In this document: positions 1 through 64,000 of the stretch, piece by piece
Numbering within the stretch: the stretch's first letter is position 1
How the letters are laid out: each line of letters starts with the position of its first letter
Assembly (NCBI GenBank): GCA_035532555.1
Contig: DATKQS010000024.1
Coordinates: 11,225 to 75,224, forward strand
Direction of reading: 5' to 3'
Length of the DNA: 64,000 nt
Origin: Thermoplasmata archaeon
Lineage (GTDB): Archaea > Thermoplasmatota > Thermoplasmata > Lutacidiplasmatales > UBA184
The notes under the pieces: generated by a model
Told to the model about the DNA's origin: nothing
Seen by the model: the letters and a program-made list of their open reading frames with translations, nothing else
Databases searched by the model: none
Position numbers and translations under genes: made by a program

Positions 1-2
1 CC

Positions 3-797
3 ATTCCGAATCTGGCGGGGGTCGCCGGTGTGTGGGTGGCCGAGAACGAGCGCCGGCTGTTCACCTCGAATCGAGCAGAGGATACCGTTAGCATCATCGA
101 TTTGGACACGACGAAGGAAACCTTCCGGGTTCCGACCGGCTCTCGGCCCAATGGGATGGCCTTCGACCCGGGCCGGGGAGTTCTCTTGGTGGCAGGGGTC
201 GGGAACCCGGAAATCCCCGGGGCCCCACCGACCCTCACCTTCGTGGACACGGCCCGTGGGAGGGTGATCGACCAGCTTCTCGCTCCAGGGAGAACCCGGT
301 GGGCGACCTATCACCCCGCGACTGACTCGTTCTATGTAAACATCGCCGACCCTCCCACCATCGCCGAGGTCAAAGCCTCCGACACCGGTCGGTTGGGCCG
401 TCTCATCCGCGTCCCCGCGAAGGGTCCCCATGGACTGGAACAGGACCCCGGGGGGACGCTCCTGTACTGTGCCTGCGACGAAGGTGTACTCGTGACCGTG
501 GAACTCCCTTCGGGGCGGGCAGAACGCGTCGGCGCCCTCGCGGGCGCTCCGGACGTCCTCTGGCTCAATCTCAAGCGACACCACCTCTACTGCGCGGTCG
601 AAGATCCCGGCGTGATCCACGTATTCGGGCTCGCCCCGTGCCGACTCCTCGAGACGGTGACGACGGCTCGGGGGGCCGGGACGCTGACCCTTGACCCGGC
701 CCGCAACGAAATCCACTCCTTCTGCCCCGACTCTCATGAGGACATCGTTCTCCGGGACCTGGAGGCAGTATCGTTGCTCGGCGGCGCTTCGCGGTGA
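3..797 (+). CDS. YVTN-family beta-propeller repeat protein (5'-partial; begins upstream of the window)
   Basis: ORF 30..797 translation has repeated 'DP/NP...LYV/LLVA' beta-propeller-like units typical of YncE/YVTN repeat proteins. The reading frame is open back to the window edge. Confidence 0.6.
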   Translation: MPNLAGVAGVWVAENERRLFTSNRAEDTVSIIDLDTTKETFRVPTGSRPNGMAFDPGRGVLLVAGVGNPEIPGAPPTLTFVDTARGRVIDQLLAPGRTRWATYHPATDSFYVNIADPPTIAEVKASDTGRLGRLIRVPAKGPHGLEQDPGGTLLYCACDEGVLVTVELPSGRAERVGALAGAPDVLWLNLKRHHLYCAVEDPGVIHVFGLAPCRLLETVTTARGAGTLTLDPARNEIHSFCPDSHEDIVLRDLEAVSLLGGASR

Positions 798-1202
798 ATC
801 CGATCGGACCCGGTTCGAATCGCGCGGGCGACGAGGCGGTGGTGTGGAACGGTGCGAGCCACCCTCCAGAAGACGCCGGCGCGAGTCTCGAAAAGGCGAC
901 TGCCACCCGGGATCCCACCGACCGAAGGGACCATACGGGACCAACCGTCCCCCCTCAGTTGTCGAGGGTGGACGGATGGTTAATCCCAGAATGGATTGCG
1001 ATCTGGCTCCCGACCTGCACGCGACGAGGCAGCTCCTCAAACGGGGTCTTGCTTGGACCGACCTGGAAAGAGCGGTCCGGGAGGGTTCCTGGCGGCCCGA
1101 GGGCGAGAACCGGTTCGACGTTGCGTACGGGCGATGGCATCTGAAGGTCCGCGCGGGCCGGTGTACCCTTAAGGTCTCGACCGGCTTTCCGGAGGACCGA
1201 CG

Positions 1203-1478
1203 ATGAGCGCGAAAGGGAAGCGTCTCCAGGGGAAGTCATGCCCCGAGTGCGGGGGTGTCCTGCTGGAAGAGGTTCGTCCGTTTTCCATGGAGCGTGTCTT
1301 CTTCGGCAACTACCCGTTCTGGGTCTGTTCCAAGTGCGGGGAGGTTCTGACACCACCCGAGACCTACAGCGTTTTGAAGAAGGTGGCGCGGGCCAAGGGA
1401 CTGTTCGGACATGGAGCAGCCAGCCTCGAAGTGCCTCACCCGGTGACGCCCGCCAGGGGTCTGAAGGCCCCGGCGTAG
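1203..1478 (+). CDS. YgiT/MqsA-type zinc-finger protein (CPxCG...CxxCGE)
   Basis: 91 aa with the motifs CPECGG...FWVCSKCGE, matching the YgiT-type zinc-finger signature. Confidence 0.6.
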   Translation: MSAKGKRLQGKSCPECGGVLLEEVRPFSMERVFFGNYPFWVCSKCGEVLTPPETYSVLKKVARAKGLFGHGAASLEVPHPVTPARGLKAPA

Positions 1479-1493
1479 GCTTCGCCGGCTCGG

Positions 1494-1755
1494 ATGAGGA
1501 AGGCGGTTCGCGACAAAGTCTGCCCCGAGTGCGGGGGGGCCCATCCTCCGTGGGAAGGAGGCATTCACCTTCCGCGGGGTCAACCTCGGGGCGTTCGAGG
1601 TCCGCATCTGCGGGCGGTGCGGGGAATCGTCCTTCACGCCCGCGGGCTCGAGAGCCATTGACCGAGCCGCGAAGGCGAAGGGGCTCTTCGGAACCGATGC
1701 GGAAGAGAACGCTCACTCCGCCCTTCACCCAAGGTCCACCCGAGCCCACACGTAG
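1494..1755 (+). pseudogene. Second YgiT-type zinc-finger paralog, frameshifted at a G7 homopolymer (1533-1539)
   Basis: ATG at 1494 gives MRKAVRDKVCPECGG, then runs off-frame after the G7 run. The -1 frame continues as ...FTFRGVNLGAFEVRICGRCGESSFTPAGSRAIDRAAKAKGLFG..., with the same architecture as the upstream gene, and reaches a stop at 1753-1755. Confidence 0.55.
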
Positions 1756-2233
1756 GTCACGTACCTCGCCGCCTTCGAGTCAGTGGTTCCCTGCTCCTGC
1801 ACTCATCGCGCTCCTCTCATCGACCACGCGGTCCCTTCTTGAAGTCCGCGCAGCGACTGCCGCCCGCGCGAACATCAAGAGGGCCCGGCCTCGGTCCTCG
1901 CTGGCACCGCTCGGCCTGAGGCCTGCGCGCTCGCTCCGCGTCGATGACCACAACGAGCGCGCAACGCGCCTCCGAGTTCGATGCCGCGAACCCCTTCGCC
2001 GAACTTTAGCCCACCCGAGCGAAACGCGCGCCGTTCCGCGCGAACCGGCCGGAGGCCACGACCACGCATGCGCGGTGGCTCGCTAACGCGGTTCCGAGTC
2101 GCGCGTGGTGTTCAAGGAAAAGGGCGACGAGGAGACGGGCGAGACCCGCTGTTTCAGCACCTTGGGAGTGACGAGCGACCGCGCCAACCGGACGAAGTGC
2201 GCGGAGGACCGAGAGGTCGCGCGGTGGCCCGCA

Positions 2234-2534
2234 GAAGTTCGATCGTGCAGATCGGCATCGGAGGAGACTACGGACCACTACACTGATCCGTGGCCATTCG
2301 CGTCAGTCGTCAGGAAAGTGGTTCGTAGTAGTACTCACCGACTGACGAGAGCCCGGCCCTTTTCGACGCTCATCCGACCGGCCTACTCGGTGCAAGAGAT
2401 CGCTAACTCCCTGACTGAAACGTGCCGACGAACCCACTTCGGTCCTCCACCGAAGGCGGCGAACCGTTTCCCCGGGGCGACGGGAGATCCGTCCCCCGGG
2501 ACCAACCCAGCCGCTCGAAGTCGGCTCCGCGAGT
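2234..2534. repeat. Repeat copy A: left part is ~88% identical to 29144-29250 and right part is ~80% identical to 15681-15906. It contains a pseudo-copy of the last 9 codons plus stop of ABCE1.
   Basis: Direct alignment of the three regions. The shared core is caggaaagtggttcgtagtagtactc at 2311-2336, which is the reverse complement of ...EYYYEPLS*. The plus-strand ORFs 2105..2554 and 15690..15908 across the repeats show no excess of synonymous changes and are probably not coding. Confidence 0.8.
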
Positions 2535-2673
2535 CCGATGCTCGCCGCGGGTAGTCGGTTTGTTTGGGTCCACGCGGACTTGAACCGACGACCTCCCGGC
2601 TCCGAGCCGGTCCACTCACCCTCGCCTACGCGAAATGCCACTCGGAGGGCCGGGGTTGCACCCTCGTTCCGCT

Positions 2674-3735
2674 TCAAGCAGTCGATGCCGGAATCGGATC
2701 AAGCGGGTGGGCCCTCGTACGTGCCGGTGGTACCTGGTCCGCATACCCAAGGCTCGCTTTGAAACGGTCGATCGCTCCGGTCTCCAAAGGAGCCGATCGG
2801 AGGCGGTCGGCAAGGAAGAGGCTGAAGAAGTCGCCGAGAACGACGCCCCCGAGCGTGTACTCCAGCGAATCGTTCCCAGGGAGTCGAACGACCCGGGCGA
2901 ACGCCGCCCGCCGGCGCACCAAGCGCTCGAAGTGGACACACCCCTGAGCGACCGGTCGCAATGTCTGCGCACAAGTCAGAAGGATAACGCCCCACCGATT
3001 GGCGTCGGAACTCGGGAGCGCATCCCAGCCGGCAATCGCGTTGTGAAACGCACCGGGAAGCTCATCTAACATCGCGAGGCGCTTGGCATTCTCTTCCACC
3101 CCCGTTTTCCAGCGGCGGGCGATCGGCAGGAGACCGGCCTCGGCGTAGATGATCGGGGTCCTTCGCCCGAGAGCCTCAGCGAGAGCTGCGGCCGGACCCC
3201 GAGGACTCGCGTACCGACTCCGCATCCTGTGGATCCGCCGAACCGTGCCGGCGATCCGATCCGCATTCGATACGGCCAGCCAGGAATCGAACAGTCCGAG
3301 GAGCCCCCCTAGGGCGGACCCGACGGTGGTCCGCGGGGGCCGATCGGGAGCGAGCCGAAAGATCGGGACTCCCTCTCGGTCCGCGCGTTCGTGCAGTTGG
3401 CCCCCGGCTGTGAAGACGATACGACACGCGCCGCGCCGTCCGGCCTCCTCGTACGCGCGCAGTACCTCCCAGGTCTCTCCTGAATGACTCGAGAGGATCA
3501 CAACCGAGCCGGGGCCATGCTCGGGAGGAAGCGAGGGGCCTCGGACCACCCGGATCGGCAAGCCTCCCTCTCCGCCGAGGACGACGCTCGCAAGCTCCCC
3601 TGCAGTAGCGGATCCCCCCATGCCGACGATGATCACCGGGGCCCGAGGGATGCGAAGGGCCGAGCCTGACAGGCATGCTCCTTCGCGGAATCCGGGCTCG
3701 ATATGATCGGGCAGCTCGCCGAGGAAGGTGCGCAT
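2674..3735 (-). CDS. SIS-domain bifunctional phosphoglucose/phosphomannose isomerase (archaeal PGI/PMI type)
   Basis: SIS-fold motifs (VIIVGMGGSATAGELASVV..., VVILSSHSGETWEVL) with a PGI/PMI C-terminal region. Start chosen at Met127 of the long ORF (MRTFLGELP); the ATG complement is at 3733-3735. The upstream part of the ORF is Arg-rich junk. Confidence 0.7.
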   Translation of the reverse strand: MRTFLGELPDHIEPGFREGACLSGSALRIPRAPVIIVGMGGSATAGELASVVLGGEGGLPIRVVRGPSLPPEHGPGSVVILSSHSGETWEVLRAYEEAGRRGACRIVFTAGGQLHERADREGVPIFRLAPDRPPRTTVGSALGGLLGLFDSWLAVSNADRIAGTVRRIHRMRSRYASPRGPAAALAEALGRRTPIIYAEAGLLPIARRWKTGVEENAKRLAMLDELPGAFHNAIAGWDALPSSDANRWGVILLTCAQTLRPVAQGCVHFERLVRRRAAFARVVRLPGNDSLEYTLGGVVLGDFFSLFLADRLRSAPLETGAIDRFKASLGYADQVPPARTRAHPLDPIPASTA

Positions 3736-3874
3736 CTGGTCTAGCTCGCTCACCCCAGGGCGAACCGGGGCTAGCGACGGTGAGGAGAATGATTGCGACG
3801 GGGCCTTGCTAGACGAACCGTCGGCGAGCCGGTCCGCTCGTCTCCGGTGGCGGCCGCGCCGGCCAGGGTGCCCC

Positions 3875-5908
3875 TCATCGAACCGCCGGTACATGCGGCG
3901 ACGCTCCCCTCCCTTCTCGGCCCGTCTTCGCGTGCCCGTTCTCCGAATACTGCCTTCGCAGTTGCTCGAATCGACGGGATGCAAAAACGAGGCGCTGCCC
4001 ACCTGTTTCGGTGCGGAATTCGTCCTCCGAAGTCCCTCGACGACGGGCGTGCGCGTTCCGGACGAGGCCCGCGAGCTGCAGGTACGTCGCGAGGAGGGGA
4101 TATGCGATCGCATTCAGCATTCGGATCCCCGTTGGGGCTCGTTGAGTCGCGATGCCGCCCGGCGATCGGGTCCGCGAGTCGTAGAGATAGGGGAGCTCGG
4201 CGCGCATCCACCCGGCGGAGGCCAACACTCCACGATAGTACTCCTCCCCATGGAGCACGTGGACGCTCAGAGCCTCACGGGCAAAGAGCAGATCGCGCGG
4301 TCGCGCGAACTCGGGAGACACCGCGCGATCTTCGAGCACGTAGTTGAGGCACGGGGTCGGGCCTCGGAGGGGAGCCGGTCGTCGCCGCGAGAGGAACAGC
4401 GAGAAGTACGCCCGAGCAAGGAACCACCAGAGCGCGCCGGACCGGGTCACGACGAACAGATCGAGGTCGTCGTCCGGGAGCGGCTCATCGAACGCCACCG
4501 AGCCCGTGATACCGATGCAGCGGACGAGATCCCTACTGAAGGAGAGTGGCCCGCGCCAAAGGGAGTCGGCGAACTGACGAAACTCGAACGCGCGGGGGCC
4601 CCGGTCTCCGGTGGGACTCACGGGCGTCGTCGGCGCGTATGCCTGCGCGTTCCGTACCTGCGCGAGCCACGGTCGCTCTCGGAGCCAGCGTTCGAGCGCG
4701 TCGACGCTCTCCGGTCCGTTGGCGGGGAGGAGCCGCTGGAGTCTCTCAAGGGGGATGCCGGTCCCGAACTCGCCTGCGACGAGAAGAAGCGACGCCACCC
4801 GGCGCTCCGTTGGGGTGGCGCCTGACGCCCCATCGAAGCTGGTCGACGATGACGTGCCCTGGGCGCCCGGCGGGGGCGTGGAGGAACCAATGCGCCGCCA
4901 ACGTACGTGGTCCCGTCGAGGCGGCAGCCGATCCCACGCCGCCAGACCATGGGCCGCGAGTTCCCACGTCGCCAGTCGGGCCAAGTGTCCAAGCCCCCCT
5001 TCGCGGTCAATCATCCCTCGGACCACTCGGACCGTGGCCGCCGGGTGGCGAAGGAACTCGCGGGGAATCGTCGCCGGGGCGTCCCCCAATACGGAGGAGA
5101 CCTGGGCATTGCCGACGTGGATTCGTCGCCGCTGGTGGAGATGGTCGCGCACCTCAGAGGGAACCCGGATCGAAACTCGGGCGTCAGGCGCGTACCACCC
5201 GCCCCCGGCATGCTGCGACAGCCAGACGGCGAGGTACGATCCGTCGTTGATAATCCCGTCTGGGATGGCTGGCACGCTCGGCAGACTTACGAGGAGCAGC
5301 TCGTCGGAAAGATGGCGACCCTCCCCGCGGGCGAGCAGCTCCGCATGGAACTCGTGGTGGAGGTCCCACATCCATCGGAACGTGGGGGCCCACCGCCCCG
5401 GCGCATCGTCCGGGACCACCGGACGCGCCATCACCGCATACGGAGCTGCCCGTGCTGCCCCGACCCGTACGAGTTCCGCGATTGCTCCGGGCTCGGCTCG
5501 GGCATCGCCATTGAGCAGCACAAGGGCATTCCCTTCGGCCCGCCGGAACACCTCTTGGAGGGCCCGGGCCTTTCCCCGGCGTTCCGGCTCCGTGATCAAG
5601 CGCACCCGGCGATCCTCTGACACAAGTCGCTCCGCGATCTCTACGGTCCGGTCCGCGCAGCCGCTCGCGACAATCCACAGGTCATTCCACCGAACGTCCG
5701 AAGGCAGTTCTTGGTCGAGTAGCGAGCGCACGGCCCCCTCGAGGTTCTGCTCCTCGTTGTAAGCGACGATCCCCCCGGAGAGGTTCGTTGGCGACTTCTC
5801 CTCGTACGTAAGGTTGTAGCCGGCAGACAGCCGAGGTGCGCTCGAGACCGACACGTTACTCTCGCCCCAAGCGGAGCGATGGCCCCACATCTGCCGGAAG
5901 CCGCGCAC
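3875..5908 (-). CDS. Family-2 glycosyltransferase fused to a C-terminal minimal nucleotidyltransferase (Pol-beta-like) domain
   Basis: N-terminal GT2 signature (GGIVAYNEEQNLEGAVRSL...LWIVASGCADRT...LLNGDA). The C-terminus has GITGSVAFDEPLPDDDLDLFVVT, the GS-x9-D-x-D nucleotidyltransferase motif. The start codon is uncertain. Confidence 0.65.
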   Translation of the reverse strand: MRGFRQMWGHRSAWGESNVSVSSAPRLSAGYNLTYEEKSPTNLSGGIVAYNEEQNLEGAVRSLLDQELPSDVRWNDLWIVASGCADRTVEIAERLVSEDRRVRLITEPERRGKARALQEVFRRAEGNALVLLNGDARAEPGAIAELVRVGAARAAPYAVMARPVVPDDAPGRWAPTFRWMWDLHHEFHAELLARGEGRHLSDELLLVSLPSVPAIPDGIINDGSYLAVWLSQHAGGGWYAPDARVSIRVPSEVRDHLHQRRRIHVGNAQVSSVLGDAPATIPREFLRHPAATVRVVRGMIDREGGLGHLARLATWELAAHGLAAWDRLPPRRDHVRWRRIGSSTPPPGAQGTSSSTSFDGASGATPTERRVASLLLVAGEFGTGIPLERLQRLLPANGPESVDALERWLRERPWLAQVRNAQAYAPTTPVSPTGDRGPRAFEFRQFADSLWRGPLSFSRDLVRCIGITGSVAFDEPLPDDDLDLFVVTRSGALWWFLARAYFSLFLSRRRPAPLRGPTPCLNYVLEDRAVSPEFARPRDLLFAREALSVHVLHGEEYYRGVLASAGWMRAELPYLYDSRTRSPGGIATQRAPTGIRMLNAIAYPLLATYLQLAGLVRNAHARRRGTSEDEFRTETGGQRLVFASRRFEQLRRQYSENGHAKTGREGRGASPHVPAVR

Positions 5909-6004
5909 GCGATTCGGTCACCACGCTCCAATCGAGGGGGGCCACGACGAGCTCAGTGTCGGCGCTTCCGAGCCGTCCCGCCGACAGAATCGATCGCGGC
6001 AGAG

Positions 6005-6982
6005 CTACTCCTCCGCATACTCGCTGTCGGAGAGTTGCTGCCGGACTCGGCGCGCTCCGACGGCGATGATAACCGAGACGACTCCCGCGAGACTCCCCAC
6101 GACCACAAGCTCGTAGAGGGGGATGCCCGCGATGGATGAGGGAACCGGAATCCCGATCACGGCCGCGTACCGAAGGGAGGAAAACTCTCCTGCCCCGGAG
6201 CCGATCGTCAGGTTGACCGACGCGAAGCTCGGAGTCAGCCGGATGAGGGGTACGACACCGACCGGCTCTGTGCGGCCCCCGACGCCGGCCGCGGTGGCGT
6301 TGTCCGAGAGCACCAGATACTCCCGGAGGGCTCCGGTCGCGGTGGACGAGCTTGTGATCTCGAGCGCGTCCGGGCCGGATGCGCCGAGACGCTCGGTGGA
6401 GGCGAATGCGGGCCAGACGGGAAGGTTCACGACGAGATGATCTCCCGAGGCCTGCCAGGTCCAGTTGGAGATTTGGAGAAGCGCCTCGACCGAGCTCGCA
6501 TTCCCTTCGTAGGCGTCGCCCCCTCCGGCGAGGATGTAGTCCACTTGGACCTCGGTCGTTCCGATCGGCGGTGCGGGTGCGCCGGGGACCACGAGCACCA
6601 GATCGGCGGTGTAGGCGAGGTCGAACTCGCTCGGGGTGCTCGCGTTCCGGAGCGTCCAGTTAGCTCCTGCCCAGTCGGCGAGGGCGACCACTTGGCCCGC
6701 CGGACTGACCTCGGCGATCCCCGCGACACCGGAGGAGAGGCCCGACTGCGGGACGTCCACCGCCGCGACCGCGACCGATGGGCTGGTCAGGTTGAAGTCG
6801 CACGCCACGAGTCCGTTGTTCCATCCGAGCGATGTCGACGGGGTCCACCGTCCCGAGGCGCCTTGCGCGGCGGCGAGCGGAGAGATCGCAACGATGAGTG
6901 CGAGGGTCACCGCAAACCCCGCCATCGCGAGGGCGACGGGAGCGGTGGCCCGGGCCCGGCTCCTCCTGCCATCTGCGATCAT
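6005..6982 (-). CDS. Secreted or surface-anchored glycoprotein: N-terminal signal with twin-Arg and hydrophobic segment, many N-x-S/T sequons, C-terminal TM anchor
   Basis: MIADGRRSRARATAPVALAMAGFAVTLALIVAISPLAAAQG signal peptide. At least 10 NxS/T sequons (NLTS, NWTL, NASTP, NASS, NWTW, NATA, NLTI...). C-terminal LYELVVVGSLAGVVSVIIAVGARRVRQQ anchor. The composition is Thr/Ser/Ala-rich. Confidence 0.65.
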   Translation of the reverse strand: MIADGRRSRARATAPVALAMAGFAVTLALIVAISPLAAAQGASGRWTPSTSLGWNNGLVACDFNLTSPSVAVAAVDVPQSGLSSGVAGIAEVSPAGQVVALADWAGANWTLRNASTPSEFDLAYTADLVLVVPGAPAPPIGTTEVQVDYILAGGGDAYEGNASSVEALLQISNWTWQASGDHLVVNLPVWPAFASTERLGASGPDALEITSSSTATGALREYLVLSDNATAAGVGGRTEPVGVVPLIRLTPSFASVNLTIGSGAGEFSSLRYAAVIGIPVPSSIAGIPLYELVVVGSLAGVVSVIIAVGARRVRQQLSDSEYAEE

Positions 6983-7060
6983 TGCGAAGGATGCGAGACG
7001 CTCCCAAGGTAACCCCTTTTTTGGTCCAAGTACGGAATCCATTGGTTCAGAGGCGCACCG

Positions 7061-7588
7061 CTATCGACGAAACAACTCAGACCAGGTTTCGAAGGCCCGT
7101 TCCACCCACTCGTCCGCCGGCCCGCTCCGGTACGTGACGAGGATTCGCGCGACACCCGCCGCATCGGTGACCTCGAACGTTCGGAGGCGACCTTCGCGTC
7201 CGGGTCGAACGACCCCGGTTTCGACGAGCCGTCGCAGATGGACCGAGAGGCGGCCGGCGCTCAAACCAGTTCGAACCTTCAGATCGGGAACGGTCTGGTG
7301 CGGAGTCTTGAGCAGCGCGATGAGGAGTCGGCGCGCCGACGCCGATCGCATGAGACGCAGGATGCGACGGTCGCCGAGCGGCACGCTCGCCACGAAGTAA
7401 TGGTCCTGGCGCTCGCTGCGCTCGCGATGGAGCAACCCCGACCCGGTAAGTCGATCGAGGTGATAGACCGTCTCGCCCCAACCCGTCCCGGCCTTTCGCT
7501 GGGCTTCCCGTCCGCTCAGCCCCGGAGTTCTCCGAACCGCGTCGTAAATGCGTCTTCGGGTCTCGAGGGCGAGCGGGTCCTCCTCCAT
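7061..7588 (-). CDS. Winged-helix (ArsR/MarR-like, tandem wHTH) transcriptional regulator
   Basis: Two HTH-like segments: RRRIYDAVRRTPGLSGREAQRKAG...VYHLDRL, and RRLLIALLKTPHQTVPDLKVRTGLSAGRLSVHLRRLVETG. Confidence 0.6.
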   Translation of the reverse strand: MEEDPLALETRRRIYDAVRRTPGLSGREAQRKAGTGWGETVYHLDRLTGSGLLHRERSERQDHYFVASVPLGDRRILRLMRSASARRLLIALLKTPHQTVPDLKVRTGLSAGRLSVHLRRLVETGVVRPGREGRLRTFEVTDAAGVARILVTYRSGPADEWVERAFETWSELFRR

Positions 7589-7591
7589 CGG

Positions 7592-7906
7592 CTAGCGGCG
7601 GCGGGGCCAGAGCGTGGTCGCCAAAAACAGAAGCGATGCGAGGAGCGCGAGCGTGAGGACGGGGAGTGCGGCGTCCGCGAACGACGGCGGGCCGACCGGT
7701 AACTGCCCCCACGTCCACACCGCTCCGAGGGCCGCTAGGACGAGGTTCGCCGAGGCGATGAGGAGAAATCTCGCATCCCGCACTCGGGTCCACGCCGCCA
7801 CGGTGACGCCGGCATTGATGGCAGAGACTCCCACGATCAGAATCGCGACGAACAGCTCGGCGAGACCCATGGAACGCAGGATGGGGCCCCCCCGGGTTAA
7901 AGCCAT
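7592..7906 (-). CDS. Small integral membrane protein (3 TM)
   Basis: Hydrophobic helices (LAELFVAILIVGVSAINAGV..., LLIASANLVLAALGAVWTW..., LPVLTLALLASLLFLATTLW). Start taken at the internal Met (MALTRGG). Adjacent to and co-directional with the wHTH regulator. Confidence 0.45.
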   Translation of the reverse strand: MALTRGGPILRSMGLAELFVAILIVGVSAINAGVTVAAWTRVRDARFLLIASANLVLAALGAVWTWGQLPVGPPSFADAALPVLTLALLASLLFLATTLWPRRR

Positions 7907-7998
7907 CGACTCGCCGAACGGGTTTGGACCAAGTAATTCCGTGTTTGGACCAAAAAGAGAGTGACACCCTCGACCACTCGACCGTTCGGAGCGATCGC

Positions 7999-8472
7999 AT
8001 GACGAGCATTCGGGACCGACTTGCAGATCCGGCCTTCTACTCACTCCCGTTCTTCCTCGCGTTCGCCCTCTCGGTGGTCATGCTGGCCACCGACAAGAAT
8101 CTCCAGACGAACTTCGGCACGGTCTCGAGCGGCTACTACTTCCATTGGTACGTCGTGCTGGTCACCGCCGTCGCGGAGATCGCCGGCGCGGTGCTCCTGC
8201 TCGTTGTTCGTTCCCGCGCCGCGTTCATCGGCGGGGTGATCGGCTCCGGCCTCCTGGCAGCGATCTTCCTCGGCGATATCTTCGCGTACAGCCAGGTCGG
8301 ATTCTCTTCGATGACCGACTTCGCGAACTACCTCTTCGGGATCACCTACTACGGGGGCAACATCCGCTACCTGTATGATGTCCTGCTCGCCGTCTATCTC
8401 GCGACGTTCCTCTTCGGACTGGTCGCGCTCGCCTTGACGCGACGGCCCCGGGCGAGCCCTCCGCGCGCGTGA
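7999..8472 (+). CDS. Integral membrane protein (4 TM), unknown function
   Basis: Hydrophobic profile. Start taken at MTSIRDRL. Confidence 0.45.
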   Translation: MTSIRDRLADPAFYSLPFFLAFALSVVMLATDKNLQTNFGTVSSGYYFHWYVVLVTAVAEIAGAVLLLVVRSRAAFIGGVIGSGLLAAIFLGDIFAYSQVGFSSMTDFANYLFGITYYGGNIRYLYDVLLAVYLATFLFGLVALALTRRPRASPPRA

Positions 8473-8542
8473 TCGGCGGAGCGATCGTTCGATCGGGGTT
8501 CGCGACCCACGGGGCGAGCGATCCCCGAAGCAGGTCGGCATC

Positions 8543-9862
8543 GTGAAACTTCCGGCGGTGGCGTGGAAGATTCTCCTCGCCGGGATCCTTCTTCGAGAGG
8601 CGTTCTCGTTCTGGACCGGAAACCCGTACGACCTTGAGGTCTGGATCCGTACGGGCCATGCCGCCGCGCAGGGCATCAACCCGTACGTGTCGTTCTGGCC
8701 GCCGGTTCCCTCGGTCAGCTTCGCCTTCTTGAACACCAATCTGCCGTCGGCAGCCTACCTTCCGTTCTGGCCCGCCGTCCTCGGGGAGATCTATCGGCTG
8801 TGGGAGGTAATCGGAGGCGGTAATCGCTTCGTCCTGTACTTCCTCATCAAGCAGCCGCCGATCCTGGGAGACGCCCTCACGGCGGTGCTCCTGTACGGAC
8901 TGACCCTGCGCTGGACCGGAAGGAGCGCGTCCGCGCTCGGGGCGCTCGCGTTCTGGTCGCTCTTCCCCTATGCGATCCTGATCTCGGCGATCTGGGGCCA
9001 GTTCGATTCGCTCGTGGTCGCCGCGATCCTCGCCGGTTTCTGGTACCGCAATCCGATCGAACGAAACCTCCTGTACGGCGTCGGCATCTTCGTGAAACTG
9101 ATCACGGCGATCTACCTCCCGCTCGAGTTCTTCCGGGCGCGCGGCGTGCGCCGGTTAACTTTCCTCGTGGCCCTTGCCGTCCCGGTCGCGTTGACCGTCC
9201 TTGTGCTCACCGCGGAAGGGTGGGGGTTCGGCGGGATCACGTCGACCGGACAATCCCAAAGTGCTGGGGGGGGCGGTGGAATGAACCTCGCGGGCGTGCT
9301 GACCGCGGCGCCCTTGGTGACCGTCCTCTCGACGGTCCCTCACTTGTTCACGTTGTTCTCCTACTTGTGGGTGCCCGGCGCGATCCTGGCCGGCTATGTG
9401 GCCGCTCGGTGGATCCGCCCGAACGACCCTCAGACGGAGTTGCGCGCCATGATGCTCGTCACGACTGTGTTCCTGCTGTTGCGCTGGGGCCTCTACGAAC
9501 AGTACATGATCTACATCTTTGCCCTGATGGCCCTCGACAGCGCGGCGTTCCATCCGGACCGCCGATCGTACCTCGTCTACCTCTGGTTGCTCTCGCTGGT
9601 CTTCCTGCTCATCAACAACGACCTCGGAGCCCGATTCGTCACCCCGCTCGACACCAATCTCTGGCCCACGCTCAGCAACTTCGACCAGAGTTCCGTCTAC
9701 GGGACCGTCCGATCCTGGGCGCTCGAGATCCTGGACGTGGTCGTCACGTTGAGCCTCGTCCAGTGGATCGTCGAGCTGGTACGGGACGGCGCTCGTCCCG
9801 TCCCGTGGCTTTGGCCGTGGACGAAATCCGCCGCGCTCGCCGCTCGGCCCTCCGAACCGTGA
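8543..9862 (+). CDS. Polytopic membrane protein, GT-C-fold glycosyltransferase-like (DUF2029 / PMT / mannosyltransferase-like)
   Basis: About 11-12 TM helices. N-terminal loop with the conserved D/E (WTGNPYDLEVW). Aromatic- and Pro-rich loops typical of GT-C enzymes. Lies in a glycosyltransferase neighbourhood. Confidence 0.55.
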   Translation: MKLPAVAWKILLAGILLREAFSFWTGNPYDLEVWIRTGHAAAQGINPYVSFWPPVPSVSFAFLNTNLPSAAYLPFWPAVLGEIYRLWEVIGGGNRFVLYFLIKQPPILGDALTAVLLYGLTLRWTGRSASALGALAFWSLFPYAILISAIWGQFDSLVVAAILAGFWYRNPIERNLLYGVGIFVKLITAIYLPLEFFRARGVRRLTFLVALAVPVALTVLVLTAEGWGFGGITSTGQSQSAGGGGGMNLAGVLTAAPLVTVLSTVPHLFTLFSYLWVPGAILAGYVAARWIRPNDPQTELRAMMLVTTVFLLLRWGLYEQYMIYIFALMALDSAAFHPDRRSYLVYLWLLSLVFLLINNDLGARFVTPLDTNLWPTLSNFDQSSVYGTVRSWALEILDVVVTLSLVQWIVELVRDGARPVPWLWPWTKSAALAARPSEP

Positions 9863-11040
9863 ACGGACCGGGCGTTCCCCACGCGGGGAGCGATCTCCGC
9901 ATCGTGGAACTCACCCAACGATTCCCCCCAGCCATCGGGGGAGTCGAGCGGCACGTGAAGGACCTGGCGACGAACCTCCACCGGACAGGAGCGTCGGTAG
10001 AAGTCATTACGTCGGATCTCTACCGCGACCGCCCGTTCACGCGTCTCTTCACCGCGTCGGAACCGCTCCCATTTCCGGTACGGCGGCATCGAGCGTTCCG
10101 CGGCTTTCCGGCCCCCCACGGACTCGGGATCGCTGCTCCCGGCATGGCGTGGGACGCCCTGCGCCTCACTCACGCAATCGTCCACGCCCACGCCTTCGGC
10201 TTCTTCCCTACGTGGGCCGGGCGCCTGGCCCAGCAACTCCGAGGGTTGCCACTGGTCATCACTCCGCATTTCGACGGAGGATCGGGCTCCCGACTCTACG
10301 CTCGAGCGGTGGCACGAGGGACGTTAGCCGGGGCAGACCGGGTGGTCGCGCTGACCCAGAGCGAGGCCATCTCGTTGGCGACCCTCGGAGTGGATCGCGA
10401 ACGGATTCGGGTGATTCCCAACGGGATCGGAACGGAGGATTTCCTCCCGAGGCGCGGTCCCAGGCCCGATGCCGGTCCGGTCACAATCCTCTACGTCGGC
10501 CGCATCGACCCCGAGCAGAAGGGACTCGACGATCTCCTTCGTGCAGTGGCTCTGCTGGAACGACCGGAGGCGGTATCGGTTCGACTGGTCGGGGAAGACT
10601 GGGGAGGAGCTACTGCCCTTCGATCTTTGGCAACGGGACTCGGGATCGACCACGTGATCATCTGGACGGGCGCCGTACCCCAGGACTCCCTCCGGCGCGA
10701 ATACGCCTCGGCGGACCTCTTCGTTCTCCCCTCCCACTTTGAGCCGTTCGGGATCGTGCTGTTGGAGGCGATGGCGGCGGGCCTACCGGTGCTCGCGACA
10801 CGGGTTGGAGGCATTCCGGAGGTCGTAGCGGACGGGGTCACGGGATCGCTGGTCCCATCGGGAGATCCTTCGGCCCTAGCCCACGCCCTCGACCGGCTGG
10901 CCTCCGATCCCTTGCTTCGGACCCGGCTGGGCGATTGTGGGCGCACGCGGGCACTCGATTTCAGCTGGCCGCGTTTGATCCCGAAATTTCTCGAGCTGTT
11001 CCACGAACTCGTCCGTGACGCATCTGGGTCCAGGCTCTGA
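9859..11040 (+). CDS. GT4 (GT-B fold, glycosyltransferase family 1) glycosyltransferase
   Basis: RIVELTQRFPPAIGGVERHV and EPFGIVLLEAMAAGLPVLATRVGGIPEVV are GT4 motifs. GTG start at 9859 overlaps the TGA of the upstream gene (GTGA). The long ORF 9220..11040 upstream of this is out-of-frame overlap with the GT-C gene. Confidence 0.75.
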   Translation: MNGPGVPHAGSDLRIVELTQRFPPAIGGVERHVKDLATNLHRTGASVEVITSDLYRDRPFTRLFTASEPLPFPVRRHRAFRGFPAPHGLGIAAPGMAWDALRLTHAIVHAHAFGFFPTWAGRLAQQLRGLPLVITPHFDGGSGSRLYARAVARGTLAGADRVVALTQSEAISLATLGVDRERIRVIPNGIGTEDFLPRRGPRPDAGPVTILYVGRIDPEQKGLDDLLRAVALLERPEAVSVRLVGEDWGGATALRSLATGLGIDHVIIWTGAVPQDSLRREYASADLFVLPSHFEPFGIVLLEAMAAGLPVLATRVGGIPEVVADGVTGSLVPSGDPSALAHALDRLASDPLLRTRLGDCGRTRALDFSWPRLIPKFLELFHELVRDASGSRL

Positions 11041-11518
11041 TGGACGTGAATGACACGCTCAGCGTCGCCCGCCTCATAGGCGATGCGGGGTGGCCCCACA
11101 GTGAGATGACCACCACGCCCTGCGAATCGAAACGCAGCCCGGGTTGCGGGGATATCCCCCGGCGGGGTTTCGGAGCCTGCGTTCTTCAAAACAAAGCCGG
11201 GGTGTGGGGAAGAGCTCGGATAACGGATTACCGGCTCGCCGTGGCGACGCCGCGCTCCGCGCTCCCCGAAGGGGGCGTAGTGCGACTTTGTGAGTCACTC
11301 GGGCGCGGTGTTTGACGGCCGCACGGCAAAACGACAATCGTACCGGCGCGGGGTGCCCGCCGAAGCCATCGACCTGCTCCTGGTCCATCGCGCTGCCAAG
11401 TCGCTCGGAGAGACATGGGATCGGAGTGCTGCGAGGCAGGGTCTCCATGTTGATGGCCTGCGCATGAGGGGAGCGCGAAGGCGCGCCACGAAAGCGGGAT
11501 GGCGGCAGTGCGGTAGGC

Positions 11519-11746
11519 CTATGCGCCGTTTGGATAGAGCGTGGAAATCAGTTCGAGGACTTGGGGCGTGCTGTATCCCGCGCGAGCCACGACTCGATCC
11601 TGGGTTCGGACTCGCTTAATCCCGAAGAACGTTCGGCTCACGAAAAGGAGGTAGGAATACCGCTTCATCGTGAAGCCGACGATTGCGCCCCCCGGTTCCA
11701 TCAAAATCTTGATAGTGTGATGTTCCGCAATCCAGCGCCGCACCAT
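11519..11746 (-). CDS. Hypothetical small protein in a locally low-GC patch (possible gene remnant)
   Basis: 75-aa ORF (MVRRWIAEHHTIKILMEPGGAIVGF...) inside a ~280-bp stretch of clearly lower GC, in the otherwise gene-free 11.04-11.9 kb interval. Confidence 0.25.
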   Translation of the reverse strand: MVRRWIAEHHTIKILMEPGGAIVGFTMKRYSYLLFVSRTFFGIKRVRTQDRVVARAGYSTPQVLELISTLYPNGA

Positions 11747-11905
11747 AGGCCCGGAAGCGATACAGACATTCTGACATATAGCAGATCGGCGGACAGAACT
11801 GCATCCACCCGACGACCGCCGAGCGGAGGGGGGCGTCTGCCCGGTGACCGCCGATCCGTCCCGCGGTCCCTTTCCAGGCGCGTCGGTGGCCCTACGCCCG
11901 ACCGA

Positions 11906-13138
11906 TCACGGGCCTGCGCTCGCCGCATGCGTATCGTGGCGAGAGAGGACCATCAGGAAAGAGTCCCCGAGAGATCGAAACGGCCCCCAGCGACCAATCC
12001 GCTCGTCCCAATGCGCAAGGAGGTCGAAGCGTCGCGAGAACCGTTCGACCCACTTCGCTCGGTTCGGCGGCGGGAGGAGGACTGTAACTCCTTCCAGCCA
12101 TTCCATTGAGAACTCCTCCTCGAAGCTCCGGCGAAACTCGTCGGGAGAATAGGCGTACGCGTCCACGCGGAAGCGGGAGAACCCAGCCCGGACGTGTCCT
12201 CGTACACGGCCCTGCACCTGACGGAATCGCCCCGAGAGACCGTACGCCATGATGTCGAACAGGCACCAGCGATTGTAGACCCCCGCTACGAATCGAGCCG
12301 GCGGGCGGAGCAGGGTCCCTAACGCGGCGGACACCGCCCGCAGGTCGGCCTCGCAGTTGAGCGCTCCGTAGGTCGAGTATCCCCCTTCGAACGCTCTGGG
12401 TCCATACTCCGCTTCCAATGTCGATAGCACGGACGCGCCAAGTCGCCGGGTCCGCAACCGCTCCCCGACCCCGGCAGCGCGCGCCTTGGACCGGACGATC
12501 TCCAACATGCGTTCTGAGATGTCCACACAGAGAATCTCATGGCCTGCCTCGAGCAGGGGAAGGGTCTCCAGGCCCGTGCCACAACCGATCTCTAGTAGAT
12601 GGTAGGAGGAGCGAAAGCACTCCTCGAGGAGGCGCGACGAGCGCTCGCGGAGCAAACAGCTGATCCGGTTGGTGGCGATCTGTTCGTCATATTCCGGCGC
12701 GATGCTATCGAACTCCGCGGTCAGCCAGCGGAGGTACGAGACTCCGTCGGGGGTCGGCCGGACTTCGGGAGATCCCAACTCGATGCGTAGGACGCGATCG
12801 GACCGTTCGAACCAGCGGGCAGAAGCCGCGTCCCCGTACTTTAATCGGAACAGCCCCAACACGCGAGCCCTCTCCTCCGGAGCGGAGAGGAGGTAGGGGG
12901 CTCCCTCTAACGTCCCTGCCGAAACATGGACGCGAGCCATTCCACGTCGCAGAACCTCGACCGGCCACACCGCTGAAGGATCCGAAGCGACGAGAAATAT
13001 CGTGGTCGATTCTCGAACGAACCGCAACGGGACCCGCCCGGAGGCAAGGAGGAGCTGGAGGAGATCCGGCTCCCCCGGCTCAGAGGTCACAAATCGCTCA
13101 TGCACAGAGGTCGCTCCGATTTCCCGAGGATCCGGCAC
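11906..13138 (-). CDS. Two-domain protein: N-terminal ~170-aa domain of unknown function fused to a class I SAM-dependent methyltransferase
   Basis: The MTase motif I (LLEIGCGTGLETLPLLEAGHEILCVDISERML) is in the central part. The N-terminal ~170 aa (ending ...DSIAPEYDEQIA) has no recognisable motif. Confidence 0.7.
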   Translation of the reverse strand: MPDPREIGATSVHERFVTSEPGEPDLLQLLLASGRVPLRFVRESTTIFLVASDPSAVWPVEVLRRGMARVHVSAGTLEGAPYLLSAPEERARVLGLFRLKYGDAASARWFERSDRVLRIELGSPEVRPTPDGVSYLRWLTAEFDSIAPEYDEQIATNRISCLLRERSSRLLEECFRSSYHLLEIGCGTGLETLPLLEAGHEILCVDISERMLEIVRSKARAAGVGERLRTRRLGASVLSTLEAEYGPRAFEGGYSTYGALNCEADLRAVSAALGTLLRPPARFVAGVYNRWCLFDIMAYGLSGRFRQVQGRVRGHVRAGFSRFRVDAYAYSPDEFRRSFEEEFSMEWLEGVTVLLPPPNRAKWVERFSRRFDLLAHWDERIGRWGPFRSLGDSFLMVLSRHDTHAASAGP

Positions 13139-13472
13139 GACCGCATGTAGGTACGAAGGGTTGAGGTCATGGTGGAAGGATAGGCGTTCGTCTGTGCCGT
13201 GGATGTCTAAGCGGGTATATCACCGCCTCCGCCACGGCAGACGCGCTCGCGAGCAGGGCCCGCGGTCTCGCGCTAGAACGATTCGGGACACCACCTGTCG
13301 ATAGCGACGGATCCAATCTGGTGTCGCGGTTTTCTGGCTCGCGCCGCCATTGAAATCGAGGCGACCGAAGAGGACTCACATCGGAGGTCTGTTTCCCTAC
13401 TTCTCGCAGGATTCTACAAGGACGAGCGCAGACCCTTGCGACCGGGCTAGCGAGGGCCGGCGGGTGGGGCAC

Positions 13473-14411
13473 TCACACTCCCTTCCCATCGGGTGGGCTT
13501 GTGGAGGACGGCCGTAGACCTTCATGATATCCTTGGATGAGCGCGATGAAAAGAGCCATGGGTCGGCCATCTGGGCGCACGATCGCGGCCAGCATCTTGG
13601 GGACCAAGAACCCGAGGGCGTGGTAGCTCGCGCGTACCACGAAGAGCGGACGAGTACCGTTCCACCGTCGGTGGAATCGGAGCCAGTCCATCACCTCCAA
13701 GCGCGCGCGTGCGGGGTCACCCACCGTGTGCTCGGCCCAGTATCCCGGAATTCCGGGCGGCTCCACATCGTGCTCCGTGAGGATACCCGTATTCGCGCAG
13801 ACGTACCAGCCGGCCTTCTTCAGGCGCTGGCAAAAGTCCGCTGAGCTGTTCACCGGCAAGCATTCGTCGAATCCGCCGACCTCGCGGAAGGCATCCCAGC
13901 GGACCATAGATAGGTTCGGGAGGGCGTCAGTATCGAGGAGCTTCCCTTCGAGGTCCGGGCGCCGCGGGCGGTTTCGACCGACCAAGGAGAATCCCCACCG
14001 ATCCGTGCGGAATGGGGTCGCGTACACCCAGATGAGCGCGGGACGGCGATGATAGAGGACCGCCGGCATCACCGCGCCACACCGCGGATCTCGATCGAGC
14101 GTGCCAGCGAGTTCTGCGAGAAGCTGAGGTGGGAGGCGATTGTCATCATCGATGAAGACCACGTAGGGGGTCCCGGTCCGGGCAGCTCCCAGGTTCTTCG
14201 CGCGTGAGATGAAGAGCCTACGCTCGGAGCGGATCACAATCAGTGGCAAATCGGGAAACGCTCGATCCCAGGGAACAGGCGGATCGGAGTCGTCCACCAC
14301 CACGACCCGGATCGGGGCTCGACTTTGGACTCGCAAGTCCTGGAGCAGGTTTGTCAACCGCCTGGGACGATCTCGCGTGACGATGACCACGCTGAGGGGT
14401 ACTGCCTCCAT
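13473..14411 (-). CDS. Family-2 glycosyltransferase
   Basis: LSVVIVTRDRPRRLTNLLQDL...VVVVDDSDPP...FIDDDN, the GT2 DxD/DDD signature. Confidence 0.8.
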   Translation of the reverse strand: MEAVPLSVVIVTRDRPRRLTNLLQDLRVQSRAPIRVVVVDDSDPPVPWDRAFPDLPLIVIRSERRLFISRAKNLGAARTGTPYVVFIDDDNRLPPQLLAELAGTLDRDPRCGAVMPAVLYHRRPALIWVYATPFRTDRWGFSLVGRNRPRRPDLEGKLLDTDALPNLSMVRWDAFREVGGFDECLPVNSSADFCQRLKKAGWYVCANTGILTEHDVEPPGIPGYWAEHTVGDPARARLEVMDWLRFHRRWNGTRPLFVVRASYHALGFLVPKMLAAIVRPDGRPMALFIALIQGYHEGLRPSSTSPPDGKGV

Positions 14412-14557
14412 TCCGTGACTCTACCGCATTCCACTTCATCGGGACTTCTATCGGTATCGGCCTCCGGGACATTCTCCTCGAGGAGGGAGGGAGGCGCCCG
14501 CATCAATCGGACGGAGATCTGCGAGCCCGCGACTCCGAATCAACAGGAAGGTTCTCT

Positions 14558-15511
14558 CTACCCGGTCCCCCCGCCGCGGGGAAACATCTCGCGGAGGAGG
14601 CCGGGAACACCTGCTCGATAGCTGGAGTACTGCGTCCTCCAGCCCAGCTCCCTGAGCTTAGCGTTTGAGGTGGGCCGGTCGGCAGCGAGATGTCGCGCGA
14701 CCGTCTCTCCCATCTCACGCACCGCCTCCTCAAGGGCGAGGTTTCGCGGGGGTGGTGCGCCGAGTTCGGCGGCAACAAAATCGGCAAACTCGCGAAGGGG
14801 GGCCGGATGCCCATCCACGACGTTGTACACCTCACCGGCCGACCCCGATTCGAGAACGGTGCGGAACGCTGACCCGGTATCCCACCGGTCGATGAATGAC
14901 CAGCGGTTCGCCCCTTCGCCGACGACCCTGTAATCTCCGACCCGGATCGATTCTGCCATGTAGCGGAACCACGACCCGTTCCCATAGACCATCCCCGGAC
15001 GCACGGCCAGCACCTCCAAACCATCCTGCGTGTTCGCTTCCAAACCGGCCCGCTCCGCGTCGTAGTTGATCTGCGACTCGCCCCGAGGATCGACGGGTGA
15101 GTCCTCACCGATTGGCCCTGGCTGACCGCTGTACACCCAATATCCTGAGCCGATCACGAGACGAGATACCCCTTCCCGTAGAGCTACCTCCACGAGATTC
15201 CGGGCACCCTCAACGCGTACTCTTGTCGGGTCCTCTCCCACCGGAGGGTTCGCTGCCACATGGATAACCCCCGAGCAGCCCGACACGGCCATTAGAAGGG
15301 AGGGAACGTCCAGAATGTCCCCCAGCACCGGGGTTCCTCCATCCTCTGTGACGCGAGCCCCCTTGAGTGGGTCGCGGACGAGGCCTCGCACCTCGTGGCC
15401 GGCCCTCGATAAGGCTCGAACGACCGACCGACCCAGGAAACCGCTGGCACCGACCACGAGAACCCTGTCCACCTTGCCGACCCTGACAGGCGAAGCGACC
15501 GTCGTCGGCAT
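14558..15511 (-). CDS. NAD-dependent epimerase/dehydratase (extended SDR)
   Basis: N-terminal Rossmann motif VLVVGASGFLGRSVVRALSRAGHEVRGLVR, with length and architecture of NAD(P)-dependent sugar epimerases. Confidence 0.8.
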   Translation of the reverse strand: MPTTVASPVRVGKVDRVLVVGASGFLGRSVVRALSRAGHEVRGLVRDPLKGARVTEDGGTPVLGDILDVPSLLMAVSGCSGVIHVAANPPVGEDPTRVRVEGARNLVEVALREGVSRLVIGSGYWVYSGQPGPIGEDSPVDPRGESQINYDAERAGLEANTQDGLEVLAVRPGMVYGNGSWFRYMAESIRVGDYRVVGEGANRWSFIDRWDTGSAFRTVLESGSAGEVYNVVDGHPAPLREFADFVAAELGAPPPRNLALEEAVREMGETVARHLAADRPTSNAKLRELGWRTQYSSYRAGVPGLLREMFPRGGGTG

Positions 15512-15680
15512 AGGAACCTCCGTGGTGTTCGACGACGTTCATGCCGACGGCCCGGTTAACCATTCCGCCCTTTGCACCCGGACTTACGGGACGCCGCGGC
15601 CCGGGCTCGAGGGACGAGGATCCTCCCCATAGGGAGAGTCGCAACTCCTCCTCAACCAGCGGTGGCCAAGGACATGCAGC

Positions 15681-15906
15681 GTCAGGAAAGTGCTTCGTAG
15701 TAGTACTCGCCGACTGACGAGAGCCCGGCCCTTTTCGTCGCTGATCCGGCCCGACTATTCCGACCGCGACATCGCCAACTCTCTGATCGAGACGTGCCGA
15801 CGTAGTCGCTCCGGTCCTCCACCGAAGGCGACGAACCACTTCCCCGGGGCGACGGGAGAACCGTCCCCCGGGATCAACCCTGCCGGCCGGAATCGGCTCC
15901 GCGAGT
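15681..15906. repeat. Repeat copy B: ~80% identical to 2308-2534. It carries the ABCE1-3'-end core (15681-15708) but a unique left flank.
   Basis: Direct alignment with copy A. Conserved blocks (tgccgac; cggtcctccaccgaaggcg; ttccccggggcgacgggaga.ccgtcccccggga) alternate with highly diverged blocks. Confidence 0.8.
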
Positions 15907-16393
15907 GAGAGCCGTGCCGGGGCCAGTGGCTTACTTTGGAGTGGATTACCGTCAGGCGATCCTAGCCCCGGTCATCCTTGGAAGATGCCCGTGCTGGGAT
16001 GCCTTAGGCTCGGCTAACGAACATCGACGCGACGACCCCGAGCCCGGCCAAGTAGCTGACCATCTCGGAATCGGTCGGCCCAAACTTTGCCTGCTGAATC
16101 CTCCTGTCCTTCGAGCCGAGAGCAACCGCGACTACGGTCTTCTTGTGGACGGCCCGCTCTACGCAGATGCCTCCCATTGAGGAGCACCTCAGACTCGGAT
16201 ACAGGAGGGCGGCATGACCCTCCGCGCCGTCAGAGAGAAGATGGCATGTCCTCAGTTCGCGGTGAGATTACGAACCGGTCCATGGAGCGGGAGAGCCTCG
16301 GCCGGCCGGTGCCGCCTTACCGGAACTCCGAAACGTTTCGGCACGTCCTTTAGTTCGAAGCCGCGTCTCCATGCCTTCAGGGACGGGGAAGAC

Positions 16394-16717
16394 ATGTCCG
16401 GGGTCGAGCGCAGCAGTGTCGTTGCCGGTCTCAAAGGGGAACCAGCCGAAGGCGGCCAGCGCGTGCTGGACATCCGGGGGGTAAGCCCCGCCGAGCGCCA
16501 TCCTCGCATCTTCGGAACATTCACCAATCTCGAGTTCGGGGAATCCTTCGTGCTAGTGAATGACCACGACCCGAAGCCGCTCTTCTACCAGCTCCAGGCC
16601 GAATACACTGGCCAGTTTTCCTGGGAGTACCTCGAACAGGGACCGAAAACCTGGCGTGTGCGAATCGGCAAGCAGGGGTCCGCAGTGGACCGGACACCTC
16701 TCCACACTATCCCCTGA
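16394..16717 (+). CDS. DUF2249-domain protein
   Basis: VLDIRGVSPAERHPRIFGTFTNLEFGESFVLVNDHDPKPLFYQLQAEY matches DUF2249, a domain recurrent in NO-response and hemerythrin clusters. Start taken at the internal Met (MSGVER). Confidence 0.6.
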   Translation: MSGVERSSVVAGLKGEPAEGGQRVLDIRGVSPAERHPRIFGTFTNLEFGESFVLVNDHDPKPLFYQLQAEYTGQFSWEYLEQGPKTWRVRIGKQGSAVDRTPLHTIP

Positions 16718-16762
16718 CGGCCGGCGGGGCCGCGGTCGGTAGGATCTTCCCTCGGACGGTGC

Positions 16763-17890
16763 GTGGGACCTCCCGTGGTAACGCGCTCTCGGGTCCGATT
16801 CCTAGGCATCGCCCTGACACTCCTCGCGTTGGCGCTGGGCCTCTGGGCGGCGCTGTGGCTAATCGGGTGGCCGATCCCGCTCCTCAGTACTTCGCTCCCG
16901 GACGCCCACGGCGTTCTGATGGTGAACGGAGTCCTTGCGAGCCTTATCGGCATTGAGCGGGCCGTAGCGCTTGAACAGCGAGTTTTCTATCTCGCCCCAT
17001 TGCTCACCGCCGTCGGTGCGATTTCGCTCGCTCTGAGTGGGGACGCCGCCCTCGCCTTTCCGGTCATCACCAGCGGTGCGGTGGCCCTTCTGCTGATTTT
17101 CCTAGTGATCCTTCGACGCCAGCCCGCGTTGCACACCGTTGTCCAGGTCCTGGGCGCCGCCTGCCTTGTCGGAGGCAACGTCCTGGGCTGGAGCGGGCTC
17201 GACATCCCGTTCCTGATCCCGTGGTGGGGTACCTTCCTGGTCCTCCTGCTTGGGGCCGAGAGGCTGGAACTGAGCCGGGTTCTCCGCCTGAACATGCTCG
17301 ACAAACTCACGTTCGCAATCTCGGTCGCGCTCGCTCTCCTCGGATGTGTCCTCTCCGCCCTCTTTTTCGCGTCCGGGTTTCTGGTGGTAGCCTCAGGATG
17401 GATCCTCGTCGCGGTCTGGCTGTTGTTCCACGACATCGCGTACCAGAACCTTTCGCGACCCGGCCTTCCCCGATTCACGGCGTTCTGTTTGCTCAGCGGC
17501 TATGCGTGGCTCCTTGTGGGCGGAGGGATCGTGTACTCCGAGGGCGGAATCCTTCTCGGATTCTCCTACGATGCGGGCCTCCATGCGGTCTTCCTGGGCT
17601 TCGTCCTCTCGCTGGTGTTTGCCCATTCTCTGATCATTCTGCCCGCGGTTCTGGGCAAGAGGCTCCCATTCCATCGAGTCCTCTACCTTCCGGTCGCACT
17701 CCTGTACACCTCCCTGGCCGCTCGAATCTATGCAGACTTCGGCAGCCTTCCGGTCCTGCGCGAATGGGCCGGCCTGTTCAACGTCGTCGCAATCGTTCTC
17801 TTCGGAGCACTCCTTCCCGCGCTCTACCTCTATGAACGCATTCCGTTCCGACGGGCCTACGGCGTGGATGCTTCGACGTTCTACCCTTGA
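16763..17890 (+). CDS. NnrS-like polytopic membrane protein (12 TM)
   Basis: 375 aa, about 12 TM helices. Conserved His in early TM regions (AHGVLMVNGVL..., AHSLIILPAV), resembling the NnrS family. Immediately downstream of the DUF2249 gene. Confidence 0.5.
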   Translation: MGPPVVTRSRVRFLGIALTLLALALGLWAALWLIGWPIPLLSTSLPDAHGVLMVNGVLASLIGIERAVALEQRVFYLAPLLTAVGAISLALSGDAALAFPVITSGAVALLLIFLVILRRQPALHTVVQVLGAACLVGGNVLGWSGLDIPFLIPWWGTFLVLLLGAERLELSRVLRLNMLDKLTFAISVALALLGCVLSALFFASGFLVVASGWILVAVWLLFHDIAYQNLSRPGLPRFTAFCLLSGYAWLLVGGGIVYSEGGILLGFSYDAGLHAVFLGFVLSLVFAHSLIILPAVLGKRLPFHRVLYLPVALLYTSLAARIYADFGSLPVLREWAGLFNVVAIVLFGALLPALYLYERIPFRRAYGVDASTFYP

Positions 17891-17970
17891 GGTGTCTCTC
17901 AGCAGAGGTGGAGTTCCTCCGTGAACTCGTCGCCATCGTACCGGCCCACACGGACTTGAAATCGGGGCCC

Positions 17971-18669
17971 TTACGCGTAGCCGAACTGGCGCTTTGCCGC
18001 CGGACTCATCTTCTCCGGCCCCCAAGGGGGATCCCATACGACGGTGACGACGGCCTCGCGAATGCCCGGGATCCTCTCGGCGACGGCCTTGACCTCGTCC
18101 TGGAGCATGCCGGCGACCGGGCAGCCTGGACTAGTCATGGTCATCCGAACGCCCACTTTTCCATCTTCTGGCCACTCGATGTCATAGATTAGGCCCAGGT
18201 CCAAGATGTTGACCGGGATCTCGGGATCATAGACCCGCCGGAGGGCCTCCCGGAGCTGGCGTTCCCGCTCGTTCTCGGTGCGATGGACCCCTGCCGAGTC
18301 GACGGCTGCGGGGGTCGAACCCGGCCCTTCCACCGTTCGGTCCGATGTAGAGGATACCGGCGGATGGGTGCTGAAGTGGGGGCCTACGATCGAGAAACTT
18401 TGCTGGGGGGACCCCTCATGGAAATCCACGGTCGCACCGTCGAGATAGACCCGACTGGCCGTGTCCACGACCAGCCGCGCCGCGCCGAAGTCGAGGGTCT
18501 CATCTCCCGACCGGGGCCTCGATAGGTACATCTGTACTGTCGGGTGCATGCCGGGGAGTATCCCAAGCCGCACGATCGCGGGAGGCGGACTCCGGGCGAT
18601 GGCCGCAGCAATCGCATCCCGGGCCGCAGTCGTGACCTCGAAGCGGAAGGCAAGTTCCTTTTTGGCCAT
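17971..18669 (-). CDS. Fusion protein: N-terminal HesB/IscA-like domain and C-terminal DUF59 (MIP18/SufT-like Fe-S assembly) domain
   Basis: N-terminus ELAFRFEVTTAARDAIAAAIA...IVRLGILPG...RLVVDTASRVYLDGATVDF is IscA-like. C-terminus YDPEIPVNILDLGLIYDIEW...MTMTSPGCPVAGML...VWDPPWGPEKMSPAAKRQFGYA is the DUF59 signature. Confidence 0.7.
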   Translation of the reverse strand: MAKKELAFRFEVTTAARDAIAAAIARSPPPAIVRLGILPGMHPTVQMYLSRPRSGDETLDFGAARLVVDTASRVYLDGATVDFHEGSPQQSFSIVGPHFSTHPPVSSTSDRTVEGPGSTPAAVDSAGVHRTENERERQLREALRRVYDPEIPVNILDLGLIYDIEWPEDGKVGVRMTMTSPGCPVAGMLQDEVKAVAERIPGIREAVVTVVWDPPWGPEKMSPAAKRQFGYA

Positions 18670-19196
18670 GTTCCCTCGCCGACAGGGATATCCCGGGCTT
18701 GGATTACAAGCCCTCGCCGAACCGTTTCGGTGTTCGAGCGAGCGGGATGGCGGATGGGTTTGGAAGCCTCCGGCTCATCGTGCCCGTAGATCTCGAACGT
18801 GGGTCTGAAGGAGGATTGAGCCCTCACACGACGCGGGCGATCCGTTCCGCACGATATGGAAGTAGGACGCGTGCGGGCGATTGCGGGAGGGGCGAAGAGC
18901 GAGGGGAGGGCGCTTCGAGACGGACGCCAAGCGCACGGCAAGGTCCTTCGAACAAGTCTAGGTAGAAACCGGAGGCGACGCCAGAAAGCCGCTCAGGTTC
19001 GAGCGGAGGGCAGATAGTCACCCAGAGTGTCGCCGGTCGATGAGATTCCACGCGCGTAGCTACCGACCCACGGGTGTAAACCCGGACCGTGCCACGAGAA
19101 GAGACTCTCTCTTCGCCGCTCGATCCTGATGCACGACTTGGTCAAGGGGCCGCGGTAAGAACGCGGCGGTGCAGCCTCGTTCGATGGGAAGGGGTC

Positions 19197-19688
19197 CGGA
19201 TGTTCGAATGGGTTCCACTGATTCTCGTGATCCATGTGTTGGGGGCCATAATCTGGGTGGGCGGCAACATCTCTCTCGCGATCGCCGTCTGGGGCATTCG
19301 GAGGTCGTTTCCGAACCAGCCGGAGACGGTATCTCGGGTCATCTCTGAGGTCGGTAGGGCTTTCGCGTGGGTCATGTGGCCGGCGCTAGCCGCCACCCTA
19401 GCGACCGGGCTCGCCAACCTCTCGTGGTACACGCCTCCGGCGGAGAACTGGACCGGGATTCCCGGGGCAGAGTGGATCGTCACGAGCTTCGCTGTAGCCG
19501 CGCTCATGGTGATCTCGGCGGGATTGCACACTTTCGTGGTGGGGCCGAGGATCCGGGTCCTACGAAGCCGGAGAACCCCGTCGCCGCAATTGACGACCCT
19601 CGTGCGCTTCAATCACGTCCTCGAAGCGCTGACCCTAATGACCGCCATCTTGATTGTGATCGTGATGGTCATTCTCGCTTCGCTCTGA
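19197..19688 (+). CDS. Small integral membrane protein (4 TM), DUF-type
   Basis: Start taken at MFEWVPLILVIHVLGAIIWVGGNISLAIAVWG. Hydrophobic profile. Confidence 0.45.
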   Translation, partial: RMFEWVPLILVIHVLGAIIWVGGNISLAIAVWGIRRSFPNQPETVSRVISEVGRAFAWVMWPALAATLATGLANLSWYTPPAENWTGIPGAEWIVTSFAVAALMVISAGLHTFVVGPRIRVLRSRRTPSPQLTTLVRFNHVLEALTLMTAILIVIVMVILASL

Positions 19689-20943
19689 TCTCCGGGGAAA
19701 GTGGCGAAGCCTTAGGGGCCCGTAGCACCGCGAGGTAGGAATTCACGAACTCCGTCGCCATCTTCTCCACGGACGCACGCGCGATGACCCAGGCTCGGCC
19801 GCGTTCGGAAAACTCGCGAGCGAGGATCCCGTCGTTGAGCAGGAGCTCGATCGCCGCGGTCAGTGCTCCAAGGTCCTGAGGATCGACGATGAGACCTGCC
19901 GACGATTCGCGTGCGATCTCGCCGGGACCTCCTCGACACGTGACCACACATGCCGCCCCCGACGCCATCGCTTCGAGGAGGGCCACCGACGAGGTGTCGG
20001 ACAGCGAGGGAAGCACAAAGATCTGAGTCTGCGCGAGCAGGGCTGCCTTCTCTCGTTCGAGCACCGGCCCCAGGTACTGGGCGCGTGCGGACAGGGCAGT
20101 CCCGGGGCGCAACCGCTCTTCCATCGAAGGTCGCTCGGGTCCCTCACCCGCCACGACGGCCAGCCAACGCGTCGCAGTTCCCAGTCGCTCAACCGCGTCG
20201 AGGAATCGATGGACCCCCTTGTCCCGGGTGAGTCGCCCGAGGAACGTGATCAGCGGAACCCCCTCCACGCCCCATCGGGCCCTCCAGTCGGGAGAGGCGA
20301 TCCCCGGTCGAAAGGTCGTGGTGTCGATCCCGTTCTCCACGATTCGAGGAGGCGCGTGGAGGTGGGACCGCCCTGGCGCGCGGAGGGCCGCCCCCGCCGC
20401 CACCGTTGGTGCGGTCGCTAGATCGGACGAACGGCAAAGTTCAACGCTGAACCTTCCCCATCCCCGGTAGAACGCGCGCGACAGCCGACTCGTCCCCGCC
20501 CCCCGCAACATGTCGGTCAGGTTTGTGTGGTACGTAGCGACCTTGGGGACGTGCCACCATCGAGCGGCGAGCCAACCGGCGAGTCCAACGAACCCGGGTG
20601 TGTGAACATGGACCACGTCAAAGCGATGTCCTCCGGAAAGAAACGACGGCCACGGAAAGAGTGCGATGCGGTACTGAGGGTAGCTCGGAGCCGGTAGGGA
20701 CAGATGTCGGTACACGGTCACACCGTTCGCGAGCCGTTCCCGTCGCTTCTGCCCCGGCAACCGGACTGTAAACACCGAAAGCTCGTGGCCGCGGGCGGCG
20801 AGTTCCGCGGCGAGTGCGGCCGTGGTCCCCGCAACGCCGTCGTGCGTGGGCAGGAAGCTGTCGGTAAAGAACGCGATTCTGAGCAACGAGCCGCTTCGGA
20901 GACCGGCACCGGCGGCCCGCTCAGGTCCGGATTGGCTCGTCAA
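19669..20943 (-). CDS. GT4 (GT-B) glycosyltransferase
   Basis: RIAFFTDSFLPTHDGVAGTT..., HVHTPGFVG, and FVLPSLSDTSSVALLEAMASGAACVVTCRGGPGE are GT4 motifs. Confidence 0.8.
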   Translation of the reverse strand: MTSQSGPERAAGAGLRSGSLLRIAFFTDSFLPTHDGVAGTTAALAAELAARGHELSVFTVRLPGQKRRERLANGVTVYRHLSLPAPSYPQYRIALFPWPSFLSGGHRFDVVHVHTPGFVGLAGWLAARWWHVPKVATYHTNLTDMLRGAGTSRLSRAFYRGWGRFSVELCRSSDLATAPTVAAGAALRAPGRSHLHAPPRIVENGIDTTTFRPGIASPDWRARWGVEGVPLITFLGRLTRDKGVHRFLDAVERLGTATRWLAVVAGEGPERPSMEERLRPGTALSARAQYLGPVLEREKAALLAQTQIFVLPSLSDTSSVALLEAMASGAACVVTCRGGPGEIARESSAGLIVDPQDLGALTAAIELLLNDGILAREFSERGRAWVIARASVEKMATEFVNSYLAVLRAPKASPLSPEIRAKRE

Positions 20944-20968
20944 TGGCTGATGTCCTTCCGTAGGCTGC

Positions 20969-21217
20969 CTACGTACCGGACGCGGGAGGATAAGGCTCCG
21001 AGCGCGCCCCAGGAGAACCGGCAGGCACCATCGAATCCGAAGGTGGGACGGCCCGTCTCCAACTCCGCCCGAGAGGATAGTCCGGGTAGGGTGGGCGTTC
21101 CCGAGGGCAGTGATCGCAGTCGCACGCTTCCGCGCGATAGGGATGGCGGAAGTTGTGGACCCCCTCTTCCCATGGATAGCAGGAGACGCAAATGCAGAAC
21201 CGGCAATCGTGGGACAT
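20969..21217 (-). CDS. Possible small Cys/His-rich protein
   Basis: 82-aa ORF with CRFCICVSCYPWEEGVHNFRHPYRAEACDCDHC. Could be a metal-binding mini-protein, but there is no family-level support. Confidence 0.2.
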   Translation of the reverse strand: MSHDCRFCICVSCYPWEEGVHNFRHPYRAEACDCDHCPRERPPYPDYPLGRSWRRAVPPSDSMVPAGSPGARSEPYPPASGT

Positions 21218-21429
21218 CGCTCTCCCTCCCAGCGACCGTACTCTCTGGAAACCCTTGAAGCGGAATCCGAATGGGTTCGGTCGGAACTTCCCGAGCCCGC
21301 GCGGACCCTCTCATCCTCTCGCGGTGGACACCGACCGAAAAGATCCGGGGCGGCCGAACCCTTTCGGTCTTCCCTTCTTGCCGAGAGAAGTCTCTGCCTC
21401 TTGCGGGGGCAGACCTCGTCAGCGAACTC

Positions 21430-21981
21430 ATGTCGAAGCCGGCCGGAGCCCTAGAGGAACTGCACCGGGAGCACGAGGTCGCCGAGCGCCTGCTGGAACG
21501 ACTCGTGGAACTCGGAGACCGGATGAAGTCGGGGGAGCGAGTCGATGCCAAGGCCGTCCGCTTCGGAGTCGGCCTGCTAGACGCGTACCTTCACCGTGTT
21601 CACGCCTCGCAGATGGACCGCGAACTCCGCCCCGAAGCGCAGGGCGTCGCGATGCCGGGCTGCTTTGAGCACCTGGACCGGATGCGAACCAACCATGAAC
21701 AGATGCGGGCTCGAGCGCGGGAGCTCCTCGCCCTCATCGGCAGATGGGCTTCCGGGGACGAATCCTGCCGTGGGGCAGCCGGCGACAAGCTCATCGACCT
21801 CGCAAGCAGGGACCATGACGCCGCCACCTACGAGGAGGCGTACCCGCTCATCTGCCTGGAGTCAGCGCTACCCGAAGACGCCGAGAACCGCCTCTCGAAC
21901 CGGTTCTCGGATCATGCGGGGACCCGGGCGGCGCTCGAGGCGAACATCGAACGGTTCCTCTCCGAGACCGTGGCGATCTAG
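21430..21981 (+). CDS. Hemerythrin-like (HHE cation-binding) domain protein
   Basis: LEELHREHEVAERLLERL, then H/E-rich helices (HRVHASQMDRE, CFEHLDRMRTNHEQM). Paralogous to 23752..24633. Start taken at MSKPAG. Confidence 0.55.
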   Translation: MSKPAGALEELHREHEVAERLLERLVELGDRMKSGERVDAKAVRFGVGLLDAYLHRVHASQMDRELRPEAQGVAMPGCFEHLDRMRTNHEQMRARARELLALIGRWASGDESCRGAAGDKLIDLASRDHDAATYEEAYPLICLESALPEDAENRLSNRFSDHAGTRAALEANIERFLSETVAI

Positions 21982-22062
21982 ATTCCCCATTCGAGGGTAC
22001 TCGGACCTCCGAGCTGCCGCTCGTCCGTTAAGGAAGCCGGGGGTTCGGTCGCGGGCCCCCGT

Positions 22063-22797
22063 TCAGTACCGCTCCACAAAGACATGGTCCTTGGGGCAGT
22101 TCAGGTGGAGCGCGAGCTCCTGGGTCTCGTTCACCATGGCCGGGACGCCGCAGACGTAGACATCCGAGTTCGATAAGTCTGGGAATCGCTCGCGCAGAGC
22201 TCCTTCCACGTGGCCAACGGCACCGTGCCACGTCCCATTTGCCGGAGGGCGCGAGAGGACCGGTACGAAGTGGAACGCCGGCCAAGCGATCTCAAGTGCG
22301 CGCATCTCGTCGAAGTAGAACAGATCCTCCCGGAAGCGCTCGCCGAAGATGAGCCAGGTGGGGGTTTGGGGGGAGTGAGCTCGGATATCGTCCAGCATGG
22401 GGATGAATGGGGCGAGCCCCGTCCCGGTCGCCACGAACACGGCGGTCCTATCTCCGGGAGGATCCAGCAGGAAGCGTCCCAGTGGAGCTAGCCCCTTCAG
22501 CGTCGGGTGGCTCTCGGGGGCGAGGCCGCAGAGGAAGGTCGAGCCGTATCCGCCAGGGACCTGCTTGATGAGCAGATCGAACTGCCCGACCTTCCCGGCC
22601 GCTGAGAAGAACGAGTAGGAACGGGTGATCGAGTTCCCCGCCCTCGAGAGGTAGAAGGTAACGTACTGGCCGGGAGCGAACGCGAAGCTGTCATCCCGGG
22701 CCGTACGGAAGGTTAGGACGTGGACCGAGGGTACGATGATCCGGTTCGACTCAAGGGTGAATTCCCTCTTGCGCGGTGTCTCCATGATACTGGACAA
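22063..22797 (-). CDS. FNR-type FAD/NAD(P)-binding oxidoreductase (ferredoxin-NADP reductase family)
   Basis: RSYS FAD-binding motif (NSITRSYSFFS), FVATGTGLAPFIPML NAD(P)-binding motif, and C-terminal YVCGVPAMV. Confidence 0.8.
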   Translation of the reverse strand: MSSIMETPRKREFTLESNRIIVPSVHVLTFRTARDDSFAFAPGQYVTFYLSRAGNSITRSYSFFSAAGKVGQFDLLIKQVPGGYGSTFLCGLAPESHPTLKGLAPLGRFLLDPPGDRTAVFVATGTGLAPFIPMLDDIRAHSPQTPTWLIFGERFREDLFYFDEMRALEIAWPAFHFVPVLSRPPANGTWHGAVGHVEGALRERFPDLSNSDVYVCGVPAMVNETQELALHLNCPKDHVFVERY

Positions 22798-22869
22798 GGC
22801 GGCCAGCGGCTTACCGGTGCGCCGAAACGGTTCGGTGGACGGCCGTTGCCCCCTCGCGTGAGGGGCGTC

Positions 22870-23592
22870 CTAGCTCCCCGGCGGCCAGCGCTCGAGCAGT
22901 TTCTTCTCGACGATTGCCAACGCCTCGGAAAGGCTTGAGACCGCCATCCGTTCCTGGGCGGCAAGACGGGTCAGGGTAATCTTGCGGGGAACGTCGAAGT
23001 ATCCGGCCGCCATCGCCCGTTGGAGCAACTCGGCCTGACGAGGAGTGAGCGCCTCTCTTCCAGTCGTGACCTCTGAGTGACGGACCGACTCGAGGATCAC
23101 TCCCGGTGCGCGCTGTGACAACTGGTCGAGGAGTTGGCGTATCTTCTGCTCCGAAGCGATCACGACCCACGATGCCTCTCCGGCCCGTATCGTGAATGGA
23201 AAGCGTCGCAGCAGGTAGAGCTTCCGGAAAATCGGAATGAACGGGGAGGTGCGGTGGATCACTCGGAGGTGAACCTCCCGGGGCCCGGACGTGAGGAACT
23301 CCACCTTTTCCACCAGGTCTATGGCGTGGAGCTGGTCGGCCCAAGGGCCGGGTTCGGTTACGTGGAGGCGCACCTCGCTGAGGCTCCGACGCGCCCCCAG
23401 GTCAAGGTTGCTCAGCACCTCGATGGTCACGTCGGGGTGCTCCCGGGAGAAGCGGGCAATCCAAGCGGAGTCCGGGAGGGGCACCCGCAAGCGACAGATG
23501 CGCGTCGGCCCGGGAACGGGCTGGGGGGCTTTCGTCGGATGGACCCGTCGGGTCGTCCCCCGCGACCGGGCGAGCTGGGCGCGAGGGACCAT
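22870..23592 (-). CDS. Bat-like (bacterio-opsin activator family) HTH_10 transcriptional regulator
   Basis: C-terminal LTPRQAELLQRAMAAGYFDVPRKITLTRLAAQERMAVSSLSEALAIVEKKLL is the archaeal HTH_10 signature. Confidence 0.75.
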   Translation of the reverse strand: MVPRAQLARSRGTTRRVHPTKAPQPVPGPTRICRLRVPLPDSAWIARFSREHPDVTIEVLSNLDLGARRSLSEVRLHVTEPGPWADQLHAIDLVEKVEFLTSGPREVHLRVIHRTSPFIPIFRKLYLLRRFPFTIRAGEASWVVIASEQKIRQLLDQLSQRAPGVILESVRHSEVTTGREALTPRQAELLQRAMAAGYFDVPRKITLTRLAAQERMAVSSLSEALAIVEKKLLERWPPGS

Positions 23593-23751
23593 GCCCCGCG
23601 AGCCGCCGGGGAGGGCATATTCGTTTCGGAGCCCCCGGAAGTCGAATCGGGGAATCCAATTCGCCGGAGCATCGTCCGCCGAACCCTCTAGGTCCGCGCC
23701 TTAACCGACGACACAACCATACCGTCGCGAAAGTCCCACGGAGAAAAAACG

Positions 23752-24633
23752 ATGAACGCAATCGAAGCACAGGACCCACTAGACGAGCTAGAGCGTGAGA
23801 ACGACGTCGCGGAGAAGTTGATCGAGCGTCTAGCGGAGATGGCGATAGTGTTGAAGGAGGGCCGGAACCTACCGCCCGGAGAAATCAGCGAAGGACTCCG
23901 CCTCCTCGAGCAGTATCGCACCGTGCATGCCGCTCGAGTCGACGTCGACCTGAAGGTCGAGGCAAGGCCCTGGGCGATGAGCACCTGCTTTCAGCATCTC
24001 GATGCGATCGCCAACGATCACCAGACGGAAGGCGATAGGATCGCCCGGGCCCAGGAGGCGCTGAAGGAGTTCACACTCGATCCTGAGGAAGCCAGGGCAC
24101 GACTATCCCAGGCGTTGGCCGACCTGACAGAGAAGGACCACCAGAGCTTGGTTTACGAGAATGACTACCCCCTCTCCTGCCTCCGGGCCGCGCTCCCCGA
24201 CGGTGCTGCTTCTCGAGTCTCCGCGGCGTTCGAGGCGACATCCTCCGCTATCGCGGACTTGGATGGGCACATCGTCCGGTATCTGGAGCATGCACCGGGA
24301 ACGCCAGGGCATGGGTTGACCGTGCGCTGCAGCCGGGCGAACTGCGAGGCGAGCGCCGAGTCGCACGTGGTATCCTCGAACGATGGCCGATTGGGAATCG
24401 AGGTACCTCTAGGCTGGCAGGTGGCTCCCCAATCGCCGAACTTCAGTAAGGACCGGACCATCCGTCTAAAGGTCGATTTCTGTTGCCCGGCGCACCACGA
24501 GAAGTGTTTGGCGCACGAGGGAAAGGCGCTCCCCATGTGGATGGATGAGGGGGGTCTCGGGCCGCAAAGAGAAACGACTGCAGGTCGTGGGTCCGGTGGC
24601 TGCTGCGGACCGATCCCAGAGGATGCCCGGTGA
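23752..24633 (+). CDS. Hemerythrin-like domain protein with a Cys-rich C-terminal extension
   Basis: LDELERENDVAEKLIERL plus H/E helices, paralogous to 21430..21981. C-terminal CSRANCE...FCCPAHHEKCLAHE...GGCCGP suggests metal binding. Confidence 0.55.
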   Translation: MNAIEAQDPLDELERENDVAEKLIERLAEMAIVLKEGRNLPPGEISEGLRLLEQYRTVHAARVDVDLKVEARPWAMSTCFQHLDAIANDHQTEGDRIARAQEALKEFTLDPEEARARLSQALADLTEKDHQSLVYENDYPLSCLRAALPDGAASRVSAAFEATSSAIADLDGHIVRYLEHAPGTPGHGLTVRCSRANCEASAESHVVSSNDGRLGIEVPLGWQVAPQSPNFSKDRTIRLKVDFCCPAHHEKCLAHEGKALPMWMDEGGLGPQRETTAGRGSGGCCGPIPEDAR

Positions 24634-25151
24634 GGCTCGACTTGCTTCCATCCGCAGTGGCTCCACCCATTCACCGCGCCGTCCCCTCCTCGGATGGCCT
24701 GCGACTCATCGCGTCCGGCATGGTGTACTTGCTCGTCGTGTGCGGCGTCGTGCTCGTCACGAGTGCCCAGTCGATCCTCGGAGGAGCGGCTTCTGTGCCG
24801 AGCCGCCTGTTCGACGATCGGGACCTGGTCGCCCTCTTCGGCTGGGTGGGAATGATGATCACCGGGGTGAGCGTCATCATCATACCTAACCACCTCGGAG
24901 TCCGTCTTCGACCGCTGTATCTCCCACGGCTTCACTTCGTTCTGGCGAACGTCGGGCTTGCCGGGTTCTTCGGTGCGGACCTTCTAGCGCCCGGGTCCGC
25001 TGCACCGGAGGTCTTCTTGGGGTTGGTCGCGGCTTCGTTCTTGATCTTCGGGCTCGGAGCACTCGCGACGGTTGCTCCCTTCGTTCATCTCTCTCGGTCC
25101 CGGTCAAGGGTCGCGACCACGACCTCAGGCGAGCATCGAACGACGGACTGA
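24630..25151 (+). CDS. Integral membrane protein (4-5 TM)
   Basis: Hydrophobic helices. Start overlaps the stop of the upstream hemerythrin-like gene. The real start may be the internal Met at ~24720. Confidence 0.45.
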   Translation: MRLDLLPSAVAPPIHRAVPSSDGLRLIASGMVYLLVVCGVVLVTSAQSILGGAASVPSRLFDDRDLVALFGWVGMMITGVSVIIIPNHLGVRLRPLYLPRLHFVLANVGLAGFFGADLLAPGSAAPEVFLGLVAASFLIFGLGALATVAPFVHLSRSRSRVATTTSGEHRTTD

Positions 25152-25527
25152 GCGACGCCTCTTCGTTCCGGGGAACTCGTCGAATTTCTCGACCCGGACG
25201 AATGAACTAGCGTGTCCAGACCAGTTCGATCGTGAGATGAGCGGTCGCTCCTCCTGCAAGGAATAAGACGCCGCAGCGAAGATTGCCGCGTCGATATCTC
25301 GAATCAGTCGTCCGTCTCTTTCTTCTGCTGACAGCCGCCGGTCTCCCACAGCGCGTGGCATCCTCGTGCCCGGACCGATCCATGGCTATCGTTAGAAGAA
25401 GGGCGGAGCGGTCTGCGGGAGGAATGCGAGAGCTCGTCTCGGGCCCACCCTCTCCGGATACCAGGCGGCTCTGCTCGTTCTACTACTACCACTCGGTGCC
25501 GTAACACGCGCCGCTCGGGCGTGCGAC

Positions 25528-25812
25528 TCACTTGTAGACCGACTGGTAGGTCTTCCCCTCGTCGTCCCAGATCGTGATGCAAGAACCCTCGCATTCCGTT
25601 AAGCAGGCGTTGCAGAGAATGCAGTCGGGGCCCTGCTCGGCCACGGACTTCTCCGCACGGAATTGGAACTTCGCCGCGACCTCGGCATCGTCTATAACAT
25701 CGGGGAATTCGGTGCGGACGTGCATCACGAACACGTTCACGGGGCAGACGTCGAAGCAGTGCCGGCAACCCGTGCACTTCTCGGTTTGGACCTTGACGTC
25801 CACGGATCTCAT
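25528..25812 (-). CDS. 2x[4Fe-4S] ferredoxin
   Basis: CTGCRHCFDVCP and CILCNACLTECE cluster motifs. Start at the internal Met (MRSVDVKV). Confidence 0.8.
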   Translation of the reverse strand: MRSVDVKVQTEKCTGCRHCFDVCPVNVFVMHVRTEFPDVIDDAEVAAKFQFRAEKSVAEQGPDCILCNACLTECEGSCITIWDDEGKTYQSVYK

Positions 25813-26207
25813 CCCCCCAGGCCCGGCATGCAACCGGCATGGCAGAGGGCGAGGTTCTGGGGAACGTTCAACCCCCCGGCAACCAGAGGCAACCGAAGAG
25901 CCAAACTGAGACAAGATCCCTGCGGGGCACGAGACGAAGGGCCGGTAGGTAGAGCCACCTCCCCTTCGCACACGGAACACCTCGGACCCAGTTTGTCGAG
26001 CTCCCACTGGAGCGCAAGAGCGTACATCGGAGCGGTGGGACGGTAGGATCCGGGCGGCTGAGCCCTCCAGACCTCCTCGTGACGTTCCACCAGTCGGCGA
26101 ATCACGCTCTCTAGCACCTCGTGTTGGCTACGGAAGTGCGTCTTGGCCAGCGCATTCAACCTCACCCGCGTCCACTCGTTCGCCGGGCTGACGTTCTGGT
26201 TCCTCAT
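25809..26207 (-). CDS. Hypothetical protein with a possible ribbon-helix-helix N-terminus, immediately upstream of ferredoxin
   Basis: MRNQNVSPANEWTRVRLNALAKTHFRSQHEVLESVIRRLVERHEE. Its stop abuts the ferredoxin start. Confidence 0.35.
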   Translation of the reverse strand: MRNQNVSPANEWTRVRLNALAKTHFRSQHEVLESVIRRLVERHEEVWRAQPPGSYRPTAPMYALALQWELDKLGPRCSVCEGEVALPTGPSSRAPQGSCLSLALRLPLVAGGLNVPQNLALCHAGCMPGLGG

Positions 26208-26642
26208 CTTCCCTCTCTATTCCGTACGGTCAATACGAAGCGATTGGATAACGCCGGTCATGGAGGTCCTGTCCCGCTGCTAGCACGGAATTCCTTCACA
26301 CGGGGGTCCGAGAGTTTCCGCCAGTCCCCACGGCCTCTGCGTCGACGCGTGATAACAGCAGTTCCGACTCCCTCGCGTGGGATCCGACGGTCACCCGGTC
26401 GGGCGGACCCGGGCCTACGATGAGCGGAGTGTCTTCCGATCGCACCCGCGTCGGAGCTACAAGAGCCACCCGTACGTCGAACGGATTGAGCTACAGGTCG
26501 GACCCGGCGCCGCATCGTTTTCGCGGCGGGAGCGAAGAGCATCTTCTGGAGATCGGGAACCATCTTCACCATGGTCACGATGAGCATCCAACGTCCTCCA
26601 CGAAGACTCGGCCCTCACCTCAGCCGGTGGCCGGTCTCCCCT

Positions 26643-27014
26643 TCAACCCCGGAGGCGTTCCTCGAGGGACTCTCGGAGGACAGAGGCATTGCAGTGCTCG
26701 GCGTCGTGCGCAGCGAAGAGGAGGGTGACGACCCCGGAGCGCGCTTCCCGCACGAGTCGGTCGAGTAGGTCGGAGTGCTTCCCGAGTTCCGTGCGGTAGC
26801 GTCTCCGAAAGGCGGGGTACTTCTGGGGGTCGTGCCCAAACCAAGTACGAAGTCCCGGCGAAGGGGCGAGGTCCTTGAGCCACTCTGTGAGACGGAGACT
26901 CTCCTTCTTGAGTCCCCGCGGCCAGAGTCGGTCGATAAGGTAGCGCCGCCCATCGGTCGGCGCGGGTGGCTCATAGACCCGCTTGGTTTGGATGCTCATA
27001 CGGGTTGCCTGCAC
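26643..27014 (-). CDS. DUF488-family protein
   Basis: RVYEPPAPTDGRRYLIDRLWPRGLKKESLRLTEWLKDLAPSPGLRTWFGHDPQKYPAFRRRYRTEL matches the DUF488 signature. Confidence 0.7.
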   Translation of the reverse strand: MQATRMSIQTKRVYEPPAPTDGRRYLIDRLWPRGLKKESLRLTEWLKDLAPSPGLRTWFGHDPQKYPAFRRRYRTELGKHSDLLDRLVREARSGVVTLLFAAHDAEHCNASVLRESLEERLRG

Positions 27015-27277
27015 GGATGAGAGACTATTGAATCATTTGTCGCGCGACACACTTTCGGTGCGTCACGATCGAGGACTCCACCTCTTCTCGGGCGTCACGA
27101 CCCGCGACGTCCCACTCTGACGGCGGGGTCAGGACATTCCCCGCCTCCGGGCCACCCTCCCTCCGGCGGGCAAACCGCTCCGGTCGCATCGAATGTGCCG
27201 TCGACCTTGAAGATGGCTACTGTCCTCAAGAACCGTGTCTGGGTTCTGAGGAATGTGCGGCTTCCTCGGGAGGACCC

Positions 27278-27753
27278 CTACGGCTCGTGCCGGTTCTGCT
27301 CGGGCTCCCCGAGCTCCCGGTGCACCGCCCTTGCATCGCTGTCGGAAAGGTGCGTGTCGAACCAAGGGTAGACGGCATCTTCCTCGCGAGCGTTGTGAGC
27401 CCAGAGGACGTTGACGAGCTCGAACTCCAGATCCTCGGTCGACGCCAGCCCTTCGTCCAGCCGGAGTCGGATCCTTCGCAGAACCTCCTCGATCCGTCGG
27501 TGCTCGTCCAGCATCCGGTCGACCAAGGCGCGACGGGAGGGATCCGCTTCCGCAAAGACGGGGAAGAGAAGCCGCTCTTCGACCTCGATGTGGCGACTCA
27601 GGTCGGTCGCGAACCGCTCGAAGCGTCCGCGACGCTGAGCCGCCGCGGATACGGGAGTCGCCTGGAACTCCTCGAACTTCAGGTTGAGTTCTCGGTGGTC
27701 GTTCGACAGCAGATGCGACGGCAGCTCGTTCGTGTGGTTCATCGGCTGCTCCA
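27278..27753 (-). CDS. Hemerythrin HHE cation-binding domain protein
   Basis: HRELNLKFEEF...HIEVEERLLFPVF...HRRIEEVL...NAREEDAVYPWF is the classic H/E pattern. Start at MEQPMNHT (ATG complement 27751-27753) overlaps the end of the upstream membrane gene. The longer ORF extending to 28897 is an out-of-frame artefact. Confidence 0.7.
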
Positions 27754-29007
27754 TCTTTCTCGAATGGTCCGGATCTCCTCGCTGGTCAGTCCCGGCAGGG
27801 GATTGAGTCCCCTGTAAAGGACCGGTACCGTACCGACCCCCCATGCAATGGCCACTCCGAGAAGGATGGCCCCCGAGAACGGCGCCAACCAACTGGTACC
27901 TACCCATCCTCGGGCGCCCGCCGTTGCGGCGGCGGCCACCCCGGCAACCCATACCACGGAGAGCGCCCAGAGCATGCGTCGGGTCCAGGCGTGGGAGATA
28001 CGCTGGAACGGCGCGATCATCCCGAACCACATGGCCAGGATCATGAGCCCCACGAAGCCCAGGACGTTGACGAGTGCGTGGGCAATGACCAAGGTGTAAT
28101 TCGACTCGGAGACCATCCAGAGGCCGATCGCTCCACCGACCAGAAAGAACGTCGCTCCCATCAGGTGTAGGCCGGCCTCGGCACGACGAGTCCGGGCCCG
28201 CCTCACGAGGATGATCAGCATGGAAACGAACAGGATCCCGAATGCGGCCTCGGGCGCCGCGAAGACGACGATGTCGCCGGTCGGGAGAGGAGGGGTTGCG
28301 AGCATACCGCTGGGAACGAGGATCGCGCCCGCGATGGCGAGGCCGGCGAGCAGGTAGACCAGCGGACGCGAAACGTCTGCGCCCAGGAACCGGGGCACGA
28401 GGCGGAGGCTGACCGCCGTGATGAGGAGAATGACGTGCCCGAGGACGAACAGGTGTACCGCGCCGAGCCACCAGCCATACCCGGGCCCCTCCGCAAATCC
28501 GGAAAGGACGAACATCCCTCCCGCGCTCACCGCTGATGCCCACGAAGCAAGAAAGAGGGGAACCGTGACGGCATCGCCCGGCCGGGCCTCGGGACCGGGA
28601 GTCTCCACCCGGGGTTGAAAGAGTCCGTAGGCGAAGAGACCGGAAACAGTTCCCACGCCGCCCAGGAACAACATCGCCCCGAGGGAGAAGACCCATCCCG
28701 GGATTGGAGGTGAGGTCGCTTCGGAGAGGCCGACGGCCCCGAGGACGAGTCCCCCCTCGGCGAGGAGGAACGCAGCCTGAGCAACCCATGGGGGTGGCTG
28801 GGGTCGCCGAGCGATCGTCGGAAAGAGGTGGAGAGCGAATCCGGCCGTTGTGAACCCGACGAAGCCGATGAGGAGAAGCCAGAGGAGAAAGTCCCAACGC
28901 ACGGTGAGTGCCCCTACTCCCGAGCCCAGCAGCAACACGGCACCTGCCGCCGCGAGATGGACCAGAGCTGAGGTGAGAAACTGACGGGAAACAGCGGAGA
29001 GTGGCAC
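27739..29007 (-). CDS. Polytopic membrane protein (~12 TM), possibly NnrS-like, forming an operon with the hemerythrin gene
   Basis: 422 aa, strongly hydrophobic with about 12 predicted helices and conserved His (ALHLFPTIARR, HLFVLGHVILLI, HALVNVLGFV). Confidence 0.5.
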   Translation of the reverse strand: MPLSAVSRQFLTSALVHLAAAGAVLLLGSGVGALTVRWDFLLWLLLIGFVGFTTAGFALHLFPTIARRPQPPPWVAQAAFLLAEGGLVLGAVGLSEATSPPIPGWVFSLGAMLFLGGVGTVSGLFAYGLFQPRVETPGPEARPGDAVTVPLFLASWASAVSAGGMFVLSGFAEGPGYGWWLGAVHLFVLGHVILLITAVSLRLVPRFLGADVSRPLVYLLAGLAIAGAILVPSGMLATPPLPTGDIVVFAAPEAAFGILFVSMLIILVRRARTRRAEAGLHLMGATFFLVGGAIGLWMVSESNYTLVIAHALVNVLGFVGLMILAMWFGMIAPFQRISHAWTRRMLWALSVVWVAGVAAAATAGARGWVGTSWLAPFSGAILLGVAIAWGVGTVPVLYRGLNPLPGLTSEEIRTIRERWSSR

Positions 29008-29143
29008 GCCTCGCTAAGCGCTGGCGGACCTATATTCTCCGCTAGGCCCGCTCCGTGTCTCCGCCCTGACCCTCCAGCCTGCGCCGCACACGATGCTCTT
29101 GGACGTGCGTCGGTTCAGGGGCGACAGCGCTCTTTCGACCCGT

Positions 29144-29250
29144 AGAACTTCGATTGTGCAGATCGGCGTCGGAAGAGACTACGGACCACCACACGGATCG
29201 CTGGCCATTCGCGTCCGTCATCAGGAAAGTGGTTCGTAGTAGTACTCGCC
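29144..29250. repeat. Repeat copy C: ~88% identical to 2234-2342. It spans the native ABCE1 stop (29219-29221) plus ~75 bp downstream.
   Basis: Alignment with copy A. The core corresponds to the real ABCE1 C-terminus ...GEYYYEPLS*. Confidence 0.8.
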
Positions 29251-30996
29251 CGCCGACCGCTGCTCTCGATCGAGGGCCGAGCCTTCCTGGTTGATCCGCG
29301 GGCGTAGGGTTTCCGCGTCGCGGCGGAAGGTGATGTCGATGTTCCGCAGGAGGCGGTTCATCCCCTCCCGCATCGGAAAGGGGCCCTCGCCCAGACCGGC
29401 GGCGCCCGCATCGCGGGAGGAGAAGACCATCAACGCGTCGCACGCGATGTCGAGGAAGTACACGTCGTGGTCCACGACGAGGGCCGACATCGCTTGGCGT
29501 TCCACCTGGCGTCGGATCAGGCGCGCCATGGACATGCGCTCGTCGGCGTCCAGATAAGCGGAGGGCTCGTCCAGAAGATAGAGTTGCGCGGGGCGCGCGA
29601 GGGCGAGCGCCACGGCCGCCCGTTGGAGCTCTCCGCCCGAGAGATCGGGGAGCGCGACGTCGAGCACCTCGTCCAGGTGAAGGCCGGGAACCAAGTCGCG
29701 CTCGAAGAGCGCCGCGTCGAACGTCGGATCGGCCGCGAGGGCCACCATCCGCTCGCGTAGGCTCGCCTTGTGGGTCGCGCGGAGGTACTGCGGCTTGTAA
29801 CTGACGGTCACCGAGGCCGGAGGTGCGCCCCGGGTGGGGGATTCGACCCCGGCGAGCATGCGGACGAAGGTGGTCTTGCCGGTGGCGTTCGGCCCGACGA
29901 TTCCCACGGTCTCCCCCTTCGCGAGGCTCCCGGCGCCGACGGAGAGATGGAACTTCGGGAACTCTTTCTCGAGTGGGGGAAACGACACGATCGCATCGAG
30001 GCGGGTCGTGGGCTTGGGCGGATGCGCGACGAAGCGGATCGGGTCCGTGCGGAAGCGGACGTTCTCCTCCCGCAGGTAGCCCTGAAGGTAGGTGTTGATC
30101 GCGGTGCGCATGGGCATCGCGCGCGTGATGACCCCGAAGGCCGAGGACTCCCCGTACAGCAGATGCGCCTGGTCGGCGAGGTAGTCGAGCAGCGCGAGGT
30201 CGTGTTCGATCACGAGAACGCTCTTGCGCTCGCCGAGGCGGCGCAACGTCCGCGCGATCTGGAGGCGATGGACGATGTCGAGGTACCCCGAGGGCTCGTC
30301 AAAGAGGTAGAGATCGGCCTCGGTGGCGAGCGTCCGCGCGATCGCGGCGAGCTGGAGCTCTCCGCCCGAGAGCTCGGAAAGAGGTCGTTCGGCCCTCGCG
30401 CTCAGCCCGACCGAGTCGAGGGCCGGGGCGGCCTCGCCTCCGCCGGCCGCCACATACGCTTCCGCGGTCATCGGCTCATCCGCGATCCGATCCACGTACT
30501 GCGGCTTCACCACCGTGCGCAACTCGCCCCGAGCGATCTTCTGGAAGTGGGCGTGCAGGGTTGTCCCGCGGTAATGCTCGACGACGGCCTCCCACTCCGG
30601 ACGCTTCGTGTAGTCTCCGAGATTGGGGATCTCGACACCGGCGAGAATCCGGAGCGCCGTGGACTTCCCGGTTCCGTTCGGACCCAGGAGTCCCGTGATC
30701 CCCTTGCTGGGAGGCGCGGGGAGCCGGTAGAGGCGGAACCCGTTGTAGCCGTACCGGTGCACGATCTCCGATTCGTCCGCCTCGGGGGTGTTGAGGATCT
30801 TGATCGCGTCGAACGGGCACTTGTGGATGCAGATCCCGCAACCGATGCACAGGGTCTCGGAGATGATCGGCTTGCCGGTGGGCCCCTCGACGATGCAGGC
30901 CTGCCCCATTCGGTTCACCGGGCAGTACTCCGCGCACTCCCACTGGCACTCCTTGGGGTGACAGCGGTCGTTCAGCAGGATGGCGATCCGGCTCAT
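29221..30996 (-). CDS. abce1: ABCE1/RLI ribosome-recycling factor (Fe-S cluster domain plus twin ABC ATPase)
   Basis: N-terminal MSRIAILLNDRCHPKECQWECAEYCPVNRMG...CIGCGICIHKCPFDAI (two 4Fe-4S motifs). Two NBDs (GLLGPNGTGKST, GIVGPNATGKTT). C-terminus ...ITFRRD...YYYEPLS. Confidence 0.95.
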   Translation of the reverse strand: MSRIAILLNDRCHPKECQWECAEYCPVNRMGQACIVEGPTGKPIISETLCIGCGICIHKCPFDAIKILNTPEADESEIVHRYGYNGFRLYRLPAPPSKGITGLLGPNGTGKSTALRILAGVEIPNLGDYTKRPEWEAVVEHYRGTTLHAHFQKIARGELRTVVKPQYVDRIADEPMTAEAYVAAGGGEAAPALDSVGLSARAERPLSELSGGELQLAAIARTLATEADLYLFDEPSGYLDIVHRLQIARTLRRLGERKSVLVIEHDLALLDYLADQAHLLYGESSAFGVITRAMPMRTAINTYLQGYLREENVRFRTDPIRFVAHPPKPTTRLDAIVSFPPLEKEFPKFHLSVGAGSLAKGETVGIVGPNATGKTTFVRMLAGVESPTRGAPPASVTVSYKPQYLRATHKASLRERMVALAADPTFDAALFERDLVPGLHLDEVLDVALPDLSGGELQRAAVALALARPAQLYLLDEPSAYLDADERMSMARLIRRQVERQAMSALVVDHDVYFLDIACDALMVFSSRDAGAAGLGEGPFPMREGMNRLLRNIDITFRRDAETLRPRINQEGSALDREQRSAGEYYYEPLS

Positions 30997-30999
30997 CGC

Positions 31000-31704
31000 T
31001 CACTCCTCCCGACGATCGTCGACGACCCGGCCGTCCCGCATCGTGATGTGCCGGTGGGAGCGGGCCGCCACCTCCGGATTGTGGGTGACGGTCACGACGG
31101 TCGCGCCGGAAGCGGATCCGACCGAGTCGATCAGGGCGAGGACGGTCTCCGTCGCTGCGCTGTCGAGCTCCCCGGTCGGCTCATCCGCGAGCAAGAGGCC
31201 CGGACGGTTCGCGAGCGCCCTCGCGATCGCGACGCGCTGTTCCTCTCCGCCGGAGAGCTGATGCGGGAACGAGCCCGCGCGGGGAGCGAGACCTACCTCC
31301 TCGAGGAGCTCGTCCGCCCGGTGGGCACGCTCGGCCCGGTCCACACCGGCGGCGCGCATGGGCAGTTCGATGTTCTCGCGGGCGGTCATCGTGGGGAGTA
31401 GGTAGAAGCGCTGAAAGATGAATCCAATCCCCGTCAGGCGCAGGTGGGCCCGCTCTCGCTCGGAGCGCCCTCCGACGGGCCGTCCGTTCCACCGGACCTC
31501 TCCGGCGGTCGGGGTGTCAAGCAGCCCGAGCATGTTCATCAGCGTCGTCTTTCCGCATCCGCTCGGGCCCGCGACGCTGACCCGCTCCCCGGGTTCGAGG
31601 GTCAAGGAGATGTCTCGGAGGGCATCGACAGGGGTCGTCGAAGGAAGGTAACGCTTCCACACCCGGACGATCTCGATGGTCGGAGCCGGGCTCAGCGGGT
31701 TCAT
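31000..31704 (-). CDS. ABC transporter ATP-binding protein (MacB/LolD-type)
   Basis: Walker A (GPSGCGKTT), LSGGEEQRVAIARAL, and LLLADEPTGELD. Confidence 0.9.
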   Translation of the reverse strand: MNPLSPAPTIEIVRVWKRYLPSTTPVDALRDISLTLEPGERVSVAGPSGCGKTTLMNMLGLLDTPTAGEVRWNGRPVGGRSERERAHLRLTGIGFIFQRFYLLPTMTARENIELPMRAAGVDRAERAHRADELLEEVGLAPRAGSFPHQLSGGEEQRVAIARALANRPGLLLADEPTGELDSAATETVLALIDSVGSASGATVVTVTHNPEVAARSHRHITMRDGRVVDDRREE

Positions 31705-32954
31705 CGCAGCGCCTCCACGATGTCCAGGCGCATCGCCGAGCGCGCGGCGAGGCCGCTCGCGAGGCAGGCGAGCGCCAGCACGCCGGCCGCGATCAAGCCG
31801 AGCAGGATCGGGTCGTACGTCGCGAGCGACGCGGCCTGCTTCACGGCGCCCGTCCCGTACGCCGCGAGGATCGAGATCACGATCACCCCGAGCGCCGTAC
31901 CGCCGACGATCCCGGCCGCCGCGAGAGCCTCTCCGCGGGCGAGAATGCCGACCGCTATCCAGCGGGGCGGCAGACCGAGGGCCCGGCGGATCCCGATCGA
32001 ACGACGCTCCGACTCCACGCGCCGGATGAGGACGATGGCGAGAAAGATGAGCCCGACCGCAAGACCCACGGAGGACAGGGCCAGATAGAACCCGGTCAGG
32101 ATCGCGTTGGCGTTCTCGAGTTGCTGCGCCTGCTGCAGCTGGGTGGTGACGCCGTAGTACGGGACGAGCGACTGGATCTGAGCGGCGACCGCATTGATCT
32201 GGGACGGATCGTTCTCGGCGGTCCCGCTCAGAGCGACCTGGACCGTGTCCGAGGCGTCGAGGAGGGAGGAGGGAGTCGCGCTCGTCCGCGCCCAGCCCGT
32301 CAGCACTTGGAGATCGGACAGGGGAACGATCACGGCGAACGCCCCGGTCGGGCCCAGAAGGGATGGCGGGACTCCGAACACCCCGGTGACGCGGTAGGCG
32401 GTACCGAGGCTCTGATTCGCGGAGGGCGACAGCACGATCGACTGGCCGACCCGGATGCCCGACGCGGCCTCGAACGGGGTGGAGATGAGGACATCGAGGG
32501 TCGTCGGCCCCGCGTACGTCCCGTTGGCGTAGTGGATCAGGTCGGTCGGATCGCCGAGCGGCAGCGGAGACGGAAACAGGCCGGCCTCGGATGGGCCGAG
32601 GGTCGGAGTGAACTGATCGGGGATGACCCCCTCCGCCAGCACCGCGGTCGGGGTGATGCCTCCGGCGTAGATGTCGATCGGAACGCTGAGCACCGGGGAG
32701 GAGGCCGCGACGCGCGGGATCGCATTGAACTCCGAAACGAGCCCATGGGACAACGAGACCCCGTGCATCCCGGCCGACGACACCGAGATCACGTACCCGG
32801 TTTGCTGCAACTGGGCAATCTCGTGCGCCGACACTCCTCCGCCCACCGATACGAGGATCACGGGGAGGGCTACCGCGACCGCGATCGCGATCGCGGCGAG
32901 CACGATCTGTAGGCGGGAGTGGCGGGTCGGGCTCCGCCAGGAGATCGATCTCAT
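31701..32954 (-). CDS. ABC transporter permease, FtsX/MacB-like
   Basis: N-terminal TM, large periplasmic loop, C-terminal FtsX-type 3-TM bundle. 4-nt overlaps with both neighbours. Confidence 0.75.
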   Translation of the reverse strand: MRSISWRSPTRHSRLQIVLAAIAIAVAVALPVILVSVGGGVSAHEIAQLQQTGYVISVSSAGMHGVSLSHGLVSEFNAIPRVAASSPVLSVPIDIYAGGITPTAVLAEGVIPDQFTPTLGPSEAGLFPSPLPLGDPTDLIHYANGTYAGPTTLDVLISTPFEAASGIRVGQSIVLSPSANQSLGTAYRVTGVFGVPPSLLGPTGAFAVIVPLSDLQVLTGWARTSATPSSLLDASDTVQVALSGTAENDPSQINAVAAQIQSLVPYYGVTTQLQQAQQLENANAILTGFYLALSSVGLAVGLIFLAIVLIRRVESERRSIGIRRALGLPPRWIAVGILARGEALAAAGIVGGTALGVIVISILAAYGTGAVKQAASLATYDPILLGLIAAGVLALACLASGLAARSAMRLDIVEALR

Positions 32955-34258
32955 GGCGCGCGCAGCTCCTCGGCGATCGGCAGCTGCATTGCCCGGGCGG
33001 CCGGCGCGATGCCGGCGACGAGGCCTATCGCGACGACGATCGCGACGCCTGTCCCGATCACCCCGAAATCGAAGGAGACGAAGGAGAACCCGGCCGGGAG
33101 CCCGCTGACTCGCTGGAGCAGGATGATGTTGAGCGCGTTGGTGGCGAGGAAGGCGAGCGGCAATCCGATCGCGAGACCGATGAGGGAGAGGAGGACCGAT
33201 TCCTCCACGACCATCCGCCCGACGGAGGCTCGCGTGTGGCCGATCGCGCGACGCAGCGCGATCTCCCGGGAGCGATCGTCAACGCTCATCAGGACGACGG
33301 TGGTCGTGAACAGCGCCGCCACCACGAGACCGATCGCGCCGACGATCTCCCCGAACGTGCGGTAGAGCGAGACCGCGTCCTGGATGGCCCCCAGGATGCT
33401 CTGGAGCGTGAAGACGCTCAGTTGGGGGAACGCTCCTGCGATCCGGGTCGCGTCCGCGGATGGATTGGATGCGTTGTATAGGTGGATGAGGATCAGCGAG
33501 GCGTAGTCCGTCGACGCGTGCGCGCTTCCGAGCATCGTCTGGAGCTCGGAGAGGTAGAAGAACCCGAGGAACGCCGATGGCAGAAGCCAGAAGGGCCCCG
33601 AGATGCCGACGACCCGGAACCCCGTCGCCTGAGCATACCATCCTTGCACCTGCGTGGGACCCGAGGCAGACGATGGGCTCGCCCACACGAGGTCGCCCAC
33701 GTCCACATGCATCACCGACGCGAGGCCCTGATCGAGCACGACCTCGCCGGTCGCGGGGCCGTTGTACGTCCCGTTCGCGTAGTGGGGATCTCCGGGGTAG
33801 GTGAACCCGGGTCCGGAGTAGAGCGTCGGGACCTCGATCCCGGTGTTGTCGGAGGGAATCCAGCCCACGGATCCCGATCCGGTCAGGGCCCACGCGCTCG
33901 GGATCGCGCTGCCGTTTTGAGAGCTGTTCGCGGCGGCCCATAATGACGCATTCCCGAACACGAGATCGCTGAGGAGCCACGGGCTCGCGACCTCGACGTT
34001 GGAGTCGGTCGCCGGGATCTGCTTCGAGAGGGGGTGCGCCTGCAGGATGGGGGGGAAGGTCGACGAGGAGAGGCTCGTGTTCGCGCTCGTCGAGAGCAGA
34101 TCGATGCCGCTCGATGTGGCCAGCTGGGTCGAGTTCGTCTGGATGCCCGAGGAAAGGGCGAGGAGGAGGACGACCAGTGCGGCCGCAAGACCGATGCCGA
34201 GCGACGCCAGGCTCGAGCGACCGGGTCTTCGCCGGATCGCATCGAAGGCCGGGTGCAC
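32951..34258 (-). CDS. ABC transporter permease, FtsX/MacB-like (second permease)
   Basis: Same architecture as 31701..32954, with C-terminal ...IALRRAIGHTRASVGRMVVEESVLLSLIGLAIGLPLAF... Confidence 0.75.
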   Translation of the reverse strand: MHPAFDAIRRRPGRSSLASLGIGLAAALVVLLLALSSGIQTNSTQLATSSGIDLLSTSANTSLSSSTFPPILQAHPLSKQIPATDSNVEVASPWLLSDLVFGNASLWAAANSSQNGSAIPSAWALTGSGSVGWIPSDNTGIEVPTLYSGPGFTYPGDPHYANGTYNGPATGEVVLDQGLASVMHVDVGDLVWASPSSASGPTQVQGWYAQATGFRVVGISGPFWLLPSAFLGFFYLSELQTMLGSAHASTDYASLILIHLYNASNPSADATRIAGAFPQLSVFTLQSILGAIQDAVSLYRTFGEIVGAIGLVVAALFTTTVVLMSVDDRSREIALRRAIGHTRASVGRMVVEESVLLSLIGLAIGLPLAFLATNALNIILLQRVSGLPAGFSFVSFDFGVIGTGVAIVVAIGLVAGIAPAARAMQLPIAEELRAP

Positions 34259-34274
34259 GGCTACCTCGCCCGAC

Positions 34275-35195
34275 CTACGACTCCGATGGTCGACGGAGCT
34301 CGCCGAACGTCGTCTCGTGCGAGGATTCGACGTTGTACTTGTGGATCGACTCTTCGCTGACGGTTCCTACGCGCACGACGACGTGGTCCGGTATCTTGGG
34401 AAACCGGGCGGGGAGATCGGCGAGCAGATCGCGCATCACGTCCTCGACGAACTTCGGATTGCGGTGGGCGTTCAGGACGAGCTGGGCCTCGTCTCCGCGC
34501 TTGAGGATCGCGTAGGTCGGCGAGGACTGGGCGTGCTCGATTGCCTCCAACAGATGCGTGGCATCGACCTCGATCCCCGGTGGGAGCTCGAACAATAGAC
34601 GCGTGCGGTTGCGCTGGTTGTGGGTGATCATCGGCAGACCCTTCAGCGAAGGATCCGCCAGCAGCGGGTACTCGGCCGTCAGGCGCTCGCGGCACGTCTC
34701 CATCGCGCAGGGACACGCCGTCATCCCGACGGCCTCGGCGCCGATGCCCCGGGTCAGGGTCACCTGGCCGTCGGCCCCCCGGTGGGCGCGGGTCTCGGCG
34801 AGGATGGTGAAATCCTCGAAGCTCTCTCGCCCCGGAGCGATCCCCTTCCTGAGGAAGAACTCCGCCTCCGCACTGACGGTCGCGTCGTTCGCGTATTGGT
34901 GCCGTACGAGGAGCTCCTCGGCGATCTTGGCGCACGCGGCCTCGAAGCTCTCCACGGGCTTCTGCGCGGTCCAGTCGACGATCTCCGCCAGGAGCTCCGC
35001 GTTCCGAGAGAGATCGGATCCCTTGCGGTGGGCCGGAAGGTCGACCGCGACGCTGAAGCTCGCGCTGAGGACGTGGTCGATCCCGTCGCGGATGACGTGG
35101 ATCGGTTTGCGGATCCCGGTGATCCCGACCTGGCGGAGCTCGTACCGCCCGCGCGTCGGCGCCATCGCGTGGACGTCCTTCATCGGTCGCTCCAC
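34275..35195 (-). CDS. mptA: GTP cyclohydrolase MptA (FolE2 / GTP cyclohydrolase IV family)
   Basis: 306 aa. GITGIRKPIHV..., GMTACPCAME Cys motif, and length typical of FolE2/MptA. Confidence 0.65.
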   Translation of the reverse strand: MERPMKDVHAMAPTRGRYELRQVGITGIRKPIHVIRDGIDHVLSASFSVAVDLPAHRKGSDLSRNAELLAEIVDWTAQKPVESFEAACAKIAEELLVRHQYANDATVSAEAEFFLRKGIAPGRESFEDFTILAETRAHRGADGQVTLTRGIGAEAVGMTACPCAMETCRERLTAEYPLLADPSLKGLPMITHNQRNRTRLLFELPPGIEVDATHLLEAIEHAQSSPTYAILKRGDEAQLVLNAHRNPKFVEDVMRDLLADLPARFPKIPDHVVVRVGTVSEESIHKYNVESSHETTFGELRRPSES

Positions 35196-35289
35196 GAGAA
35201 GAGGGTCTTTAACTCGTTCCCCCGGCGCTCTAGCACGGACACCCGGCGGGAGTACGCCTTATACGAAGCGTGCCGGTGTACACCTTCGT

Positions 35290-35688
35290 ATGTCCGAAGA
35301 CGTGCCGTCCCCTCCCGTCGCTCCCGCCAGTACACCCGCTTCCGCGCCCGGGGCTTCCCCCGTGGTCACGGGGCAGGGCGGGCTCTACGCGGAACGGGAA
35401 GCGAAACTCGTCGCCGAACTCAAGAAGATCTACGACCCGGAGATCCCGATGAACATCGTCGATCTCGGCCTCATCTACGGGTTCGATTGGACGGGCGATG
35501 ATGTCGTCCTCCGAATGACCCTGACCGCGCCCGGCTGCCCGGTCGCCGGGATCCTCGCCGACGAGATCAAGGCCGCGATGGAGAAAGTGCCCGACGTGCA
35601 CTCCGCCAAGGTCGATATGATCTGGGATCCCCCCTGGACGCCGGACCGGATGAGCGACTTCGCGAAACGCCAGTTCGGATACGCGTGA
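35290..35688 (+). CDS. DUF59-domain protein (MIP18/SufT-like Fe-S cluster assembly factor)
   Basis: YDPEIPMNIVDLGLIYGFDW...MTLTAPGCPVAGIL...IWDPPWTPDRMSDFAKRQFGYA. Start at MSEDVP (ATG 35290). The longer ORF from 34558 is antisense overlap of mptA. Confidence 0.75.
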   Translation: MSEDVPSPPVAPASTPASAPGASPVVTGQGGLYAEREAKLVAELKKIYDPEIPMNIVDLGLIYGFDWTGDDVVLRMTLTAPGCPVAGILADEIKAAMEKVPDVHSAKVDMIWDPPWTPDRMSDFAKRQFGYA

Positions 35689-35735
35689 TCCCCCCGGCGA
35701 ACCGTTAAGGCAGCCGACCGGTCGGACAGGCTCGC

Positions 35736-36422
35736 ATGCCCGGAATCGAGAGCGAGTGGCGCAAGGCTATCGAGGAGGAGCGCGCGCTCAAGGACGAGTT
35801 CATGGCCCGTCATACGGAGTCACCGTTCGTGGCCGAACGGGTTCCCTTCAACCCTCTGAACTACTTTCCGGTCGACGCCAAGTACCGCCTGCCGGCGCGG
35901 CTCGAGCGCCGAGCGACCCCCGAGGAGGCGTTCCTGCGCACCAACCGCGACGGTTCCGCCGTCATGCGGTACCTGGGGGACCTGGTCTTCTCCCTGGAAG
36001 GACACCGCCATCGTCTTCGGGTCTACCACGCGGGGGAGGGAGTAGGGACGAGCGTCTTCGTACCGTTCCGCGACCGCACGAGCGGAAAGGAGTCCTACGG
36101 ACCGGGACGCTACCTCGTCTTCACCTTGACAGAAGACGACCGCTACGATCTCGATTTCAACGCCGCGTTCAATCCGTACTGTGCGTACACGGACGCCTAC
36201 GAATGTGGCTTCCCGCCCGCCGAGAACGATCTGCCGATCGCCATCCGGGCCGGGGAGAAGGCCTGGTTGAAAGACGCGAACCCGAGCTCGCCCTCCGGCG
36301 CGATCCTCGAGATGACTCGCAGGCAGCTAGCCGCCCGGGCGCGCAAGCCGGCGCCGAAGACGCCGGCCAAGGCCCGACCGCGCCGCGCAACGACGGCGGG
36401 CCGGCGCCGTACTCGCTCCTGA
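35736..36422 (+). CDS. DUF1684-domain protein
   Basis: WRKAIEEERALKDEFMARHTESPF...FNPLNYFPVD..YRL.ARLE.....L..NRDGSA..Y matches the DUF1684 signature. Confidence 0.65.
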   Translation: MPGIESEWRKAIEEERALKDEFMARHTESPFVAERVPFNPLNYFPVDAKYRLPARLERRATPEEAFLRTNRDGSAVMRYLGDLVFSLEGHRHRLRVYHAGEGVGTSVFVPFRDRTSGKESYGPGRYLVFTLTEDDRYDLDFNAAFNPYCAYTDAYECGFPPAENDLPIAIRAGEKAWLKDANPSSPSGAILEMTRRQLAARARKPAPKTPAKARPRRATTAGRRRTRS

Positions 36423-36536
36423 GCGGGAAAGACTCAAGCCACGCCATCGTATTGCAATCGCCGACGGCTGTGGAGTCAGCCGCCGCGCTCACGCGCGGGA
36501 ACCGCCCTCGACGCCAATGACTCCTGGGAGGAGGAA

Positions 36537-36980
36537 ATGGGTGGAGCAAGGCGGAACGTGACACGTGCCGAGCAGAGCGTGTCCTCTGAGAAGATCGCCC
36601 TTTCGGCGGAACTACGCAGGGCGCTTGCGCCTTGGATCGACGTGGACGCAGTGGATGGGGAGGCGTTCGAGGCGTGGCTCTTCACGGTGCTCGCGATCCT
36701 TCCTCGCCCCGACTCACCCGCGGCCGTGAAGGACGGGGATCGGGTCCGGGCTCTCTCTCTCGCGCTCGTCCACGCGGCGCAGGAGCGCGCGGTGAGCCAC
36801 TTTCAAGCGGCCGAATATTTCCGCGACAACCAGATGCTTGCACGACGGGTCAAGGCCTTGGAGGCGATCCTGAGGGCAGCGAAACAGCGGGGATTCGCGA
36901 GCCCGGAGCCCACCGAAGATGCCCTCGGAAGCCGCGCCGCTGCCCGGTACCTGCCTCGCGGGAACGAATCCGAACCGTAG
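36537..36980 (+). CDS. Hypothetical protein
   Basis: 147-aa ORF with protein-like composition and no recognisable family. Confidence 0.35.
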   Translation: MGGARRNVTRAEQSVSSEKIALSAELRRALAPWIDVDAVDGEAFEAWLFTVLAILPRPDSPAAVKDGDRVRALSLALVHAAQERAVSHFQAAEYFRDNQMLARRVKALEAILRAAKQRGFASPEPTEDALGSRAAARYLPRGNESEP

Positions 36981-36994
36981 ACCTCCGTCGGCGC

Positions 36995-37630
36995 CTATAG
37001 CTGCGGGATGATGGCGATGGCTCCGTTGAGCACAAACTGAATCGCGACCGCCGCGAGCAACAGGCCGAAGATCCGGGTCATCGCCATGACGCCCACCCGG
37101 CCGAGGCCGCGCAGGATGATCTGGCCGTACCGGAAGATTACGTACGTCGCGATCCCCACGATCACGATCGCGATGAAGGTCGCCGAGATGCCCAGAGCGT
37201 CGCTCGACGCGCTCGACTCATAGATCATCACGGTCGAGATCGCGCCGGGGCCGGCGAGGAGCGGGATCGCGATGGGGAAGACCGCGACCTCGTCCCGTGC
37301 CTGGGCCGCGTCCTCCCGATCGGCGTGCGTGAGCTTGGTCGGTCCAATCTCCCCCCGCAGCATGTCGTAGGCGATGATGAACAACAGGATCCCGCCGGCG
37401 ATCTCGAACGCTGGGAACCCGAACCCGTAGGCCGTGAACAGGAACCGACCGACCAGGGTGAAGGCGACCAAGATCCCCGTCATGATCAGGACGGCTCGGC
37501 GCAGGATCCGCTCTCGGTCCTCCGGGGAGAACTCGCTCGTCAGACCGACGAAGAACGGGAGCGTTCCGACCGGGTCCACGACGACGAACGTACTGGCGAC
37601 GACCGCCAGGAGGAAGCCGAGATCGTTCAT
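36995..37630 (-). CDS. MarC-family (UPF0056) integral membrane protein
   Basis: MNDLGFLLAVVASTFVVVDPVGTLPFF... and six TM helices, a typical MarC pattern. Confidence 0.8.
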   Translation of the reverse strand: MNDLGFLLAVVASTFVVVDPVGTLPFFVGLTSEFSPEDRERILRRAVLIMTGILVAFTLVGRFLFTAYGFGFPAFEIAGGILLFIIAYDMLRGEIGPTKLTHADREDAAQARDEVAVFPIAIPLLAGPGAISTVMIYESSASSDALGISATFIAIVIVGIATYVIFRYGQIILRGLGRVGVMAMTRIFGLLLAAVAIQFVLNGAIAIIPQL

Positions 37631-37712
37631 CGTGGACGCCTCCCTCGTTCAGAGGGTCGGTAGCCCTTCTTTAAGCGTTACTCTGCCGGCCGTGCGGCGG
37701 CAGGGCATGGGG

Positions 37713-38495
37713 CTAGCGGACACCCACCAGGACCCGGTTATCGAGATCCTGCCAGAGAACGCCGACCTCGCGGAAGCCCGCCGTGACCAGCGCGCGCCAG
37801 TGCAGATTCAATCCCGAGGCGGGGTCGTTGCCGTGCGCGTGCGGGTATCGACGCTCGTGCTCGGCCCACTCTTCCCCGAGGCCGGGCTCCTTCGAGACCT
37901 CCCGCCACCACTCTGACCACGGCCGAGCATCGGCCAGGGCACGGTCGCGAGCCCGGTGATGACGGATCTCCCCGGCGAGGCGAACGATCCGGCTCTTGCT
38001 CCCCGGGTCCGCAGGCAGACTATCCCCGTTGAGGAAGATCGCCCCCGGTCGAAGTCGTCGCGCAAGTCCCTTGTAGAACCGGCGAAGCTCGGGAGGCTTC
38101 AGCCAATGCAGCGCGGTCGTCGAGACGGCCGCGTCGAAGCGCCCGCGGGGCACCGATCGGTCCCAATCCGGAGCCCGCAGGTCCGCATCGACCCACGTCA
38201 ACCGATCGTGGACGGTTCCGAGCCCGTTCCGACCGATCGCGAGCAGGACGGGATCGTGGTCGATCGCGACGACCCGGGCGCCGGGGCAGCGTCGGAGGAC
38301 CCGTTCCGAGAGAGAGCCGGTGCCGCAGCCGATGTCCAGCGCGCGGAATCGGGACGGGAACGCGACCGACAGGATCTCGGTCATCGCCTCGAACCGCGCC
38401 TCGCGCTCGGGGATGTGCAGCGCCTGCATCTCGTCCCAGCTCTGCCGCAGGGCCTTCCAGTTCGGCGATCGGGTCCGAGTTCGCGTTCGTTCCAT
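37713..38495 (-). CDS. Class I SAM-dependent methyltransferase
   Basis: Motif I RALDIGCGTGSLSERVL and motif II ARVVAIDHDP. Start at MERTRTR (ATG complement 38493-38495). The ORF extension to 39932 is an artefact. Confidence 0.75.
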   Translation of the reverse strand: MERTRTRTRSPNWKALRQSWDEMQALHIPEREARFEAMTEILSVAFPSRFRALDIGCGTGSLSERVLRRCPGARVVAIDHDPVLLAIGRNGLGTVHDRLTWVDADLRAPDWDRSVPRGRFDAAVSTTALHWLKPPELRRFYKGLARRLRPGAIFLNGDSLPADPGSKSRIVRLAGEIRHHRARDRALADARPWSEWWREVSKEPGLGEEWAEHERRYPHAHGNDPASGLNLHWRALVTAGFREVGVLWQDLDNRVLVGVR

Positions 38496-38569
38496 GGTGT
38501 CGGATGGACCGGCGAGGAGATACCCTTGACTCGGTGCGGCTTCCGCAGGTGGGAGGCCGGGCTCGAGGT

Positions 38570-39787
38570 CTACAGCCCGGGAAGCGCCACGACGGCGCCG
38601 AAGGGGACCCGCACGGGTTGTGGCATGACCCAGAGCACGGGGAACGGAGGAGCTCGCTCCGGGAACGTGCCCTGCCCATCCGTGAGGTACACCAACCCGG
38701 TCGGACGGATCGCGCCGGAGCGCGAGGCCCACTCGAACGCGGGGCGGAAATCCGTACCTCCGCGCCCGTGGAACTCGAGAGGGACGGGAACCCCGGGTCG
38801 GATCTCTCGCACGGATCGGACTGCGTCGTCCGCCTCGAGGACCACCAAGCGGCCGGATCCACCCACGAGATCCGCGATGCCTTGGACCTCGGAGAGGAAT
38901 GCGCGCGCGCTCGCCGGATCGATGGAACCGGAGGTGTCGATCGCGATCGCGAGGGTGCCCACGGACCGGGTCCGAGTGCCGGGGAGGATGAGCCCGACCG
39001 AAAGATAGCGTCGGTTCGGCGGGATCCACGAGTAGTCTTGTGCGTACGCACGCTGCAGGAAGCGGACCAGCTCCGATCGCCAGTAGAGCTGCGGGCGGCC
39101 GATCGATGCGAGGATCTCTTCGGCCGCCTCTCGGCCCTCCCCCGTGTAGGCCATCGACTGCGCCGCCTGGACGATCCGGTCGCGCCAGCGCTCCTGGAGA
39201 TCGCGGCCCGAGCTCGCTTCCCCGGACGGTTCCTGCCAGCACTCGGCGATGTCCGCTACGATCGCATCCTCCGGCGGGTTCTCCTCGGGCGGCGGCAGGA
39301 GGGCGTAGATCTCTTCGGTCGAGCGATCCCGTGCGAGATCGACCGGTGCCTTGAGCGGCAGGACCTCGCGATAGTCGTAGGCGCTCCGAAGGAACAGCGG
39401 GACGAGGGAGAGATCGCTCGCGCTCTGCCACTTGCGCGCGTCGCGCCCTTCGCCCCGCCACGGGTGCCCGAGAGCCCAATGCAGCAGCACGTGGAGGAAG
39501 TGGCCCTCGAGCCGCATCGGGGGCGCCGTTCGAACGAAATCGGGGCGGTAGTACAGGACCCGACCGTCGCACGCGATGCTGCGCACCGTCGTCGACTCCT
39601 TCCAGGGCATTCCGAGTGCGAGTACGCCGAGGAACGGGTTGCGCATGAGGAAGTGGAAGCGCGCGCCCTCCAGGATCCGCGCGGCTTCGAGATCGAGAGT
39701 CGACTCGAGGGGTGCGACGACCGGCGACTCCGGCCCACGAGATGGGCGCGCCGCGCGAGGGCCGGACCGCCGTCGCGCTCGGGCCAT
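38570..39787 (-). CDS. VWA-domain protein with N-terminal DUF2201 (putative metallopeptidase-like) domain, a CoxE/ViaA-like MoxR partner
   Basis: N-terminal ...FLHVLLHWALGHPW... is DUF2201-like. C-terminal AIAIDTSGSIDP... is the vWA MIDAS motif (DxSGS). ATG overlaps the MoxR stop (ATGA at 39785-39789). Confidence 0.7.
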   Translation of the reverse strand: MARARRRSGPRAARPSRGPESPVVAPLESTLDLEAARILEGARFHFLMRNPFLGVLALGMPWKESTTVRSIACDGRVLYYRPDFVRTAPPMRLEGHFLHVLLHWALGHPWRGEGRDARKWQSASDLSLVPLFLRSAYDYREVLPLKAPVDLARDRSTEEIYALLPPPEENPPEDAIVADIAECWQEPSGEASSGRDLQERWRDRIVQAAQSMAYTGEGREAAEEILASIGRPQLYWRSELVRFLQRAYAQDYSWIPPNRRYLSVGLILPGTRTRSVGTLAIAIDTSGSIDPASARAFLSEVQGIADLVGGSGRLVVLEADDAVRSVREIRPGVPVPLEFHGRGGTDFRPAFEWASRSGAIRPTGLVYLTDGQGTFPERAPPFPVLWVMPQPVRVPFGAVVALPGL

Positions 39788-40848
39788 CAGCCCAGCGCCT
39801 CGACGTTCTGCGCCGCCCACGCGCGGAACGCCGGCAGCTGGGCGGCGGAGGGGTTCGCGCGCACCAGGTCCCGTATGAGCAGTACCTCGAGCTCGCGGAG
39901 ACCGTTCTTGCCGAGCGCTTGCGCGTATTCAATCATGCGCGGCACCCGGCCCTTCTCGCGCGCGTAGCGAGCCACGAGCCCGGTGACGACCGCGTAGCCC
40001 GTCGCAGGGTCCGGCGGGATCAGGTCGGCCCCGGCGATGATCTTCTCGAGACTCGGCCGCGCGTTGAGCGACTTGCGGAAGAGATCGAACTCGGTCGCGG
40101 GGCCCGCTCCGACGCATCCCTCGATCGCCGCTCGCATCTCCCGGTCTCCGAGATCGAGCGCGAGGACCCGGCTGACCATCTCCCAGGTGCGTGGGCAGGG
40201 GTACGCCTTCGAGCTCCCCGGTGACTGGGAGAGAAGCGTGGGCCGGAACTCCAGGAATGCGATGACGGACGGATCGATCCCGGCGCCGAACGCCCAGCTC
40301 TTCCAGCTCTCGAGGTCGGGGACGAGTTCGAGGTGTTCGAACCGGGAGAGCAGCGCGGAGGGCATCGCGTGAGCGATCGACTGGTCGCTCTCCCGGTTCC
40401 CGGCCGCGACCACGTACCAACCCGGAGGAAGGGAGTACTCCCCCACCTTGCGGTCGAGAACGAGCTGGTAGACGGATGCTTGTACGAGCGGAGGAGCCGC
40501 ATTGAGCTCGTCCAGGAACAGGATCCCCTTGCCGCCCGACGGCAGGAACTCCGGGGGCGCCCAGCGGACCTTCCCCCGATACGGCACCGGGAGCCCGCGA
40601 AGATCGACCGGATCCATCAGGAGCATCCTCAGATCGATGACCCGTAGGTTCCCGGCCTCCGCGATCTGGCGGACGATCGAACTCTTGCCGACGCCGGGGG
40701 GCCCCCAGATGAAGATCGGCGGCCACTTCGCCTCCAGATGCGCTTCGAGCACGCGACGCAGCTCCGGAGCCGTGACTCGACCCCCGTACTCTCCCGCGGA
40801 GAGCCCGGCCTCGTCGAGTGCGGTGGCGAGCGAACCCGGGTCGCTCAC
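39787..40848 (-). CDS. MoxR-family AAA+ ATPase (AAA_5)
   Basis: Walker A IWGPPGVGKSSIVRQIAE, Walker B ILFLDELNAAPP, sensor VVAAGNR. Confidence 0.85.
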   Translation of the reverse strand: MSDPGSLATALDEAGLSAGEYGGRVTAPELRRVLEAHLEAKWPPIFIWGPPGVGKSSIVRQIAEAGNLRVIDLRMLLMDPVDLRGLPVPYRGKVRWAPPEFLPSGGKGILFLDELNAAPPLVQASVYQLVLDRKVGEYSLPPGWYVVAAGNRESDQSIAHAMPSALLSRFEHLELVPDLESWKSWAFGAGIDPSVIAFLEFRPTLLSQSPGSSKAYPCPRTWEMVSRVLALDLGDREMRAAIEGCVGAGPATEFDLFRKSLNARPSLEKIIAGADLIPPDPATGYAVVTGLVARYAREKGRVPRMIEYAQALGKNGLRELEVLLIRDLVRANPSAAQLPAFRAWAAQNVEALG

Positions 40849-41849
40849 GGATCCTCGGTGTCGCCGGCGCGCACGTTGGGGAGCTCTTCGGTCAACGCCA
40901 TCGTCACGAGCTCCGTAGAGAAAGCGCTTCGCAGGCGATCGCGTGCGCGGGCGCAGCGGGCCGCGAACGCGCTCCCCTCCGCGGCGAGCGCGGGCATCGC
41001 GTGGCCGACGTAGGTGCCGAGCGTGGCCGCGAGGCCGGTCGGGAGGTGCGCGTCATCCGCGTCGAGCTGGAAGTACAGACGGCTCGGAGACCCATCCCAC
41101 GACATATCCCCGAGGCGAGGGAAACGCAGGAATCGCAGTTCGACGCCGTCCTCGTATCGGATCGTTCGCCCGCGCAGGGCCGATTCGATCGGTCCCCTCG
41201 GGAGATCGTGCACAAGGGCCCGGAAGAGGCGGGCATCTTCCCCGCTCGGGACCTTCGCAGACCCTCCGGGAATGTCGATGTGCGGAGGAATGGGTTCGAT
41301 GAGGGCATCGAGCATCTTGGCGAACCCCGCCACCCCAGCCTCCCCTTGGCTGATCCCAACGGACTCCTCGTCGGGCACGATGGGAGACTCCTCGGCGAGA
41401 TCCGCGAGGAAGGGCTTGAGCTCCTCGAAGCGCCCGGCGATTCGTTGGCAGCAGCCGACCCACCGGGCGAGCCAGGCCGAGGGGGAGGCGGCAGTCGCGG
41501 CTGGATCGAGCGTGGAGGTGGGGACATCGGCGATGGCGGTGACCGAGGCCCACGGTGCATAGCGTCGGCCGACCTCGATCGCCTGTACTGCGAGGACCAA
41601 TTCTCGAAGCTCCGCGAAGAACCGCTCTGCGGTGTCGGTCTCGCCGGCTTTCTCTTCATAGAAGCTGATCAGCGCCGGCTTCGTCCAGGCGGATTCGCCT
41701 CCCTCCCCAGAGAGATGCGCGAGCCAACGGATCAGTCCGGGGCCGACCTCGAGCGAGCGGATCGCACGATCCGCTTCGATCCAAGCTCCGGCTCCTTCCG
41801 GTACCGATGGGCCGTGGGAAGTCGTCGCCTTCGAAGGGGGCTTGGGCAC
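40845..41849 (-). CDS. Hypothetical protein, first gene of the MoxR/VWA operon
   Basis: 334 aa with no recognisable domain. 4-nt overlap with the MoxR start. Confidence 0.5.
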   Translation of the reverse strand: MPKPPSKATTSHGPSVPEGAGAWIEADRAIRSLEVGPGLIRWLAHLSGEGGESAWTKPALISFYEEKAGETDTAERFFAELRELVLAVQAIEVGRRYAPWASVTAIADVPTSTLDPAATAASPSAWLARWVGCCQRIAGRFEELKPFLADLAEESPIVPDEESVGISQGEAGVAGFAKMLDALIEPIPPHIDIPGGSAKVPSGEDARLFRALVHDLPRGPIESALRGRTIRYEDGVELRFLRFPRLGDMSWDGSPSRLYFQLDADDAHLPTGLAATLGTYVGHAMPALAAEGSAFAARCARARDRLRSAFSTELVTMALTEELPNVRAGDTEDP

Positions 41850-41859
41850 GTCGACCTCC

Positions 41860-42516
41860 TCAGGCGGCGCGGACGGGCGCGGCTCCGGACGAGCCCTCGC
41901 GCAGGAACTTGATCCCCACCACGATCACCCAGAGGAGCGCCGGCGCGACGACCAGCCGCTCCCACCCGCCGTGACCGAGGAGCCAGGAGAGGTTGAGGCC
42001 GAACATGACGAGCGCGATCGCGGTCACGAAGAATCCCACGATCGACGGGATCGTCCACGCGTGCCAGTGGGAATCATCCCAGCCGGCGAGGCCCACGAAG
42101 AGTAGGGTGAACCCGGCCGCGATGAACGCGAGCGAGGCGGCGGATATGTGAATCGGATAGTTGAGGTGCTCGTTGAAGATCCCGACGCCGATCGCTCCAA
42201 TGCCGACGAGCGCGTAGGTGATGACCCCGAGGCGTCCGAACGCTCCGGGCGGCACTCCCCGGCGCATCGCCATCAGGCCAATCAGGACGAGCGCGCCGAG
42301 CGCGATCGCCGAGAGGTTGAGCATCCAATAGTACGGGAACGCCACGAGCGACGGGTCGCCGAGATTGCTGATCGTATTGTTCTGGAAGCTGTAGTTCTGG
42401 CCCTGCGCGATCAGGATGAGCGCCTCCGCGGTCGTCACGACGGCGAACTGGATGGGGCCGACAATCATCGCGATCGCCCCCGTGCGCTGGCCCTGGTCGA
42501 GGCGGCTCGTGCTCAT
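41860..42516 (-). CDS. DUF998-like integral membrane protein (6 TM)
   Basis: Hydrophobic profile. Lies 10 nt upstream of the MoxR-operon leader gene. Confidence 0.5.
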   Translation of the reverse strand: MSTSRLDQGQRTGAIAMIVGPIQFAVVTTAEALILIAQGQNYSFQNNTISNLGDPSLVAFPYYWMLNLSAIALGALVLIGLMAMRRGVPPGAFGRLGVITYALVGIGAIGVGIFNEHLNYPIHISAASLAFIAAGFTLLFVGLAGWDDSHWHAWTIPSIVGFFVTAIALVMFGLNLSWLLGHGGWERLVVAPALLWVIVVGIKFLREGSSGAAPVRAA

Positions 42517-42544
42517 GATCCGAGGCGTTCCGAGCCGACCACCA

Positions 42545-43291
42545 TCATAAGCTTCCCGGCGAGGAAGCCGTCGCAGGGGCAGGGGTTCGTCGTGGGCGGA
42601 CTGGGCGCTCCCGGTGGGTGAGCCCGCCGCTGTGCCAGGTCACGATGATGATCGTGTAGAATGCGTACCCGGCGTACGTCGGATTGTACTGGGCGATGCT
42701 CGCGGCCACCGAGAAGATGCCGGCAATCAGGAAGGAGGTCTGGGCGGTCCTCTCGAGGGAGAGCCGATCGGCCGTCGGGTGGGCGAGCTCGGGCTTGCCG
42801 CTGACGTGCAGCGCGATCAGGCCCATCGTCATTCCCGCCGCGCACTGGACCGCGGAATACAGCGCGACCGTGACCCCCGTGGACCCGTAGAGGCCGTTGA
42901 GGCCGGTCACGAACGGCGTCACCGCGATGAACATGAGGAACGCGATGTTCGTCCAGTTGAGAATGGCGTCGACGCCGCGAATGTGCCGGAAGATCCGGCG
43001 GTGGAGCGTCCACCACACGGCGATGACGAGGAATGCGACGACGTAGCTGATGAACAGGCTCGTCTCCGAACCAAGGAATCTGGAGATGGCCACGCCGGTG
43101 GGCAGGCCGGCGTAGGGTGGGGAGTTCAGGGCCACCGCCGAGGGAATCGACAGGTTGATGACGAGCAGGGTCATCGCGAACGCGAATACGCCGTCGCTCA
43201 AGGCGAGGAGGCGGCCGGTGTCCTCGGTGATCGCGACCGAGTCGGCGGTGCGGATAAAGTCCGGTACGAGCTCGTCCTTCTCCCGCCCCAC
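42545..43291 (-). CDS. DUF1211 / TMEM175-family putative K+ channel
   Basis: RLLALSDGVFAFAMTLLVINLSIP matches the R-x-x-FSDGVFAIAITLLVLEL family signature. 6-TM profile. Confidence 0.7.
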   Translation of the reverse strand: MGREKDELVPDFIRTADSVAITEDTGRLLALSDGVFAFAMTLLVINLSIPSAVALNSPPYAGLPTGVAISRFLGSETSLFISYVVAFLVIAVWWTLHRRIFRHIRGVDAILNWTNIAFLMFIAVTPFVTGLNGLYGSTGVTVALYSAVQCAAGMTMGLIALHVSGKPELAHPTADRLSLERTAQTSFLIAGIFSVAASIAQYNPTYAGYAFYTIIIVTWHSGGLTHRERPVRPRRTPAPATASSPGSL

Positions 43292-43404
43292 GAAATTCCG
43301 GGAGCGTCTGCCGGTACTTCAACCGCATGGCCCATGGCACGCGCGCCGGCGTGCTGAAGTCCTCCGGCAGAGCCATTAAATCGCCCGCCGGGCTCCGCCT
43401 GGGA

Positions 43405-43842
43405 ATGGTAGCAAAGCGCACGGCCCAGGCGGTTTGGGAAGGGGATCTGGCGAAGGGACACGGTCACGTCACCGGGACGAGCGGGGGACTTCCCGATGTC
43501 GCGGTGAGCTGGGCCTCGCGTACCGAAGCCTCCGGGGGAAAGACGAGCCCCGAAGAGCTCCTCGCGGCGGCGCATGCGGCCTGCTTTTCGATGGCGCTCT
43601 CCGCGGGTCTGGGGCGGATGCAGAAGCCTCCCCAGCGGCTCGAGGTAAGCGTCACCGTCACGTTCGACAAGGTCGGGGAAGCGTGGAAAGTGACGACGAG
43701 CGAGGTCACGGTCGTCGGCACGGTTCCCGGCATTTCCGCCGAGGAGTTCGAGAAGGCCGCTCAAGGTGCCGGACAGAACTGCCCGATCTCCGGAGCGCTG
43801 AAGGGCAACGTGGCCGTCACGGTCCACGCGAAGCTCGCCTAG
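43405..43842 (+). CDS. OsmC/Ohr-family peroxiredoxin-like protein
   Basis: ...SPEELLAAAHAACFSMALSAGLG...GISAEEFEKAAQGAGQNCPISGALKGN; the OsmC fold has two conserved Cys. Start at MVAKRT. Confidence 0.7.
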   Translation: MVAKRTAQAVWEGDLAKGHGHVTGTSGGLPDVAVSWASRTEASGGKTSPEELLAAAHAACFSMALSAGLGRMQKPPQRLEVSVTVTFDKVGEAWKVTTSEVTVVGTVPGISAEEFEKAAQGAGQNCPISGALKGNVAVTVHAKLA

Positions 43843-43849
43843 ACTGCAA

Positions 43850-44500
43850 TCACGCCGGCTCGAGGTCGGCGAAGACGAACCCGTCGCGCTCCACGACCGC
43901 TCCCGGTCGCACGGCGACGGGGGCCCGGAACATCGGGCCGTCGGAGACGAACGTGTGGAACTCTCCGTTCTCTCCGCAGGGATCGACCCCGGCCGGCAGT
44001 TCGCACAGGAGGGTCTCGTCGAACGACCGCCCCGCGAACGTCCCGGGAAGCTTCCGGGAATCGACGGCGACGATCGTGGCGCGCATCCCACTCGCGATCA
44101 TCTCGTGGGCGAGGTCGCGGGTGGCGCGTCCCCATAGGGGGAAGACCGGTCGGATCCCGGTCCCGCGGAGCTTGTCCTCTCGATAGCTGCGGATATCCTC
44201 GAGGTAGAGATCCCCGAAGACGATCCGGCTCACCCCTTCCCCCCTCAGTCGCGCGATCATCGCTCCCATCCGTTCCTCGTAGATCGCGTTGGGGCACGGG
44301 AACGGGATCGATACCGGATAGAGCGGAAGCCCGGCCGCATCCGCTTGGCGTTCGAGCAGTTCCTCCCGCACCCCGTGCATCGATACCCGCGCGAACGTCT
44401 CCGTGATCGTCGTGAGCAAGCCGACGATCTCGAGTTCGCCCGCACGACGGGCCAGATGGAGCGAGTACGCGGAGTCCTTTCCGCTGCTCCAGGAGACCAC
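43850..44500 (-). CDS. PP-loop ATP pyrophosphatase of the Dph6 / MJ0570 (DUF71) family
   Basis: MVSWSSGKDSAYSLHLA PP-loop (SGGKDS). Archaeal diphthine-ammonia-ligase-like domain. Confidence 0.6.
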   Translation of the reverse strand: MVSWSSGKDSAYSLHLARRAGELEIVGLLTTITETFARVSMHGVREELLERQADAAGLPLYPVSIPFPCPNAIYEERMGAMIARLRGEGVSRIVFGDLYLEDIRSYREDKLRGTGIRPVFPLWGRATRDLAHEMIASGMRATIVAVDSRKLPGTFAGRSFDETLLCELPAGVDPCGENGEFHTFVSDGPMFRAPVAVRPGAVVERDGFVFADLEPA

Positions 44501-44574
44501 GGCCCGCGGGCGATCCTCCGATCGTCGCTCGACGCCGGTCGGGTCCGTCGCACGCGTCGTCGTGCCTCCTCCCC

Positions 44575-46209
44575 TCAGAAGTCCCCGAGACTGCGCTGGG
44601 CGTCCCGGCGGGCCGCCGAGGCGGCGCTCGCGGTGGTGGGTCGGGCCGGCGCGGCCGCCGCTCGCGGCACTTCCTCGTCCGGCGCCAGGAGCTCCTCGAC
44701 GGCGCGGCTCTCGGGCTCCACGTGCCGCAGGTAGGCGATCTCCTCTGGGGTCAGCTCGAGGTCCCGGACCAGAGAGCGTTGGGTGTTGCGGAGAGGGCTG
44801 CCGGTGGGTCCGCTCGACGCCGGCCGCAAGAAATCCTCCAAGAACGGAAGACCGACCTCACGCACCTTCTCCCGCGAAAGATGGAACGCTCCACCGTACT
44901 TGCCCGCGATCGATTCCCGCAAGGCCCGCGCGCCCCTCGAGCGGCCCATCTCCCCGAGGAACTCGGGAAAGTGAGCCGGTCCGGTCGAGGTGCCGGGGCG
45001 ATCGCGGACGCGGATGCCAACTCCGCCGGTCATCAGCTCGGAGGCGTAGCTCCACAGTCCGTAGTTCCTCCAGCGACGCGCGCGGTTCAGATACAGATCG
45101 GCGTGGGCGAGAGGGACGTAGGCCGCGGCGCGGTGGGCCGCGTCGACCGAGAACCGTGGTAGATTCTCCTCGATCCATGGAAAGAGATCTTCCGGCGTGG
45201 CATCCACCCGGTCCCGTACCTCGGTGCTTCGGTAGAATCGCGCTTGGGTCAGGGCCTCCTCGGTTACGAAGGCGAGATCGGAGCCAAGATCTCGGTTTCC
45301 GAGCGCGCTCATCTGCGCGGGCCCGGGAGGTAGGGGCGAGATCGCATCGACGTCGTTGAGCGCTGCGCGCAGATCGCCGTGCGCTCGGTGGACGATGCTT
45401 TCGATGGCCCGGCCTTCGATCGCGAGTCCTTCCCGGCGGGCGATGCGGGTGATGCAGGTACGCACGTCGACATCCGAGATCGGGTAGAAGCGGATGCGCG
45501 CGACCCCCGTTCGCAGGGCCGCGGAGTGCCGCGTCAATTCCCGTTCGTCATTGACGATCAGCAGGAGGGGCTGTCGGGTCGTTCGCACGAGCTCGGCGAT
45601 CGCACCGATTCCGCCTCGATCGGAAAGATCGATCTTGCGGGAGCTTCCTCGCCAGTCCGCGAGATCGCGTTGGGCCGGGGCGAGCGCCGTCCAGCGATGA
45701 TTGCCCGGGACGCGGGGGACCGCTTCCCAGCCTTCGAACGCGGGCGGGGCTCCGGCCCTTCCGAGCCCCCACGTGACGTTCAGGGCGTCGACGGTCCCGT
45801 ACCGCCCGCGGAGGTACTCCCGCCAGCCGATCGGAGCGGGCGCCTTGCGCGCTTGCTCGCCGAGCCGGCCAGTAAGGCAATCCGCCTCGTCGAGCACGAT
45901 CAAGGTCCGTTGGTGCACCGGGTCGAACGGTCCCTCCGATAGAGTGCGGAGCCCGGCGGCCCGGCCCGCGACCTTCTGGATGGCATCGGCGTTGCGGGCG
46001 TCGGAGGCGTTCATCTCCACGACGCCCCACCGTAGATCTGCGGCGAGCGCGAGCGCCGCCGACGTCTTTCCCACTCCGGGAGGCCCGGACAGGATGGCGG
46101 CCCGGCGCGTGGGAGGCGGCCCGGGCCGGGTCCAGCCCTCGGCCCAGTTCCGCAGCTCGGCGCGGGCCCGGGGGTTGCCTGCAAGATCGTCGAGCCGGAT
46201 CGGTCGCAT
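44575..46209 (-). CDS. rfcL: Replication factor C large subunit
   Basis: MRPIRLDDLAGNPRARAELRNWAEGW..., ILSGPPGVGKTSAALALAADL, NASDARN, LIVLDEADCL. Start at Met284 of the long ORF (ATG complement 46207-46209). Confidence 0.8.
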   Translation of the reverse strand: MRPIRLDDLAGNPRARAELRNWAEGWTRPGPPPTRRAAILSGPPGVGKTSAALALAADLRWGVVEMNASDARNADAIQKVAGRAAGLRTLSEGPFDPVHQRTLIVLDEADCLTGRLGEQARKAPAPIGWREYLRGRYGTVDALNVTWGLGRAGAPPAFEGWEAVPRVPGNHRWTALAPAQRDLADWRGSSRKIDLSDRGGIGAIAELVRTTRQPLLLIVNDERELTRHSAALRTGVARIRFYPISDVDVRTCITRIARREGLAIEGRAIESIVHRAHGDLRAALNDVDAISPLPPGPAQMSALGNRDLGSDLAFVTEEALTQARFYRSTEVRDRVDATPEDLFPWIEENLPRFSVDAAHRAAAYVPLAHADLYLNRARRWRNYGLWSYASELMTGGVGIRVRDRPGTSTGPAHFPEFLGEMGRSRGARALRESIAGKYGGAFHLSREKVREVGLPFLEDFLRPASSGPTGSPLRNTQRSLVRDLELTPEEIAYLRHVEPESRAVEELLAPDEEVPRAAAAPARPTTASAASAARRDAQRSLGDF

Positions 46210-46324
46210 CCGCTCTGACAGAGGCAGACGTGCGGACGCGGACCGGCCGGGTTCGACCATCGGGCAGGTAGTTCTCGCGGCGCTTAATAGGGCCGGGCGG
46301 GCTCCAAGCTCCGGGCCCTTCCGC

Positions 46325-47299
46325 ATGGAGCTTCGTCGGATTCTCGGCGGCGATCGGGAGGCCTCCATCCTCGGCCTCTCGCTCGACTCGATCTGGACGT
46401 CCATCCACCCCGCCGAACCCGCGGCACGCCGGCTCGTGTCCATCGCCCAGGAAGGGGGCGCTCGACTCTTCGACACGGCCGACTCGCTCCATCCGAAGCG
46501 TACGGAGGCGATGCTCGACCGCGTCGATCGATTCGAACCGGGCACGCTGTGGATGCTTGAGCGATCTCCTTCGGCGCTTGGAGTCGATCCGGCATCGCGG
46601 CGCTTCGACCGCGGCGATGCCGGGATCGAAGCTCGCCTCCGAAGGTCCTTGGCGGAGATCCCCACCCGGCCCGACCTGGCCCGCTGGGTCCAATGGCGCG
46701 GGAGCGCCTCCCATCCGGAATGGGAGGACGAGGCCACCGCGTGCCTCCGGGAGCTCCAACGGGCCGGGGAGATCGCAGGGTGGAGCCTGCGTCGGTCCGC
46801 GGTGGCTGAGTCGACCGCAGTTCCTGCGGGAGTGGCGCTGAGCGGGGAGATCTCGCTGTTGGACCGAACGTGGGCCGGCATTCTTCGGACGACCGAACGA
46901 ACCGCCTCGTTCTTTGCACGGGACCCAATGGCCGCGGGTCGTCTCGATGGAACGAGATGGGATCGCTCCCTCAGTGCGACGGGAGGCCGGAGCGTGCCCG
47001 CTCCATTGAGGCGCTGGCAGGAGGAGGTGGCGCCGGTCCTTGAATTCGGATTCCTCACCGATGGACATCGCCGGACCCTGGCGCAGGCGGCGCTTCAGTA
47101 CGTCGCGGGCCTACCGGGCGTCGCATCGATCCTTGTCCCGCTCCCGCCGGCGGAACGACTCGCGGAATTCCTCGCGTTCGCGAACGCACCCGGCCTCTCC
47201 GAACCGGAGAGCGATCGTATCTCCCGGTCGATGGAGTTGGGGCCGGAGGCGCCCGGAGCGGGTCGTCTTGAGCGCGTGGGATCTTCGAGTGAGCCATGA
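46325..47299 (+). CDS. Aldo/keto reductase family oxidoreductase
   Basis: MELRRILGGDREASILGLSLDSIW... is an AKR-like N-terminus. ATG 46325. The 5' part of the ORF from 45701 is antisense to rfcL. Confidence 0.5.
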   Translation: MELRRILGGDREASILGLSLDSIWTSIHPAEPAARRLVSIAQEGGARLFDTADSLHPKRTEAMLDRVDRFEPGTLWMLERSPSALGVDPASRRFDRGDAGIEARLRRSLAEIPTRPDLARWVQWRGSASHPEWEDEATACLRELQRAGEIAGWSLRRSAVAESTAVPAGVALSGEISLLDRTWAGILRTTERTASFFARDPMAAGRLDGTRWDRSLSATGGRSVPAPLRRWQEEVAPVLEFGFLTDGHRRTLAQAALQYVAGLPGVASILVPLPPAERLAEFLAFANAPGLSEPESDRISRSMELGPEAPGAGRLERVGSSSEP

Positions 47300-47751
47300 G
47301 CCCGACGATCCCGATAGGTGCGACGGCCCCGGAGTTTGCCGCGCCTCGCCAAGACGGGAGCCTGCTCCGGCTTTCCGAGTACCGTGGCCGCCCGGTGATC
47401 CTGTACTTCTTTCCGAGGGCCGGGACCCCCGGGTGCACCCGGGAGGCCGAGGGGTTTGCCGAACGGTACCGCGAGCTCCAGGCGAAGGGGGTCGAGGTGG
47501 TGGGAATCAGCACGGATCCGGTGGAACGGCAGGCCCGCTTTGCCGCCGATTGCCGGGTCCCCTTCCCGCTCCTCTCCGACGCCGACCACGCCGTCGCCCG
47601 TTCGTACGGAGTGCTCGGGCTCCTCGGACTCTCGAAGCGAGTTACCTTCGTCCTCAGCGCGGACGGGGTTGTCGTCGACGTGATCTCTGGCCTCCTGCCG
47701 GGCCCCCACGTCCGCGGCGCGATCGACCGGTTCCTGACCTCCCCGGTGTAG
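47296..47751 (+). CDS. bcp: Peroxiredoxin, Bcp type (AhpC/TSA family)
   Basis: PVILYFFPRAGTPGCTREAEGF is the peroxidatic Cys motif. ATGA overlap with the upstream gene. Confidence 0.85.
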   Translation: MSPTIPIGATAPEFAAPRQDGSLLRLSEYRGRPVILYFFPRAGTPGCTREAEGFAERYRELQAKGVEVVGISTDPVERQARFAADCRVPFPLLSDADHAVARSYGVLGLLGLSKRVTFVLSADGVVVDVISGLLPGPHVRGAIDRFLTSPV

Positions 47752-47778
47752 GTCGATCCCACGCGGGGTCGGATCGCG

Positions 47779-47982
47779 TTACTCGTTCTCGTAGTCGAAG
47801 TAGATCCGCACCGTCGCGTGGTACTCCGCGACCTTCTGTCCCTCGATCCGGCCCTCGAACTCGGTGGCGCGGAACCACTTCAGGTTCCGGACGCTCTTCG
47901 CGGTGGTTTCCACCGCATTCTCGACCGCTTTCGCAAACGACTCCTTCGACGTGCCGACGACCTCGGTGATCTTCTGGACCAT
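47779..47982 (-). CDS. Dodecin-family flavin-binding protein
   Basis: 67 aa (MVQKITEVVGTSKESFAKAVENAVETTAKSVRNLKWFRATEFEGRIEGQKV..YHATVRIYF) with dodecin length and pattern. Confidence 0.75.
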   Translation of the reverse strand: MVQKITEVVGTSKESFAKAVENAVETTAKSVRNLKWFRATEFEGRIEGQKVAEYHATVRIYFDYENE

Positions 47983-48157
47983 GGGAGAACCTCGCCGAGG
48001 GAAAGGTACGCCCCGCGCATAATCGTCGCGAGGGGGCCACCCGTCCTGGCCGCGCTCGACCGACGGACCGGAACGGTCACAGTGTGATTTGGCGCAGTTG
48101 CTTCGTCACGGCAACCATTATCCGCCCCGCATCCCGACGGGCCTCGAGGCGTGCATG

Positions 48158-48964
48158 TCCGACTTCCTGACCTTCTTCGTCCTCACGGCGGTCATGGGAC
48201 TCTCGATTTTCATCTCGTTGCCGCTCGTCATGAGCCGACGGATCCCGGTCGCCTGGATCGTGATGTTCAGCGCGGTCGCGATCGGCATCCTGATCTTCCT
48301 GATCGCCGACATCTTCTCCGACGTCGCCTCGGTCAATGTTGGAAGCGCTCAGTACCTGACGAACCCGACACTGGACGCGCTGTTCGTGGGCGGAGTCGCT
48401 CTCGCGTACGTGATCCTCTACTTCATCGATAATCGGGCGCCCGCGCTCGCCAAGGCGGAGGGTCAAGAGTCCTCGCTCGGCGACTTCAATCCGAGCCGAG
48501 TGGCGCTGATCATCGCGATCGGGATGGGATTCCAGAACCTCACCGAGGGCCTGGTCTTCGGCTTCAACTGGGTCGCGGGCAACGTCAGCCTCCTCGGGGT
48601 CATCTTCGTCGGATTCTTCGTCCAGAACATCACCGAAGGCTTCCCGATCGGAGCGCCGTTCATGGGACGGACGGAACGCCCGCGCGGCCGGATCGTGGCG
48701 TACTTCATGATCGGCGGTCTCACGACGATCCTCGGCGGAGTGGTGGGCTACCTGCTCGGCACGAACCCGGGAGCGTACTACACGCAGATCCTGGTCTTCT
48801 TCGACGCGATCGCGATCGGAGCCCTCGTCTACGTCATCTTGCCGATGATCCGGGTCGCGTTCCGCAAGGAAGGCACCACCACGGCCCACTTCTCGAAGCA
48901 GCGCCTGGTCTACTTCGGGGTCCTGGCCGGATTCCTTCTCGGATTCGTGGTGAACTCGTTCTAG
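48158..48964 (+). CDS. ZIP-family divalent metal (zinc) transporter
   Basis: 8 TM; ...FQNLTEGLVFGF... and ...FVQNITEGFPIGAPF... are ZIP signature HNxxEG-like motifs. Confidence 0.7.
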   Translation, partial: SDFLTFFVLTAVMGLSIFISLPLVMSRRIPVAWIVMFSAVAIGILIFLIADIFSDVASVNVGSAQYLTNPTLDALFVGGVALAYVILYFIDNRAPALAKAEGQESSLGDFNPSRVALIIAIGMGFQNLTEGLVFGFNWVAGNVSLLGVIFVGFFVQNITEGFPIGAPFMGRTERPRGRIVAYFMIGGLTTILGGVVGYLLGTNPGAYYTQILVFFDAIAIGALVYVILPMIRVAFRKEGTTTAHFSKQRLVYFGVLAGFLLGFVVNSF

Positions 48965-49006
48965 ACGGAGCGGAGGTGGGCCCCCAACGCGACGGGCGGA
49001 GCGGCG

Positions 49007-49567
49007 CTACGGCTCTGCGAGTTCGCTGGATGCGTCGGCCGGAAGACCGAGGGTCGTGAGGATGTCCTCGTGCGATCGGCCGAACTCGGAAGGTGCCGCC
49101 TTCGCAAGATCGACCAGGCGCAGCCTCTTCCACGGATGCAGCGACGGGAGTCGGGAGGAGGCGAGGCGGCCCCGATAGATGAACTGGAGATCCCAGTGCT
49201 TGGTGTGCTGGGAGCGGGGCACGTAGAACTGGGAGTCCAGGATCGGCGGATCCCACGTGGCGGAGAGGTTTCCCAGCTGCTCGCGCAGGATCCGGGTCGC
49301 GGCGTGATTGGGACCCTCGCCGAAGAGTAGATGCGAGGCCGGCAGGACCCAGCGACCCTCGTTGAGTTCGACCTCCTCTCGAGCGAGGCCCGCGAAGTGG
49401 TCCCACGGCGCCTCGGGGTTCATCTGTCCCACCAGCACCTGCTTCGGGTCCCCGGGGGGACTGAAGATCAGGAACGCCGACAGGCAGATGTCCTCGGAAG
49501 GGAGCTCGTGGATGCTGAACGGTGCGTCGCTGCGCGTGAACCGGCAGAAGATCCGGTCGGTCGCCAT
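49007..49567 (-). CDS. Hypothetical protein, possible NUDIX-like fold
   Basis: GEGPNHAATRILREQLG loosely resembles a Nudix box. Start at MATDRIF. Confidence 0.35.
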   Translation of the reverse strand: MATDRIFCRFTRSDAPFSIHELPSEDICLSAFLIFSPPGDPKQVLVGQMNPEAPWDHFAGLAREEVELNEGRWVLPASHLLFGEGPNHAATRILREQLGNLSATWDPPILDSQFYVPRSQHTKHWDLQFIYRGRLASSRLPSLHPWKRLRLVDLAKAAPSEFGRSHEDILTTLGLPADASSELAEP

Positions 49568-50056
49568 CGCCGGGCCGAGCTTCGTGTGGTTGTAACGGTT
49601 CGGGTGAGGCTCGGGCCAGACACCCCCGTTTCCCGTCCCCTGTTCTCTGCCCGACAACCCGCGATGAGCTGGGCGAGGTGGTGGGCTGAGGGCGGTCGGA
49701 TCTGGAGAACCTCGGATCGCTCGGGGTGGATGGGTCGGCCGGGGCCAGCGCGCCAGGAGGTATGGAGGTCGACTCGCTCATCTTGCTGGAGCGGCCGGAT
49801 GCCCGCCGATCGTTCCCGTGGTCCGTGGATTGAGGGGAGAGGTCGGAACCCTTCCCGCTCTCCTCCTGCTGCGGACGACACTCCACGGGCCGGTCGACGC
49901 AACGAGCCGCTTCGTTCGGAGTCGCGTCTTCGTCGCCAGCAGCACCGGCAGCGGAATCCTCCTCGCCCCCATCTCCGTGCGCCCCCTTGTCGAGTGCTCT
50001 GGCACGGCTTCGGGGCCTGAAGGGGATCGATCGCGCGACCCGCCCTCGCACGCGCG

Positions 50057-50129
50057 AGCCGCCGGAGAGGATTGAACTCCCGACCTGCTGATTACAAATC
50101 AGCCGCTCTACCAACTGAGCTACGGCGGC
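50057..50129 (-). tRNA. tRNA-Thr (anticodon TGT), 73 nt, no encoded CCA
   Basis: Reverse complement: GCCGCCG-TA-GCTC-AGTTGGTAGAGC-G-GCTGA-TTTGTAA-TCAGC-AGGTC-GGGAG-TTCAATC-CTCTC-CGGCGGC-T. The acceptor stem (7 bp), D, anticodon and T arms all pair. Confidence 0.85.
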
Positions 50130-50190
50130 ACCGGGTTGGGGATGCTGTCTCGGGGACTTAAATCAGGTCGCGCCCCCCCGTCGCCGCTTT

Positions 50191-51897
50191 ATGGCGCCTC
50201 CGGTGGTAGCCGGTGTGGCTTCGAACGACCCCGCGCACCACAACATCCACGCCCCACGGGGCCCGGACCTTTCCTGCAAGGGCTGGAGCCAGGAGGCCGC
50301 CCTGCGCCTGCTGATGAATAATCTCGATCCCGAGGTCGCTCGGGATCCGGATCATCTCATCGTGTACGGGGGGCGCGGCAAGGCCGCGCGGAATTGGGAG
50401 GCGTACGATCGGATCGTCGCGGCGCTTCGCACGCTCGGGAACGACGAGACGCTCCTCGTGCAGTCGGGCAAGCCCGTCGGGATCTTTCCGACGCACCCCG
50501 CCGCACCGCGCGTGCTGATATCGAACGCGATGATCGTGCCCCGCTGGGCGACCGACGAGATCTTCTGGGACCTCGAGGCGAGGGGCCTGACCATGTACGG
50601 CCAGATGACGGCCGGCAGCTGGGTGTACATCGGCACGCAGGGGATCCTGCAGGGCACGTACGAGACGCTCGCATCGCTGAGCCGAGTCGAGTTCCAAGCA
50701 CCGGACCTCACCGGACACTGGATGCTCTCGAGTGGCCTCGGAGAGATGGGAGGAGCCCAGCCGCTGGCCGTGACGATGCTGGGCGGCGTCGCCCTCATCG
50801 TGGACGTCGATCCCCGCGCGATCGATCGCCGGCTCCGGCTGAAGTACCTCGATGTGCAGGCCCCCTCGCTCGACGAAGCGCTGGCGCTCGTCCACGACGC
50901 GGTCGAGGGTCGTCGGCCCCTCTCCGTCGGTCTTCAGGCGAACGCGGCGGACGTGTACCCGGAGATCGTGCGCAAGGGGATCGTGCCCCACGTGGTCAGC
51001 GATCAGACGGCGGCCCACGATCTGCGGGTGGGCTACATCCCGCAGGGGCTGACGGTGGAGGAAGCGGCCCGCGCTCGTGTCGACGACCCTGCGGCCTACC
51101 TCGTCCGGGTCCGCGCTTCGCTCGCCATGGAGGCCCGGGCCATCCTCGCGATGCAACGGCAGGGGGCGAAGACGTTCGACTACGGCAATAACTTCCGGAC
51201 CCAGGCGAAGGAGTCCGGGGTACCGGATGCGTTCGAGATTCCCGGATACGTACCGAAGTACATCCGGCCGCTGTTCGCCGTCGGGAGCGGGCCGTTCCGC
51301 TGGATCGCGCTCAGCGGCGATCCCGAGGACATCCGCCAAATCGACCGGATGATCTTGGACGAGTTCCGGGAGAACGAGCCGCTCTGCCGATGGATCCGGC
51401 TTGCCGGGGAGAAGGTACGCTTCCAGGGACTCCCCGCCCGGATCTGTTACATGGGCTACGGGGAGCGGGAGCGCTTCGGACATCTCGTCAACGCGCTCGT
51501 GCGCGACCACGACCTCGTCGCGCCGATCGCCATCGGACGCGACCACCACGATACGGGGAGCGTCGCGAGCCCGTTCCGAGAGACCGAGGCGATGCGGGAC
51601 GGCTCGGACGCGATCGCCGACTGGCCGATCCTCAACGCCCTCCTGAACGTCGCGAGCGGGGCGAGCTGGGTCTCGGTCCATCACGGCGGAGGCGTCGGGA
51701 TCGGGAACTCGATCCACGCGGGCCTCGTGATCGTGGCCGACGGAACGGCGGAGGCCGACGAGCGGATCCGCCGGGCGTTGCACAACGATCCCGGGATCGG
51801 AGTCGCGCGCCACGCCGATGCGGGATATCCAGAGTCGCGCGCGCTGTTGGCCTCCGCCCGGTTCCGGGTGCCGGGCGAGCCACCGGCGCCGCCGTAG
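50191..51897 (+). CDS. hutU: Urocanate hydratase
   Basis: 568 aa. ...[22 protein letters not shown]...[15 protein letters not shown]...[25 protein letters not shown]... are diagnostic urocanase blocks. Confidence 0.85.
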
Positions 51898-51940
51898 CGG
51901 CGCGCGCCGCGCTTTAGTACGCACTCGCCTTCGAACGGCC

Positions 51941-53044
51941 ATGTCCCCGGATTCTGCACAACCCGATCTGCTCGCCCGAAGAGTCCTGTCCCAGAGGATC
52001 CAACTCCGCCCGAAGGAGACGGTCACGATCGAGGCGTGGCCCACCGCCTTGCCTTGGGCCAATGCGTTCGTGCGGCAAGCTCGTCGGATCGGCGCGAAGC
52101 CGATCCTGCTCTACGACGACGAGGCGTCCTACTGGAAGGAGGTGCTCTCGGGCGGGGCGCCGGGCCTCGGTCGACCCGGGGCCCACGAGTGGGCCGTACT
52201 CGAGCACTCCGACGTCTACATCTACTTCTGGGGACCGGAGGACCGAAGCCGGATGCGCGCGTTGCCGGACGCGACCCAGGAGGCGCTGACGGCGTTCAAT
52301 GCGCGCTGGTACGAGGTTGCGACGAAGGCCGGTCTGCGTGGCCTTCGCATGGAAATCGCCCGCGCCACCGAGGCCAATGCGCGATACTACGGGGTCAATC
52401 TGGGCCGGTGGGAGCGAGAGCTCGTTACGGCCAGTATGCGGAATCCGGCGGAGTTCGATCGGCCCAGCGCCCGACTCCGGCGCGCCCTGGAGCACGGAAC
52501 GATCGTACGGATCCGGCATCCCAACGGGACCGACCTATCCCTCGCGCTCGCGGACCGGGAGGCGAGGAGCTTCCTCGGGCGGGTGACCCGGGAGACCATG
52601 AAACGCCGGTTCGGCATGCTCGCGAGCGTGCCGACCGCGGCGGTGGTGGTCTCGGTGGATGAATCAACGGCCGAGGGAACGATCGTTTCGGATCGGGAGA
52701 ACTACCTCCCCTCCGGCCCGGTGGTGAAGGGCGCCTGGAAATTCTCGGACGGACGCCTACGGTCCGCTCGCTACGCATCCGGAGGGGCCCGGTTCCGTGG
52801 GCCCTACGCCATGGGTGGCGATGGAAAGGATCGGCCGGCATTCCTCGAGATCGGACTCGACCCGGCGCTCCGTGTCTCGCCGGAGCTCGAGGATAGCGAA
52901 CTGGGCGCGATCACCGTCGGCATCGGCGCCAACGCCGGTTACGGGGGCAAGAGCAAGTCGAGTTTCAGTAGCTGGCTGACCGTACGAGGCGCGGAGCTGT
53001 CGATCGACGGAACGGTCGTGGTCAAGGGCGGGCGGGTCCGCTAG
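51941..53044 (+). CDS. Aminopeptidase, M29 (aminopeptidase T/S) family-like
   Basis: Start at MSPDSAQ (ATG 51941). Length and the N-terminal ...RIQLRPKETVTIEAWPTALPWANAFVRQARRIGAKPILLYDDE pattern fit M29. Assignment is tentative. Confidence 0.45.
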   Translation: MSPDSAQPDLLARRVLSQRIQLRPKETVTIEAWPTALPWANAFVRQARRIGAKPILLYDDEASYWKEVLSGGAPGLGRPGAHEWAVLEHSDVYIYFWGPEDRSRMRALPDATQEALTAFNARWYEVATKAGLRGLRMEIARATEANARYYGVNLGRWERELVTASMRNPAEFDRPSARLRRALEHGTIVRIRHPNGTDLSLALADREARSFLGRVTRETMKRRFGMLASVPTAAVVVSVDESTAEGTIVSDRENYLPSGPVVKGAWKFSDGRLRSARYASGGARFRGPYAMGGDGKDRPAFLEIGLDPALRVSPELEDSELGAITVGIGANAGYGGKSKSSFSSWLTVRGAELSIDGTVVVKGGRVR

Positions 53045-53063
53045 GCCGGCCCGGGGACCGGGA

Positions 53064-53519
53064 TCAGGGCGAACGCACCCGATCGCGGGCCCGCGCAACG
53101 ACCGTTCGGTCGGTCTCGTAGGTGACGGTGCTCACGGCCTCTTCCGGCGCGAGCCATGCGTGTCGGTCGAAGATCGGCTCGAGCCGAACCGACCGCGTGG
53201 GGGTGTAGGCGAGGAAGTAGATCGCCGTCTTGAGCACGTTCGAACCCTCGCGCGGCCGATAGAAGCGGTACGCGATCTCGCCAATCTCCTCTCGGAGGTC
53301 CACCGAATCGATGCCGGTCTCTTCGACGATCTCCCGACGCGCGGCCTGCGCTAAGGACTCTCCCGGGTCGACGTGGCCCTTCGGGAGACACCAACGGTCC
53401 TCGTCCGCGAGGTGGATCAGCAGGAACTCACCGCTCGGTTCGTGGACCACGACCGCACCCGCGGAGAGTTCCGGCACGATCGGCGCGTCGGCTCGAAAGG
53501 GGAGGGTTCCCGATTTCAC
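53064..53519 (-). CDS. NUDIX hydrolase
   Basis: Nudix box GHVDPGESLAQAARREIVEETGI. Confidence 0.8.
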   Translation of the reverse strand: MKSGTLPFRADAPIVPELSAGAVVVHEPSGEFLLIHLADEDRWCLPKGHVDPGESLAQAARREIVEETGIDSVDLREEIGEIAYRFYRPREGSNVLKTAIYFLAYTPTRSVRLEPIFDRHAWLAPEEAVSTVTYETDRTVVARARDRVRSP

Positions 53520-53614
53520 GGGGGCCCCGATGGACCCTCGGCTCTTAGCCCCTCCACCGGAAGCGGAATCCCGCCGATGAACGCTTATGGGGCCGTACGC
53601 CTCCGCCTCGCCGG

Positions 53615-55207
53615 ATGCTCGGCCCCGAGGAGGAATATCACGACCTCGCGACGCTCGTGGTCGCGAAGGCCGCGAAGAACGAGGAGAAGGTCGCGGTACG
53701 CTTCGGCAACAAGACCCTCTCCTATCGCGATCTCGATCGCGAGAGTCGGCGAGTGGCCTCCGGCCTCCAGGCCGCGGGAATCGGGCACGGAGATCGGGTC
53801 GCCGCGTTCCTGTTCAACGGCCCAGAGTTCCTCTCGCTCTGGTTCGGGCTCTCCCGCCTCGGGGCCGTCCTGGTTCCGCTGAACACGGCCCTCAAGGGAG
53901 AGATCCTCCGCTACGAGCTCGATGATGCCGCCCCGAAGGCGATCGTCGTTGACGTTCGGCTCTGGCCCACCTACGCCGCGGTCCGTGGTCCGAGCCCTAT
54001 CCCGAGGGAATGGATCCTCACGCCGGGGACTTCGGTCGATGCGCTCCCACCGGACGTCGCGAACTTTGCATCGTTGCCGAGCGACGCGCCGCTCGGTCCC
54101 GTGGACCCTCCGCAGCCGTGGGAGGCCGCGGCGATCATGTACACGAGTGGCACGACCGGGCCTCCCAAGGGAGTCCTCGTGCCGCACGAGGGCTACCTCG
54201 TTACTTCGGCCGAGATCGGGCGAAGAAGCCGCCTTCACGACGGCGCGGTGCTGTTCACGGGGCTCCCCCTGTTCCACTGCAACGCCCAGGAGATGACGAC
54301 CCTCGCCGCGATGCTCAACGATCTCACGGCCGCCTTCGAGGAGCGGTTCCACGCGAGCACCTACTGGGAGACCGCCGCCGCGATGGGAGCGACCCACGTT
54401 TCGCTGTTGATCTCGATGATCAACGTGCTGTACAAGCAGCCCGAGAAGCCGACCGATCGCCATCACACCGTGCGCGTCGCCCTCACCGCCGGAACGACGA
54501 AGCAGATCTGGCCGGAGTTCGAGAAGCGCTTCGGCCTGACCGTGATCGAGCTCTACGGGATGACCGAGTGCGGGTGCACGACGCTCATGAATCCCCCGAA
54601 CGCGATCCGGGTCGGCTCGATCGGAACTCCCCTCGACTTCGTCGAGGCCGAGGTGGTGGACGAGCAGGATCGCCCCGTGCCGAACGGAGAGCGGGGCGAG
54701 CTGATCGTTCGGCCCCGACGACCGTTCACGATGTTCCTCGGCTATCTCAACAAATCCGAACAGACCGTCGACGCCTGGAGGAACCTGTGGTTCCACACGG
54801 GGGACTACGTGACGCGCGACGCGGACGGGTACTACTACTTCGTCGACCGTAAGAAGGATGTCATCCGCCGCCGCGGGGAGAACATCGCGCCGTATGACGT
54901 GGAGACTGCGATCAACCACCACCCCGCCGTCTTCGAGTCCGTCGTGGTGGCCGTCCCCTCCCCGCTCGGAGAGGACGACGTGAAGGCGTTCGTGCAGCTC
55001 AAGCCCGGCGCGACGGTGGACCCCAAGGCGCTGTTCGAGTTCGCGAGCGAGCGCCTTCCGTTCTTCATGGTGCCGAAGTACATCGAGTTCCTGGACGAGA
55101 TCCCCAAGACGGCCAATCAGAAGGCCCAGCGCTACCTCCTCCGGGGACGGCGCGGAGGTCAGGAGTACGACCGAGACACCCTCGACGTCGTCCTCCGCAA
55201 GCCGTAG
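53615..55207 (+). CDS. AMP-dependent acyl-CoA synthetase/ligase
   Basis: MYTSGTTGPPKGV AMP-binding motif, ...WFHTGD..., and length ~530 aa. Confidence 0.85.
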   Translation: MLGPEEEYHDLATLVVAKAAKNEEKVAVRFGNKTLSYRDLDRESRRVASGLQAAGIGHGDRVAAFLFNGPEFLSLWFGLSRLGAVLVPLNTALKGEILRYELDDAAPKAIVVDVRLWPTYAAVRGPSPIPREWILTPGTSVDALPPDVANFASLPSDAPLGPVDPPQPWEAAAIMYTSGTTGPPKGVLVPHEGYLVTSAEIGRRSRLHDGAVLFTGLPLFHCNAQEMTTLAAMLNDLTAAFEERFHASTYWETAAAMGATHVSLLISMINVLYKQPEKPTDRHHTVRVALTAGTTKQIWPEFEKRFGLTVIELYGMTECGCTTLMNPPNAIRVGSIGTPLDFVEAEVVDEQDRPVPNGERGELIVRPRRPFTMFLGYLNKSEQTVDAWRNLWFHTGDYVTRDADGYYYFVDRKKDVIRRRGENIAPYDVETAINHHPAVFESVVVAVPSPLGEDDVKAFVQLKPGATVDPKALFEFASERLPFFMVPKYIEFLDEIPKTANQKAQRYLLRGRRGGQEYDRDTLDVVLRKP

Positions 55208-55253
55208 CGTCGATCGGGGCCCCCCGATCGTCCTCCTCGACGCCAACGCGCTC

Positions 55254-55610
55254 GTGCTGTGCGCCCGGGCTACCTTCCCTCTCGAAGCCGAGATCGAGCG
55301 CCTCGTGGGACCGACACGGATCGCGGTGCCGGCCTCCGTCCTCCGCGAGCTCGACGGCCTCCTCCAGCGAGGGACCCCGGAGGCGGGGCTCGCCCGGGCC
55401 CTGGCCGGGCGGTTTGCCTCGATCGATTCCCCCGGAAGCGGCGACGACGCGATCTTGGAACTCGCCGTCGAGCGTCACGCCTTCGTGGTGACCTCGGATC
55501 GAGATCTGTCCGATCGACTCGTGAACGCCGGGCTCGACGTTCTCATGCCGAGGGACCGGGACCGGCTTGTCCGCCGGGCCGGCCGATCGCGACCCGCCGG
55601 TAACGGTTAA
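55254..55610 (+). CDS. PIN-like domain protein (start uncertain)
   Basis: ...ILELAVERHAFVVTSDRDLSDRL is PIN-like. A canonical N-terminal motif (IVLLDANAL) lies in-frame upstream of the first GTG at 55254, with no ATG/GTG/TTG before it. Confidence 0.35.
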   Translation: MLCARATFPLEAEIERLVGPTRIAVPASVLRELDGLLQRGTPEAGLARALAGRFASIDSPGSGDDAILELAVERHAFVVTSDRDLSDRLVNAGLDVLMPRDRDRLVRRAGRSRPAGNG

Positions 55611-55658
55611 GACTCGTACCCCGCTCGCCGGGATGGAGCGCGTGGGTGGGATAGGGCG

Positions 55659-56708
55659 ATGCGAGACGACGACAAGCTGTTGGACCTTCCGGACGCGGAG
55701 TTCGGGAGCGGCGTCATCGGGGTCTGCGACGTCTGCGGCACCCGCCAGGCCGTGATCGTCCTGCAGAAGGAGCGCTTCAAGCTCTGCGTCATCGATTTTC
55801 TCAACAAAACCTGGCGGAAGAGCACGAACGCCCCCGGCGCTCCGCTCCCCCCGTACCGCAGCGAACGGATCTGGTTTCCGAGCAAGGCGGTCCCGGGCGG
55901 GAGCGCACCGGCCATCGTGCTGACTCCGACCAAGCCGGTCCGCCACCCCGCCGTCCTCATCACTCCCGACGTCTACGGCCTGACGACCACGGTCCTGGAC
56001 GCGGCGATCCGGTTCGCACGAGAAGGATTCGAGGTCCTGCTGCCCGACCTGACGAAGAGCGCGGGGTTCGGCGCGTCGCTCCACTTCGCGCTCCGCGGAG
56101 ACGTACGGTTCCGTGGAGGGGTCGCGATCCGGTCCGAGCGGGTCGCGACGGTCCTCGAGCTCTACACCGACGCGCTCGATACCCTTCGAGCCCGCGACAT
56201 GGTGGACCCGGCTCGCACGGCGCTCTTCGGGACGAGCTACGGAGCGAGCCTCGCGCTCGCCCTCGCCGCTCAAGATCCCAAGCTCGCCGCCGTGGCGCTC
56301 GCCTATCCGGTGGGCACGAATCCTCCGGACCTCGCCAAGCTCGTCACCGTGCCGATCCTCTGCATCTCGGGGGACCGGGATCGCCTCGCCCAGAAGGCCC
56401 GGGCCCAGCTCGACCACGCTCGGATGGAGACCCGCAGCGCCTTCGAGTTCGTGGATCTGCCCGGCGCGCGGCACGACTTCCTCTCTCGGGATTCCTCCCA
56501 TTACGATGTCGCGACCGCCGAAGAGGGTTGGACCCGCATCATCGGGTTCCTCCGTCGGCAGCTCTTGCCTCCGCCCCCGAAGCCGCCGTCGGTGCCGAGC
56601 AAACCGGCCGCGCCCGCTGCGGCCTCCCCGGCTGTGCGTCCCGCGGCAGCCGCGGCGACCTCGGCCGCCCCCGTCGCGACCGCCCCGCCGCCTCCGGCGC
56701 CGAGTTGA
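55659..56708 (+). CDS. Dienelactone-hydrolase-family alpha/beta hydrolase with N-terminal Cys motif and Pro/Ala-rich tail
   Basis: ...LITPDVYGLTTTVLDAAIRFAREGFEVLLPDL...LFGTSYGASLA...ISGDRD... shows the DLH architecture. Confidence 0.6.
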   Translation: MRDDDKLLDLPDAEFGSGVIGVCDVCGTRQAVIVLQKERFKLCVIDFLNKTWRKSTNAPGAPLPPYRSERIWFPSKAVPGGSAPAIVLTPTKPVRHPAVLITPDVYGLTTTVLDAAIRFAREGFEVLLPDLTKSAGFGASLHFALRGDVRFRGGVAIRSERVATVLELYTDALDTLRARDMVDPARTALFGTSYGASLALALAAQDPKLAAVALAYPVGTNPPDLAKLVTVPILCISGDRDRLAQKARAQLDHARMETRSAFEFVDLPGARHDFLSRDSSHYDVATAEEGWTRIIGFLRRQLLPPPPKPPSVPSKPAAPAAASPAVRPAAAAATSAAPVATAPPPPAPS

Positions 56709-56715
56709 CCCTTCC

Positions 56716-57111
56716 CTACTCGACCGGGATCGAGCTCACGTCCTGGACCAGCTGACGTGCCGCCCGGGTGAACCGCAGAAGCTTCGCCATGTTCCCCCGC
56801 ACCTTGAGAGTGCCTCCCATGATGGCCTGCACCGGGTCGATCTGGCGGCCGAGCACCCGCTGCCAGTTCTCCGCCGACGCTTCGAACACGAACTCGCTCT
56901 CCGTGCTCCGAGAGTCCGCGACGAACTGGGCTCCGCGGCACTGACCGTTCGCGAGATCGAGGTGGATCCCGGGCGCGGGCGCATCGACCGCACCACCGGT
57001 CACCCGCAGGAGAATGTCACCCTCCCAGCCGCGTGCCGCGTCGGCGTACTCGGTGTCTCGGTTCACCACCGCGCGAAGAGCGTTGGCCCACGGCTGAGAA
57101 GGAAACTTCAT
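56716..57111 (-). CDS. SCP2 sterol-carrier-like domain protein
   Basis: ...MGGTLKVRGNMAKLLRF... is the C-terminal SCP2 signature. Confidence 0.65.
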   Translation of the reverse strand: MKFPSQPWANALRAVVNRDTEYADAARGWEGDILLRVTGGAVDAPAPGIHLDLANGQCRGAQFVADSRSTESEFVFEASAENWQRVLGRQIDPVQAIMGGTLKVRGNMAKLLRFTRAARQLVQDVSSIPVE

Positions 57112-57144
57112 GGTCCACCGATGCGCGCCGGTCGCTTAAGCGGC

Positions 57145-58107
57145 TCAGGAGTACTCGTAGAAGCCGCGCCCCGTCTTTCGACCTAGGTGCCCGGCATCGA
57201 CCAATCGACGCAGCGTCGGGGAGGGGCGGTACTTCGGGTCGCCGAATTCGCGCTGGAGCGTCTCCGACACTTCCAAGGCGACATCGAGCCCGATGAGGTC
57301 CGCGAGCTCGAAGGGTCCCATCGGAAACCCCGCCCCGGACTTCATCGCGAGGTCGACGTCCCGGGAGGAAGCCAGGCCCTCTTCGAGCACGAAGCACGCT
57401 TCGTTGAGGACCGGGAGGAGGATCCGGTTGACGACAAATGCCGGCGACTCCTTCACCCGGATCGGAACGATCGGGAATCGGTGGTTGCGCAGCCCCTGCA
57501 GGAATTCGATCGTGTCGGTCACGACGTCCTCTCGAGTATCGACGCCGCCCGCCACCTCGACCAGGGGGAGCGTGTACGGCGGGTTGAAGAAGTGAGTGAC
57601 GAGCGTCTGGGAGACGTGCTGGAGACCGCGGGCGAGCCGGGTGATCGAGAGGGAGGAGGTGTTCGAACCAATCACCGCGTGCTCGGGGAGGACCGCGTCG
57701 AGCGCTTCGAGCACCGGCCGCTTGACCTCGGTGCGCTCGAAGACCGCCTCGACCACGAAGTCCACGTCCCGGAACTCGTCGTACGTGGTGGTCCCGCGGA
57801 CGCGTGCCACCACCTCCGCTCCACGGGCCGGCGTGAACTTGGGCGCGAGCTTCGCGCGGAGCGTCGTGATCTGAGCATCCGTGAGCTGGACGCCGAGCGC
57901 TCCGATCCGTTCGATCTCCGTGTCCGCGCGCCCGGCGTTGTACGCGACGAGCTCGTCGACGTGGCCCCGCACTCGGCCGAGGCCCTTCGTCACGAGCTCA
58001 TCGCTGACGTCCTTGAGAACTACCGGAATCCCATTGAACGCGAGGACCTCGGCGATCGCCGATCCCATGGCTCCGGCTCCCACCACGCCCGCATGCGTGA
58101 CGCGCAT
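57145..58107 (-). CDS. 3-hydroxyacyl-CoA dehydrogenase
   Basis: VVGAGAMGSAIAEVLAFNGIPVVLKD Rossmann motif, with HBD N- and C-domain pattern. Confidence 0.85.
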   Translation of the reverse strand: MRVTHAGVVGAGAMGSAIAEVLAFNGIPVVLKDVSDELVTKGLGRVRGHVDELVAYNAGRADTEIERIGALGVQLTDAQITTLRAKLAPKFTPARGAEVVARVRGTTTYDEFRDVDFVVEAVFERTEVKRPVLEALDAVLPEHAVIGSNTSSLSITRLARGLQHVSQTLVTHFFNPPYTLPLVEVAGGVDTREDVVTDTIEFLQGLRNHRFPIVPIRVKESPAFVVNRILLPVLNEACFVLEEGLASSRDVDLAMKSGAGFPMGPFELADLIGLDVALEVSETLQREFGDPKYRPSPTLRRLVDAGHLGRKTGRGFYEYS

Positions 58108-58337
58108 CGACTACCCTCGACCGAAGGAGCACGGGGGCGTGAATAGGCTATCGGCGGTCGTGCCGTCGAAGCCACAGAGTTTAAGGGCGGACGCTTCTCG
58201 GTGTTATCGCGCGGGGATGGCCCAGCCCGGTAAGGCGCAGGATTGCTAATCCTGTGGTGATTTCACCTCGGGGGTTCAAAGGGAGGCCGGGGGAGTCCCG
58301 GCCTTCGGAAAGTCCCCCTCCCCGCGCTCCGTGATCC

Positions 58338-58655
58338 CTATCCGGGCGGCGCGGAGTTGAAACGATACACGTCGCCTTCCTTGCGAATGCCGACCGTGTC
58401 GCCGATCACCGGCAACGGACCCTCCACGATCCCGAGCAGGCGAACCGCTTCGGTGAGCTCGACCAGCGCGATCCGGTGAGGGGCGCTCCAACCTTCGGCG
58501 GGGCTCGTGAGCTCCGTGACGGCGACCACGGTTCCGAGGGGCGGGACCTCCACCGCGAGCGCCTCCCGCATGCCGCAGCGAGGGCAGGGGCCGTTGCCCG
58601 GAACGTACAGCCCCTGACACGAGACGCAGCGCCGGAGTTGGAGGGGGGGCACCAT
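58338..58655 (-). CDS. DUF35 Zn-ribbon/OB-fold protein (thiolase scaffold partner)
   Basis: RCVSCQGLYVPGNGPCPRCG zinc ribbon followed by an OB-fold segment, with the usual position next to thiolase. Start at internal Met (MVPPLQL). Confidence 0.65.
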   Translation of the reverse strand: MVPPLQLRRCVSCQGLYVPGNGPCPRCGMREALAVEVPPLGTVVAVTELTSPAEGWSAPHRIALVELTEAVRLLGIVEGPLPVIGDTVGIRKEGDVYRFNSAPPG

Positions 58656-58657
58656 GG

Positions 58658-59791
58658 TCAGGACGCCTCCCGGCCGAGGATCGTCACGAAGTTGTGGGAA
58701 GCCATTCCGCCGATCGACTGGGCGAGCCCGATCCGGGGAAGGCGCGGAAGCGCTCGCGGCCCGGCCTCGCCCCGGAGCTGGCACGCCACCTCCGCGATCT
58801 CGGCGAGCCCGGAGGCGCCGATGGGGTGGCCGCGGCCGAGCACGCCCCCGGATGGATTGACGGGAAGTCGGCCGTCCGGCGCTACCCAGCCCTGCGCGAA
58901 CCAGTTCCCGGCCTCTCCCGGACCGCAGACCCCGAGATCCTCGAGGTCGATGAGCGCGAACGGCGCGAACGCATCGTGGAGTTCGATCACTTCGAGCTCC
59001 TTGCGGGTGATGCGAGCCATCTCGTACGCGCGCCTCGCCGCGACCCGCGTCGCCGCGAAGGTCGTGAGATCGACCCGGTCGATCAGCCGCATCGCGTCCA
59101 GCCCCTGTCCGAAACCGAGGACCGAGGCGGGTCCGGCGCCTTTCTCCACGACGAGCGCTACGGCCCCGTCGGAGATGGCGGGGCAGTGCAACAGACGCAG
59201 GGGTAGGGCTACGGGCCGGCTCGCGGAGACCTCGTCCGCGCGGACGGGGGTCTGGAACTGGGCGTTGGGATTCAGCGCGGCCCGGGCCCGCATGTGGACG
59301 CTGACGAGGTCGAACACCGACGGGGACACGCCGTACCGAGCACAGTAGCGCTGCGCGATGAGCGCGGCGAGCCCGGGCATGGTCGCGCCAGCGGCCACCT
59401 CACTCGGGTGAAGCGAGTTCGCCAGCGCGCGGGTCACTTCCGGCGTCGGGGGGCCGGTCATCTTCTCTGCGGCCACGACGAGCGCCCGCTCGTATCGGCC
59501 GGACTCGATCGCGAGCACCGCTGCCTGGAAGGCGGCCGCGCCGGACGCGGAGGCCGCGTCGACGCGGAAGCCGGCGGTCGACTCCATGCCGATCCGGCTC
59601 GCGAGCCGCGGGACGGTGCTCTCGAGACCATTGACCGCGCCGGTCAGCATGCTGCCGACGACGAGCAGGTCCACCGGCTTGCGTCCGAGTCCCTCGAGAG
59701 CGAGGGTCGCGGCCTCCGCCGCTAGGTCGAGCCATCCCTCGGTCCGCCGGCCGAACCGGCCGAGCCCGAGCGCGCTGACGTGGACGGTCAT
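58658..59791 (-). CDS. Thiolase-domain protein (archaeal acetyl-CoA C-acyltransferase / SCP-x-like)
   Basis: 377 aa with thiolase fold markers (...VVGSMLTGAV..., ...GHPIGASGL...). Confidence 0.8.
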   Translation of the reverse strand: MTVHVSALGLGRFGRRTEGWLDLAAEAATLALEGLGRKPVDLLVVGSMLTGAVNGLESTVPRLASRIGMESTAGFRVDAASASGAAAFQAAVLAIESGRYERALVVAAEKMTGPPTPEVTRALANSLHPSEVAAGATMPGLAALIAQRYCARYGVSPSVFDLVSVHMRARAALNPNAQFQTPVRADEVSASRPVALPLRLLHCPAISDGAVALVVEKGAGPASVLGFGQGLDAMRLIDRVDLTTFAATRVAARRAYEMARITRKELEVIELHDAFAPFALIDLEDLGVCGPGEAGNWFAQGWVAPDGRLPVNPSGGVLGRGHPIGASGLAEIAEVACQLRGEAGPRALPRLPRIGLAQSIGGMASHNFVTILGREAS

Positions 59792-60330
59792 GTCGTCGTC
59801 TCCGCGCTCGGCGTCTCCGTGAGGAACCTCACCGTGGAGAGGAATCGGGAGAGCGGCATACCCTGCTCCCAGTGGATGATCGCATTGCCCTCTCGGGTGG
59901 TATCGAGCGTGGGGAGCCGGCGGCAGACCAGGTTCAGGATCCCTCGGATCGGTGCCTTCGTTCCGATGTACATCCGCCAGGGATCGGGATCGCGGTAGCC
60001 CACCCTACGGTACGCGTACAGCACCGTGAGCCCCACCCGCGCGACCGCCTTGCGGTGGCCCTCGAGCTGAACGAGTCCCCGGCCCCCCGCGGCGGTGAAG
60101 TAGATCGTATCCTCCGCGGAGGATTTGACCTCGAGCGGGAACGCGAACTCCCGGCGCAGTGCGATCAGGTCCAGCCCGAGGGAGCCGGCGGCGCGGATCA
60201 CGAGGAACGGCTCGTCGATGATCCGTTCGAACTCGGTGCGATCGCTCGGTTCGAGCCCCTTCGCGTAGGCGCGCACGGCACGGGGGTCCCCCTGGAGGAG
60301 GTCTTTGAGCTCGCGCTCGTAGGCCGATGC
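59788..60330 (-). CDS. hjc: Holliday junction resolvase Hjc (PD-(D/E)xK nuclease)
   Basis: YERELKDLL...VIRAAGSLGLDLIALRREFAFPLEVKSS matches the Hjc consensus (ERELxxLL...R.AGS...DLVA...IEVK). There is no ATG before the domain. A GTG at ~60330 (VRRYASAYEREL) is the most plausible start. The long Arg-rich N-terminal extension of the ORF is an artefact. Confidence 0.65.
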   Translation of the reverse strand, partial: ASAYERELKDLLQGDPRAVRAYAKGLEPSDRTEFERIIDEPFLVIRAAGSLGLDLIALRREFAFPLEVKSSAEDTIYFTAAGGRGLVQLEGHRKAVARVGLTVLYAYRRVGYRDPDPWRMYIGTKAPIRGILNLVCRRLPTLDTTREGNAIIHWEQGMPLSRFLSTVRFLTETPSAETTT

Positions 60331-60373
60331 GTACCGACGCACGGACTCCTCAGCTCGAACGGTAGCTAATAAG

Positions 60374-61849
60374 GTGGTCTTGCACTCGTACTGCCTCGTG
60401 CCCTCCACTCCGCGCGTCGAGATCGCCGAGGCCGACCTTCCGATCGCGCGGGTGCTCGCCGCGGTCGTGCAGGATGCGGACCGTCGGCGCCGGATCCGGG
60501 GGATCGCGACCCAGGGCGCGACGTTCCGCCTCTCCGAGCTGCGCACTCGCCTATTGCGCGAGCGCGTCTTCCAGGACCCGAGCCGCCTGATCCTGCGGCT
60601 GCGGCGGCGGGGCCTCCTCATCGATCTGCCGGAGGGAAAGACGGACCGCAGCTACCACGTGGCCTACCCCGAGGAGCTCCGGGCGCTGCTGCTCGAGGAG
60701 GTCGCCCGGTCCGATACGTTCGAGCCCACGGCGCTCCAGCCCGTCCCGGACGAGCACGCCGAGATCCGATCGATGGATTCGGAGTTCCTGCAGCGTCTGC
60801 GCGAGATCCTCACGCGCCGCCTCGACGAGACGATCGAGTTCGGCGCGACGTTCGACATCGGCCGGTTGGCCGACTACCTTCGGGGGCTCTTCGGCGAGGC
60901 CCTGTACTTCGATTCGCTGATCGCGATCCTTCAACAGTACGCGCTCGCGGACGTCCCGCTCCTCGCCCCGACCGGCCGGTCCACGGGATCGACCGGCTTC
61001 CATCTCGCCCTCTTCGGGCCGCCGGGAACGGGAAAGACGTTCTCGATCGACGATATGATCCGCGGGAACCCGAAGAGCGGAGTGCCACCCCATGGGCTCC
61101 CGGGCCGCAACCGGTACTGCGGCGGGATCACGCCCGTGCAGTTCCTTCGGGTCGGCGCGGCCTACAGCGGACGAACGTTCAATTTCATCGTGCCCGAGTT
61201 CAATGACTGGTTCAAGTACCGTGGCATGGTCGAACCGCTGAAGCTCGTGATGGAGCAGCGCGAGGTGAAGTGGGAGACGACGTTTGGAACGGTCGGGCCG
61301 TACACCTTCCACTCCTTCTTCAGCGTCAACTACAACGTGCGGACGGCCGGGGCGCAGGACTACTGGACGACGATCTCGGATCCCAACTTCGCCGCGCTCG
61401 AGGACCGGATGCTGTTGCGCTTCCATCCCATGACGCGGGAGCGATTCCGCGCGGTCGAGGCGAGCGCGGAGCGGCTCGAGCTCGGTGAGCTCGACTTCTC
61501 CTTCGGGGAGCGGATCCACGACCATCTCACGCTCGTCCATGCGATCGAGACGGGCCATCCGCTCCTCGCGGGCAAGTTCCCCTCGCGATCGGTGCGTCTC
61601 GACCGCGGGCTGTACGGGAGCCTGCGCACCGTCTCCGAGGAGGCCCTGCGCACCACCGAGCATCCGAAGTTCTCCCCGCGCCTCAAGTCGCGCGCGGTGA
61701 AGCTCGCGGCGGCGGCTTCCCTCCTGACGTACTTCCACGTCCCGGGTACCGAATCCATCGGGATCGGCCCGGCCGAGGCCGAGTTCGCGCGTCGTTTCTA
61801 CGAGGACGAGATCCGCTCGCGCCAGGGCCGACAGGGATCTATCGAGTGA
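60374..61849 (+). CDS. P-loop NTPase of unrecognised family (Walker A GPPGTGKT at ~aa 205), divergent from hjc
   Basis: 491 aa. N-terminal ~200-aa domain, FHLALFGPPGTGKTFSIDDM, and a C-terminal ~250-aa region with no familiar AAA+ sensor motifs. GTG start at 60374 follows TAATAAG. Confidence 0.6.
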   Translation: MVLHSYCLVPSTPRVEIAEADLPIARVLAAVVQDADRRRRIRGIATQGATFRLSELRTRLLRERVFQDPSRLILRLRRRGLLIDLPEGKTDRSYHVAYPEELRALLLEEVARSDTFEPTALQPVPDEHAEIRSMDSEFLQRLREILTRRLDETIEFGATFDIGRLADYLRGLFGEALYFDSLIAILQQYALADVPLLAPTGRSTGSTGFHLALFGPPGTGKTFSIDDMIRGNPKSGVPPHGLPGRNRYCGGITPVQFLRVGAAYSGRTFNFIVPEFNDWFKYRGMVEPLKLVMEQREVKWETTFGTVGPYTFHSFFSVNYNVRTAGAQDYWTTISDPNFAALEDRMLLRFHPMTRERFRAVEASAERLELGELDFSFGERIHDHLTLVHAIETGHPLLAGKFPSRSVRLDRGLYGSLRTVSEEALRTTEHPKFSPRLKSRAVKLAAAASLLTYFHVPGTESIGIGPAEAEFARRFYEDEIRSRQGRQGSIE

Positions 61850-61894
61850 CCCGGCCCCTTCGGGGAGTCGAGGATCCGTCGCGCGCGAGGCGCC

Positions 61895-62881
61895 TTACCC
61901 GGGCGCGTTCATCACGCGGCCGGAGTGGGCATCGACGAGGAAGACCACCGTTCCGCCCTTGTGCTCGATCGTGACCTGCCAGATCGGAGCGTGGAGGAGT
62001 TCGCCTTCCGAGACCTGGACGTCCGACTGGAAGTGGCTCACCATGCGGTGGCGCTTGTGGGCCTGCTCGGATTGGAGCTGGGTCACGTAGGCCTTCGCCG
62101 CGTTCTTCGCGGCCTCTTCCGTGAGGTCCCCGTTCAGGATCGGCGCACCGTTCGGGACGCTCTTTCGATCGAAGAACGTGCGCTCCGTCAGCGCGAATGC
62201 GTAGTCCTTGGGTTGGTAGTTCGAGAGCGCGCGGACGGCGAGGACGGGGTACTCATACTCCCCGGTGATGATGTCCTGCCGCGTCGAGTTCACGCTGGGC
62301 CCCGCCATGATCGGGATGAACATGCCCCCCCCTCCCATCTGCCGGTTGACCGCGCCGCCGATCGCCGCGCTCAGCGCCATCGTCGCCACGGTCGATCCGA
62401 CGCCGACGGCGATGTCCGTGTACTGGTAGTTGGTGCTCGCCGAGACCGGCAGGATCCAGTACGGGATCATCGACAGCTTGTGATCGACGATCTTCGACTC
62501 CTCGAACTTCTTCCGGTTGAAGAACCCGGTGTCCATGAAGGCGCGGACGATCCCGAGCATCGCGTCCGGATCGATCAGCTTCGGCACGAGCATCGTGTGC
62601 TTGGAAATCTCGTTCCATCCGCTCCCCCCCAGCGAGACGGAACTCCCGCAGTAGTCGCAGGTGATCACCGTCTCCCCGAAGACCGGCTTGAGCGGGGCGC
62701 CGCACGAGGGACACTTGAACTCCTGCACGCCACCGGCGGCCGCCGGAGCGACGGTCGGGGCGGCATGGGAGGTCGAGGTAGAGGCCCCTGCGGCACTCGC
62801 GCCGCCCGGGGTCGGGGTACCGCATTTGAAGCAGAACTTCGCGTCGTCGGGGAGCTGCTGGCCGCACTTCACGCAAAACAT
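61895..62881 (-). CDS. Double zinc-ribbon protein with C-terminal ~230-aa uncharacterised domain
   Basis: MFCVKCGQQLPDDAKFCFKCGTP...FKCPSCGAPL...ITCDYCGSS, then a globular domain with no known motif. Confidence 0.6.
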   Translation of the reverse strand: MFCVKCGQQLPDDAKFCFKCGTPTPGGASAAGASTSTSHAAPTVAPAAAGGVQEFKCPSCGAPLKPVFGETVITCDYCGSSVSLGGSGWNEISKHTMLVPKLIDPDAMLGIVRAFMDTGFFNRKKFEESKIVDHKLSMIPYWILPVSASTNYQYTDIAVGVGSTVATMALSAAIGGAVNRQMGGGGMFIPIMAGPSVNSTRQDIITGEYEYPVLAVRALSNYQPKDYAFALTERTFFDRKSVPNGAPILNGDLTEEAAKNAAKAYVTQLQSEQAHKRHRMVSHFQSDVQVSEGELLHAPIWQVTIEHKGGTVVFLVDAHSGRVMNAPG

Positions 62882-62921
62882 TCGTTACTCTCCGTTCGAA
62901 CCTCGGTCCGCAGACCGTCGC

Positions 62922-63992
62922 CTAGGAGCCGAGCGCAGCCCCGCAGTTCGGACAGAACTTTCCACTCCCGGCCACCACCGCCGAGCACTTGGGGCAGGTA
63001 CGGGGCGCCGGTGCGGCGAGTGACGCGCCGCAGGCCGGACAGAACTTCTGGCCGGGAGCGGTCGCCGCGCCGCACTTCGGGCACGGAGGGCCGCCGGCGG
63101 GTGCCGGAGCGGCACCGATGGCCGCCCCGCATGCCGGGCAGAATCGGGTGCCCGGCGGCACCAGTGCCCCGCACTTCGGGCAGGGAGAGGAGGGACCGCC
63201 GCCATACATCCCGCTCATCTGGCCGGACATACCGTAGCCGATCCCCATTCCCGCGCCGAGACCGACGCCGGCGCCGGCGAGCGAACCCGCCGTTCCCGAG
63301 GTGTTGGACGCGGCCTCCGTCATCGCTTGGCCCGCCTGGTACTGCATGTAGTTGACGCCGAGAACGCCCATTTGGGATCGCGTGTTGACGGCCTTCTGCA
63401 CTTCATCGGGCAGGTTGACCGAAAGGCCCTGGAGCTGGTTCATCTCGACCCCGAGCGGGCCGAAGTGATCCGGGGCGGCTCCGAGCACCGCCTGTTCGAT
63501 CGTCGTCAGCTGGACGGCGAGGTCGGTGACGCGCACGCCCTGCTCCTTGAGCTTCCCGAGGGTGTTGTAGACGAGGATGACCATCTGGTCCCGCAGCCGG
63601 GTCTCGACATCGTCGCTCGACGCGGCCCCGAACGTTCCCACGAACTGGTTGATGAACACGTCCGCCGCGCTCACGCGCCAGCGGAAGCTGCCGAACACGC
63701 GCAGGCTGACGAGGCCGAAGTCCGGGTCGCGGAAGATGTACGGCTCCGAGCTGCCGAACTTGCCATCGAAGATGCGCTTCTGCAGGTAGTAGACCTCGGC
63801 CTCCTGTTGGACGCCCGAGAGCGCCTTGACGAGCCCGCCGACCACCGGCGCGTTCAGGCTCGTGAGGGCGTATCGGTCGGGACGGTCGATGTAGGAGAGG
63901 ACCTTTCCGTCGCGGTAGAACACCGCCATCTCGTCCTCTCGGACGACGATGTTGTCGTTGAGGCGGATGTTGCGCGGAACGCGCCACATCAC
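62922..63992 (-). CDS. SPFH/band-7-like domain protein with three C-terminal zinc-ribbon repeats (COG4260-like virion-core-protein family)
   Basis: The N-terminal ~210 aa is SPFH-like. A Gly/Ala/Met-rich linker follows, then three repeats of CPKCGA...FCPACGA. Confidence 0.6.
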   Translation of the reverse strand: MMWRVPRNIRLNDNIVVREDEMAVFYRDGKVLSYIDRPDRYALTSLNAPVVGGLVKALSGVQQEAEVYYLQKRIFDGKFGSSEPYIFRDPDFGLVSLRVFGSFRWRVSAADVFINQFVGTFGAASSDDVETRLRDQMVILVYNTLGKLKEQGVRVTDLAVQLTTIEQAVLGAAPDHFGPLGVEMNQLQGLSVNLPDEVQKAVNTRSQMGVLGVNYMQYQAGQAMTEAASNTSGTAGSLAGAGVGLGAGMGIGYGMSGQMSGMYGGGPSSPCPKCGALVPPGTRFCPACGAAIGAAPAPAGGPPCPKCGAATAPGQKFCPACGASLAAPAPRTCPKCSAVVAGSGKFCPNCGAALGS

Positions 63993-64000
63993 GTTGGGGC

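Follow-up and report, generated by a model that had tools for sequence, protein, structure and literature searches.

Repeats of the ABCE1 3′ end that bound two gene islands in a Thermoplasmata archaeon are probable attachment-site junctions

Tandem accretion that involves integrase-less islands has so far been described mainly in bacteria. Among the ICESt1-related elements of Streptococcus thermophilus, cis-mobilizable elements (CIMEs) and the tandem accretion of ICEs and IMEs at the 3′ end of a target gene are on record (Pavlovic et al. 2004, as reviewed in PMC5704250). The ssrA islands of Dehalococcoides also resemble the arrangement described here: several islands lie in tandem behind a single essential gene present in one copy, a direct repeat of ~20 bp from the 3′ end of that gene bounds each of them, and the integration module sits beside attL. 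Some of these islands lack the module and have been proposed to be cis-mobilizable, and a conserved motif adjoins each repeat (PMC3146451). Archaeal attB sites lie mostly in tRNA genes; the protein-coding targets named for archaea are few (HMG-CoA reductase, a metal efflux gene, and an AsnC regulator), and none of them has been tested (PMC8371274). ABCE1 is not among the protein-coding targets in that review, and the literature that we searched, under this name and as RNase L inhibitor, yielded no report of it as an integration target.

We analyzed a 64,000-nt stretch of DNA (the window) from the genome of an uncultured soil or peat Thermoplasmata archaeon. It contains the gene for ABCE1 (RLI), which is universally conserved and essential in archaea and eukaryotes, on the minus strand (29221..30996) as an intact reading frame of 591 amino acids with the Pfam domains Fer4_RLI, Fer4, and two copies of ABC_tran. 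The core CAGGAAAGTGGTTCGTAGTAGTACTC, taken from the end of this gene, is found in the window as three copies on the same (+) strand, starting at 2311, 15683, and 29222, and no match is expected by chance (100 shuffles). Copy C (29222-29247) is exact and, as had been proposed, is the functional gene end, reading ...GEYYYEPLS* on the minus strand. Copy A (2311-2336) is an exact copy of C, and copy B (15683-15708) has one mismatch, G>C at 15693; in both, the ABCE1 tail reads on the minus strand, and the antisense pseudo-tail of B is ...EYYYEALS* rather than EPLS*. The preliminary description of this DNA had reported a 27-nt core common to three copies in one orientation, with B and C starting at 15682 and 29221. 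The three copies and their orientation stood, whereas the string quoted is 26 nt long, B and C each start one base later, and the core is common without change only to A and C.

The left flank of A resembles that of C and its right flank that of B, in agreement with the earlier figures: ~88% had been given for the former, which came to 72 of 83 positions (87%) in the left flank alone, and ~80% over ~226 bp for the latter, which came to 185 of 231 (80%) in the right flank alone. When the core is included, A and B are 82% identical over 2308-2567 and 15680-15939. The left flank of B is unique, as described, with no match elsewhere, and the right flank of C likewise has no match to the other copies (local scores of 13-14 in both cases). 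We refer to these segments as the L arm (29102..29221 at C, directly past the ABCE1 stop codon, and 2194..2310 at A, 87% identical to each other), the X arm (2337..2567 at A and 15709..15939 at B, both +), and the Y flank (15439..15682), with no strand assigned to L or Y. The Y flank is the unique sequence beyond core B, which we read as the proximal end of island 1; it showed no similarity to the flanks of A or C or to any relative locus compared. The L arm at C opens with a TGACG-type motif, like the post-stop sequences beside integrases in relatives, and the same L arm was found after ABCE1 at locus L003.

The source of the window is a k141 metagenome assembly, a point in favor of a contig chimera joined at short repeats. 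However, the exact repeats (26-39 nt) are far below the assembly k-mer, and all three junctions were rebuilt from other samples by other pipelines: junction A in contigs of ERZ27256814 and SRR8554485; junction B in four other assemblies (ERZ27256814, JGI 3300031670/71, and SRR8554501); and junction C in Logan SRR8554483. Because each of them recurs in independent assemblies from other samples, the junctions are not mis-assemblies, and the chance that the array is an artefact is practically negligible. All contigs of this population have the same arrangement; they yielded neither an empty site nor a variant with one island nor an excised circle, and the two DNA collections scanned did not contain the exact core.

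In keeping with the insertion suggested earlier, the segment from 2.3 to 29.2 kb is absent from the closest relatives (98%, 95%, and 90% ABCE1 identity), with which the gene order upstream is common. Four of the loci compared (L004, L005, L006, and L039) keep the upstream gene order and have nothing in common with the window downstream of ABCE1; a return of synteny on the far side was not located in the relatives compared. Direct repeats of the target's end at both boundaries, a synteny break at the att site, a segment missing from close relatives, and a target gene left intact after insertion are all features of integrative elements that the window shows. The window ABCE1 is 98% identical to that of L004 over residues 1-589, and the C-terminus is EPLS* in the window and L003 and EPAA* in the closest relatives L004, L005, and L006, a difference that is expected if an element supplied the last codons.

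Related genomes carry integrases at this position. In 7 of 80 related Thermoplasmata species genomes (L005, L006, L008, L013, L017, L039, and L041), a tyrosine-integrase gene or pseudogene lies 40-55 nt past the ABCE1 stop codon in convergent orientation, and in an eighth the integrase is 1.65 kb from ABCE1. Integrase genes are present at the same site in L041, L102, L104, and L117, with pseudogenes in six more; the open frame of L041 runs to 270 aa or more, and the proteins of L041 and L102 both score above the curated cut-off for Pfam PF00589. Two of these loci hold complete elements that encode a resolvase in addition to the integrase (5-6 kb for elements of this type). L102 (~5.9 kb) and L117 (~5.3 kb) each have the integrase beside ABCE1 and an X arm plus a second ABCE1 tail distally; the contig that contains L117 is chromosomal, 164 kb long, and keeps the upstream synteny. 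Their order of ABCE1 tail, integrase, cargo, X arm, and second ABCE1 tail is the window layout with an integrase, and because of this we read A and B as attR-type and C as attL-type junctions. Further elements bounded by direct repeats are found in L006 (1.1 kb, with an integrase remnant and a RelE-like pair), L010 (1.6 kb), and L037 (3.1 kb). In the relatives, the int open reading frame has a stop codon of its own, which lies ~40 nt from the att core and the ABCE1 stop, and it includes the region of the C-terminal catalytic Tyr. Two other kinds of element were considered and rejected: an SSV-type element with a suicidal integrase, because this reading frame is whole, has its own stop, and is not split by att; and a casposon, because no Cas1 domain occurs in the scanned reading frames, direct repeats of the target gene end form the boundaries, and the integrases of the related elements belong to PF00589.

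The right flank common to A and B had been described as shared sequence. The sharing holds, and this flank is moreover not anonymous: X is a conserved distal arm in at least 17 elements. The nhmmer match covers 2343-2510 at A (E=5e-39) and 15715-15882 at B (E=6e-42), where X adjoins the core opposite the stop-codon side, is inverted relative to ABCE1, and ends in a GC hairpin. The X-arm profile also matches in inverted distal position in L006, L010, L089, L098, L101, L102, and L104. The conserved arm is ~170-230 nt long, and it shows third-position periodicity (entropy of 1.17 vs 0.71 and 0.56). The terminus of X is always a GC-rich hairpin of varying stem sequence; its loop is mostly of the GNRA type, and a T-run often comes next. 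In six loci (L018, L011, L043, L058, L096, and L107), X stands in sense orientation directly after ABCE1, resembling a 3′ UTR or terminator. The X of the window mirrors, in inverted form, the sequence after ABCE1 where X abuts the stop codon.

Conservation at no fewer than 17 loci, codon-like periodicity, the terminal hairpin, and the six sense copies would all suit a core plus X that functions mainly in cis or as a small gene, be it a terminator, a structured RNA, or a micro-ORF, with only a secondary link to integration. Yet X in the orientation of the window was found only at element ends beside a duplicated ABCE1 tail; it matched no Rfam family, has no conserved start codon, and as a peptide matched only 3 short hypothetical proteins in 5.8 billion. 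As an account of the repeats this is very improbable, and a function of X in its own right would leave the evidence for integration standing.

Taken together with the related loci, the repeats are likely to be attachment-site junctions of islands that were integrated in tandem, by a tyrosine recombinase, into the last ~9 codons of ABCE1. The preliminary description had proposed att-like duplications from successive integrations into this gene end, and the related sequences, not the window alone, support that proposal strongly. The attP of such an element would carry a copy of the ABCE1 tail, with the conserved X arm, inverted relative to ABCE1, on one side and a short post-stop motif followed by the convergent integrase gene on the other. 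Recombination with the chromosomal ABCE1 tail would leave the gene intact, its final codons now element-derived, while a second, non-coding tail copy would remain distally, immediately behind the X arm. C would then be the gene-proximal junction, of attL type; B the junction of island 2 with island 1 (X of island 2, core, and start of island 1); and A the far junction of island 1 (X of island 1, core, and L). We infer that both islands came by the same reaction as the integrase-bearing elements, with island 1 first and island 2 later at the gene-proximal site, or as a pre-assembled composite, and that they either lost their integrase or always depended on one provided in trans. A 9-6-9 dyad symmetry is typical of tyrosine-recombinase core sites. 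It is seen in some relatives' sites, with 8/9 in L104, and reaches just 2-3/9 in the window cores, which we count against the integration reading for these cores.

Island 1 (2568..15438; ~12.9 kb of cargo) is a glycosylation island with, by Pfam, SIS/PGI-like, two GT2, GT87, GT4, methyltransferase, and NAD-epimerase genes, in addition to an ArsR/MarR-type regulator and small unknowns. Island 2 (15940..29101; ~13.2 kb of cargo) carries redox and metal genes, which by Pfam include DUF2249, an FeS-assembly protein, a CopD-like protein, a GT4 glycosyltransferase, hemerythrins, and an FAD/NAD oxidoreductase, together with an HTH_10 regulator, a ferredoxin, DUF488, and a 399-aa polytopic membrane protein. 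Each island as a whole measures ~13.5 kb. As noted before, the window lacks an integrase, and no remnant of one was found either (scans with Pfam, NCBIfam, and PHROGs were negative, and the best tblastn match had E=0.3); a recombinase search of the adjoining contig found none in the 8.8 kb to the left of the window (L083), and the three profile collections gave no transfer genes in either island. Because no recombinase lies in the window or 8.8 kb leftward, the islands are decayed or non-autonomous. An integrase inside the element beside the att site is a feature of related elements at the same site and not of the window, where each island retains its flanking att cores without integration or transfer genes, as CIMEs do. 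In their present state the islands resemble cis-mobilizable cargo islands that have att flanks and no integrase.

Composition sets the islands apart from the host on one side. The third-position GC content (GC3) of ABCE1 is 0.88, typical of the core genome, and a drop from 0.86 to 0.76-0.77 is located exactly at its stop codon. Mean GC3 is 0.766 in island 1 (p=6e-5) and 0.757 in island 2 (p=4.7e-7) vs 0.862 for the core genome, and the islands are indistinguishable from each other (p=1). The difference from the core genome holds for both inter-repeat segments, but the region beyond copy A is equally low: 11 genes left of A, out to 8.8 kb beyond the window, average 0.759, and low GC3 persists for at least 11 kb. 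Within the window this region (1..2193, no strand assigned) encodes a beta-propeller protein and small zinc-ribbon proteins, alongside other small genes, and the 8.8-kb contig stretch beyond yielded neither another core nor another X copy. Because GC3 stays low left of A, composition marks the ABCE1 side of the array and not its far side, and copy A may not be the outer boundary; what lies beyond it may be a third island or an old variable region and not flanking core sequence. The L flank had been taken as the sequence just downstream of the ABCE1 stop. At C it is, although a host origin is not required, given the low GC3 that continues left of A.

That the repeats do not bound the compositional anomaly at A, and that the window holds no recombinase, would also be compatible with an origin in which the ABCE1 3′ end and neighboring sequence were copied by homologous recombination or segmental duplication, with simply a variable chromosomal region in between. 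Such an origin leaves unexplained why the copied piece is the exact ABCE1 tail that integrase-bearing elements duplicate elsewhere, and why A and B carry an inverted X arm as at the far end of L102 and L117. Furthermore, because the core is conserved at 100% between A and C and at 96% in B (one base off), with just 80-87% in the adjoining arms, a recombination site fits better than a decaying duplication. We regard a recombinase-free origin as quite improbable.

Under site-specific integration, the likeness of the L arms at A and C (87%) demands an extra assumption, either related proximal arms or att homology of ~120-150 nt. It is also what speaks for a pre-assembled composite of two islands, accreted elsewhere and integrated once, with A and C as outer att sites and B as an internal relic. 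In gapped local alignment, the A/C stretch (2194-2346 vs 29102-29257, 87%) is longer and more alike than either is to B on that side, which would give the outer att sites 119-153 nt of homology; the matching GC3 of the islands agrees with this, and bacteria provide documented cases in which accreted tandems were transferred (PMC5704250). A composite would need an element carrying ~120 nt that resemble the host sequence after ABCE1. It is a variant of site-specific integration rather than an alternative to it, and the data do not separate the event orders; we consider a single integration less likely than not.

A bolder version of the integration reading would make the islands live, exchangeable cassettes, moved in trans by elements of the L102/L117 type, with the ABCE1 tail as docking platform and X as a working part. 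The docked cargo would then be surface-glycosylation and redox islands in soil Thermoplasmata, and the product of X, an RNA or a micro-protein, would be required for recombination or for controlling it. We consider this unlikely.

If tandem integration is correct, ABCE1 joins a very short list of protein-coding integration targets in archaea, at a site used repeatedly across an uncultured, soil-abundant clade of Thermoplasmata. The window would be an archaeal case of tandem accretion with integrase-less islands and would show how glycosylation and redox/metal gene sets get swapped in these archaea. We know of no genetics for the Thermoplasmata lineage concerned; integration tools for it could start from the att site and from L102 and L117, which are small and intact. 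None of this overturns current understanding.

The known systems differ from the ABCE1 islands in distinct ways. CIMEs and ICEs (PMC5704250) likewise target a conserved gene end, restore the gene, and form tandem arrays split by repeated att sites, and members without integration genes keep attL and attR; these elements are bacterial and moved by conjugation, and their mobilization in trans or cis was shown by experiment. Their target and integrase lineage are also not those of the ABCE1 elements. The Dehalococcoides islands pair an RNA gene (tmRNA) with a large serine recombinase, in contrast to protein-coding ABCE1 with a tyrosine recombinase (PMC3146451). The bacterial dusA islands (PMC4482086) share a dedicated integrase family that repeatedly targets one conserved protein-coding gene in many genomes, but insert at the 5′ end of a bacterial gene. 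SSV-type suicidal integrases are also archaeal tyrosine recombinases of integrated elements, but their attP lies within the int gene, which is split on integration, whereas the integrase at the ABCE1 site stays whole (PMC7253208). The classical non-suicidal archaeal integrases of integrated plasmids and viruses are alike in having PF00589, in remaining intact on integration, and in direct repeats that rebuild the target (PMC8371274). On this reading, the process is ordinary site-specific integration, and the new part, within the literature searched, is ABCE1 as its target.

The 26-nt core CAGGAAAGTGGTTCGTAGTAGTACTC occurs three times on the plus strand of the window: copies A (2311-2336) and C (29222-29247) are exact, copy B (15683-15708) has one mismatch, and zero copies are expected by chance in a shuffled-sequence control. 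The preliminary description was therefore right about three copies in one orientation; the string that it quoted as 27 nt is 26 nt long, and its starts for copies B and C are one base too early. Translated from the minus strand, the core reads ...EYYYEPLS followed by the stop codon, or EALS in copy B. Copy C had been taken for the functional gene end, and it does terminate an intact ABCE1 open reading frame (29221-30996, minus strand; 591 amino acids) with all expected domains (Fer4_RLI, Fer4, and twin ABC_tran).

We next aligned the flanks of the three copies, which upheld the mosaic proposed earlier. With the core left out, A and C share a left flank (the L arm; 72/83 positions identical), and a gapped local alignment pairs 2194-2346 with 29102-29257. 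A and B share a right flank (the X arm; 185/231 identical, core left out), with 82% identity over 2308-2567 versus 15680-15939. The left flank of B (Y) and the right flank of C, which is ABCE1 coding sequence, had no other match among the flank comparisons. Outside the core, the L arm is placed at 2194-2310 (A) and 29102-29221 (C), the X arm at 2337-2567 (A) and 15709-15939 (B), and Y at 15439-15682. The arms are 80 to 87% identical, whereas the core is identical or differs by one base across A, B, and C; a core better conserved than its adjoining arms fits a recombination site and not a uniformly decaying duplication. Each of the three junctions was seen again in contigs assembled independently from other samples (A in ERZ27256814 and SRR8554485; B in ERZ27256814, JGI 3300031670/71, and SRR8554501; C in SRR8554483), which rules out misassembly as the source of the mosaic. 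The viral and metagenome contig collections contained no match to the exact core. A 9-6-9 dyad test around TACTAC gave only 2-3/9 pairs in the window cores; in the sites of relatives, it gave 8/9 at one locus (L104) and 7/9 at two others (L088 and L006).

The cargo between A and B (island 1) comprises SIS/PGI-like, GT2, GT87, GT4, methyltransferase, and epimerase genes and a regulator. A 41-nt imperfect inverted repeat within island 1 (7009-7049 and 7925-7965; 76% complementary and locally AT-rich) encloses an ArsR/MarR-type regulator and a small gene. The cargo between B and C (island 2) comprises genes for DUF2249, an Fe-S assembly protein, a CopD-like protein, GT4, and hemerythrins, as well as an FAD/NAD oxidoreductase, an HTH_10 regulator, a ferredoxin, DUF488, and a polytopic membrane protein, the last encoded by the 399-aa gene adjoining copy C. 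The Fe-S assembly (PF01883) gene (17971-18669, minus strand) has a paralogue at ~35450-35730, among the conserved genes on the upstream side of ABCE1 (~53 to 60% to the relatives' copy by tblastx); thus, island 2 duplicates a core function. Searches of both islands with Pfam, NCBIfam, and PHROGs revealed no recombinase, transfer gene, or viral hallmark, and low-stringency tblastn of the window with five integrase sequences from relatives returned only noise (best E = 0.3). The reported lack of an integrase in the window is thereby borne out, and no recombinase was found in the 8.8 kb of contig to its left. The sole tRNA found by ARAGORN (tRNA-Thr, 50056-50129) is unrelated to the islands.

Base composition changes at the ABCE1 stop codon. 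Mean GC3 is 0.862 across 25 genes (ABCE1 and those upstream) and falls to 0.757 in island 2 (P = 4.7e-7 versus core) and 0.766 in island 1 (P = 6e-5). GC3 does not recover past copy A: it stays at 0.759 for at least 11 kb to the left, so copy A is not a compositional boundary. This low-GC3 region (window 1-2193 plus 2427-11224 of the metagenome contig k141_910329, corresponding to 1-8798 of L083, the locus left of the window) encodes a propeller protein, small zinc-ribbon proteins, two ChrB_C proteins, ornithine cyclodeaminase, ABATE/zf-CGNR, a P-type ATPase, and AhpC. Just past copy A, two overlapping small genes (975-1478, plus strand) encode a 76-aa protein and a 91-aa double zinc-ribbon protein in a toxin-antitoxin-like layout; neither matched a family above threshold, and a second, degenerate zinc-ribbon open reading frame lies at 1494-1661. 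Possibly the variable region runs all the way to the end of the contig, some 40 kb from ABCE1. The L arm of A and C may be the proximal arm of related elements and not host flank, in which case a third island would lie farther left.

The window lies on a metagenome contig of 243 kb (ENA ERZ27256801 k141_910329). Among one-genome-per-species references, the closest ABCE1 matches all came from uncultured Thermoplasmata of soil or peat (75 to 98% protein identity). The genes upstream of ABCE1, among them those for an ABC ATPase and two MacB/FtsX permeases, keep the gene order of the closest relatives (L004, L005, L006, and L039), and downstream the window has nothing in common with these four. 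The ABCE1 tail reads EPLS* in the window and in L003, a related locus (97% ABCE1 identity) that also has the L arm. It reads EPAA* in L004 (98%, no insertion), L005, and L006, the closest relatives that lack these islands. This difference is expected if an incoming element supplied the codons beyond the crossover. We saw neither an empty site nor a single-island variant nor an excised circle; every contig of this population has the same order. For the proteins encoded left of the window, close relatives have no syntenic counterparts downstream of ABCE1; one of these proteins (194 aa) recurs ~8 kb past ABCE1 in eight distant relatives, with its relative orientation reversed. L004 may display the unoccupied state of the site. 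The L004 gene directly downstream of ABCE1 (12535-13674) is a ~61%-identical paralogue of window 58673-59812 (minus strand), which sits about 30 kb upstream of ABCE1.

To ask what occupies this site elsewhere, we inspected the ABCE1 regions of relatives. A convergent tyrosine-recombinase gene or pseudogene ends 40 to 55 nt past the ABCE1 stop in 7/80 related genomes (L005, L006, L008, L013, L017, L039, and L041), and another lies 1.65 kb away in L010. The L041 reading frame stays open to the end of its contig, a length of at least 270 aa, and the L041 and L102 integrases score above the Pfam Phage_integrase threshold. In L006, a 1.1-kb remnant (an integrase C terminus and a RelE-like pair) lies between the ABCE1 tail and its second copy, and second tail copies occur at 1.6 kb in L010 and 3.1 kb in L037.

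Two complete elements carry X. Along one strand, L102 (~5.9 kb) consists of flank, a reverse-complemented ABCE1 pseudo-tail, the X arm, a serine recombinase (PF00239; 318-1004), cargo, a MazE-like gene, a full tyrosine integrase (PF00589; 5150-6052), and the real ABCE1 tail. L117 (5.3 kb) has the same layout (PF00239, 10249-10926; PF00589, 14826-15293) and is embedded in a chromosomal contig of 164 kb that belongs to the same sample series, with ABC-ATPase and MacB/FtsX genes upstream of ABCE1 as in the window. In both, the PF00239 gene directly follows the X arm, the end of the X reading frame overlapping its start, and the PF00589 integrase lies at the opposite end. MazE-like genes are present in both elements, and L117 also has HEPN_Swt1/DUF5343 genes. 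The window islands are larger and have no recombinase; as judged from sequence, their architecture (L/Y, reverse-complemented core, X, cargo, reverse-complemented ABCE1) otherwise matches L102 and L117 exactly. Collectively, the integrases and these two elements at the same site support, in its essentials, the earlier proposal of att-like duplications left by site-specific integration at the ABCE1 3' end.

The X arm is itself a conserved module (window 2343-2510 and 15715-15882, plus strand). A profile built from six copies recovered both window copies (E = 5e-39 and 6e-42) and also matched L006 and L010, where X is likewise inverted and distal. A degenerate X pattern hit 24 loci in the metagenome collection, 12 of which, including L102, were confirmed by the profile; L117 was found separately through P0002, a protein match to the X-peptide profile. 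Altogether, X is also present in L006, L010, L011, L018, L043, L058, L088, L089, L092, L096, L098, L101, L102, L107, and L117. Neither the X pattern nor the L041 integrase had a match in viral contigs, so these searches linked no known virus to the elements.

In a stretch of 24 codons compared over 17 copies of X, entropy is 1.17 at the third position versus 0.71 and 0.56 elsewhere, and the translated stretch conserves the peptide [IV]RPxYSExEIAxS[LI]xETCRR. The copies have no conserved start codon, and several lose the frame after about RSST. A profile of the peptide matched only three short hypothetical open reading frames among 5.8 billion proteins, and on this ground X was rejected as a fragment of a known larger protein. 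It was also rejected as the split C terminus of a suicidal integrase, since the integrase has its own stop codon and catalytic tyrosine, and as a -1 frameshift extension of ABCE1, since the frame relation of X and core differs between loci. At the RNA level, RNAalifold gave no usable structure for 17 copies, the hairpin region aligning poorly. After this consensus approach failed, we folded the copies one by one: a strong GC-rich hairpin lies at the X end in 15/15 foldable copies, its stem sequence varying between copies, with a GNRA tetraloop in most and often an adjacent T-run. Rfam returned no family for the window, copy B, or L018 in gathering or E-value mode. X may act as an RNA, as a micro-ORF, as an arm that proteins bind, or in more than one of these ways. 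In six loci (L018, L011, L043, L058, L096, and L107), X directly follows ABCE1 in sense orientation, with a stop codon in common, and in L088 (744-1110) and L117 (9880-10250), one ABCE1 pseudo-tail has X on both sides in opposite orientations. On its simplest reading, the two-sided arrangement suggests that sense X is the pre-integration sequence downstream of ABCE1, of which the element would carry an inverted version.

In the model that we propose, the attP of this family would contain an ABCE1-tail copy with the inverted X arm to one side and a short post-stop motif (TGACG...) and convergent integrase to the other. Crossover within the conserved GAGTACTACTACGAA (EYYYE) region would join element and chromosome, yielding an attL of ABCE1, core, and proximal arm and an attR of X arm, core, and old downstream sequence. 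A second element entering at the gene-proximal site would turn the old attL into a junction of X, core, and the older element's proximal arm, which is how copy B appears; copy A would then be the attR of an older island 1 and copy C the attL of a younger island 2. The repeat anatomy, compared at the nucleotide level, is equivalent to that of integrase-bearing elements, and from this we infer site-specific insertion of the two islands, the order of events, the crossover position, and an integrase that was lost or is supplied in trans. Alternatively, the whole A-to-C segment may have come as one pre-accreted composite, with ~120 to 150 nt of att homology. The system is not a casposon, with no Cas1 domain among the scanned open reading frames and direct repeats of the target-gene end as boundaries.

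Archaeal attB sites are mostly tRNA genes, and the protein-coding targets named in a 2021 review are very few and all untested (PMC8371274); ABCE1 is absent from that list and from every paper listed by searches on the gene's names. The SSV "suicidal" system was rejected as a counterpart: unlike in that type, the integrase gene of the relatives ends in a stop codon of its own, which lies outside the att core. Functionally, the ABCE1-site system resembles gene-specific integrase families such as the dusA integrases (PMC4482086). What is new here is the target gene and lineage for a well-known mechanism, plus the conserved X arm. The window itself lacks the integrase of an autonomous integrative element, and a CIME-like description fits the features that could be tested. 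In streptococci, integrative elements accrete in tandem at a conserved gene end and decay into cis-mobilizable elements (PMC5704250), and the window array is functionally similar. It also resembles the ssrA-specific islands of Dehalococcoides (PMC3146451) in its tandem arrangement, short target-end repeats, and absent integration module: those islands, too, lie in tandem with short repeats of the 3' end of an essential gene between them, and some have no integration module.

Follow-up and report, generated by a model that had tools for sequence, protein, structure and literature searches.

A putative mosaic cell-envelope glycan gene cluster among integration scars at the 3' end of ABCE1 in a soil Thermoplasmata archaeon

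Introduction

The DNA analysed here (the window) is a stretch of 64,000 nt from an uncultured soil Thermoplasmata archaeon. A first-pass annotation had described the interval 2674-15511 as a strain-variable N-glycosylation cassette with its own glycoprotein, exchangeable between two flanking repeats, A and B. This raises the questions of which glycan such a locus would make and how it came to lie between repeats. The interval holds a genuine set of cell-surface glycosylation genes under their own regulation; its arrangement is of a known kind, and a few of its enzymes are unstudied. We describe it by protein families, folds, synteny and motifs only, from which we infer the enzyme chemistry. 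Our main reading, with a probability of roughly 0.65, is a mosaic cell-envelope glycan locus with a putative lipid-linked-glycan chemistry, inside a recombinase-less island of integration scars at the ABCE1 3' end.

Results

Gene content and regulation

All enzymes of the cluster were matched by Pfam families in a search combined with gene calls (Table 1). The genes would form three parts: a minus-strand operon for a small TM protein, the double-wHTH regulator, the surface protein, the GT2::NTase-fold fusion and PGI/PMI; a divergent plus-strand operon for a small TM protein, GT-C and a translationally coupled GT4; and a replaceable accessory block of small proteins, methyltransferase, GT2 and SDR.

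Table 1. Positions of the cluster genes, control sites and repeats in the window
Feature	Position	Strand	Evidence or remark
Flank of tail_A	2228..2309		87-89% identical to 29139-29220, which adjoin the genuine ABCE1 stop on its downstream side
tail_A	2310..2336	-	27 nt identical to the ABCE1 end with its stop codon; att-type scar, distal block edge
Arm E_A	2337..2567		adjoins tail_A; 82% identical to 15709-15939
tRNA-like fragment	2575..2650	-	anticodon arm and T arm; weak evidence
PGI/PMI, bifunctional-type phosphoglucose/phosphomannose isomerase	2674..3894	-	bact-PGI_C, E=8e-23
GT2::NTase-fold fusion, 671 aa	3875..5890	-	Pfam GT2; motif and fold neighbours
Type-I surface protein	6005..6982	-	signal peptide, ~270-aa ectodomain, C-terminal TM; ORF extendable to 7042
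Palindrome TTGGTCCAA	7021..7029		upstream of surface-protein gene; candidate operator
Double wHTH regulator	7061..7588	-	HVO_0163_N and HTH_24/MarR-like (Pfam)
Small membrane protein, 104 aa	7592..7906	-	leads the minus-strand operon; also conserved in L089 and L092
Two TTGGACCAA palindromes	7924..7953		divergent promoter region
Small membrane protein, 157 aa	7999..8472	+	first gene of plus-strand operon
GT-C membrane glycosyltransferase, GT87-like	8543..9862	+	Pfam, E=2e-8; fold
Recombination breakpoint	9475..9775		identity to L089 falls from 93-97% to ~69%
GT4 glycosyltransferase	9859..11040	+	start overlaps GT-C stop by 4 nt
91-aa ORF, no assigned function	11040..11315	+	gene call
75-aa protein	11519..11746	-	62% identical to protein adjoining methyltransferase in L093
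SAM-dependent methyltransferase	11906..13138	-	Pfam; N-terminal ~140 aa unassigned
GT2 glycosyltransferase	13473..14411	-	Pfam
NAD(P)-binding extended SDR (epimerase/dehydratase family)	14558..15511	-	Pfam; NCBIfam sub-cut-off
tail_B	15682..15708	-	copy of the ABCE1 27-mer, 1 mismatch
Arm E_B	15709..15939		part of next block, 15.7-29.2 kb
Second GT4	19669..20943	-	outside the interval, in the second block in window order
ABCE1/RLI gene	29221..30996	-	29221-29247, its final 27 nt, form the core of the repeats

The PGI/PMI, the polytopic GT-C protein, the methyltransferase fused to an N-terminal part matching no family, and the wHTH regulator with two adjoining small TM proteins were found as first annotated. 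Other assignments held in part. Two GT4 enzymes and one GT2 had been listed; the GT2 is present, but a single GT4 lies within the interval, and the second belongs to the next block. GT2 subfamily calls were generic, the NCBIfam matches all being below cut-off. The supposed NAD-dependent sugar epimerase does belong to the NAD-binding extended SDR family, but its best NCBIfam matches were reductases, all sub-cut-off; this SDR was absent from the cluster of the other genomes examined.

The fusion protein consists of GT2, a wHTH-like linker and a C-terminal Pol-beta/ANT-like nucleotidyltransferase-fold domain. The assignment of the last is supported by an invariant GS..DDxD motif and by its only fold neighbours, AadA, ANT(4') and MNT (TM 0.2-0.5, Foldseek E about 0.01), and its Pfam support was sub-threshold only, NTP_transf_2 remaining below cut-off. 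The fusion itself was thus confirmed, whereas the earlier identification of this half as a sugar-nucleotidyltransferase was rejected on motif and fold.

TTGGWCCAA palindromes occur at 3 sites in 64 kb (0.09 expected), all in control regions of the cluster and conserved in the relatives L089 and L092. The promoter-region position holds two copies in L089 and one in L092, and the palindrome was absent from clusters lacking the regulator among the relatives compared. These palindromes are candidate operators of the double-wHTH regulator, which would bind before both operons and before the surface-protein gene.

The surface protein has the signal peptide and C-terminal TM described earlier, but seven N-x-S/T sequons were counted instead of at least ten. 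This is ~5 times the 1.5 expected from composition, and only 0-1 of 2000 shuffles reached seven. Five of the seven are positionally conserved in a 44%-identical ortholog, which carries eight sequons against 2.1 expected.

The GT-C enzyme and its predicted product

Structure modelling of the GT-C protein (pLDDT 90.7, pTM 0.91) predicted a GT-C fold with high confidence. In the model it is closest to enzymes that use lipid-linked sugars: the best PDB neighbour was GPI mannosyltransferase I (PIG-M-type) with Dol-P-Man (9wno_A GPI-MT-I, TM 0.62/0.66), beside PimE (9dm5/9dm7, TM 0.53-0.65) and ALG6 (6snh, TM 0.64/0.59). D30, E32, K185 and H337 are invariant among 44 homologs. D30 lies at the start of the first juxtamembrane helix, and the catalytic base of PimE, D58, is at the tip of JM1 (PMC12041525). 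Searches with the GT-C sequence or profile gave no match to solved structures, PimE included, and the donor, acceptor and sugar given below are read from the fold neighbours only.

An identity of GT-C with the oligosaccharyltransferase AglB/STT3, for which comparison with AglB models had been proposed, was rejected: there was no STT3 Pfam match and no WWDxG motif, and the TM scores with AglB/OST were only 0.35-0.40 compared with 0.53-0.66 for PIG-M-type, PimE and ALG6 structures. Therefore, the N-glycosylation step itself is not encoded in the interval. What stands of the N-glycosylation cassette is a glycosylation and surface cluster with a sequon-enriched protein.

PGI/PMI would feed hexose phosphates into the pathway, and a lipid-linked glycan would be made or lengthened on the cytoplasmic side of the membrane by the soluble GT4 and GT2 enzymes. 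Once this glycan has been flipped, GT-C would transfer a hexose (probably mannose) outside the membrane, from dolichyl/polyprenyl-phosphate-hexose to a lipid-anchored glycan, and the methyltransferase and the NTase-fold domain would decorate the glycan. The finished product may remain on the lipid as a lipoglycan or pass to proteins by an AglB encoded elsewhere.

If it remains on the lipid, the cluster would encode a glycolipid or lipoglycan pathway comparable to PIM/LM synthesis in mycobacteria or GPI synthesis in eukaryotes, a serious possibility that we place somewhat below even odds. GT4 (PimA/PimB/PIG-A-like) would glycosylate a membrane lipid in the cytoplasm, and GT-C (PimE/PIG-M-like) would extend it outside with mannose from polyprenyl-phosphate-mannose. 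GPI-MT-I and PimE as top fold matches, the Pfam assignment of GT-C to GT87, its strict coupling to GT4 and a supply of mannose-6-phosphate by PGI/PMI are all consistent with such a pathway, as are the better NCBIfam matches of GT4, among them MshA and a lipid GlcNAc transferase, none of which reached the cut-off. A glucose/mannose tetraether lipoglycan dominates the membranes of cultured Thermoplasmatales (PMC12448462). However, the listed GT-C homologs all come from uncultured MAGs, with no cultured species among the source names, and a link to this known lipoglycan is therefore putative. GT-C moreover has no sequence-level match to PimE, and a lipoglycan leaves the sequon-rich protein of the operon unexplained.

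That protein would find its place in a dedicated N-glycosylation cassette, whose enzymes assemble and finish an N-glycan for transfer to the adjacent surface protein and others by an AglB that is encoded elsewhere; the role of GT-C would then be that of AglS in Haloferax, to attach the last hexose, taken from Dol-P-hexose, outside the membrane. We consider this pathway tentatively, as possible but rather doubtful. It agrees with the sequon enrichment and conserved sequon positions of the same-operon protein, with the mix of GT2, GT4, methyltransferase, isomerase and GT-C, which resembles haloarchaeal agl clusters, and with ALG6, an enzyme of the lipid-linked N-glycan precursor, being among the best fold matches. 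The surface filaments of Thermoplasmatales are very heavily N-glycosylated (PMC12448462). Yet Pfam identified neither AglB/STT3 nor a flippase in the interval, more distant relatives keep GT-C and GT4 but have no adjoining surface protein, and the two best fold matches of GT-C act on glycolipids.

Conservation and mosaic structure

The cluster core comprises GT-C with the overlapping GT4, the GT2::NTase-fold fusion, the methyltransferase and GT2, and was represented by well over 100 Thermoplasmata MAG proteins. Homologs numbered 237 for GT-C and at least 167 for the fusion, every source name given being Thermoplasmata or Thermoplasmatota, and many pairs of these homologs coming from contigs of equal length. 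GT4 adjoins GT-C in all related clusters examined (5 of 5 other contexts); the fusion was found in three of these, the methyltransferase in three and a separate nearby GT2 in four. Closer relatives also keep the surface protein, the double-wHTH regulator with conserved TTGGWCCAA sites and the two small membrane proteins. By sequence comparison, the core is not strain-specific: its gene content and partly its gene order are conserved in many Thermoplasmata MAGs in other genomic contexts.

Identity to L089 was 93-97% over 2575-9475 and ~69% over 9775-11015, with no homology beyond, the drop falling in the 3'-terminal part of the GT-C gene. GT4 is 72% identical to its L089 counterpart, and the methyltransferase shares only 50% identity with its counterparts in L089 and L092; GT2 showed no homology at E<1e-3 to the GT2s in the same role there. 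These alignments indicate a mosaic cluster, with the left two-thirds ~95% identical to L089 and the GT4/methyltransferase/GT2 part swapped. The variability claimed earlier is supported by this replaced half. The tRNA-like fragment coincides exactly with the left edge of the L089 homology; the evidence for it is weak.

Integration scars at the ABCE1 3' end

The last 27 nt of ABCE1 occur in three direct copies in the window and had no match in the shuffled window. An arm of ~230-260 nt with 82% identity is common to A and B, and the tail copies and arm bound two blocks of ~13.4 kb each, the cluster occupying the second from ABCE1. An assembly artefact is unlikely, because contigs from other samples, 100% identical to the window, span repeats A and B with the arrangement unchanged, and another spans the ABCE1 end.

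In related contigs, the arm forms an end of an integrative element of 6.7 kb that encodes a tyrosine integrase and a serine recombinase. The whole element, in L105 and L107, consists of a tail copy, the arm E homolog between this att copy and the serine-recombinase gene (Resolvase, E=1e-37), cargo, Phage_integrase (E=5e-15) and the ABCE1 tail. Integrase remnants adjoin the ABCE1 stop in eight relatives (Pfam Phage_integrase E=2e-11 in one), and ABCE1-tail duplications were also found in three relatives. Synteny with relatives stops at the ABCE1 stop codon or within ~10 nt of it; in the closest relative (94% nucleotide identity over 7 kb), homology ends within ~10 nt of the ABCE1 stop. Among 67 relatives with at least 1.5 kb of sequence downstream, a ThiS-ThiF/PALP block follows ABCE1 directly in 34 and after 0.5-9 kb of unrelated DNA in 23, and was not reached in 10; about half carry 0.5 to >10 kb of unrelated DNA at this site. 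On this sequence evidence, A and B are attR-type scars, left by integrative elements whose target in this lineage is the ABCE1 3' end.

Pfam and gene calls detected no integrase, resolvase or other gene of such an element in the window. With both recombinase genes lost, the island is fixed; the repeats mark an exchange-prone site, as first proposed, but present-day exchange through A and B is not supported. At twice the length of the intact elements, the blocks contain ordinary metabolic genes and, instead of being cargo, may be chromosomal DNA that was relocated by recombination between scars. The two blocks have GC3 values of 0.77 and 0.75, versus 0.87 in the syntenic core (p<1e-4). The variable region, of at least two blocks, runs left past the sequence examined. 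Comparative genomics, suggested earlier as a check, gave a divided answer: the island genes were absent within 10 kb downstream of ABCE1 in all 80 relatives, but the core gene content is widely conserved elsewhere; no ABCE1 tail was found near the same cluster in other genomes.

That the cluster is ordinary vertically inherited DNA, set by rearrangements between tail repeats that are unrelated leftovers of small elements, would suit blocks without element genes, a lineage-wide cluster with PhoU, a GltD-like gene and OCD as recurrent neighbours in distant relatives, and the OCD gene 4.5 kb left of the cluster here (59% identical to the one adjoining it in L093), but it is unlikely, since the GC3 of cluster genes differs from the syntenic core, the L089 homology begins on the left, at 2575, no more than 10 nt from the inner boundary of arm E_A, and none of the 80 relatives has the cluster at this place downstream of ABCE1.

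Comparison with known systems

The C-terminal domain of the fusion shares the GS..DxD motif with its fold neighbours AadA, ANT(4') and MNT, and differs in being fused to GT2, with low TM and sub-cut-off Pfam scores.

In the Haloferax volcanii agl cluster (AglD, AglS, AglP), GT2/GT4 enzymes, a SAM methyltransferase and a sugar-phosphate enzyme occur with an outer-face Dol-P-hexose transferase, and the glycoprotein targets are sequon-rich. The role of AglD is stated in PMC2877612. Likened by gene classes, the present cluster has the same clustered GT2/GT4, methyltransferase and sugar-phosphate enzyme, a predicted outer-face transferase and a sequon-rich candidate target, and its GT4 gave a weak Agl16 match, whereas it has no AglB, a GT-C of another family and no identified flippase.

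PIG-M/Gpi14 (GT50) and ALG6 (GT57), the best and third-best structural neighbours of GT-C (TM 0.62-0.66 and 0.59-0.64), both take their sugar from Dol-P-sugar on the non-cytoplasmic side. They are likened to it by fold, at 12-16% sequence identity, and PIG-X, the partner subunit of PIG-M, is not present in the cluster.

With the mycobacterial PIM/LM/LAM set (PimA/PimB GT4, Ppm1 GT2, PimE GT87) the cluster shares the triad of enzyme classes, a GT87 Pfam match above cut-off, PimE among the best fold matches and an invariant Asp that starts the first juxtamembrane helix, like D58 of PimE. In contrast, its host is archaeal, with ether lipids and a dolichol-type carrier, GT-C has no detectable sequence similarity to PimE, and the NTase-fold fusion, methyltransferase, wHTH regulator and surface protein are extra.

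Integrative elements and islands with tyrosine integrases target the 3' ends of tRNA or protein genes and restore the target on insertion. The present target is the ABCE1 protein gene, not a tRNA gene, and the intact relatives carry a serine recombinase besides the tyrosine integrase, both lost from the blocks of the window. In common with such elements are the directly repeated 3' end of the target, the integrase convergent with and adjoining the target in relatives, the tandem accretion, the variable site occupancy and the atypical base composition.

Gene content of the glycosylation cluster

The window belongs to a metagenome contig of 243 kb (ENA ERZ27256801 k141_910329) from an uncultured Thermoplasmata archaeon. 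Most of the genes listed by the first-pass annotation for the interval between repeats A and B, hereafter the cluster, were borne out by Pfam matches and by the collection's own gene calls. The PGI/PMI protein scored 81 bits against Pfam bact-PGI_C, which is above the cut-off, and matched the NCBIfam equivalog models with E=7e-42, yet stayed under their cut-offs. No cluster protein could be named by an NCBIfam match reaching a curated cut-off. The annotation had counted two GT4 enzymes; one lies inside the interval and the other belongs to the next block. The collection's gene call for this second GT4 covers the C-terminal 199 aa only, the 424-aa ORF has both GT4 domains, and the gene start was probably mis-called. 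The supposed NAD-dependent sugar epimerase is an extended SDR whose best NCBIfam matches are reductases, all below cut-offs.

Coordinates and strands of the features described in the text
Feature	Coordinates	Strand	Basis or remark
ABCE1 tail copy A	2310-2336		exact
Arm E peptide beside copy A	2339-2551	+	
tRNA-like fragment	2575-2650	-	
PGI/PMI	2674-3894	-	Pfam and collection gene calls
671-aa GT2 fusion	3875-5890	-	Pfam and collection gene calls
Secreted protein with C-terminal anchor	6005-6982	-	Pfam and gene calls
Regulator with two winged-helix domains	7061-7588	-	Pfam and gene calls
Small membrane protein	7592-7906	-	gene calls
Small membrane protein	7999-8472	+	gene calls
GT87-type GT-C	8543-9862	+	Pfam and gene calls
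GT4, start overlapping GT-C stop	9859-11040	+	Pfam and gene calls
Methyltransferase with additional N-terminal domain	11906-13138	-	Pfam and gene calls
GT2	13473-14411	-	Pfam and gene calls
Extended SDR	14558-15511	-	Pfam and gene calls
ABCE1 tail copy B	15682-15708		1 mismatch
Arm E peptide beside copy B	15711-15923	+	
Second block	15940-29220		
Second GT4	19669-20943	-	424-aa ORF
ABCE1 tail at real gene end	29221-29247		0 mismatches
Thiolase-like gene	58658-59791	-	window core

The GT-C enzyme is related in fold to PimE and GPI mannosyltransferase I

The GT-C protein matched Pfam PF09594 (GT87) with 34.6 bits (cut-off 25, E=2.2e-8), and the identical protein at NCBI is named 'glycosyltransferase 87 family protein', so its earlier assignment as a glycosyltransferase stands. 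At least 237 homologs of 48-91% identity were found, and every name given by their sources is Thermoplasmata or Thermoplasmatota. In an alignment of 44 sequences, D30 is invariant and E32 nearly so, both lying shortly past the first TM helix; K185, R204, and H337 were also conserved. The AlphaFold2 model (pLDDT 90.7, pTM 0.91) has a polytopic GT-C fold with juxtamembrane helices, and its top four Foldseek matches in the PDB were all GT-C enzymes, including PimE. TM-scores were 0.62/0.66 with GPI mannosyltransferase I bound to Dol-P-Man, 0.53-0.65 with PimE, and 0.64/0.59 with ALG6. No PDB chain was matched at the sequence level, either by the single sequence (E<=1) or by the 44-sequence profile (E<=10). 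The first juxtamembrane helix of PimE carries the catalytic base, D58, at its tip (PMC12041525); D30 lies at the start of model helix 28-42, a place that may be equivalent to that of D58. Going by the fold neighbours, the donor would be polyprenyl-phosphate-mannose.

The comparison with AglB proposed by the first-pass annotation indicated that the enzyme is not the oligosaccharyltransferase: there is no STT3 Pfam match and no WWD motif in its 439 aa, and TM-scores with AglB and eukaryotic STT3 were 0.35-0.40. In two loci from more distant relatives, a second GT-C paralog of 46-47% identity directly follows the GT-C and GT4 pair (L094 12522-13979, L095 13039-14412).

A GT2 domain fused to a nucleotidyltransferase fold

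The whole architecture of the 671-aa fusion is kept in at least 167 proteins of 630-740 aa. The only PDB relatives of its N-terminal GT2 domain are of the GtrB and DPMS types, and these are weak (E 5e-6 to 1e-3). A GS..DDxD motif is invariant among 46 sequences of the C-terminal half (G123, S124, D134, D135, and D137 of the fragment), which fits the Pol-beta-type motif G[GS]x9-13Dx[DE]. Pfam NTP_transf_2 matched three orthologs at this motif, although below threshold (E=0.008-0.16, 13-17 bits vs cut-off 21), and the C-terminal domain had no sequence-level link to solved structures. When the C-terminal 331 residues were modelled (pLDDT 88), the top 19 Foldseek matches were all nucleotidyltransferases (AadA, ANT(4'), MNT, and minimal NTases), with probabilities mostly of 0.8-0.99 and E-values of only about 0.01-0.06. 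Since the fold neighbours are essentially all Pol-beta-type nucleotidyltransferases, the original name, GT2-nucleotidyltransferase fusion, is right at the fold level.

The surface protein and a candidate operator

The surface protein starts with a signal peptide (RRSRAR, a hydrophobic core, and AAAQG). The rest of the chain comprises ~270 ectodomain residues and a C-terminal TM helix with a short charged tail behind it. It is thus secreted and C-terminally anchored as first described, with seven N-x-S/T sequons instead of the ten or more reported. Seven is still well above the 1.5 expected from composition, and is reached by 0-1 of 2000 shuffles. A 44%-identical ortholog has eight sequons vs 2.1 expected, five of them at coinciding positions, and the other proteins of the region have 0-3 each. 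Judged from these counts, the surface protein is very probably an N-glycoprotein. This status does not make the cluster the source of its glycan.

Three copies of the palindrome TTGGWCCAA were found in the 64 kb, vs 0.09 expected. One precedes the surface-protein gene by 40 nt, counted from its 325-aa start, and two are inside the 92-nt divergent region separating both operons. The same sites are present in L089, a close relative with a similar cluster, and in L092 despite only 65-68% identity of the cluster DNA, and the loci without the regulator (L093-L095) are also without the sites. We infer that the sites are putative operators of the double winged-helix regulator.

A conserved core and an exchanged half

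The conservation of the cluster was examined in five other genomic contexts. The GT-C and GT4 genes were adjacent in all five, usually overlapping; the fusion and a 390-416-aa methyltransferase were each found in three, and a separate 270-340-aa GT2 was close by in four. Down to 68% GT-C identity (L089, L091, L092), the cluster also keeps the regulator, the surface protein, and both small membrane proteins. The flanks of these loci differ, and none of the five has an ABCE1 tail near the cluster. The pathway is therefore lineage-wide and not a strain-specific invention, its core being conserved.

The idea of a variable cassette found its best support in the comparison with L089. The DNA is 93-97% identical from 2575 to ~9475 and ~69% identical at 9775-11015, with no homology beyond, and the break falls within the 3' end of the GT-C gene. 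Likewise, protein identity to L089 is 88-98% from PGI through GT-C, 72% for GT4, and 50% for the methyltransferase, and the GT2 has no match in L089. A 75-aa protein is closer to that of the much more distant L093 (62%) than to that of L089 (31%). Thus, comparison across relatives, as the annotation had proposed, revealed a core that is kept but a half that is swapped: the half that would set the detail of the glycan has been replaced. At the strain level, every contig from other samples carrying the exact proteins was 100% identical to and colinear with the window, and no alternative arrangement was seen among them.

Two neighbouring genes were recorded at related loci. A TnpB gene adjoins the cluster in L091/L092 (16160-17404). 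Here, an OCD gene is located 4.5 kb to the left of the cluster; its 59%-identical counterpart in L093 directly adjoins the cluster, and this could be a trace of older synteny.

The repeats are copies of the ABCE1 3' end

The window contains three direct repeats of the final 27 nt of ABCE1, a stretch that includes the stop codon; the 27-mer had no matches in shuffles of the window. Copies A and B share arm E, an adjoining stretch of 230-260 nt, at 82% identity, and copy A and the real ABCE1 end share the opposite-side flank at 87-89%. Substitutions between the two arms are 3-periodic (4, 22, 12), and a putative plus-strand peptide is conserved in nine metagenome copies, with a 4-nt indel in three relatives. 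This peptide (..PFSxLIRPxYSxxEIAxSLxETCRR..) runs opposite to the ABCE1 strand and could function as a small regulator, directionality factor, or leader. Arm E is not an integrase remnant, as integrase peptides of L009 and L044 had no tblastn match in the window.

ARAGORN and Rfam detected no tRNA or known RNA in the repeats (gathering scores; E<=1 on 1800-3000). A tRNA-like fragment, consisting of an anticodon arm with CAG and a T arm, sits exactly where the homology with L089 begins (4013-4077, minus strand, in L089). It could not be aligned well with a real tRNA-Leu(CAG), and the L089 copy scored 15 bits, below the Rfam threshold.

The integrase search and the exact 27-mer search of viral contigs revealed no free element or virus, and the exact 27-mer was not found in JGI metagenome contigs. 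A degenerate arm-E pattern retrieved 14 metagenome loci. Two of them, L105 and L107, contain an essentially complete element of ~6.7 kb adjoining ABCE1, which starts with a tail copy, arm E with its short conserved ORF, and a serine recombinase (Resolvase, E=1e-37), continues with small membrane and zinc-ribbon proteins and proteins of 394 and 147 aa, and ends with a full-length tyrosine integrase (E=5e-15) and the ABCE1 tail. The arm E ORF of L107 (79-360, plus strand) overlaps the start of the serine recombinase. From the order of this element, repeats A and B are recombinase-side (attR-type) element ends. No integrase or recombinase gene is present in the window; those once beside the repeats are deleted, and the repeats are dead integration scars. 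The picture of an exchangeable locus bracketed by A and B thus holds in part: the site is genuinely exchange-prone and half of the cluster was swapped, but the repeats are dead.

The GC3 of the genes in the two tail-delimited blocks is 0.77 and 0.75 vs 0.87 in the syntenic core (p<1e-4). Each block is twice as large as an intact element and carries ordinary-looking genes, with none of the element's own among them. Enlarged cargo is one possible origin, and chromosomal DNA that recombination between scars has moved is another. The second block encodes DUF2249, two hemerythrin-like proteins, an Fe-S assembly protein, CopD, GT4, an FNR-like reductase, an HTH_10 regulator, a ferredoxin, and DUF488, without a recombinase, and looks like a redox or O2/NO-stress gene set. 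To the left of copy A (window 1-1478 and the adjoining L086 1-10500) are two copies of ChrB_C, a YHS-domain P-type ATPase, ABATE/zf-CGNR, AhpC, and an OCD-like gene. Because copy A has a flank 87% like the one at the real ABCE1 end, a third block derived from an element may be present.

The ABCE1 3' end is a recurrent integration site

The ABCE1 protein of the source organism shares 75-98% identity with its counterparts in 80 Thermoplasmata MAGs, and synteny upstream of ABCE1 is kept in relatives. Homology with the closest relative, L007 (98% protein and 94% DNA identity over 7 kb), stops ~10 nt or less from the ABCE1 stop, and no homologs of either block's genes were found within 10 kb downstream of ABCE1 in the 80 loci. 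The first gene after ABCE1 in L007 (12556-13689, plus strand) is a 62%-identical paralog of the thiolase-like gene in the window core.

Site occupancy was counted in 67 loci with at least 1.5 kb of sequence downstream of ABCE1. A conserved block of a bPH protein, a ThiS-ThiF-rhodanese fusion, and a PALP enzyme directly follows ABCE1 in 34, comes after 0.5-9 kb of unrelated DNA in 23, and is unreached in 10. Neither this block nor the left end of the variable region lies in the window or the 9 kb to its left. Contigs end less than 900 nt downstream of ABCE1 in 12 of the 80 loci (L006, L012, L018, L022, L026, L044, L054, L057, L060, L069, L072, L077), which is expected if repeats or strain variation at a hot spot break assemblies.

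Eight relatives have the C-terminal half of a tyrosine integrase, which converges on ABCE1 and ends at a distance of 30-60 nt from the ABCE1 stop; that of L044 passes Pfam Phage_integrase. Integrase or recombinase genes are present at the same site in L008, L009, L044, L105, and L107, and second tail copies in L009, L013, and L040. Other cargo includes TnpB, a group II intron reverse transcriptase, an ABC-2 transporter, citrate synthase, Pirin, and a PKD/NHL surface protein. The variable DNA of L021 (16636-17925) and L014 (15399-16865) carries group II intron reverse transcriptase and TnpB/Cas12f-like genes. The window ABCE1 ends ...EYYYEPLS*, most relatives (L006-L085) end ...EYYYE(P/A)AA*, and insert-bearing relatives often end ...S* and continue 'TGAcg(t/a)g'; the last ABCE1 codons look rewritten by integrating elements.

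The site shares three traits with site-specifically integrated genomic islands, namely 3'-end direct repeats, variable occupancy among relatives, and atypical composition; the integrase or recombinase gene of such islands is absent from the window. In soil Thermoplasmata, the essential ABCE1 gene has at its 3' end a recurrent integration hot spot, which can help to locate their mobile elements and to make sense of contig breaks in MAGs.

A candidate surface-glycan pathway and its known counterparts

Wall-less Thermoplasmata meet acid, metals, viruses, and neighbouring cells mainly through the glycans on their surface. To our knowledge, most genes making their glycans and lipoglycans are without assignment. 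The locus offers a compact, conserved, and apparently self-regulated candidate pathway with a candidate operator, which combines a PimE/PIG-M-like GT-C, a coupled GT4, and a previously unstudied fusion of GT2 with an NTase fold. A candidate glycoprotein is encoded beside it, and it provides a natural case of half a pathway exchanged between close relatives.

The glycosylation cluster is real, and the N-glycosylation step itself is not encoded in it. We commit to a reading in which the GT-C would act at the outer face, taking a hexose from a polyprenyl-phosphate carrier and adding it to a glycan anchored on lipid. The finished product may be a lipoglycan (probability about 0.4), consistent with the PIM/GPI-type enzyme logic and with the glucose/mannose tetraether lipoglycan that is the main envelope component of cultured Thermoplasmatales (PMC12448462). 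An N-glycan is an almost equally likely alternative, for which the Dol-P-hexose finishing step and the methyltransferase of the haloarchaeal agl type can be cited. It is improbable, though conceivable, that the GT4, the GT-C, and the GT2::ANT-like fusion form an archaeal PIM/GPI counterpart making a mannose-rich lipoglycan or lipid anchor, in which the NTase domain adds a nucleotidyl or phosphodiester decoration new for archaeal glycans, the whole pathway having been moved, and part of it swapped, by an ABCE1-targeting integrative element.

Two known logics fit the enzyme set to the same degree. In the PIM/GPI logic, a cytoplasmic-face GT4 is followed by an outer PimE/PIG-M-type GT-C using polyprenyl-phosphate-mannose, and the GT4 and GT-C of the cluster fit this order. 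In the haloarchaeal agl logic, a Dol-P-hexose-dependent finishing step is combined with a methyltransferase, which the enzyme set fits as well. The cluster shares with agl clusters several glycosyltransferases, sugar-modifying enzymes, and a sequon-rich surface protein, as judged by Pfam and the sequon count. It differs from them in that no AglB/STT3 is present in or beside it among the proteins scanned across 1-31 kb. The arrangement is of a known type, with a few parts previously unstudied.

Follow-up and report, generated by a model that had tools for sequence, protein, structure and literature searches.

Gene content of the locus

The window that we analysed, a stretch of 64,000 nucleotides from a Thermoplasmata archaeon, carries a gene block of 13.5 kb (~15709-29220) that is an integrated element at the 3' end of the essential gene ABCE1. 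The genes of this island and its target are:

16394..16717, + strand, DUF2249 protein, 107 aa (Pfam PF10006, E 1.8e-32)
16763..17890, + strand, TM375, 375-aa 12-helix membrane protein, predicted heme-copper-oxidase subunit I fold
17971..18669, - strand, Cys-less IscA-like N-domain plus DUF59/SufT-like Fe-S assembly domain (FeS_assembly_P, 3e-19)
19197..19688, + strand, CopD/DUF2269/DUF4149-like small membrane protein, 163 aa (CopD, 8e-8, 33.1 bits vs cut-off 32.1)
19669..20943, - strand, GT4 glycosyltransferase
21430..21981, + strand, Hr1, hemerythrin-like, 183 aa (PF01814, 30.6 bits vs cut-off 25.3)
22063..22797, - strand, FNR-like flavoprotein, FAD_binding_6 plus NAD_binding_1 (Pfam)
22870..23592, - strand, HTH_10 transcription regulator, 240 aa (Pfam)
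23752..24633, + strand, Hr2, divergent hemerythrin-like domain (by paralogy to Hr1) plus C-terminal Cys/His domain
24630..25151, + strand, TM173, 173-aa four-helix membrane protein, single repeat unit of the TM422-type superfamily
25528..25812, - strand, 2x[4Fe-4S] ferredoxin, 94 aa (Pfam)
25809..26207, - strand, 132-aa ORF, overlapping the ferredoxin start by 4 nt
26643..27014, - strand, DUF488 protein, N3i subclade (PF22752, 7.7e-42)
27278..27742, - strand, Hr3, hemerythrin (PF01814, 66.6 bits)
27739..29007, - strand, TM422, 422-aa 12-helix membrane protein, predicted heme-copper-oxidase subunit I fold
29221..30996, - strand, ABCE1/RLI gene, the integration target

The gene set listed in the original prediction is real, with corrections. 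Pfam models were passed for the DUF2249 protein, two hemerythrins, the FNR-like flavoprotein, the ferredoxin, the HTH_10 regulator, the DUF59 domain and the DUF488 protein. The proposed IscA-DUF59 fusion held for its DUF59 half, but the IscA half is without Cys and scored below threshold for Fe-S_biosyn (17.6 bits vs 26.3); the fusion also matched TIGR02945 at 1e-33, under the cut-off. Family searches with the 132-aa ORF, a candidate RHH-like protein, gave no match. The GT4 glycosyltransferase, the CopD/DUF2269-like membrane protein and TM173 were missing from the earlier gene list.

Three membrane proteins with soluble partners

The DUF2249 and TM375 genes lie on the same strand, 45 nt apart, in agreement with the operon proposed for them. 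The TM375 model (pLDDT 93.8, 12 helices) had NorB, CcoN and ba3 subunit I as its best PDB matches, at TM-scores of 0.60-0.65 normalised to the query. The TM422 model (pLDDT 89) yielded 36 PDB matches with E < 1e-3, every inspected one being subunit I of a heme-copper oxidase or NO reductase (NOR). The models thus predict with high confidence that both proteins have the 12-helix heme-copper oxidase/NOR subunit I fold. Pfam models are absent for both families, TM375 having >2800 homologs in archaea and bacteria and TM422 having 94 members, in Thermoplasmata only. The NnrS label previously attached to the large membrane proteins was not borne out in Pfam terms, as neither matched the NnrS model even at E<=10 and sub-threshold matches occurred in a minority of family members (5/35 for TM375, 3/31 for TM422). 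Paralogy between the two was likewise not detected, at a BLASTP E of 3.2 and an hhalign probability of 30%. Both are distant NnrS-like proteins within the heme-copper-oxidase fold.

Conserved His residues occupy helices 2 and 10 in the TM375 and TM422 families alike. The island membrane proteins have only three to five conserved His, short of the set of six in catalytic oxidases and NORs, which makes true NO reduction by them doubtful. They resemble NnrS and the other 12-helix 'HCO homology' proteins reportedly described by Pei, Li, Kinch and Grishin in 2014 (Protein Sci 23:1220) in their 12 transmembrane helices and subunit I fold, in having few conserved His (enough for approximately one heme), in the existence of single four-helix-unit relatives, and in being associated in genomes with DUF2249, hemerythrin, and genes of denitrification or NO. 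Unlike NnrS, TM375 and TM422 fall below the Pfam model, and the TM422 family is confined to a single archaeal class; the two families may be in the 2014 catalogue.

The overlap originally noted between Hr3 and TM422 joins the start of Hr3 to the stop of TM422 and measures 4 nt; this pair was found by itself elsewhere with the same overlap. Hr3 has complete motifs (H / HxxxE / HxxxE / HxxxE), whereas Hr1 and Hr2 have lost most canonical di-iron ligands. Two of the three hemerythrin-like proteins initially named, Hr1 and Hr3, were recovered by PF01814; Hr2 alone did not reach the Pfam Hemerythrin model (12.6 bits). Hr2 is nonetheless a paralog of Hr1 with a diverged, Cys-rich C-terminus, as had been suggested (36% identity over 170 aa, E 8e-31), its 114-aa extension carrying seven Cys and its C-terminal Cys/His domain showing the pattern CxxxxC ... 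CPxH ... CC. The Hr2 family has 41 members, in archaea only, in which no more than two of the di-iron His remain. A four-helix di-iron domain of hemerythrin type, encoded where there is a link to NO, recalls the 'repair of iron centres' proteins RIC/YtfE/DnrN (PMC9268430, PMC1274295), from which Hr1 and Hr2 differ by their lost ligands and Hr3 by lacking the ScdA_N/DUF1858 domain and matching the RIC model only weakly (27.5 bits, cut-off 204.7).

The start of TM173 overlaps Hr2 by 4 nt, and the two are translationally coupled. A 413-aa protein that aligns with the TM422 family (85% probability) is matched by TM173 in three separate stretches; TM173 is a single unit of the TM422-type superfamily. 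With this third membrane protein in the same superfamily, the island holds three pairs (DUF2249 with TM375, Hr3 with TM422, and Hr2 with TM173), each partner being soluble, small and adjacently encoded.

Integration at the 3' end of ABCE1

The repeats B and C that had been said to delimit the region were found, as was a further copy, Repeat A:

2228..2567, - strand, Repeat A: R arm, exact 27-nt core (2310-2336) and downstream segment
15600..15939, - strand, Repeat B: R arm (15709-15939), 27-nt copy of the ABCE1 3' end (15682-15708) and degraded copy of the downstream segment
29139..29257, - strand, Repeat C: true ABCE1 3' end (core 29221-29247) and ~80 nt downstream

The 27-nt core takes in the stop codon along with coding sequence. 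Its copies at 2310 and 29221 are exact, and the one at 15682 carries one mismatch. These direct copies are separated by 13.37 and 13.54 kb, and the R arms that flank them share 82% identity with each other. A second island of 13.3 kb, carrying glycosylation genes, lies in tandem with the 13.5-kb block. We read Repeat B as the junction of island 2 with island 1, and Repeat A as the distal end of tandem island 1. Two elements, ours being one of them, would have entered the last 27 nt of ABCE1 by site-specific recombination in the host, a soil or peat Thermoplasmata archaeon.

Among 80 related Thermoplasmata genomes, none had island genes within 10 kb downstream of ABCE1, including one whose flank is 94% identical in DNA, and the upstream flank of ABCE1 is kept in 80/80. 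For the nearest genomes, at 94%, 87% and 82% DNA identity, the alignment stops at window position 29231 in every case, and synteny breaks 10 nt ahead of the ABCE1 stop codon, with last codons reading EPLS-stop here versus EPAA-stop in relatives. Genomic islands can be inserted by tyrosine recombinases into genes at their 3' ends, tRNA genes being the classical targets. Our island resembles them in the direct repeats of the target 3' end, a target terminus that a copy carried by the element has replaced, tandem arrays at a single site, strain-variable cargo and skewed base composition (GC3 of 0.769 vs 0.870 for core genes, p = 1.3e-6). It departs from the classical type in that the target is protein-coding and in that an integrase occurs only as a remnant at the same site in relative L006 (C-terminus, PF00589, E 1.8e-5), after which come an R arm and a displaced pseudo 3' end with EPAA-stop as its last codons.

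Neither island nor the rest of the window encodes an integrase, which would suit a reading with no integrated element, a variable, fast-evolving region following ABCE1 with repeats that are local terminator duplications or a conserved small gene (the R arm). Such a reading could also draw on L011, L018 and L043, where the R arm directly follows ABCE1 in opposite orientation, and on the absence of synteny with relatives left of Repeat A, which leaves the far boundary without a clean empty site. No excised form of the element was found. We consider this reading very improbable: it conflicts with direct copies that span coding sequence and stop at such distances, with the replaced terminal codons, with the integrase remnant and displaced native-type end in L006, and with a GC3 clearly unlike the core. 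Acquisition of the island is well supported. The closest homologs of island proteins are all in other Thermoplasmata, and module parts are located elsewhere in relatives' genomes, a pattern that points to shuffling within the lineage, not bacterial import. Similarity to one relative is about equal for island genes (62-84%) and core genes (54-79%), which blurs the time and source of the acquisition.

A promoter palindrome and its candidate regulator

Five copies of the palindrome CCGAA-N4-TTCGG are present in the window versus 0.22 expected, a count reached by 0/100 shuffles, and all five are in island promoters (unstranded):

16328..16341, CCGAAACGTTTCGG, ending 52 nt upstream of the DUF2249 ATG, then a TATA-like TTTAGTT
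18717..18730, CCGAACCGTTTCGG, ending 47 nt upstream of the IscA-like/DUF59 start, then TTGTAAT
21267-21280 and 21354-21367, two boxes upstream of the Hr1 gene (21430)
22822..22835, CCGAAACGGTTCGG, 36 nt upstream of the FNR-like ATG

A half-site (23616-23629) lies 23 nt upstream of the HTH_10 ATG, and no full palindrome was present at the TM422-Hr3, DUF488 and 132-aa/ferredoxin units. In the related genome L091, palindromes precede the orthologous start codons by the same 52 nt and 47 nt, and the TATA-like element of the DUF2249 promoter is identical to that of the island; L086 has a palindrome in a divergent promoter. Since PAS and GAF domains are absent from the HTH_10 protein, the designation "Bat-type" fits its DNA-binding domain only. 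This protein is a candidate binder of the palindrome, and would bind directly upstream of the TATA-like elements, at the BRE position, switching on at least four transcription units on NO or a related nitrogen/redox signal. At the centre of the cargo, a co-regulated module, stand three membrane proteins that belong to the heme-copper-oxidase-homolog (NnrS-like) superfamily, accompanied by the FNR-like reductase, ferredoxin, CopD-like protein, IscA-like/SufT fusion, DUF488 protein and HTH_10 regulator.

The module in relatives and beside bacterial NO genes

Ten island genes form one 7-kb cluster in a distant Thermoplasmatota genome (30-81% identity), and seven are together in L091, where a 107-aa DUF2249 homolog is called. 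Bacterial TM375 homologs occur with DUF59, DUF2249, hemerythrin and CopD-like genes and adjoin norB, nirK-like genes or nosZ, with NorR, Rrf2 or Crp regulators. On megaplasmid pHG1 of Cupriavidus necator H16 the order is norR, ytfE (norA), norB ... DUF59, TM375 homolog, Rrf2, DUF2249, hemerythrin. Bacterial metagenome contig L107 combines qNOR, a NirK-like gene, two DUF59 genes, a hemerythrin-DUF2249 fusion, a cupin, a TM386 homolog, two CopD genes and a Crp/Fnr regulator, and in a Chloroflexi nosZDFYL cluster a TM375 homolog adjoins DUF1858 and cupin genes. The island shares with the pHG1 and L107 sets the combination of DUF59, a TM375-family protein, DUF2249 and hemerythrin with a dedicated regulator adjacent, and with L107 the CopD-like genes as well. 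Those sets adjoin genuine NO reductase genes and use regulators of the Rrf2, NorR or Crp types, whereas the island has HTH_10, and the window contains no nitrite, NO or N2O reductase gene. Beyond both sets, the island has TM422-Hr3, Hr2-TM173, the FNR-like reductase, ferredoxin and DUF488.

DUF2249 proteins are also linked to denitrification elsewhere. DrpA of Thermus thermophilus is the DUF2249 protein of a denitrification cluster (PMC6282519), and Haloferax DUF2249 genes are induced in denitrifying conditions along with HTH_10-type activators, four being co-induced in Haloferax mediterranei with bacterioopsin-activator-like regulators under a common promoter motif (PMC11218638). The island has a similarly small DUF2249 protein and, like Haloferax, an archaeal HTH_10-type regulator and a promoter motif common to the gene set, although the motif is CCGAA-N4-TTCGG here versus CGAAYATDKTYG in Haloferax. 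It differs in that nar, nir, nor and nos genes are absent nearby in the host, and in that the DUF2249 partner is a membrane oxidase-fold protein and not DrpB.

Function of the island

Because its bacterial counterparts adjoin nitric-oxide reductase genes, gene context suggests that the island is probably a defence against NO, in line with the nitrosative-stress part of the original prediction. In bacterial NO regulons, nnrS and hemerythrin-like dnrN are core members (PMC1274295). We assign a probability of roughly 55% to the overall explanation of a tandem integrated element whose co-regulated module responds to NO or a related nitrogen/redox signal. Of this explanation, the analysis shows the gene content, the folds, the conserved module, the common motif and the insertion, and the signal, cofactors, regulator-operator pairing and chemistry are inferred. 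Each membrane protein would probably hold one b-type heme between the His of helix 2 and helix 10 and, with its di-iron or DUF2249 partner, could act on NO by binding or reducing it, or could protect the iron pool. NAD(P)H would supply the electrons by way of the reductase and ferredoxin, and the Fe-S assembly fusion would rebuild damaged clusters.

Two other functions deserve weighing. Binding of O2 is the classical hemerythrin activity, the ligand set of Hr3 is full, the fold is that of oxidase subunit I, and an AhpC/Redoxin gene lies on the same contig, left of the window. The island might then serve microoxic adaptation or oxidative-stress defence, and not NO defence, with hemerythrins that bind O2 or sense it and oxidase-fold membrane proteins that, supplied by the reductase and ferredoxin, sense O2 or reduce it at a low level. 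We regard this as unlikely, since the His ligands of CuB and the high-spin heme are absent, all informative bacterial contexts are nor, nirK-like or nos loci with NorR, Rrf2 or Crp-type regulators and not oxidase operons, and DUF2249 has its denitrification links in Thermus and Haloferax (PMC6282519, PMC11218638). Quite unlikely in our view is a metal-homeostasis or cofactor-maturation module without specific involvement of nitrogen oxides, in which CopD-like and membrane proteins would traffic copper or iron, the hemerythrin-like proteins would serve in iron storage or sensing, and the IscA-like/SufT protein would assemble Fe-S clusters. The CopD, DUF59/SufT and IscA-like domains, the extra Cys/His metal site on Hr2 and the strong regulation of metal homeostasis in haloarchaeal denitrification (PMC11218638) speak for it; it leaves unexplained the NAD(P)H reductase and ferredoxin and the recurrent co-location with nor and nos genes in bacteria, and the CopD match is just over its cut-off.

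Among the accessory proteins of the island, the DUF488 protein is 60% identical to its counterpart in the L086 cluster, and the CopD-like protein has homologs in L086 and L107. The GT4 glycosyltransferase is probably a passenger, since homologous clusters are without it.

Gene content of the island

The window lies within a 243-kb metagenome contig (ENA ERZ27256801 k141_910329). Its host is an archaeon, marked by the gene for ABCE1/RLI at 29221-30996, and its closest relatives are soil and peat Thermoplasmata, Lutacidiplasmatales MAGs among them. Raw ORF lists are crowded with spurious frames because the DNA is ~65% G+C; genes were picked by codon-position GC and then compared with public gene calls. 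The genes discussed below are as follows.

Genes of the island (approximately 15709-29220) and its flank
16394-16717, DUF2249 gene
16763-17890, plus strand, TM375, a 375-aa membrane protein
17971-18669, IscA-like/DUF59 fusion
21430-21981, Hr1, hemerythrin-like
22063-22797, FNR-type flavoprotein
22870-23592, HTH_10 protein
23752-24633, Hr2, hemerythrin-like
24630-25151, plus strand, TM173, a 173-aa membrane protein, added here to the genes originally listed
25809-26207, 132-aa ORF
27278-27742, Hr3, hemerythrin-like
27739-29007, minus strand, TM422, a 422-aa membrane protein
29221-30996, minus strand, ABCE1/RLI
Within the island, GT4 glycosyltransferase (Pfam), added here
Within the island, CopD/DUF2269-like protein, added here

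The original prediction described an acquired stress island with duplicated hemerythrin-like and NnrS-like genes. Its observations were largely right and its interpretation right in direction, but the NnrS label fails at Pfam. The DUF2249 gene matches its model over the full profile (PF10006, E 1.8e-32, 111.4 bits, positions 1-70 of 70), and the FNR-type flavoprotein (FAD_binding_6 and NAD_binding_1), the two-cluster ferredoxin and DUF488 (7.7e-42) likewise pass Pfam. Two assignments survived in one half each. The proposed IscA-DUF59 fusion has a clear FeS_assembly_P/DUF59 domain (3e-19), but its IscA half is sub-threshold and without cysteine; the proposed Bat-type regulator has a C-terminal HTH_10 domain (PF04967, E 2.4e-12, residues 182-234), but residues 1-180 match no Pfam domain, and hence no GAF or PAS sensor domain.

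Translational overlaps of 4 nt were borne out for Hr3/TM422 and for the 132-aa ORF and ferredoxin, and the Hr2 and TM173 genes also overlap by 4 nt. For the 132-aa ORF itself, previously called RHH-like, neither Pfam nor NCBIfam gave a match; its translation is coupled to that of the ferredoxin, and the homologous clusters of two other genomes (L086 and L091) lack it. A 73-nt inverted repeat (18084-18156 and 35503-35575, 77% complementary) arises because the island IscA-like/DUF59 gene and the conserved core DUF59 gene are paralogous and lie on opposite strands (50-60% protein identity by tblastn).

Membrane proteins with a predicted oxidase fold

TM375 and TM422 had been taken for paralogous NnrS-like proteins. 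Neither the paralogy nor the NnrS label is supported: the two have no pairwise similarity, and neither matches PF05940 even at E<=10. Sub-threshold NnrS matches do occur within the families, in 5 of 35 TM375-family members (best E 0.007) and 3 of 31 TM422-family members (best E 0.006), and both proteins are of NnrS-like size, with 12 helices in 375 and 422 aa, respectively. More than 2800 homologs of TM375 occur, in Thermoplasmata and in many bacteria, with no Pfam domain in any save one fused to cytochrome c. Homologs of TM422 number only 94, essentially all from Thermoplasmata and all of ~422 aa; its pairing with hemerythrin is Thermoplasmata-specific and new here.

AlphaFold models built from the family alignments (pLDDT 93.8 for TM375 and 89.0 for TM422) each contain 12 long helices. 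In Foldseek searches of the PDB, the best matches of TM375 were NorB (4xyd_A, 3o0r_B), CcoN (3mk7) and ba3 (TMq 0.60-0.65, probability 1.0), and TM422 gave 36 matches at E < 1e-3, headed by CcoN (8smr_E, 6e-6) and ba3 (1ehk_A). From these models, both proteins are confidently predicted to have the fold of heme-copper oxidase/NOR subunit I, with its 12-helix core. Neither has a Pfam match to COX1 (PF00115), and profile searches of PDB sequences with both families returned no oxidase or NOR chain.

Conserved histidines in the TM375 family are limited to H49 (helix 2) and H274 and H288 (helix 10). In the TM422 family, H185 (helix 6), H310 (helix 10) and H339 (helix 11) are invariant, and H17 and H60 (helix 2) are nearly so. 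Neither family has the six-histidine set that would serve two hemes and CuB/FeB, nor an HH pair in helix 7. True oxidases carry heme ligands on helices II and X; because histidines are conserved in helices 2 and 10 of both families, where oxidases ligate heme, one b-type heme in each protein is plausible. These residues are the one indication of heme or copper binding. A conserved-histidine/oxidase-fold pattern has reportedly been noted for NnrS and other "HCO homology" proteins, by Pei et al. in 2014.

TM173 has four hydrophobic helices, and an exhaustive search recovered 26 homologs. Three separate stretches of one of these, a 413-aa protein, match TM173, and the alignment of that protein to the TM422 family has a probability of 85% (E 6.4e-6). 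TM173 is therefore related to the 12-helix proteins as a single unit. In all, the island has three membrane proteins that are each paired with a soluble partner: DUF2249-TM375, Hr3-TM422 and Hr2-TM173.

Hemerythrin-like partners

Of the three hemerythrins proposed, Hr3 (66.6 bits) and Hr1 (30.6 bits) exceed the PF01814 gathering score of 25.3, but Hr2 by itself reaches 12.6 bits and does not; it is nonetheless 36% identical to Hr1 over 170 residues (E 8e-31). Hr3 carries the full H / HxxxE / HxxxE / HxxxE pattern (DH, RHIEVE, EHRRIE, AHNARE). In the Hr1/Hr2 family, which has 41 members, all archaeal, only H59 and H82 of the di-iron histidines are kept, together with E16, E70, E136, C79 and C143, and Hr2-type members have an extra C-terminal domain (CxxxxC ... 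CPxH ... CC). The fold of these proteins is hemerythrin-like, but their metal binding is probably different. Hr3 scores 27.5 bits against the RIC/YtfE model (TIGR03652, cut-off 204.7), and no DUF1858/ScdA_N domain was found.

A conserved module with a shared promoter palindrome

Judged by their recurrence together in other genomes, the island genes form a module. In a distant Thermoplasmatota lineage (L086-L088), ten of them lie within 7 kb at 30-81% identity: the CopD-like, FNR-like, ferredoxin, Hr1/2-type, Hr3-type, DUF488, HTH_10, TM422-type, DUF2249 and TM375-type genes. Seven occur together in the genome from which locus L082 comes, located not at ABCE1 but beside formate dehydrogenase genes and an IS605 TnpB. 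In a third context, TM422 and Hr3 stand alone, again with a 4-nt overlap.

Five copies of the palindrome CCGAA-N4-TTCGG are present in the 64-kb window against 0.22 expected, and none of 100 shuffles gave five. All five are in promoter regions of the island (16328, 18717, 21267, 21354 and 22822), and the HTH_10 gene is preceded by a half-site at a distance of 23 nt. The enrichment is limited to the full palindrome, as the 8-mer CCGAAACG alone was found 7 times against 4.5 expected in the window. At the module locus of a related genome (L091), the box precedes the DUF2249 start by 52 nt and the IscA-like/DUF59 start by 47 nt, exactly as in the window, and in both it is followed after 7 nt by TTTAGTT or TTGTAAT. 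The L086 copy sits in the divergent promoter between two hemerythrin-type genes. By comparison, 80 ABCE1 loci jointly hold six copies. The box thus sits immediately before a TATA-like element, a position from which archaeal regulators act on TFB/TBP recruitment, and the HTH_10 protein of the cluster is the obvious candidate to bind this palindrome.

Insertion at the 3' end of ABCE1

That the island was acquired is supported by the same locus in relatives. All 80 retain the ABC ATPase, FtsX and DUF59 genes upstream of ABCE1, and none of the 80 has island genes within 10 kb downstream of it. Alignments to the nearest genomes (94%, 87% and 82% DNA identity) all stop at position 29231, 10 nt before the stop codon, and the ABCE1 C-terminus reads ...EPLS* in the window versus ...EPAA* in those relatives. 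Third-position GC is skewed as well, at 0.769 in this island (island 2) and 0.756 in the neighboring island 1, versus 0.870 for 22 core genes (p = 1.3e-6 and 5.7e-5, respectively).

The last 27 nt of ABCE1, here called the core, are native at 29221 and repeated at 15682-15708 with one mismatch and at 2310-2336 exactly. These copies belong to three longer repeats: A and C have in common ~85 nt of downstream sequence (87-89% identity), and A and B have in common a 220-nt segment, the R arm (82% identity). Read most simply, the repeats mark two related elements in tandem, in the order ABCE1-core-[island 2, 13.5 kb]-R-core-[island 1, 13.3 kb]-R-core-native DNA. The donor was probably another member of the Thermoplasmata, not a bacterium.

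A relative (L006) has ~1 kb of sequence at the same site, in which the C-terminus of a tyrosine recombinase survives as a remnant (PF00589, E 1.8e-5; 25 bits versus a gathering score of 27.1); an R arm and then a displaced pseudo 3' end, ...EPAA*, come after this stretch. The stretch between ABCE1 and the R arm in that genome (L006:10429-11309) holds, besides the truncated recombinase, a ParE-type toxin/antitoxin-like pair, both Pfam hits being below cut-off. The window and the 8.8 kb to its left encode no integrase, and a tblastx comparison of the window with the L006 integrase region brought no credible match. Two other routes of integration were weighed. A split integrase of the SSV type was rejected, with only ~130 nt between the core and the TM422 gene and no open frame through the R arm and core; as to a casposon, none of the island ORFs scanned matches a Cas1 family in Pfam. 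As regards the tandem arrangement, it does not explain three relatives (L011, L018 and L043) in which an inverted R arm abuts the real ABCE1 stop codon. A clean empty site was not found among the relatives compared, because they also differ downstream of ABCE1, and the 8.8 kb left of the window contain no further core copy. Scanned for a 16-nt R-arm motif, IMG/VR gave chance hits only, and a JGI metagenome scan for the R/core junction recovered just the L006-type organism. No relevant account of integration at archaeal ABCE1 came out of a literature search.

The contig left of the window (L093:1-8798) carries further stress and metal genes, which are not syntenic with relatives: AhpC/Redoxin, a YHS-domain P-type ATPase, ABATE/zf-CGNR, an ornithine cyclodeaminase-like gene and two ChrB_C genes.

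Association with nitrogen oxide metabolism

The original prediction proposed a role in nitrosative stress. Bacterial homologs of TM375 do lie beside nor, nirK-like and nos genes, but this is support by association, and the window has no nitrite, NO or N2O reductase gene. In a Chloroflexi nosZ-nosDFYL cluster, the TM375 homolog accompanies cytochrome c, DUF1858 and cupin genes. A single contig elsewhere (L107) combines qNOR, NirK-like, two DUF59, a hemerythrin-DUF2249 fusion, a cupin, a TM375 homolog, two CopD-like proteins and a Crp/Fnr regulator. On megaplasmid pHG1 of Cupriavidus necator H16, the order is DUF59, the TM375 homolog (WP_011154151, annotated "hypothetical protein"), an Rrf2 regulator, DUF2249 and hemerythrin, a few kb from norR-ytfE-norB. 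In two further contexts, the neighbor of the TM375 homolog is only DUF2249 or a cupin.

Among bacteria, the core of NO regulons includes nnrS and the hemerythrin-like dnrN (PMC1274295), and in Thermus the DrpA protein of the nitrate-respiration island is a DUF2249 protein (PMC6282519). Haloferax induces four DUF2249 genes under denitrifying conditions, together with bacterioopsin-activator-like regulators (PMC11218638). By association, these contexts support an NO-related role for the island.

A candidate archaeal regulon for defense against NO

We conclude that an element lacking an integrase has integrated here at the ABCE1 3' end, carrying a conserved regulon with the palindrome as its putative control signal. 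As proposed, the regulon would comprise oxidase-fold (remotely NnrS-like) membrane proteins with their hemerythrin or DUF2249 partners, an NAD(P)H reductase with ferredoxin, and Fe-S assembly. By analogy with the bacterial gene sets, its most likely function would be defense against NO. A more specific scheme, which we consider unlikely as a whole, is that the FNR-like reductase and ferredoxin feed electrons to the three pairs, forming an NAD(P)H-driven archaeal system, not recognized before, in which a membrane heme together with a di-iron hemerythrin site would bind or reduce NO; it would spread among soil Thermoplasmata on integrase-less elements aimed at the 3' end of ABCE1, an essential gene. 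If true, the enzyme would have an oxidase fold but draw its second metal center in trans from another protein.

From bacteria, both the component families and their link to NO genes were already known. The novelty lies in how the regulon is built in archaea, in the pairing of TM422 with hemerythrin and of single-unit TM173 with Hr2, in the candidate operator and in ABCE1 as a target site. In acidic soils and peat, NO is formed chemically from nitrite, and the locus offers a compact, conserved candidate gene set for NO handling by abundant uncultured soil Thermoplasmata. Within the set are two protein families without a Pfam model whose oxidase/NOR fold is confidently predicted, and the locus also supplies a candidate regulator-operator pair. 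The bacterial accessory set found beside nor/nos genes (DUF59, DUF2249, hemerythrin and an NnrS-like membrane protein) is thereby extended to archaea, and the 3' end of ABCE1, a protein-coding gene, is identified as a recurrent insertion site in this lineage.

The R arm, island 1 and other loci

The R arm is ~110-220 nt long, has the invariant core CGGTGGAGGACCG and always lies beside ABCE1 3'-end sequence.

Copies of the R arm
Window 2346-2567, direct, beside a pseudo-end
Window 15718-15939, direct, beside a pseudo-end
L006:11361-11510, direct, beside a pseudo-end
L011:12128-12234, inverted
L018:12507-12622, inverted
L043:12344-12467, inverted

An RNA gene is not supported as its identity: the consensus fold of the six copies shows almost no covariation (covariation term -0.44 kcal/mol). 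Rfam found only a tRNA-Thr (whole window at the gathering score; repeats A and B at E<=1) and no match in the R arm. Its coding potential is ambiguous, with two frames open and substitutions distributed 24/8/15 across codon positions. Just outside repeat A, at 2575-2625 on the minus strand, a tRNA-like T-arm GGTTCAAGTCC is preceded by a possible anticodon stem; ARAGORN made no call, and either the remains of a decayed tRNA or chance could account for the likeness.

Island 1 (2337-15681, 13.3 kb), which is flanked by repeats A and B, carries a cell-surface glycosylation cluster and is absent from the ABCE1 loci of relatives. It encodes a PGI/PMI-like SIS protein, two GT2, a GT87 and a GT4 glycosyltransferase, a methyltransferase, an NAD-dependent epimerase and an HTH regulator. 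In this island an HTH regulator gene (7061-7588) and a small membrane ORF are enclosed by a 41-nt inverted repeat (7009-7049 and 7925-7965, 76% complementary).

In one relative, ~8 kb downstream of ABCE1 (L082:19740-20767), there are fragments similar to FtsX (residues 62-144) and to the ABCE1 N-terminus (residues 10-118, 60-68% identity), pointing to partial duplication or to rearrangement at this hot spot.
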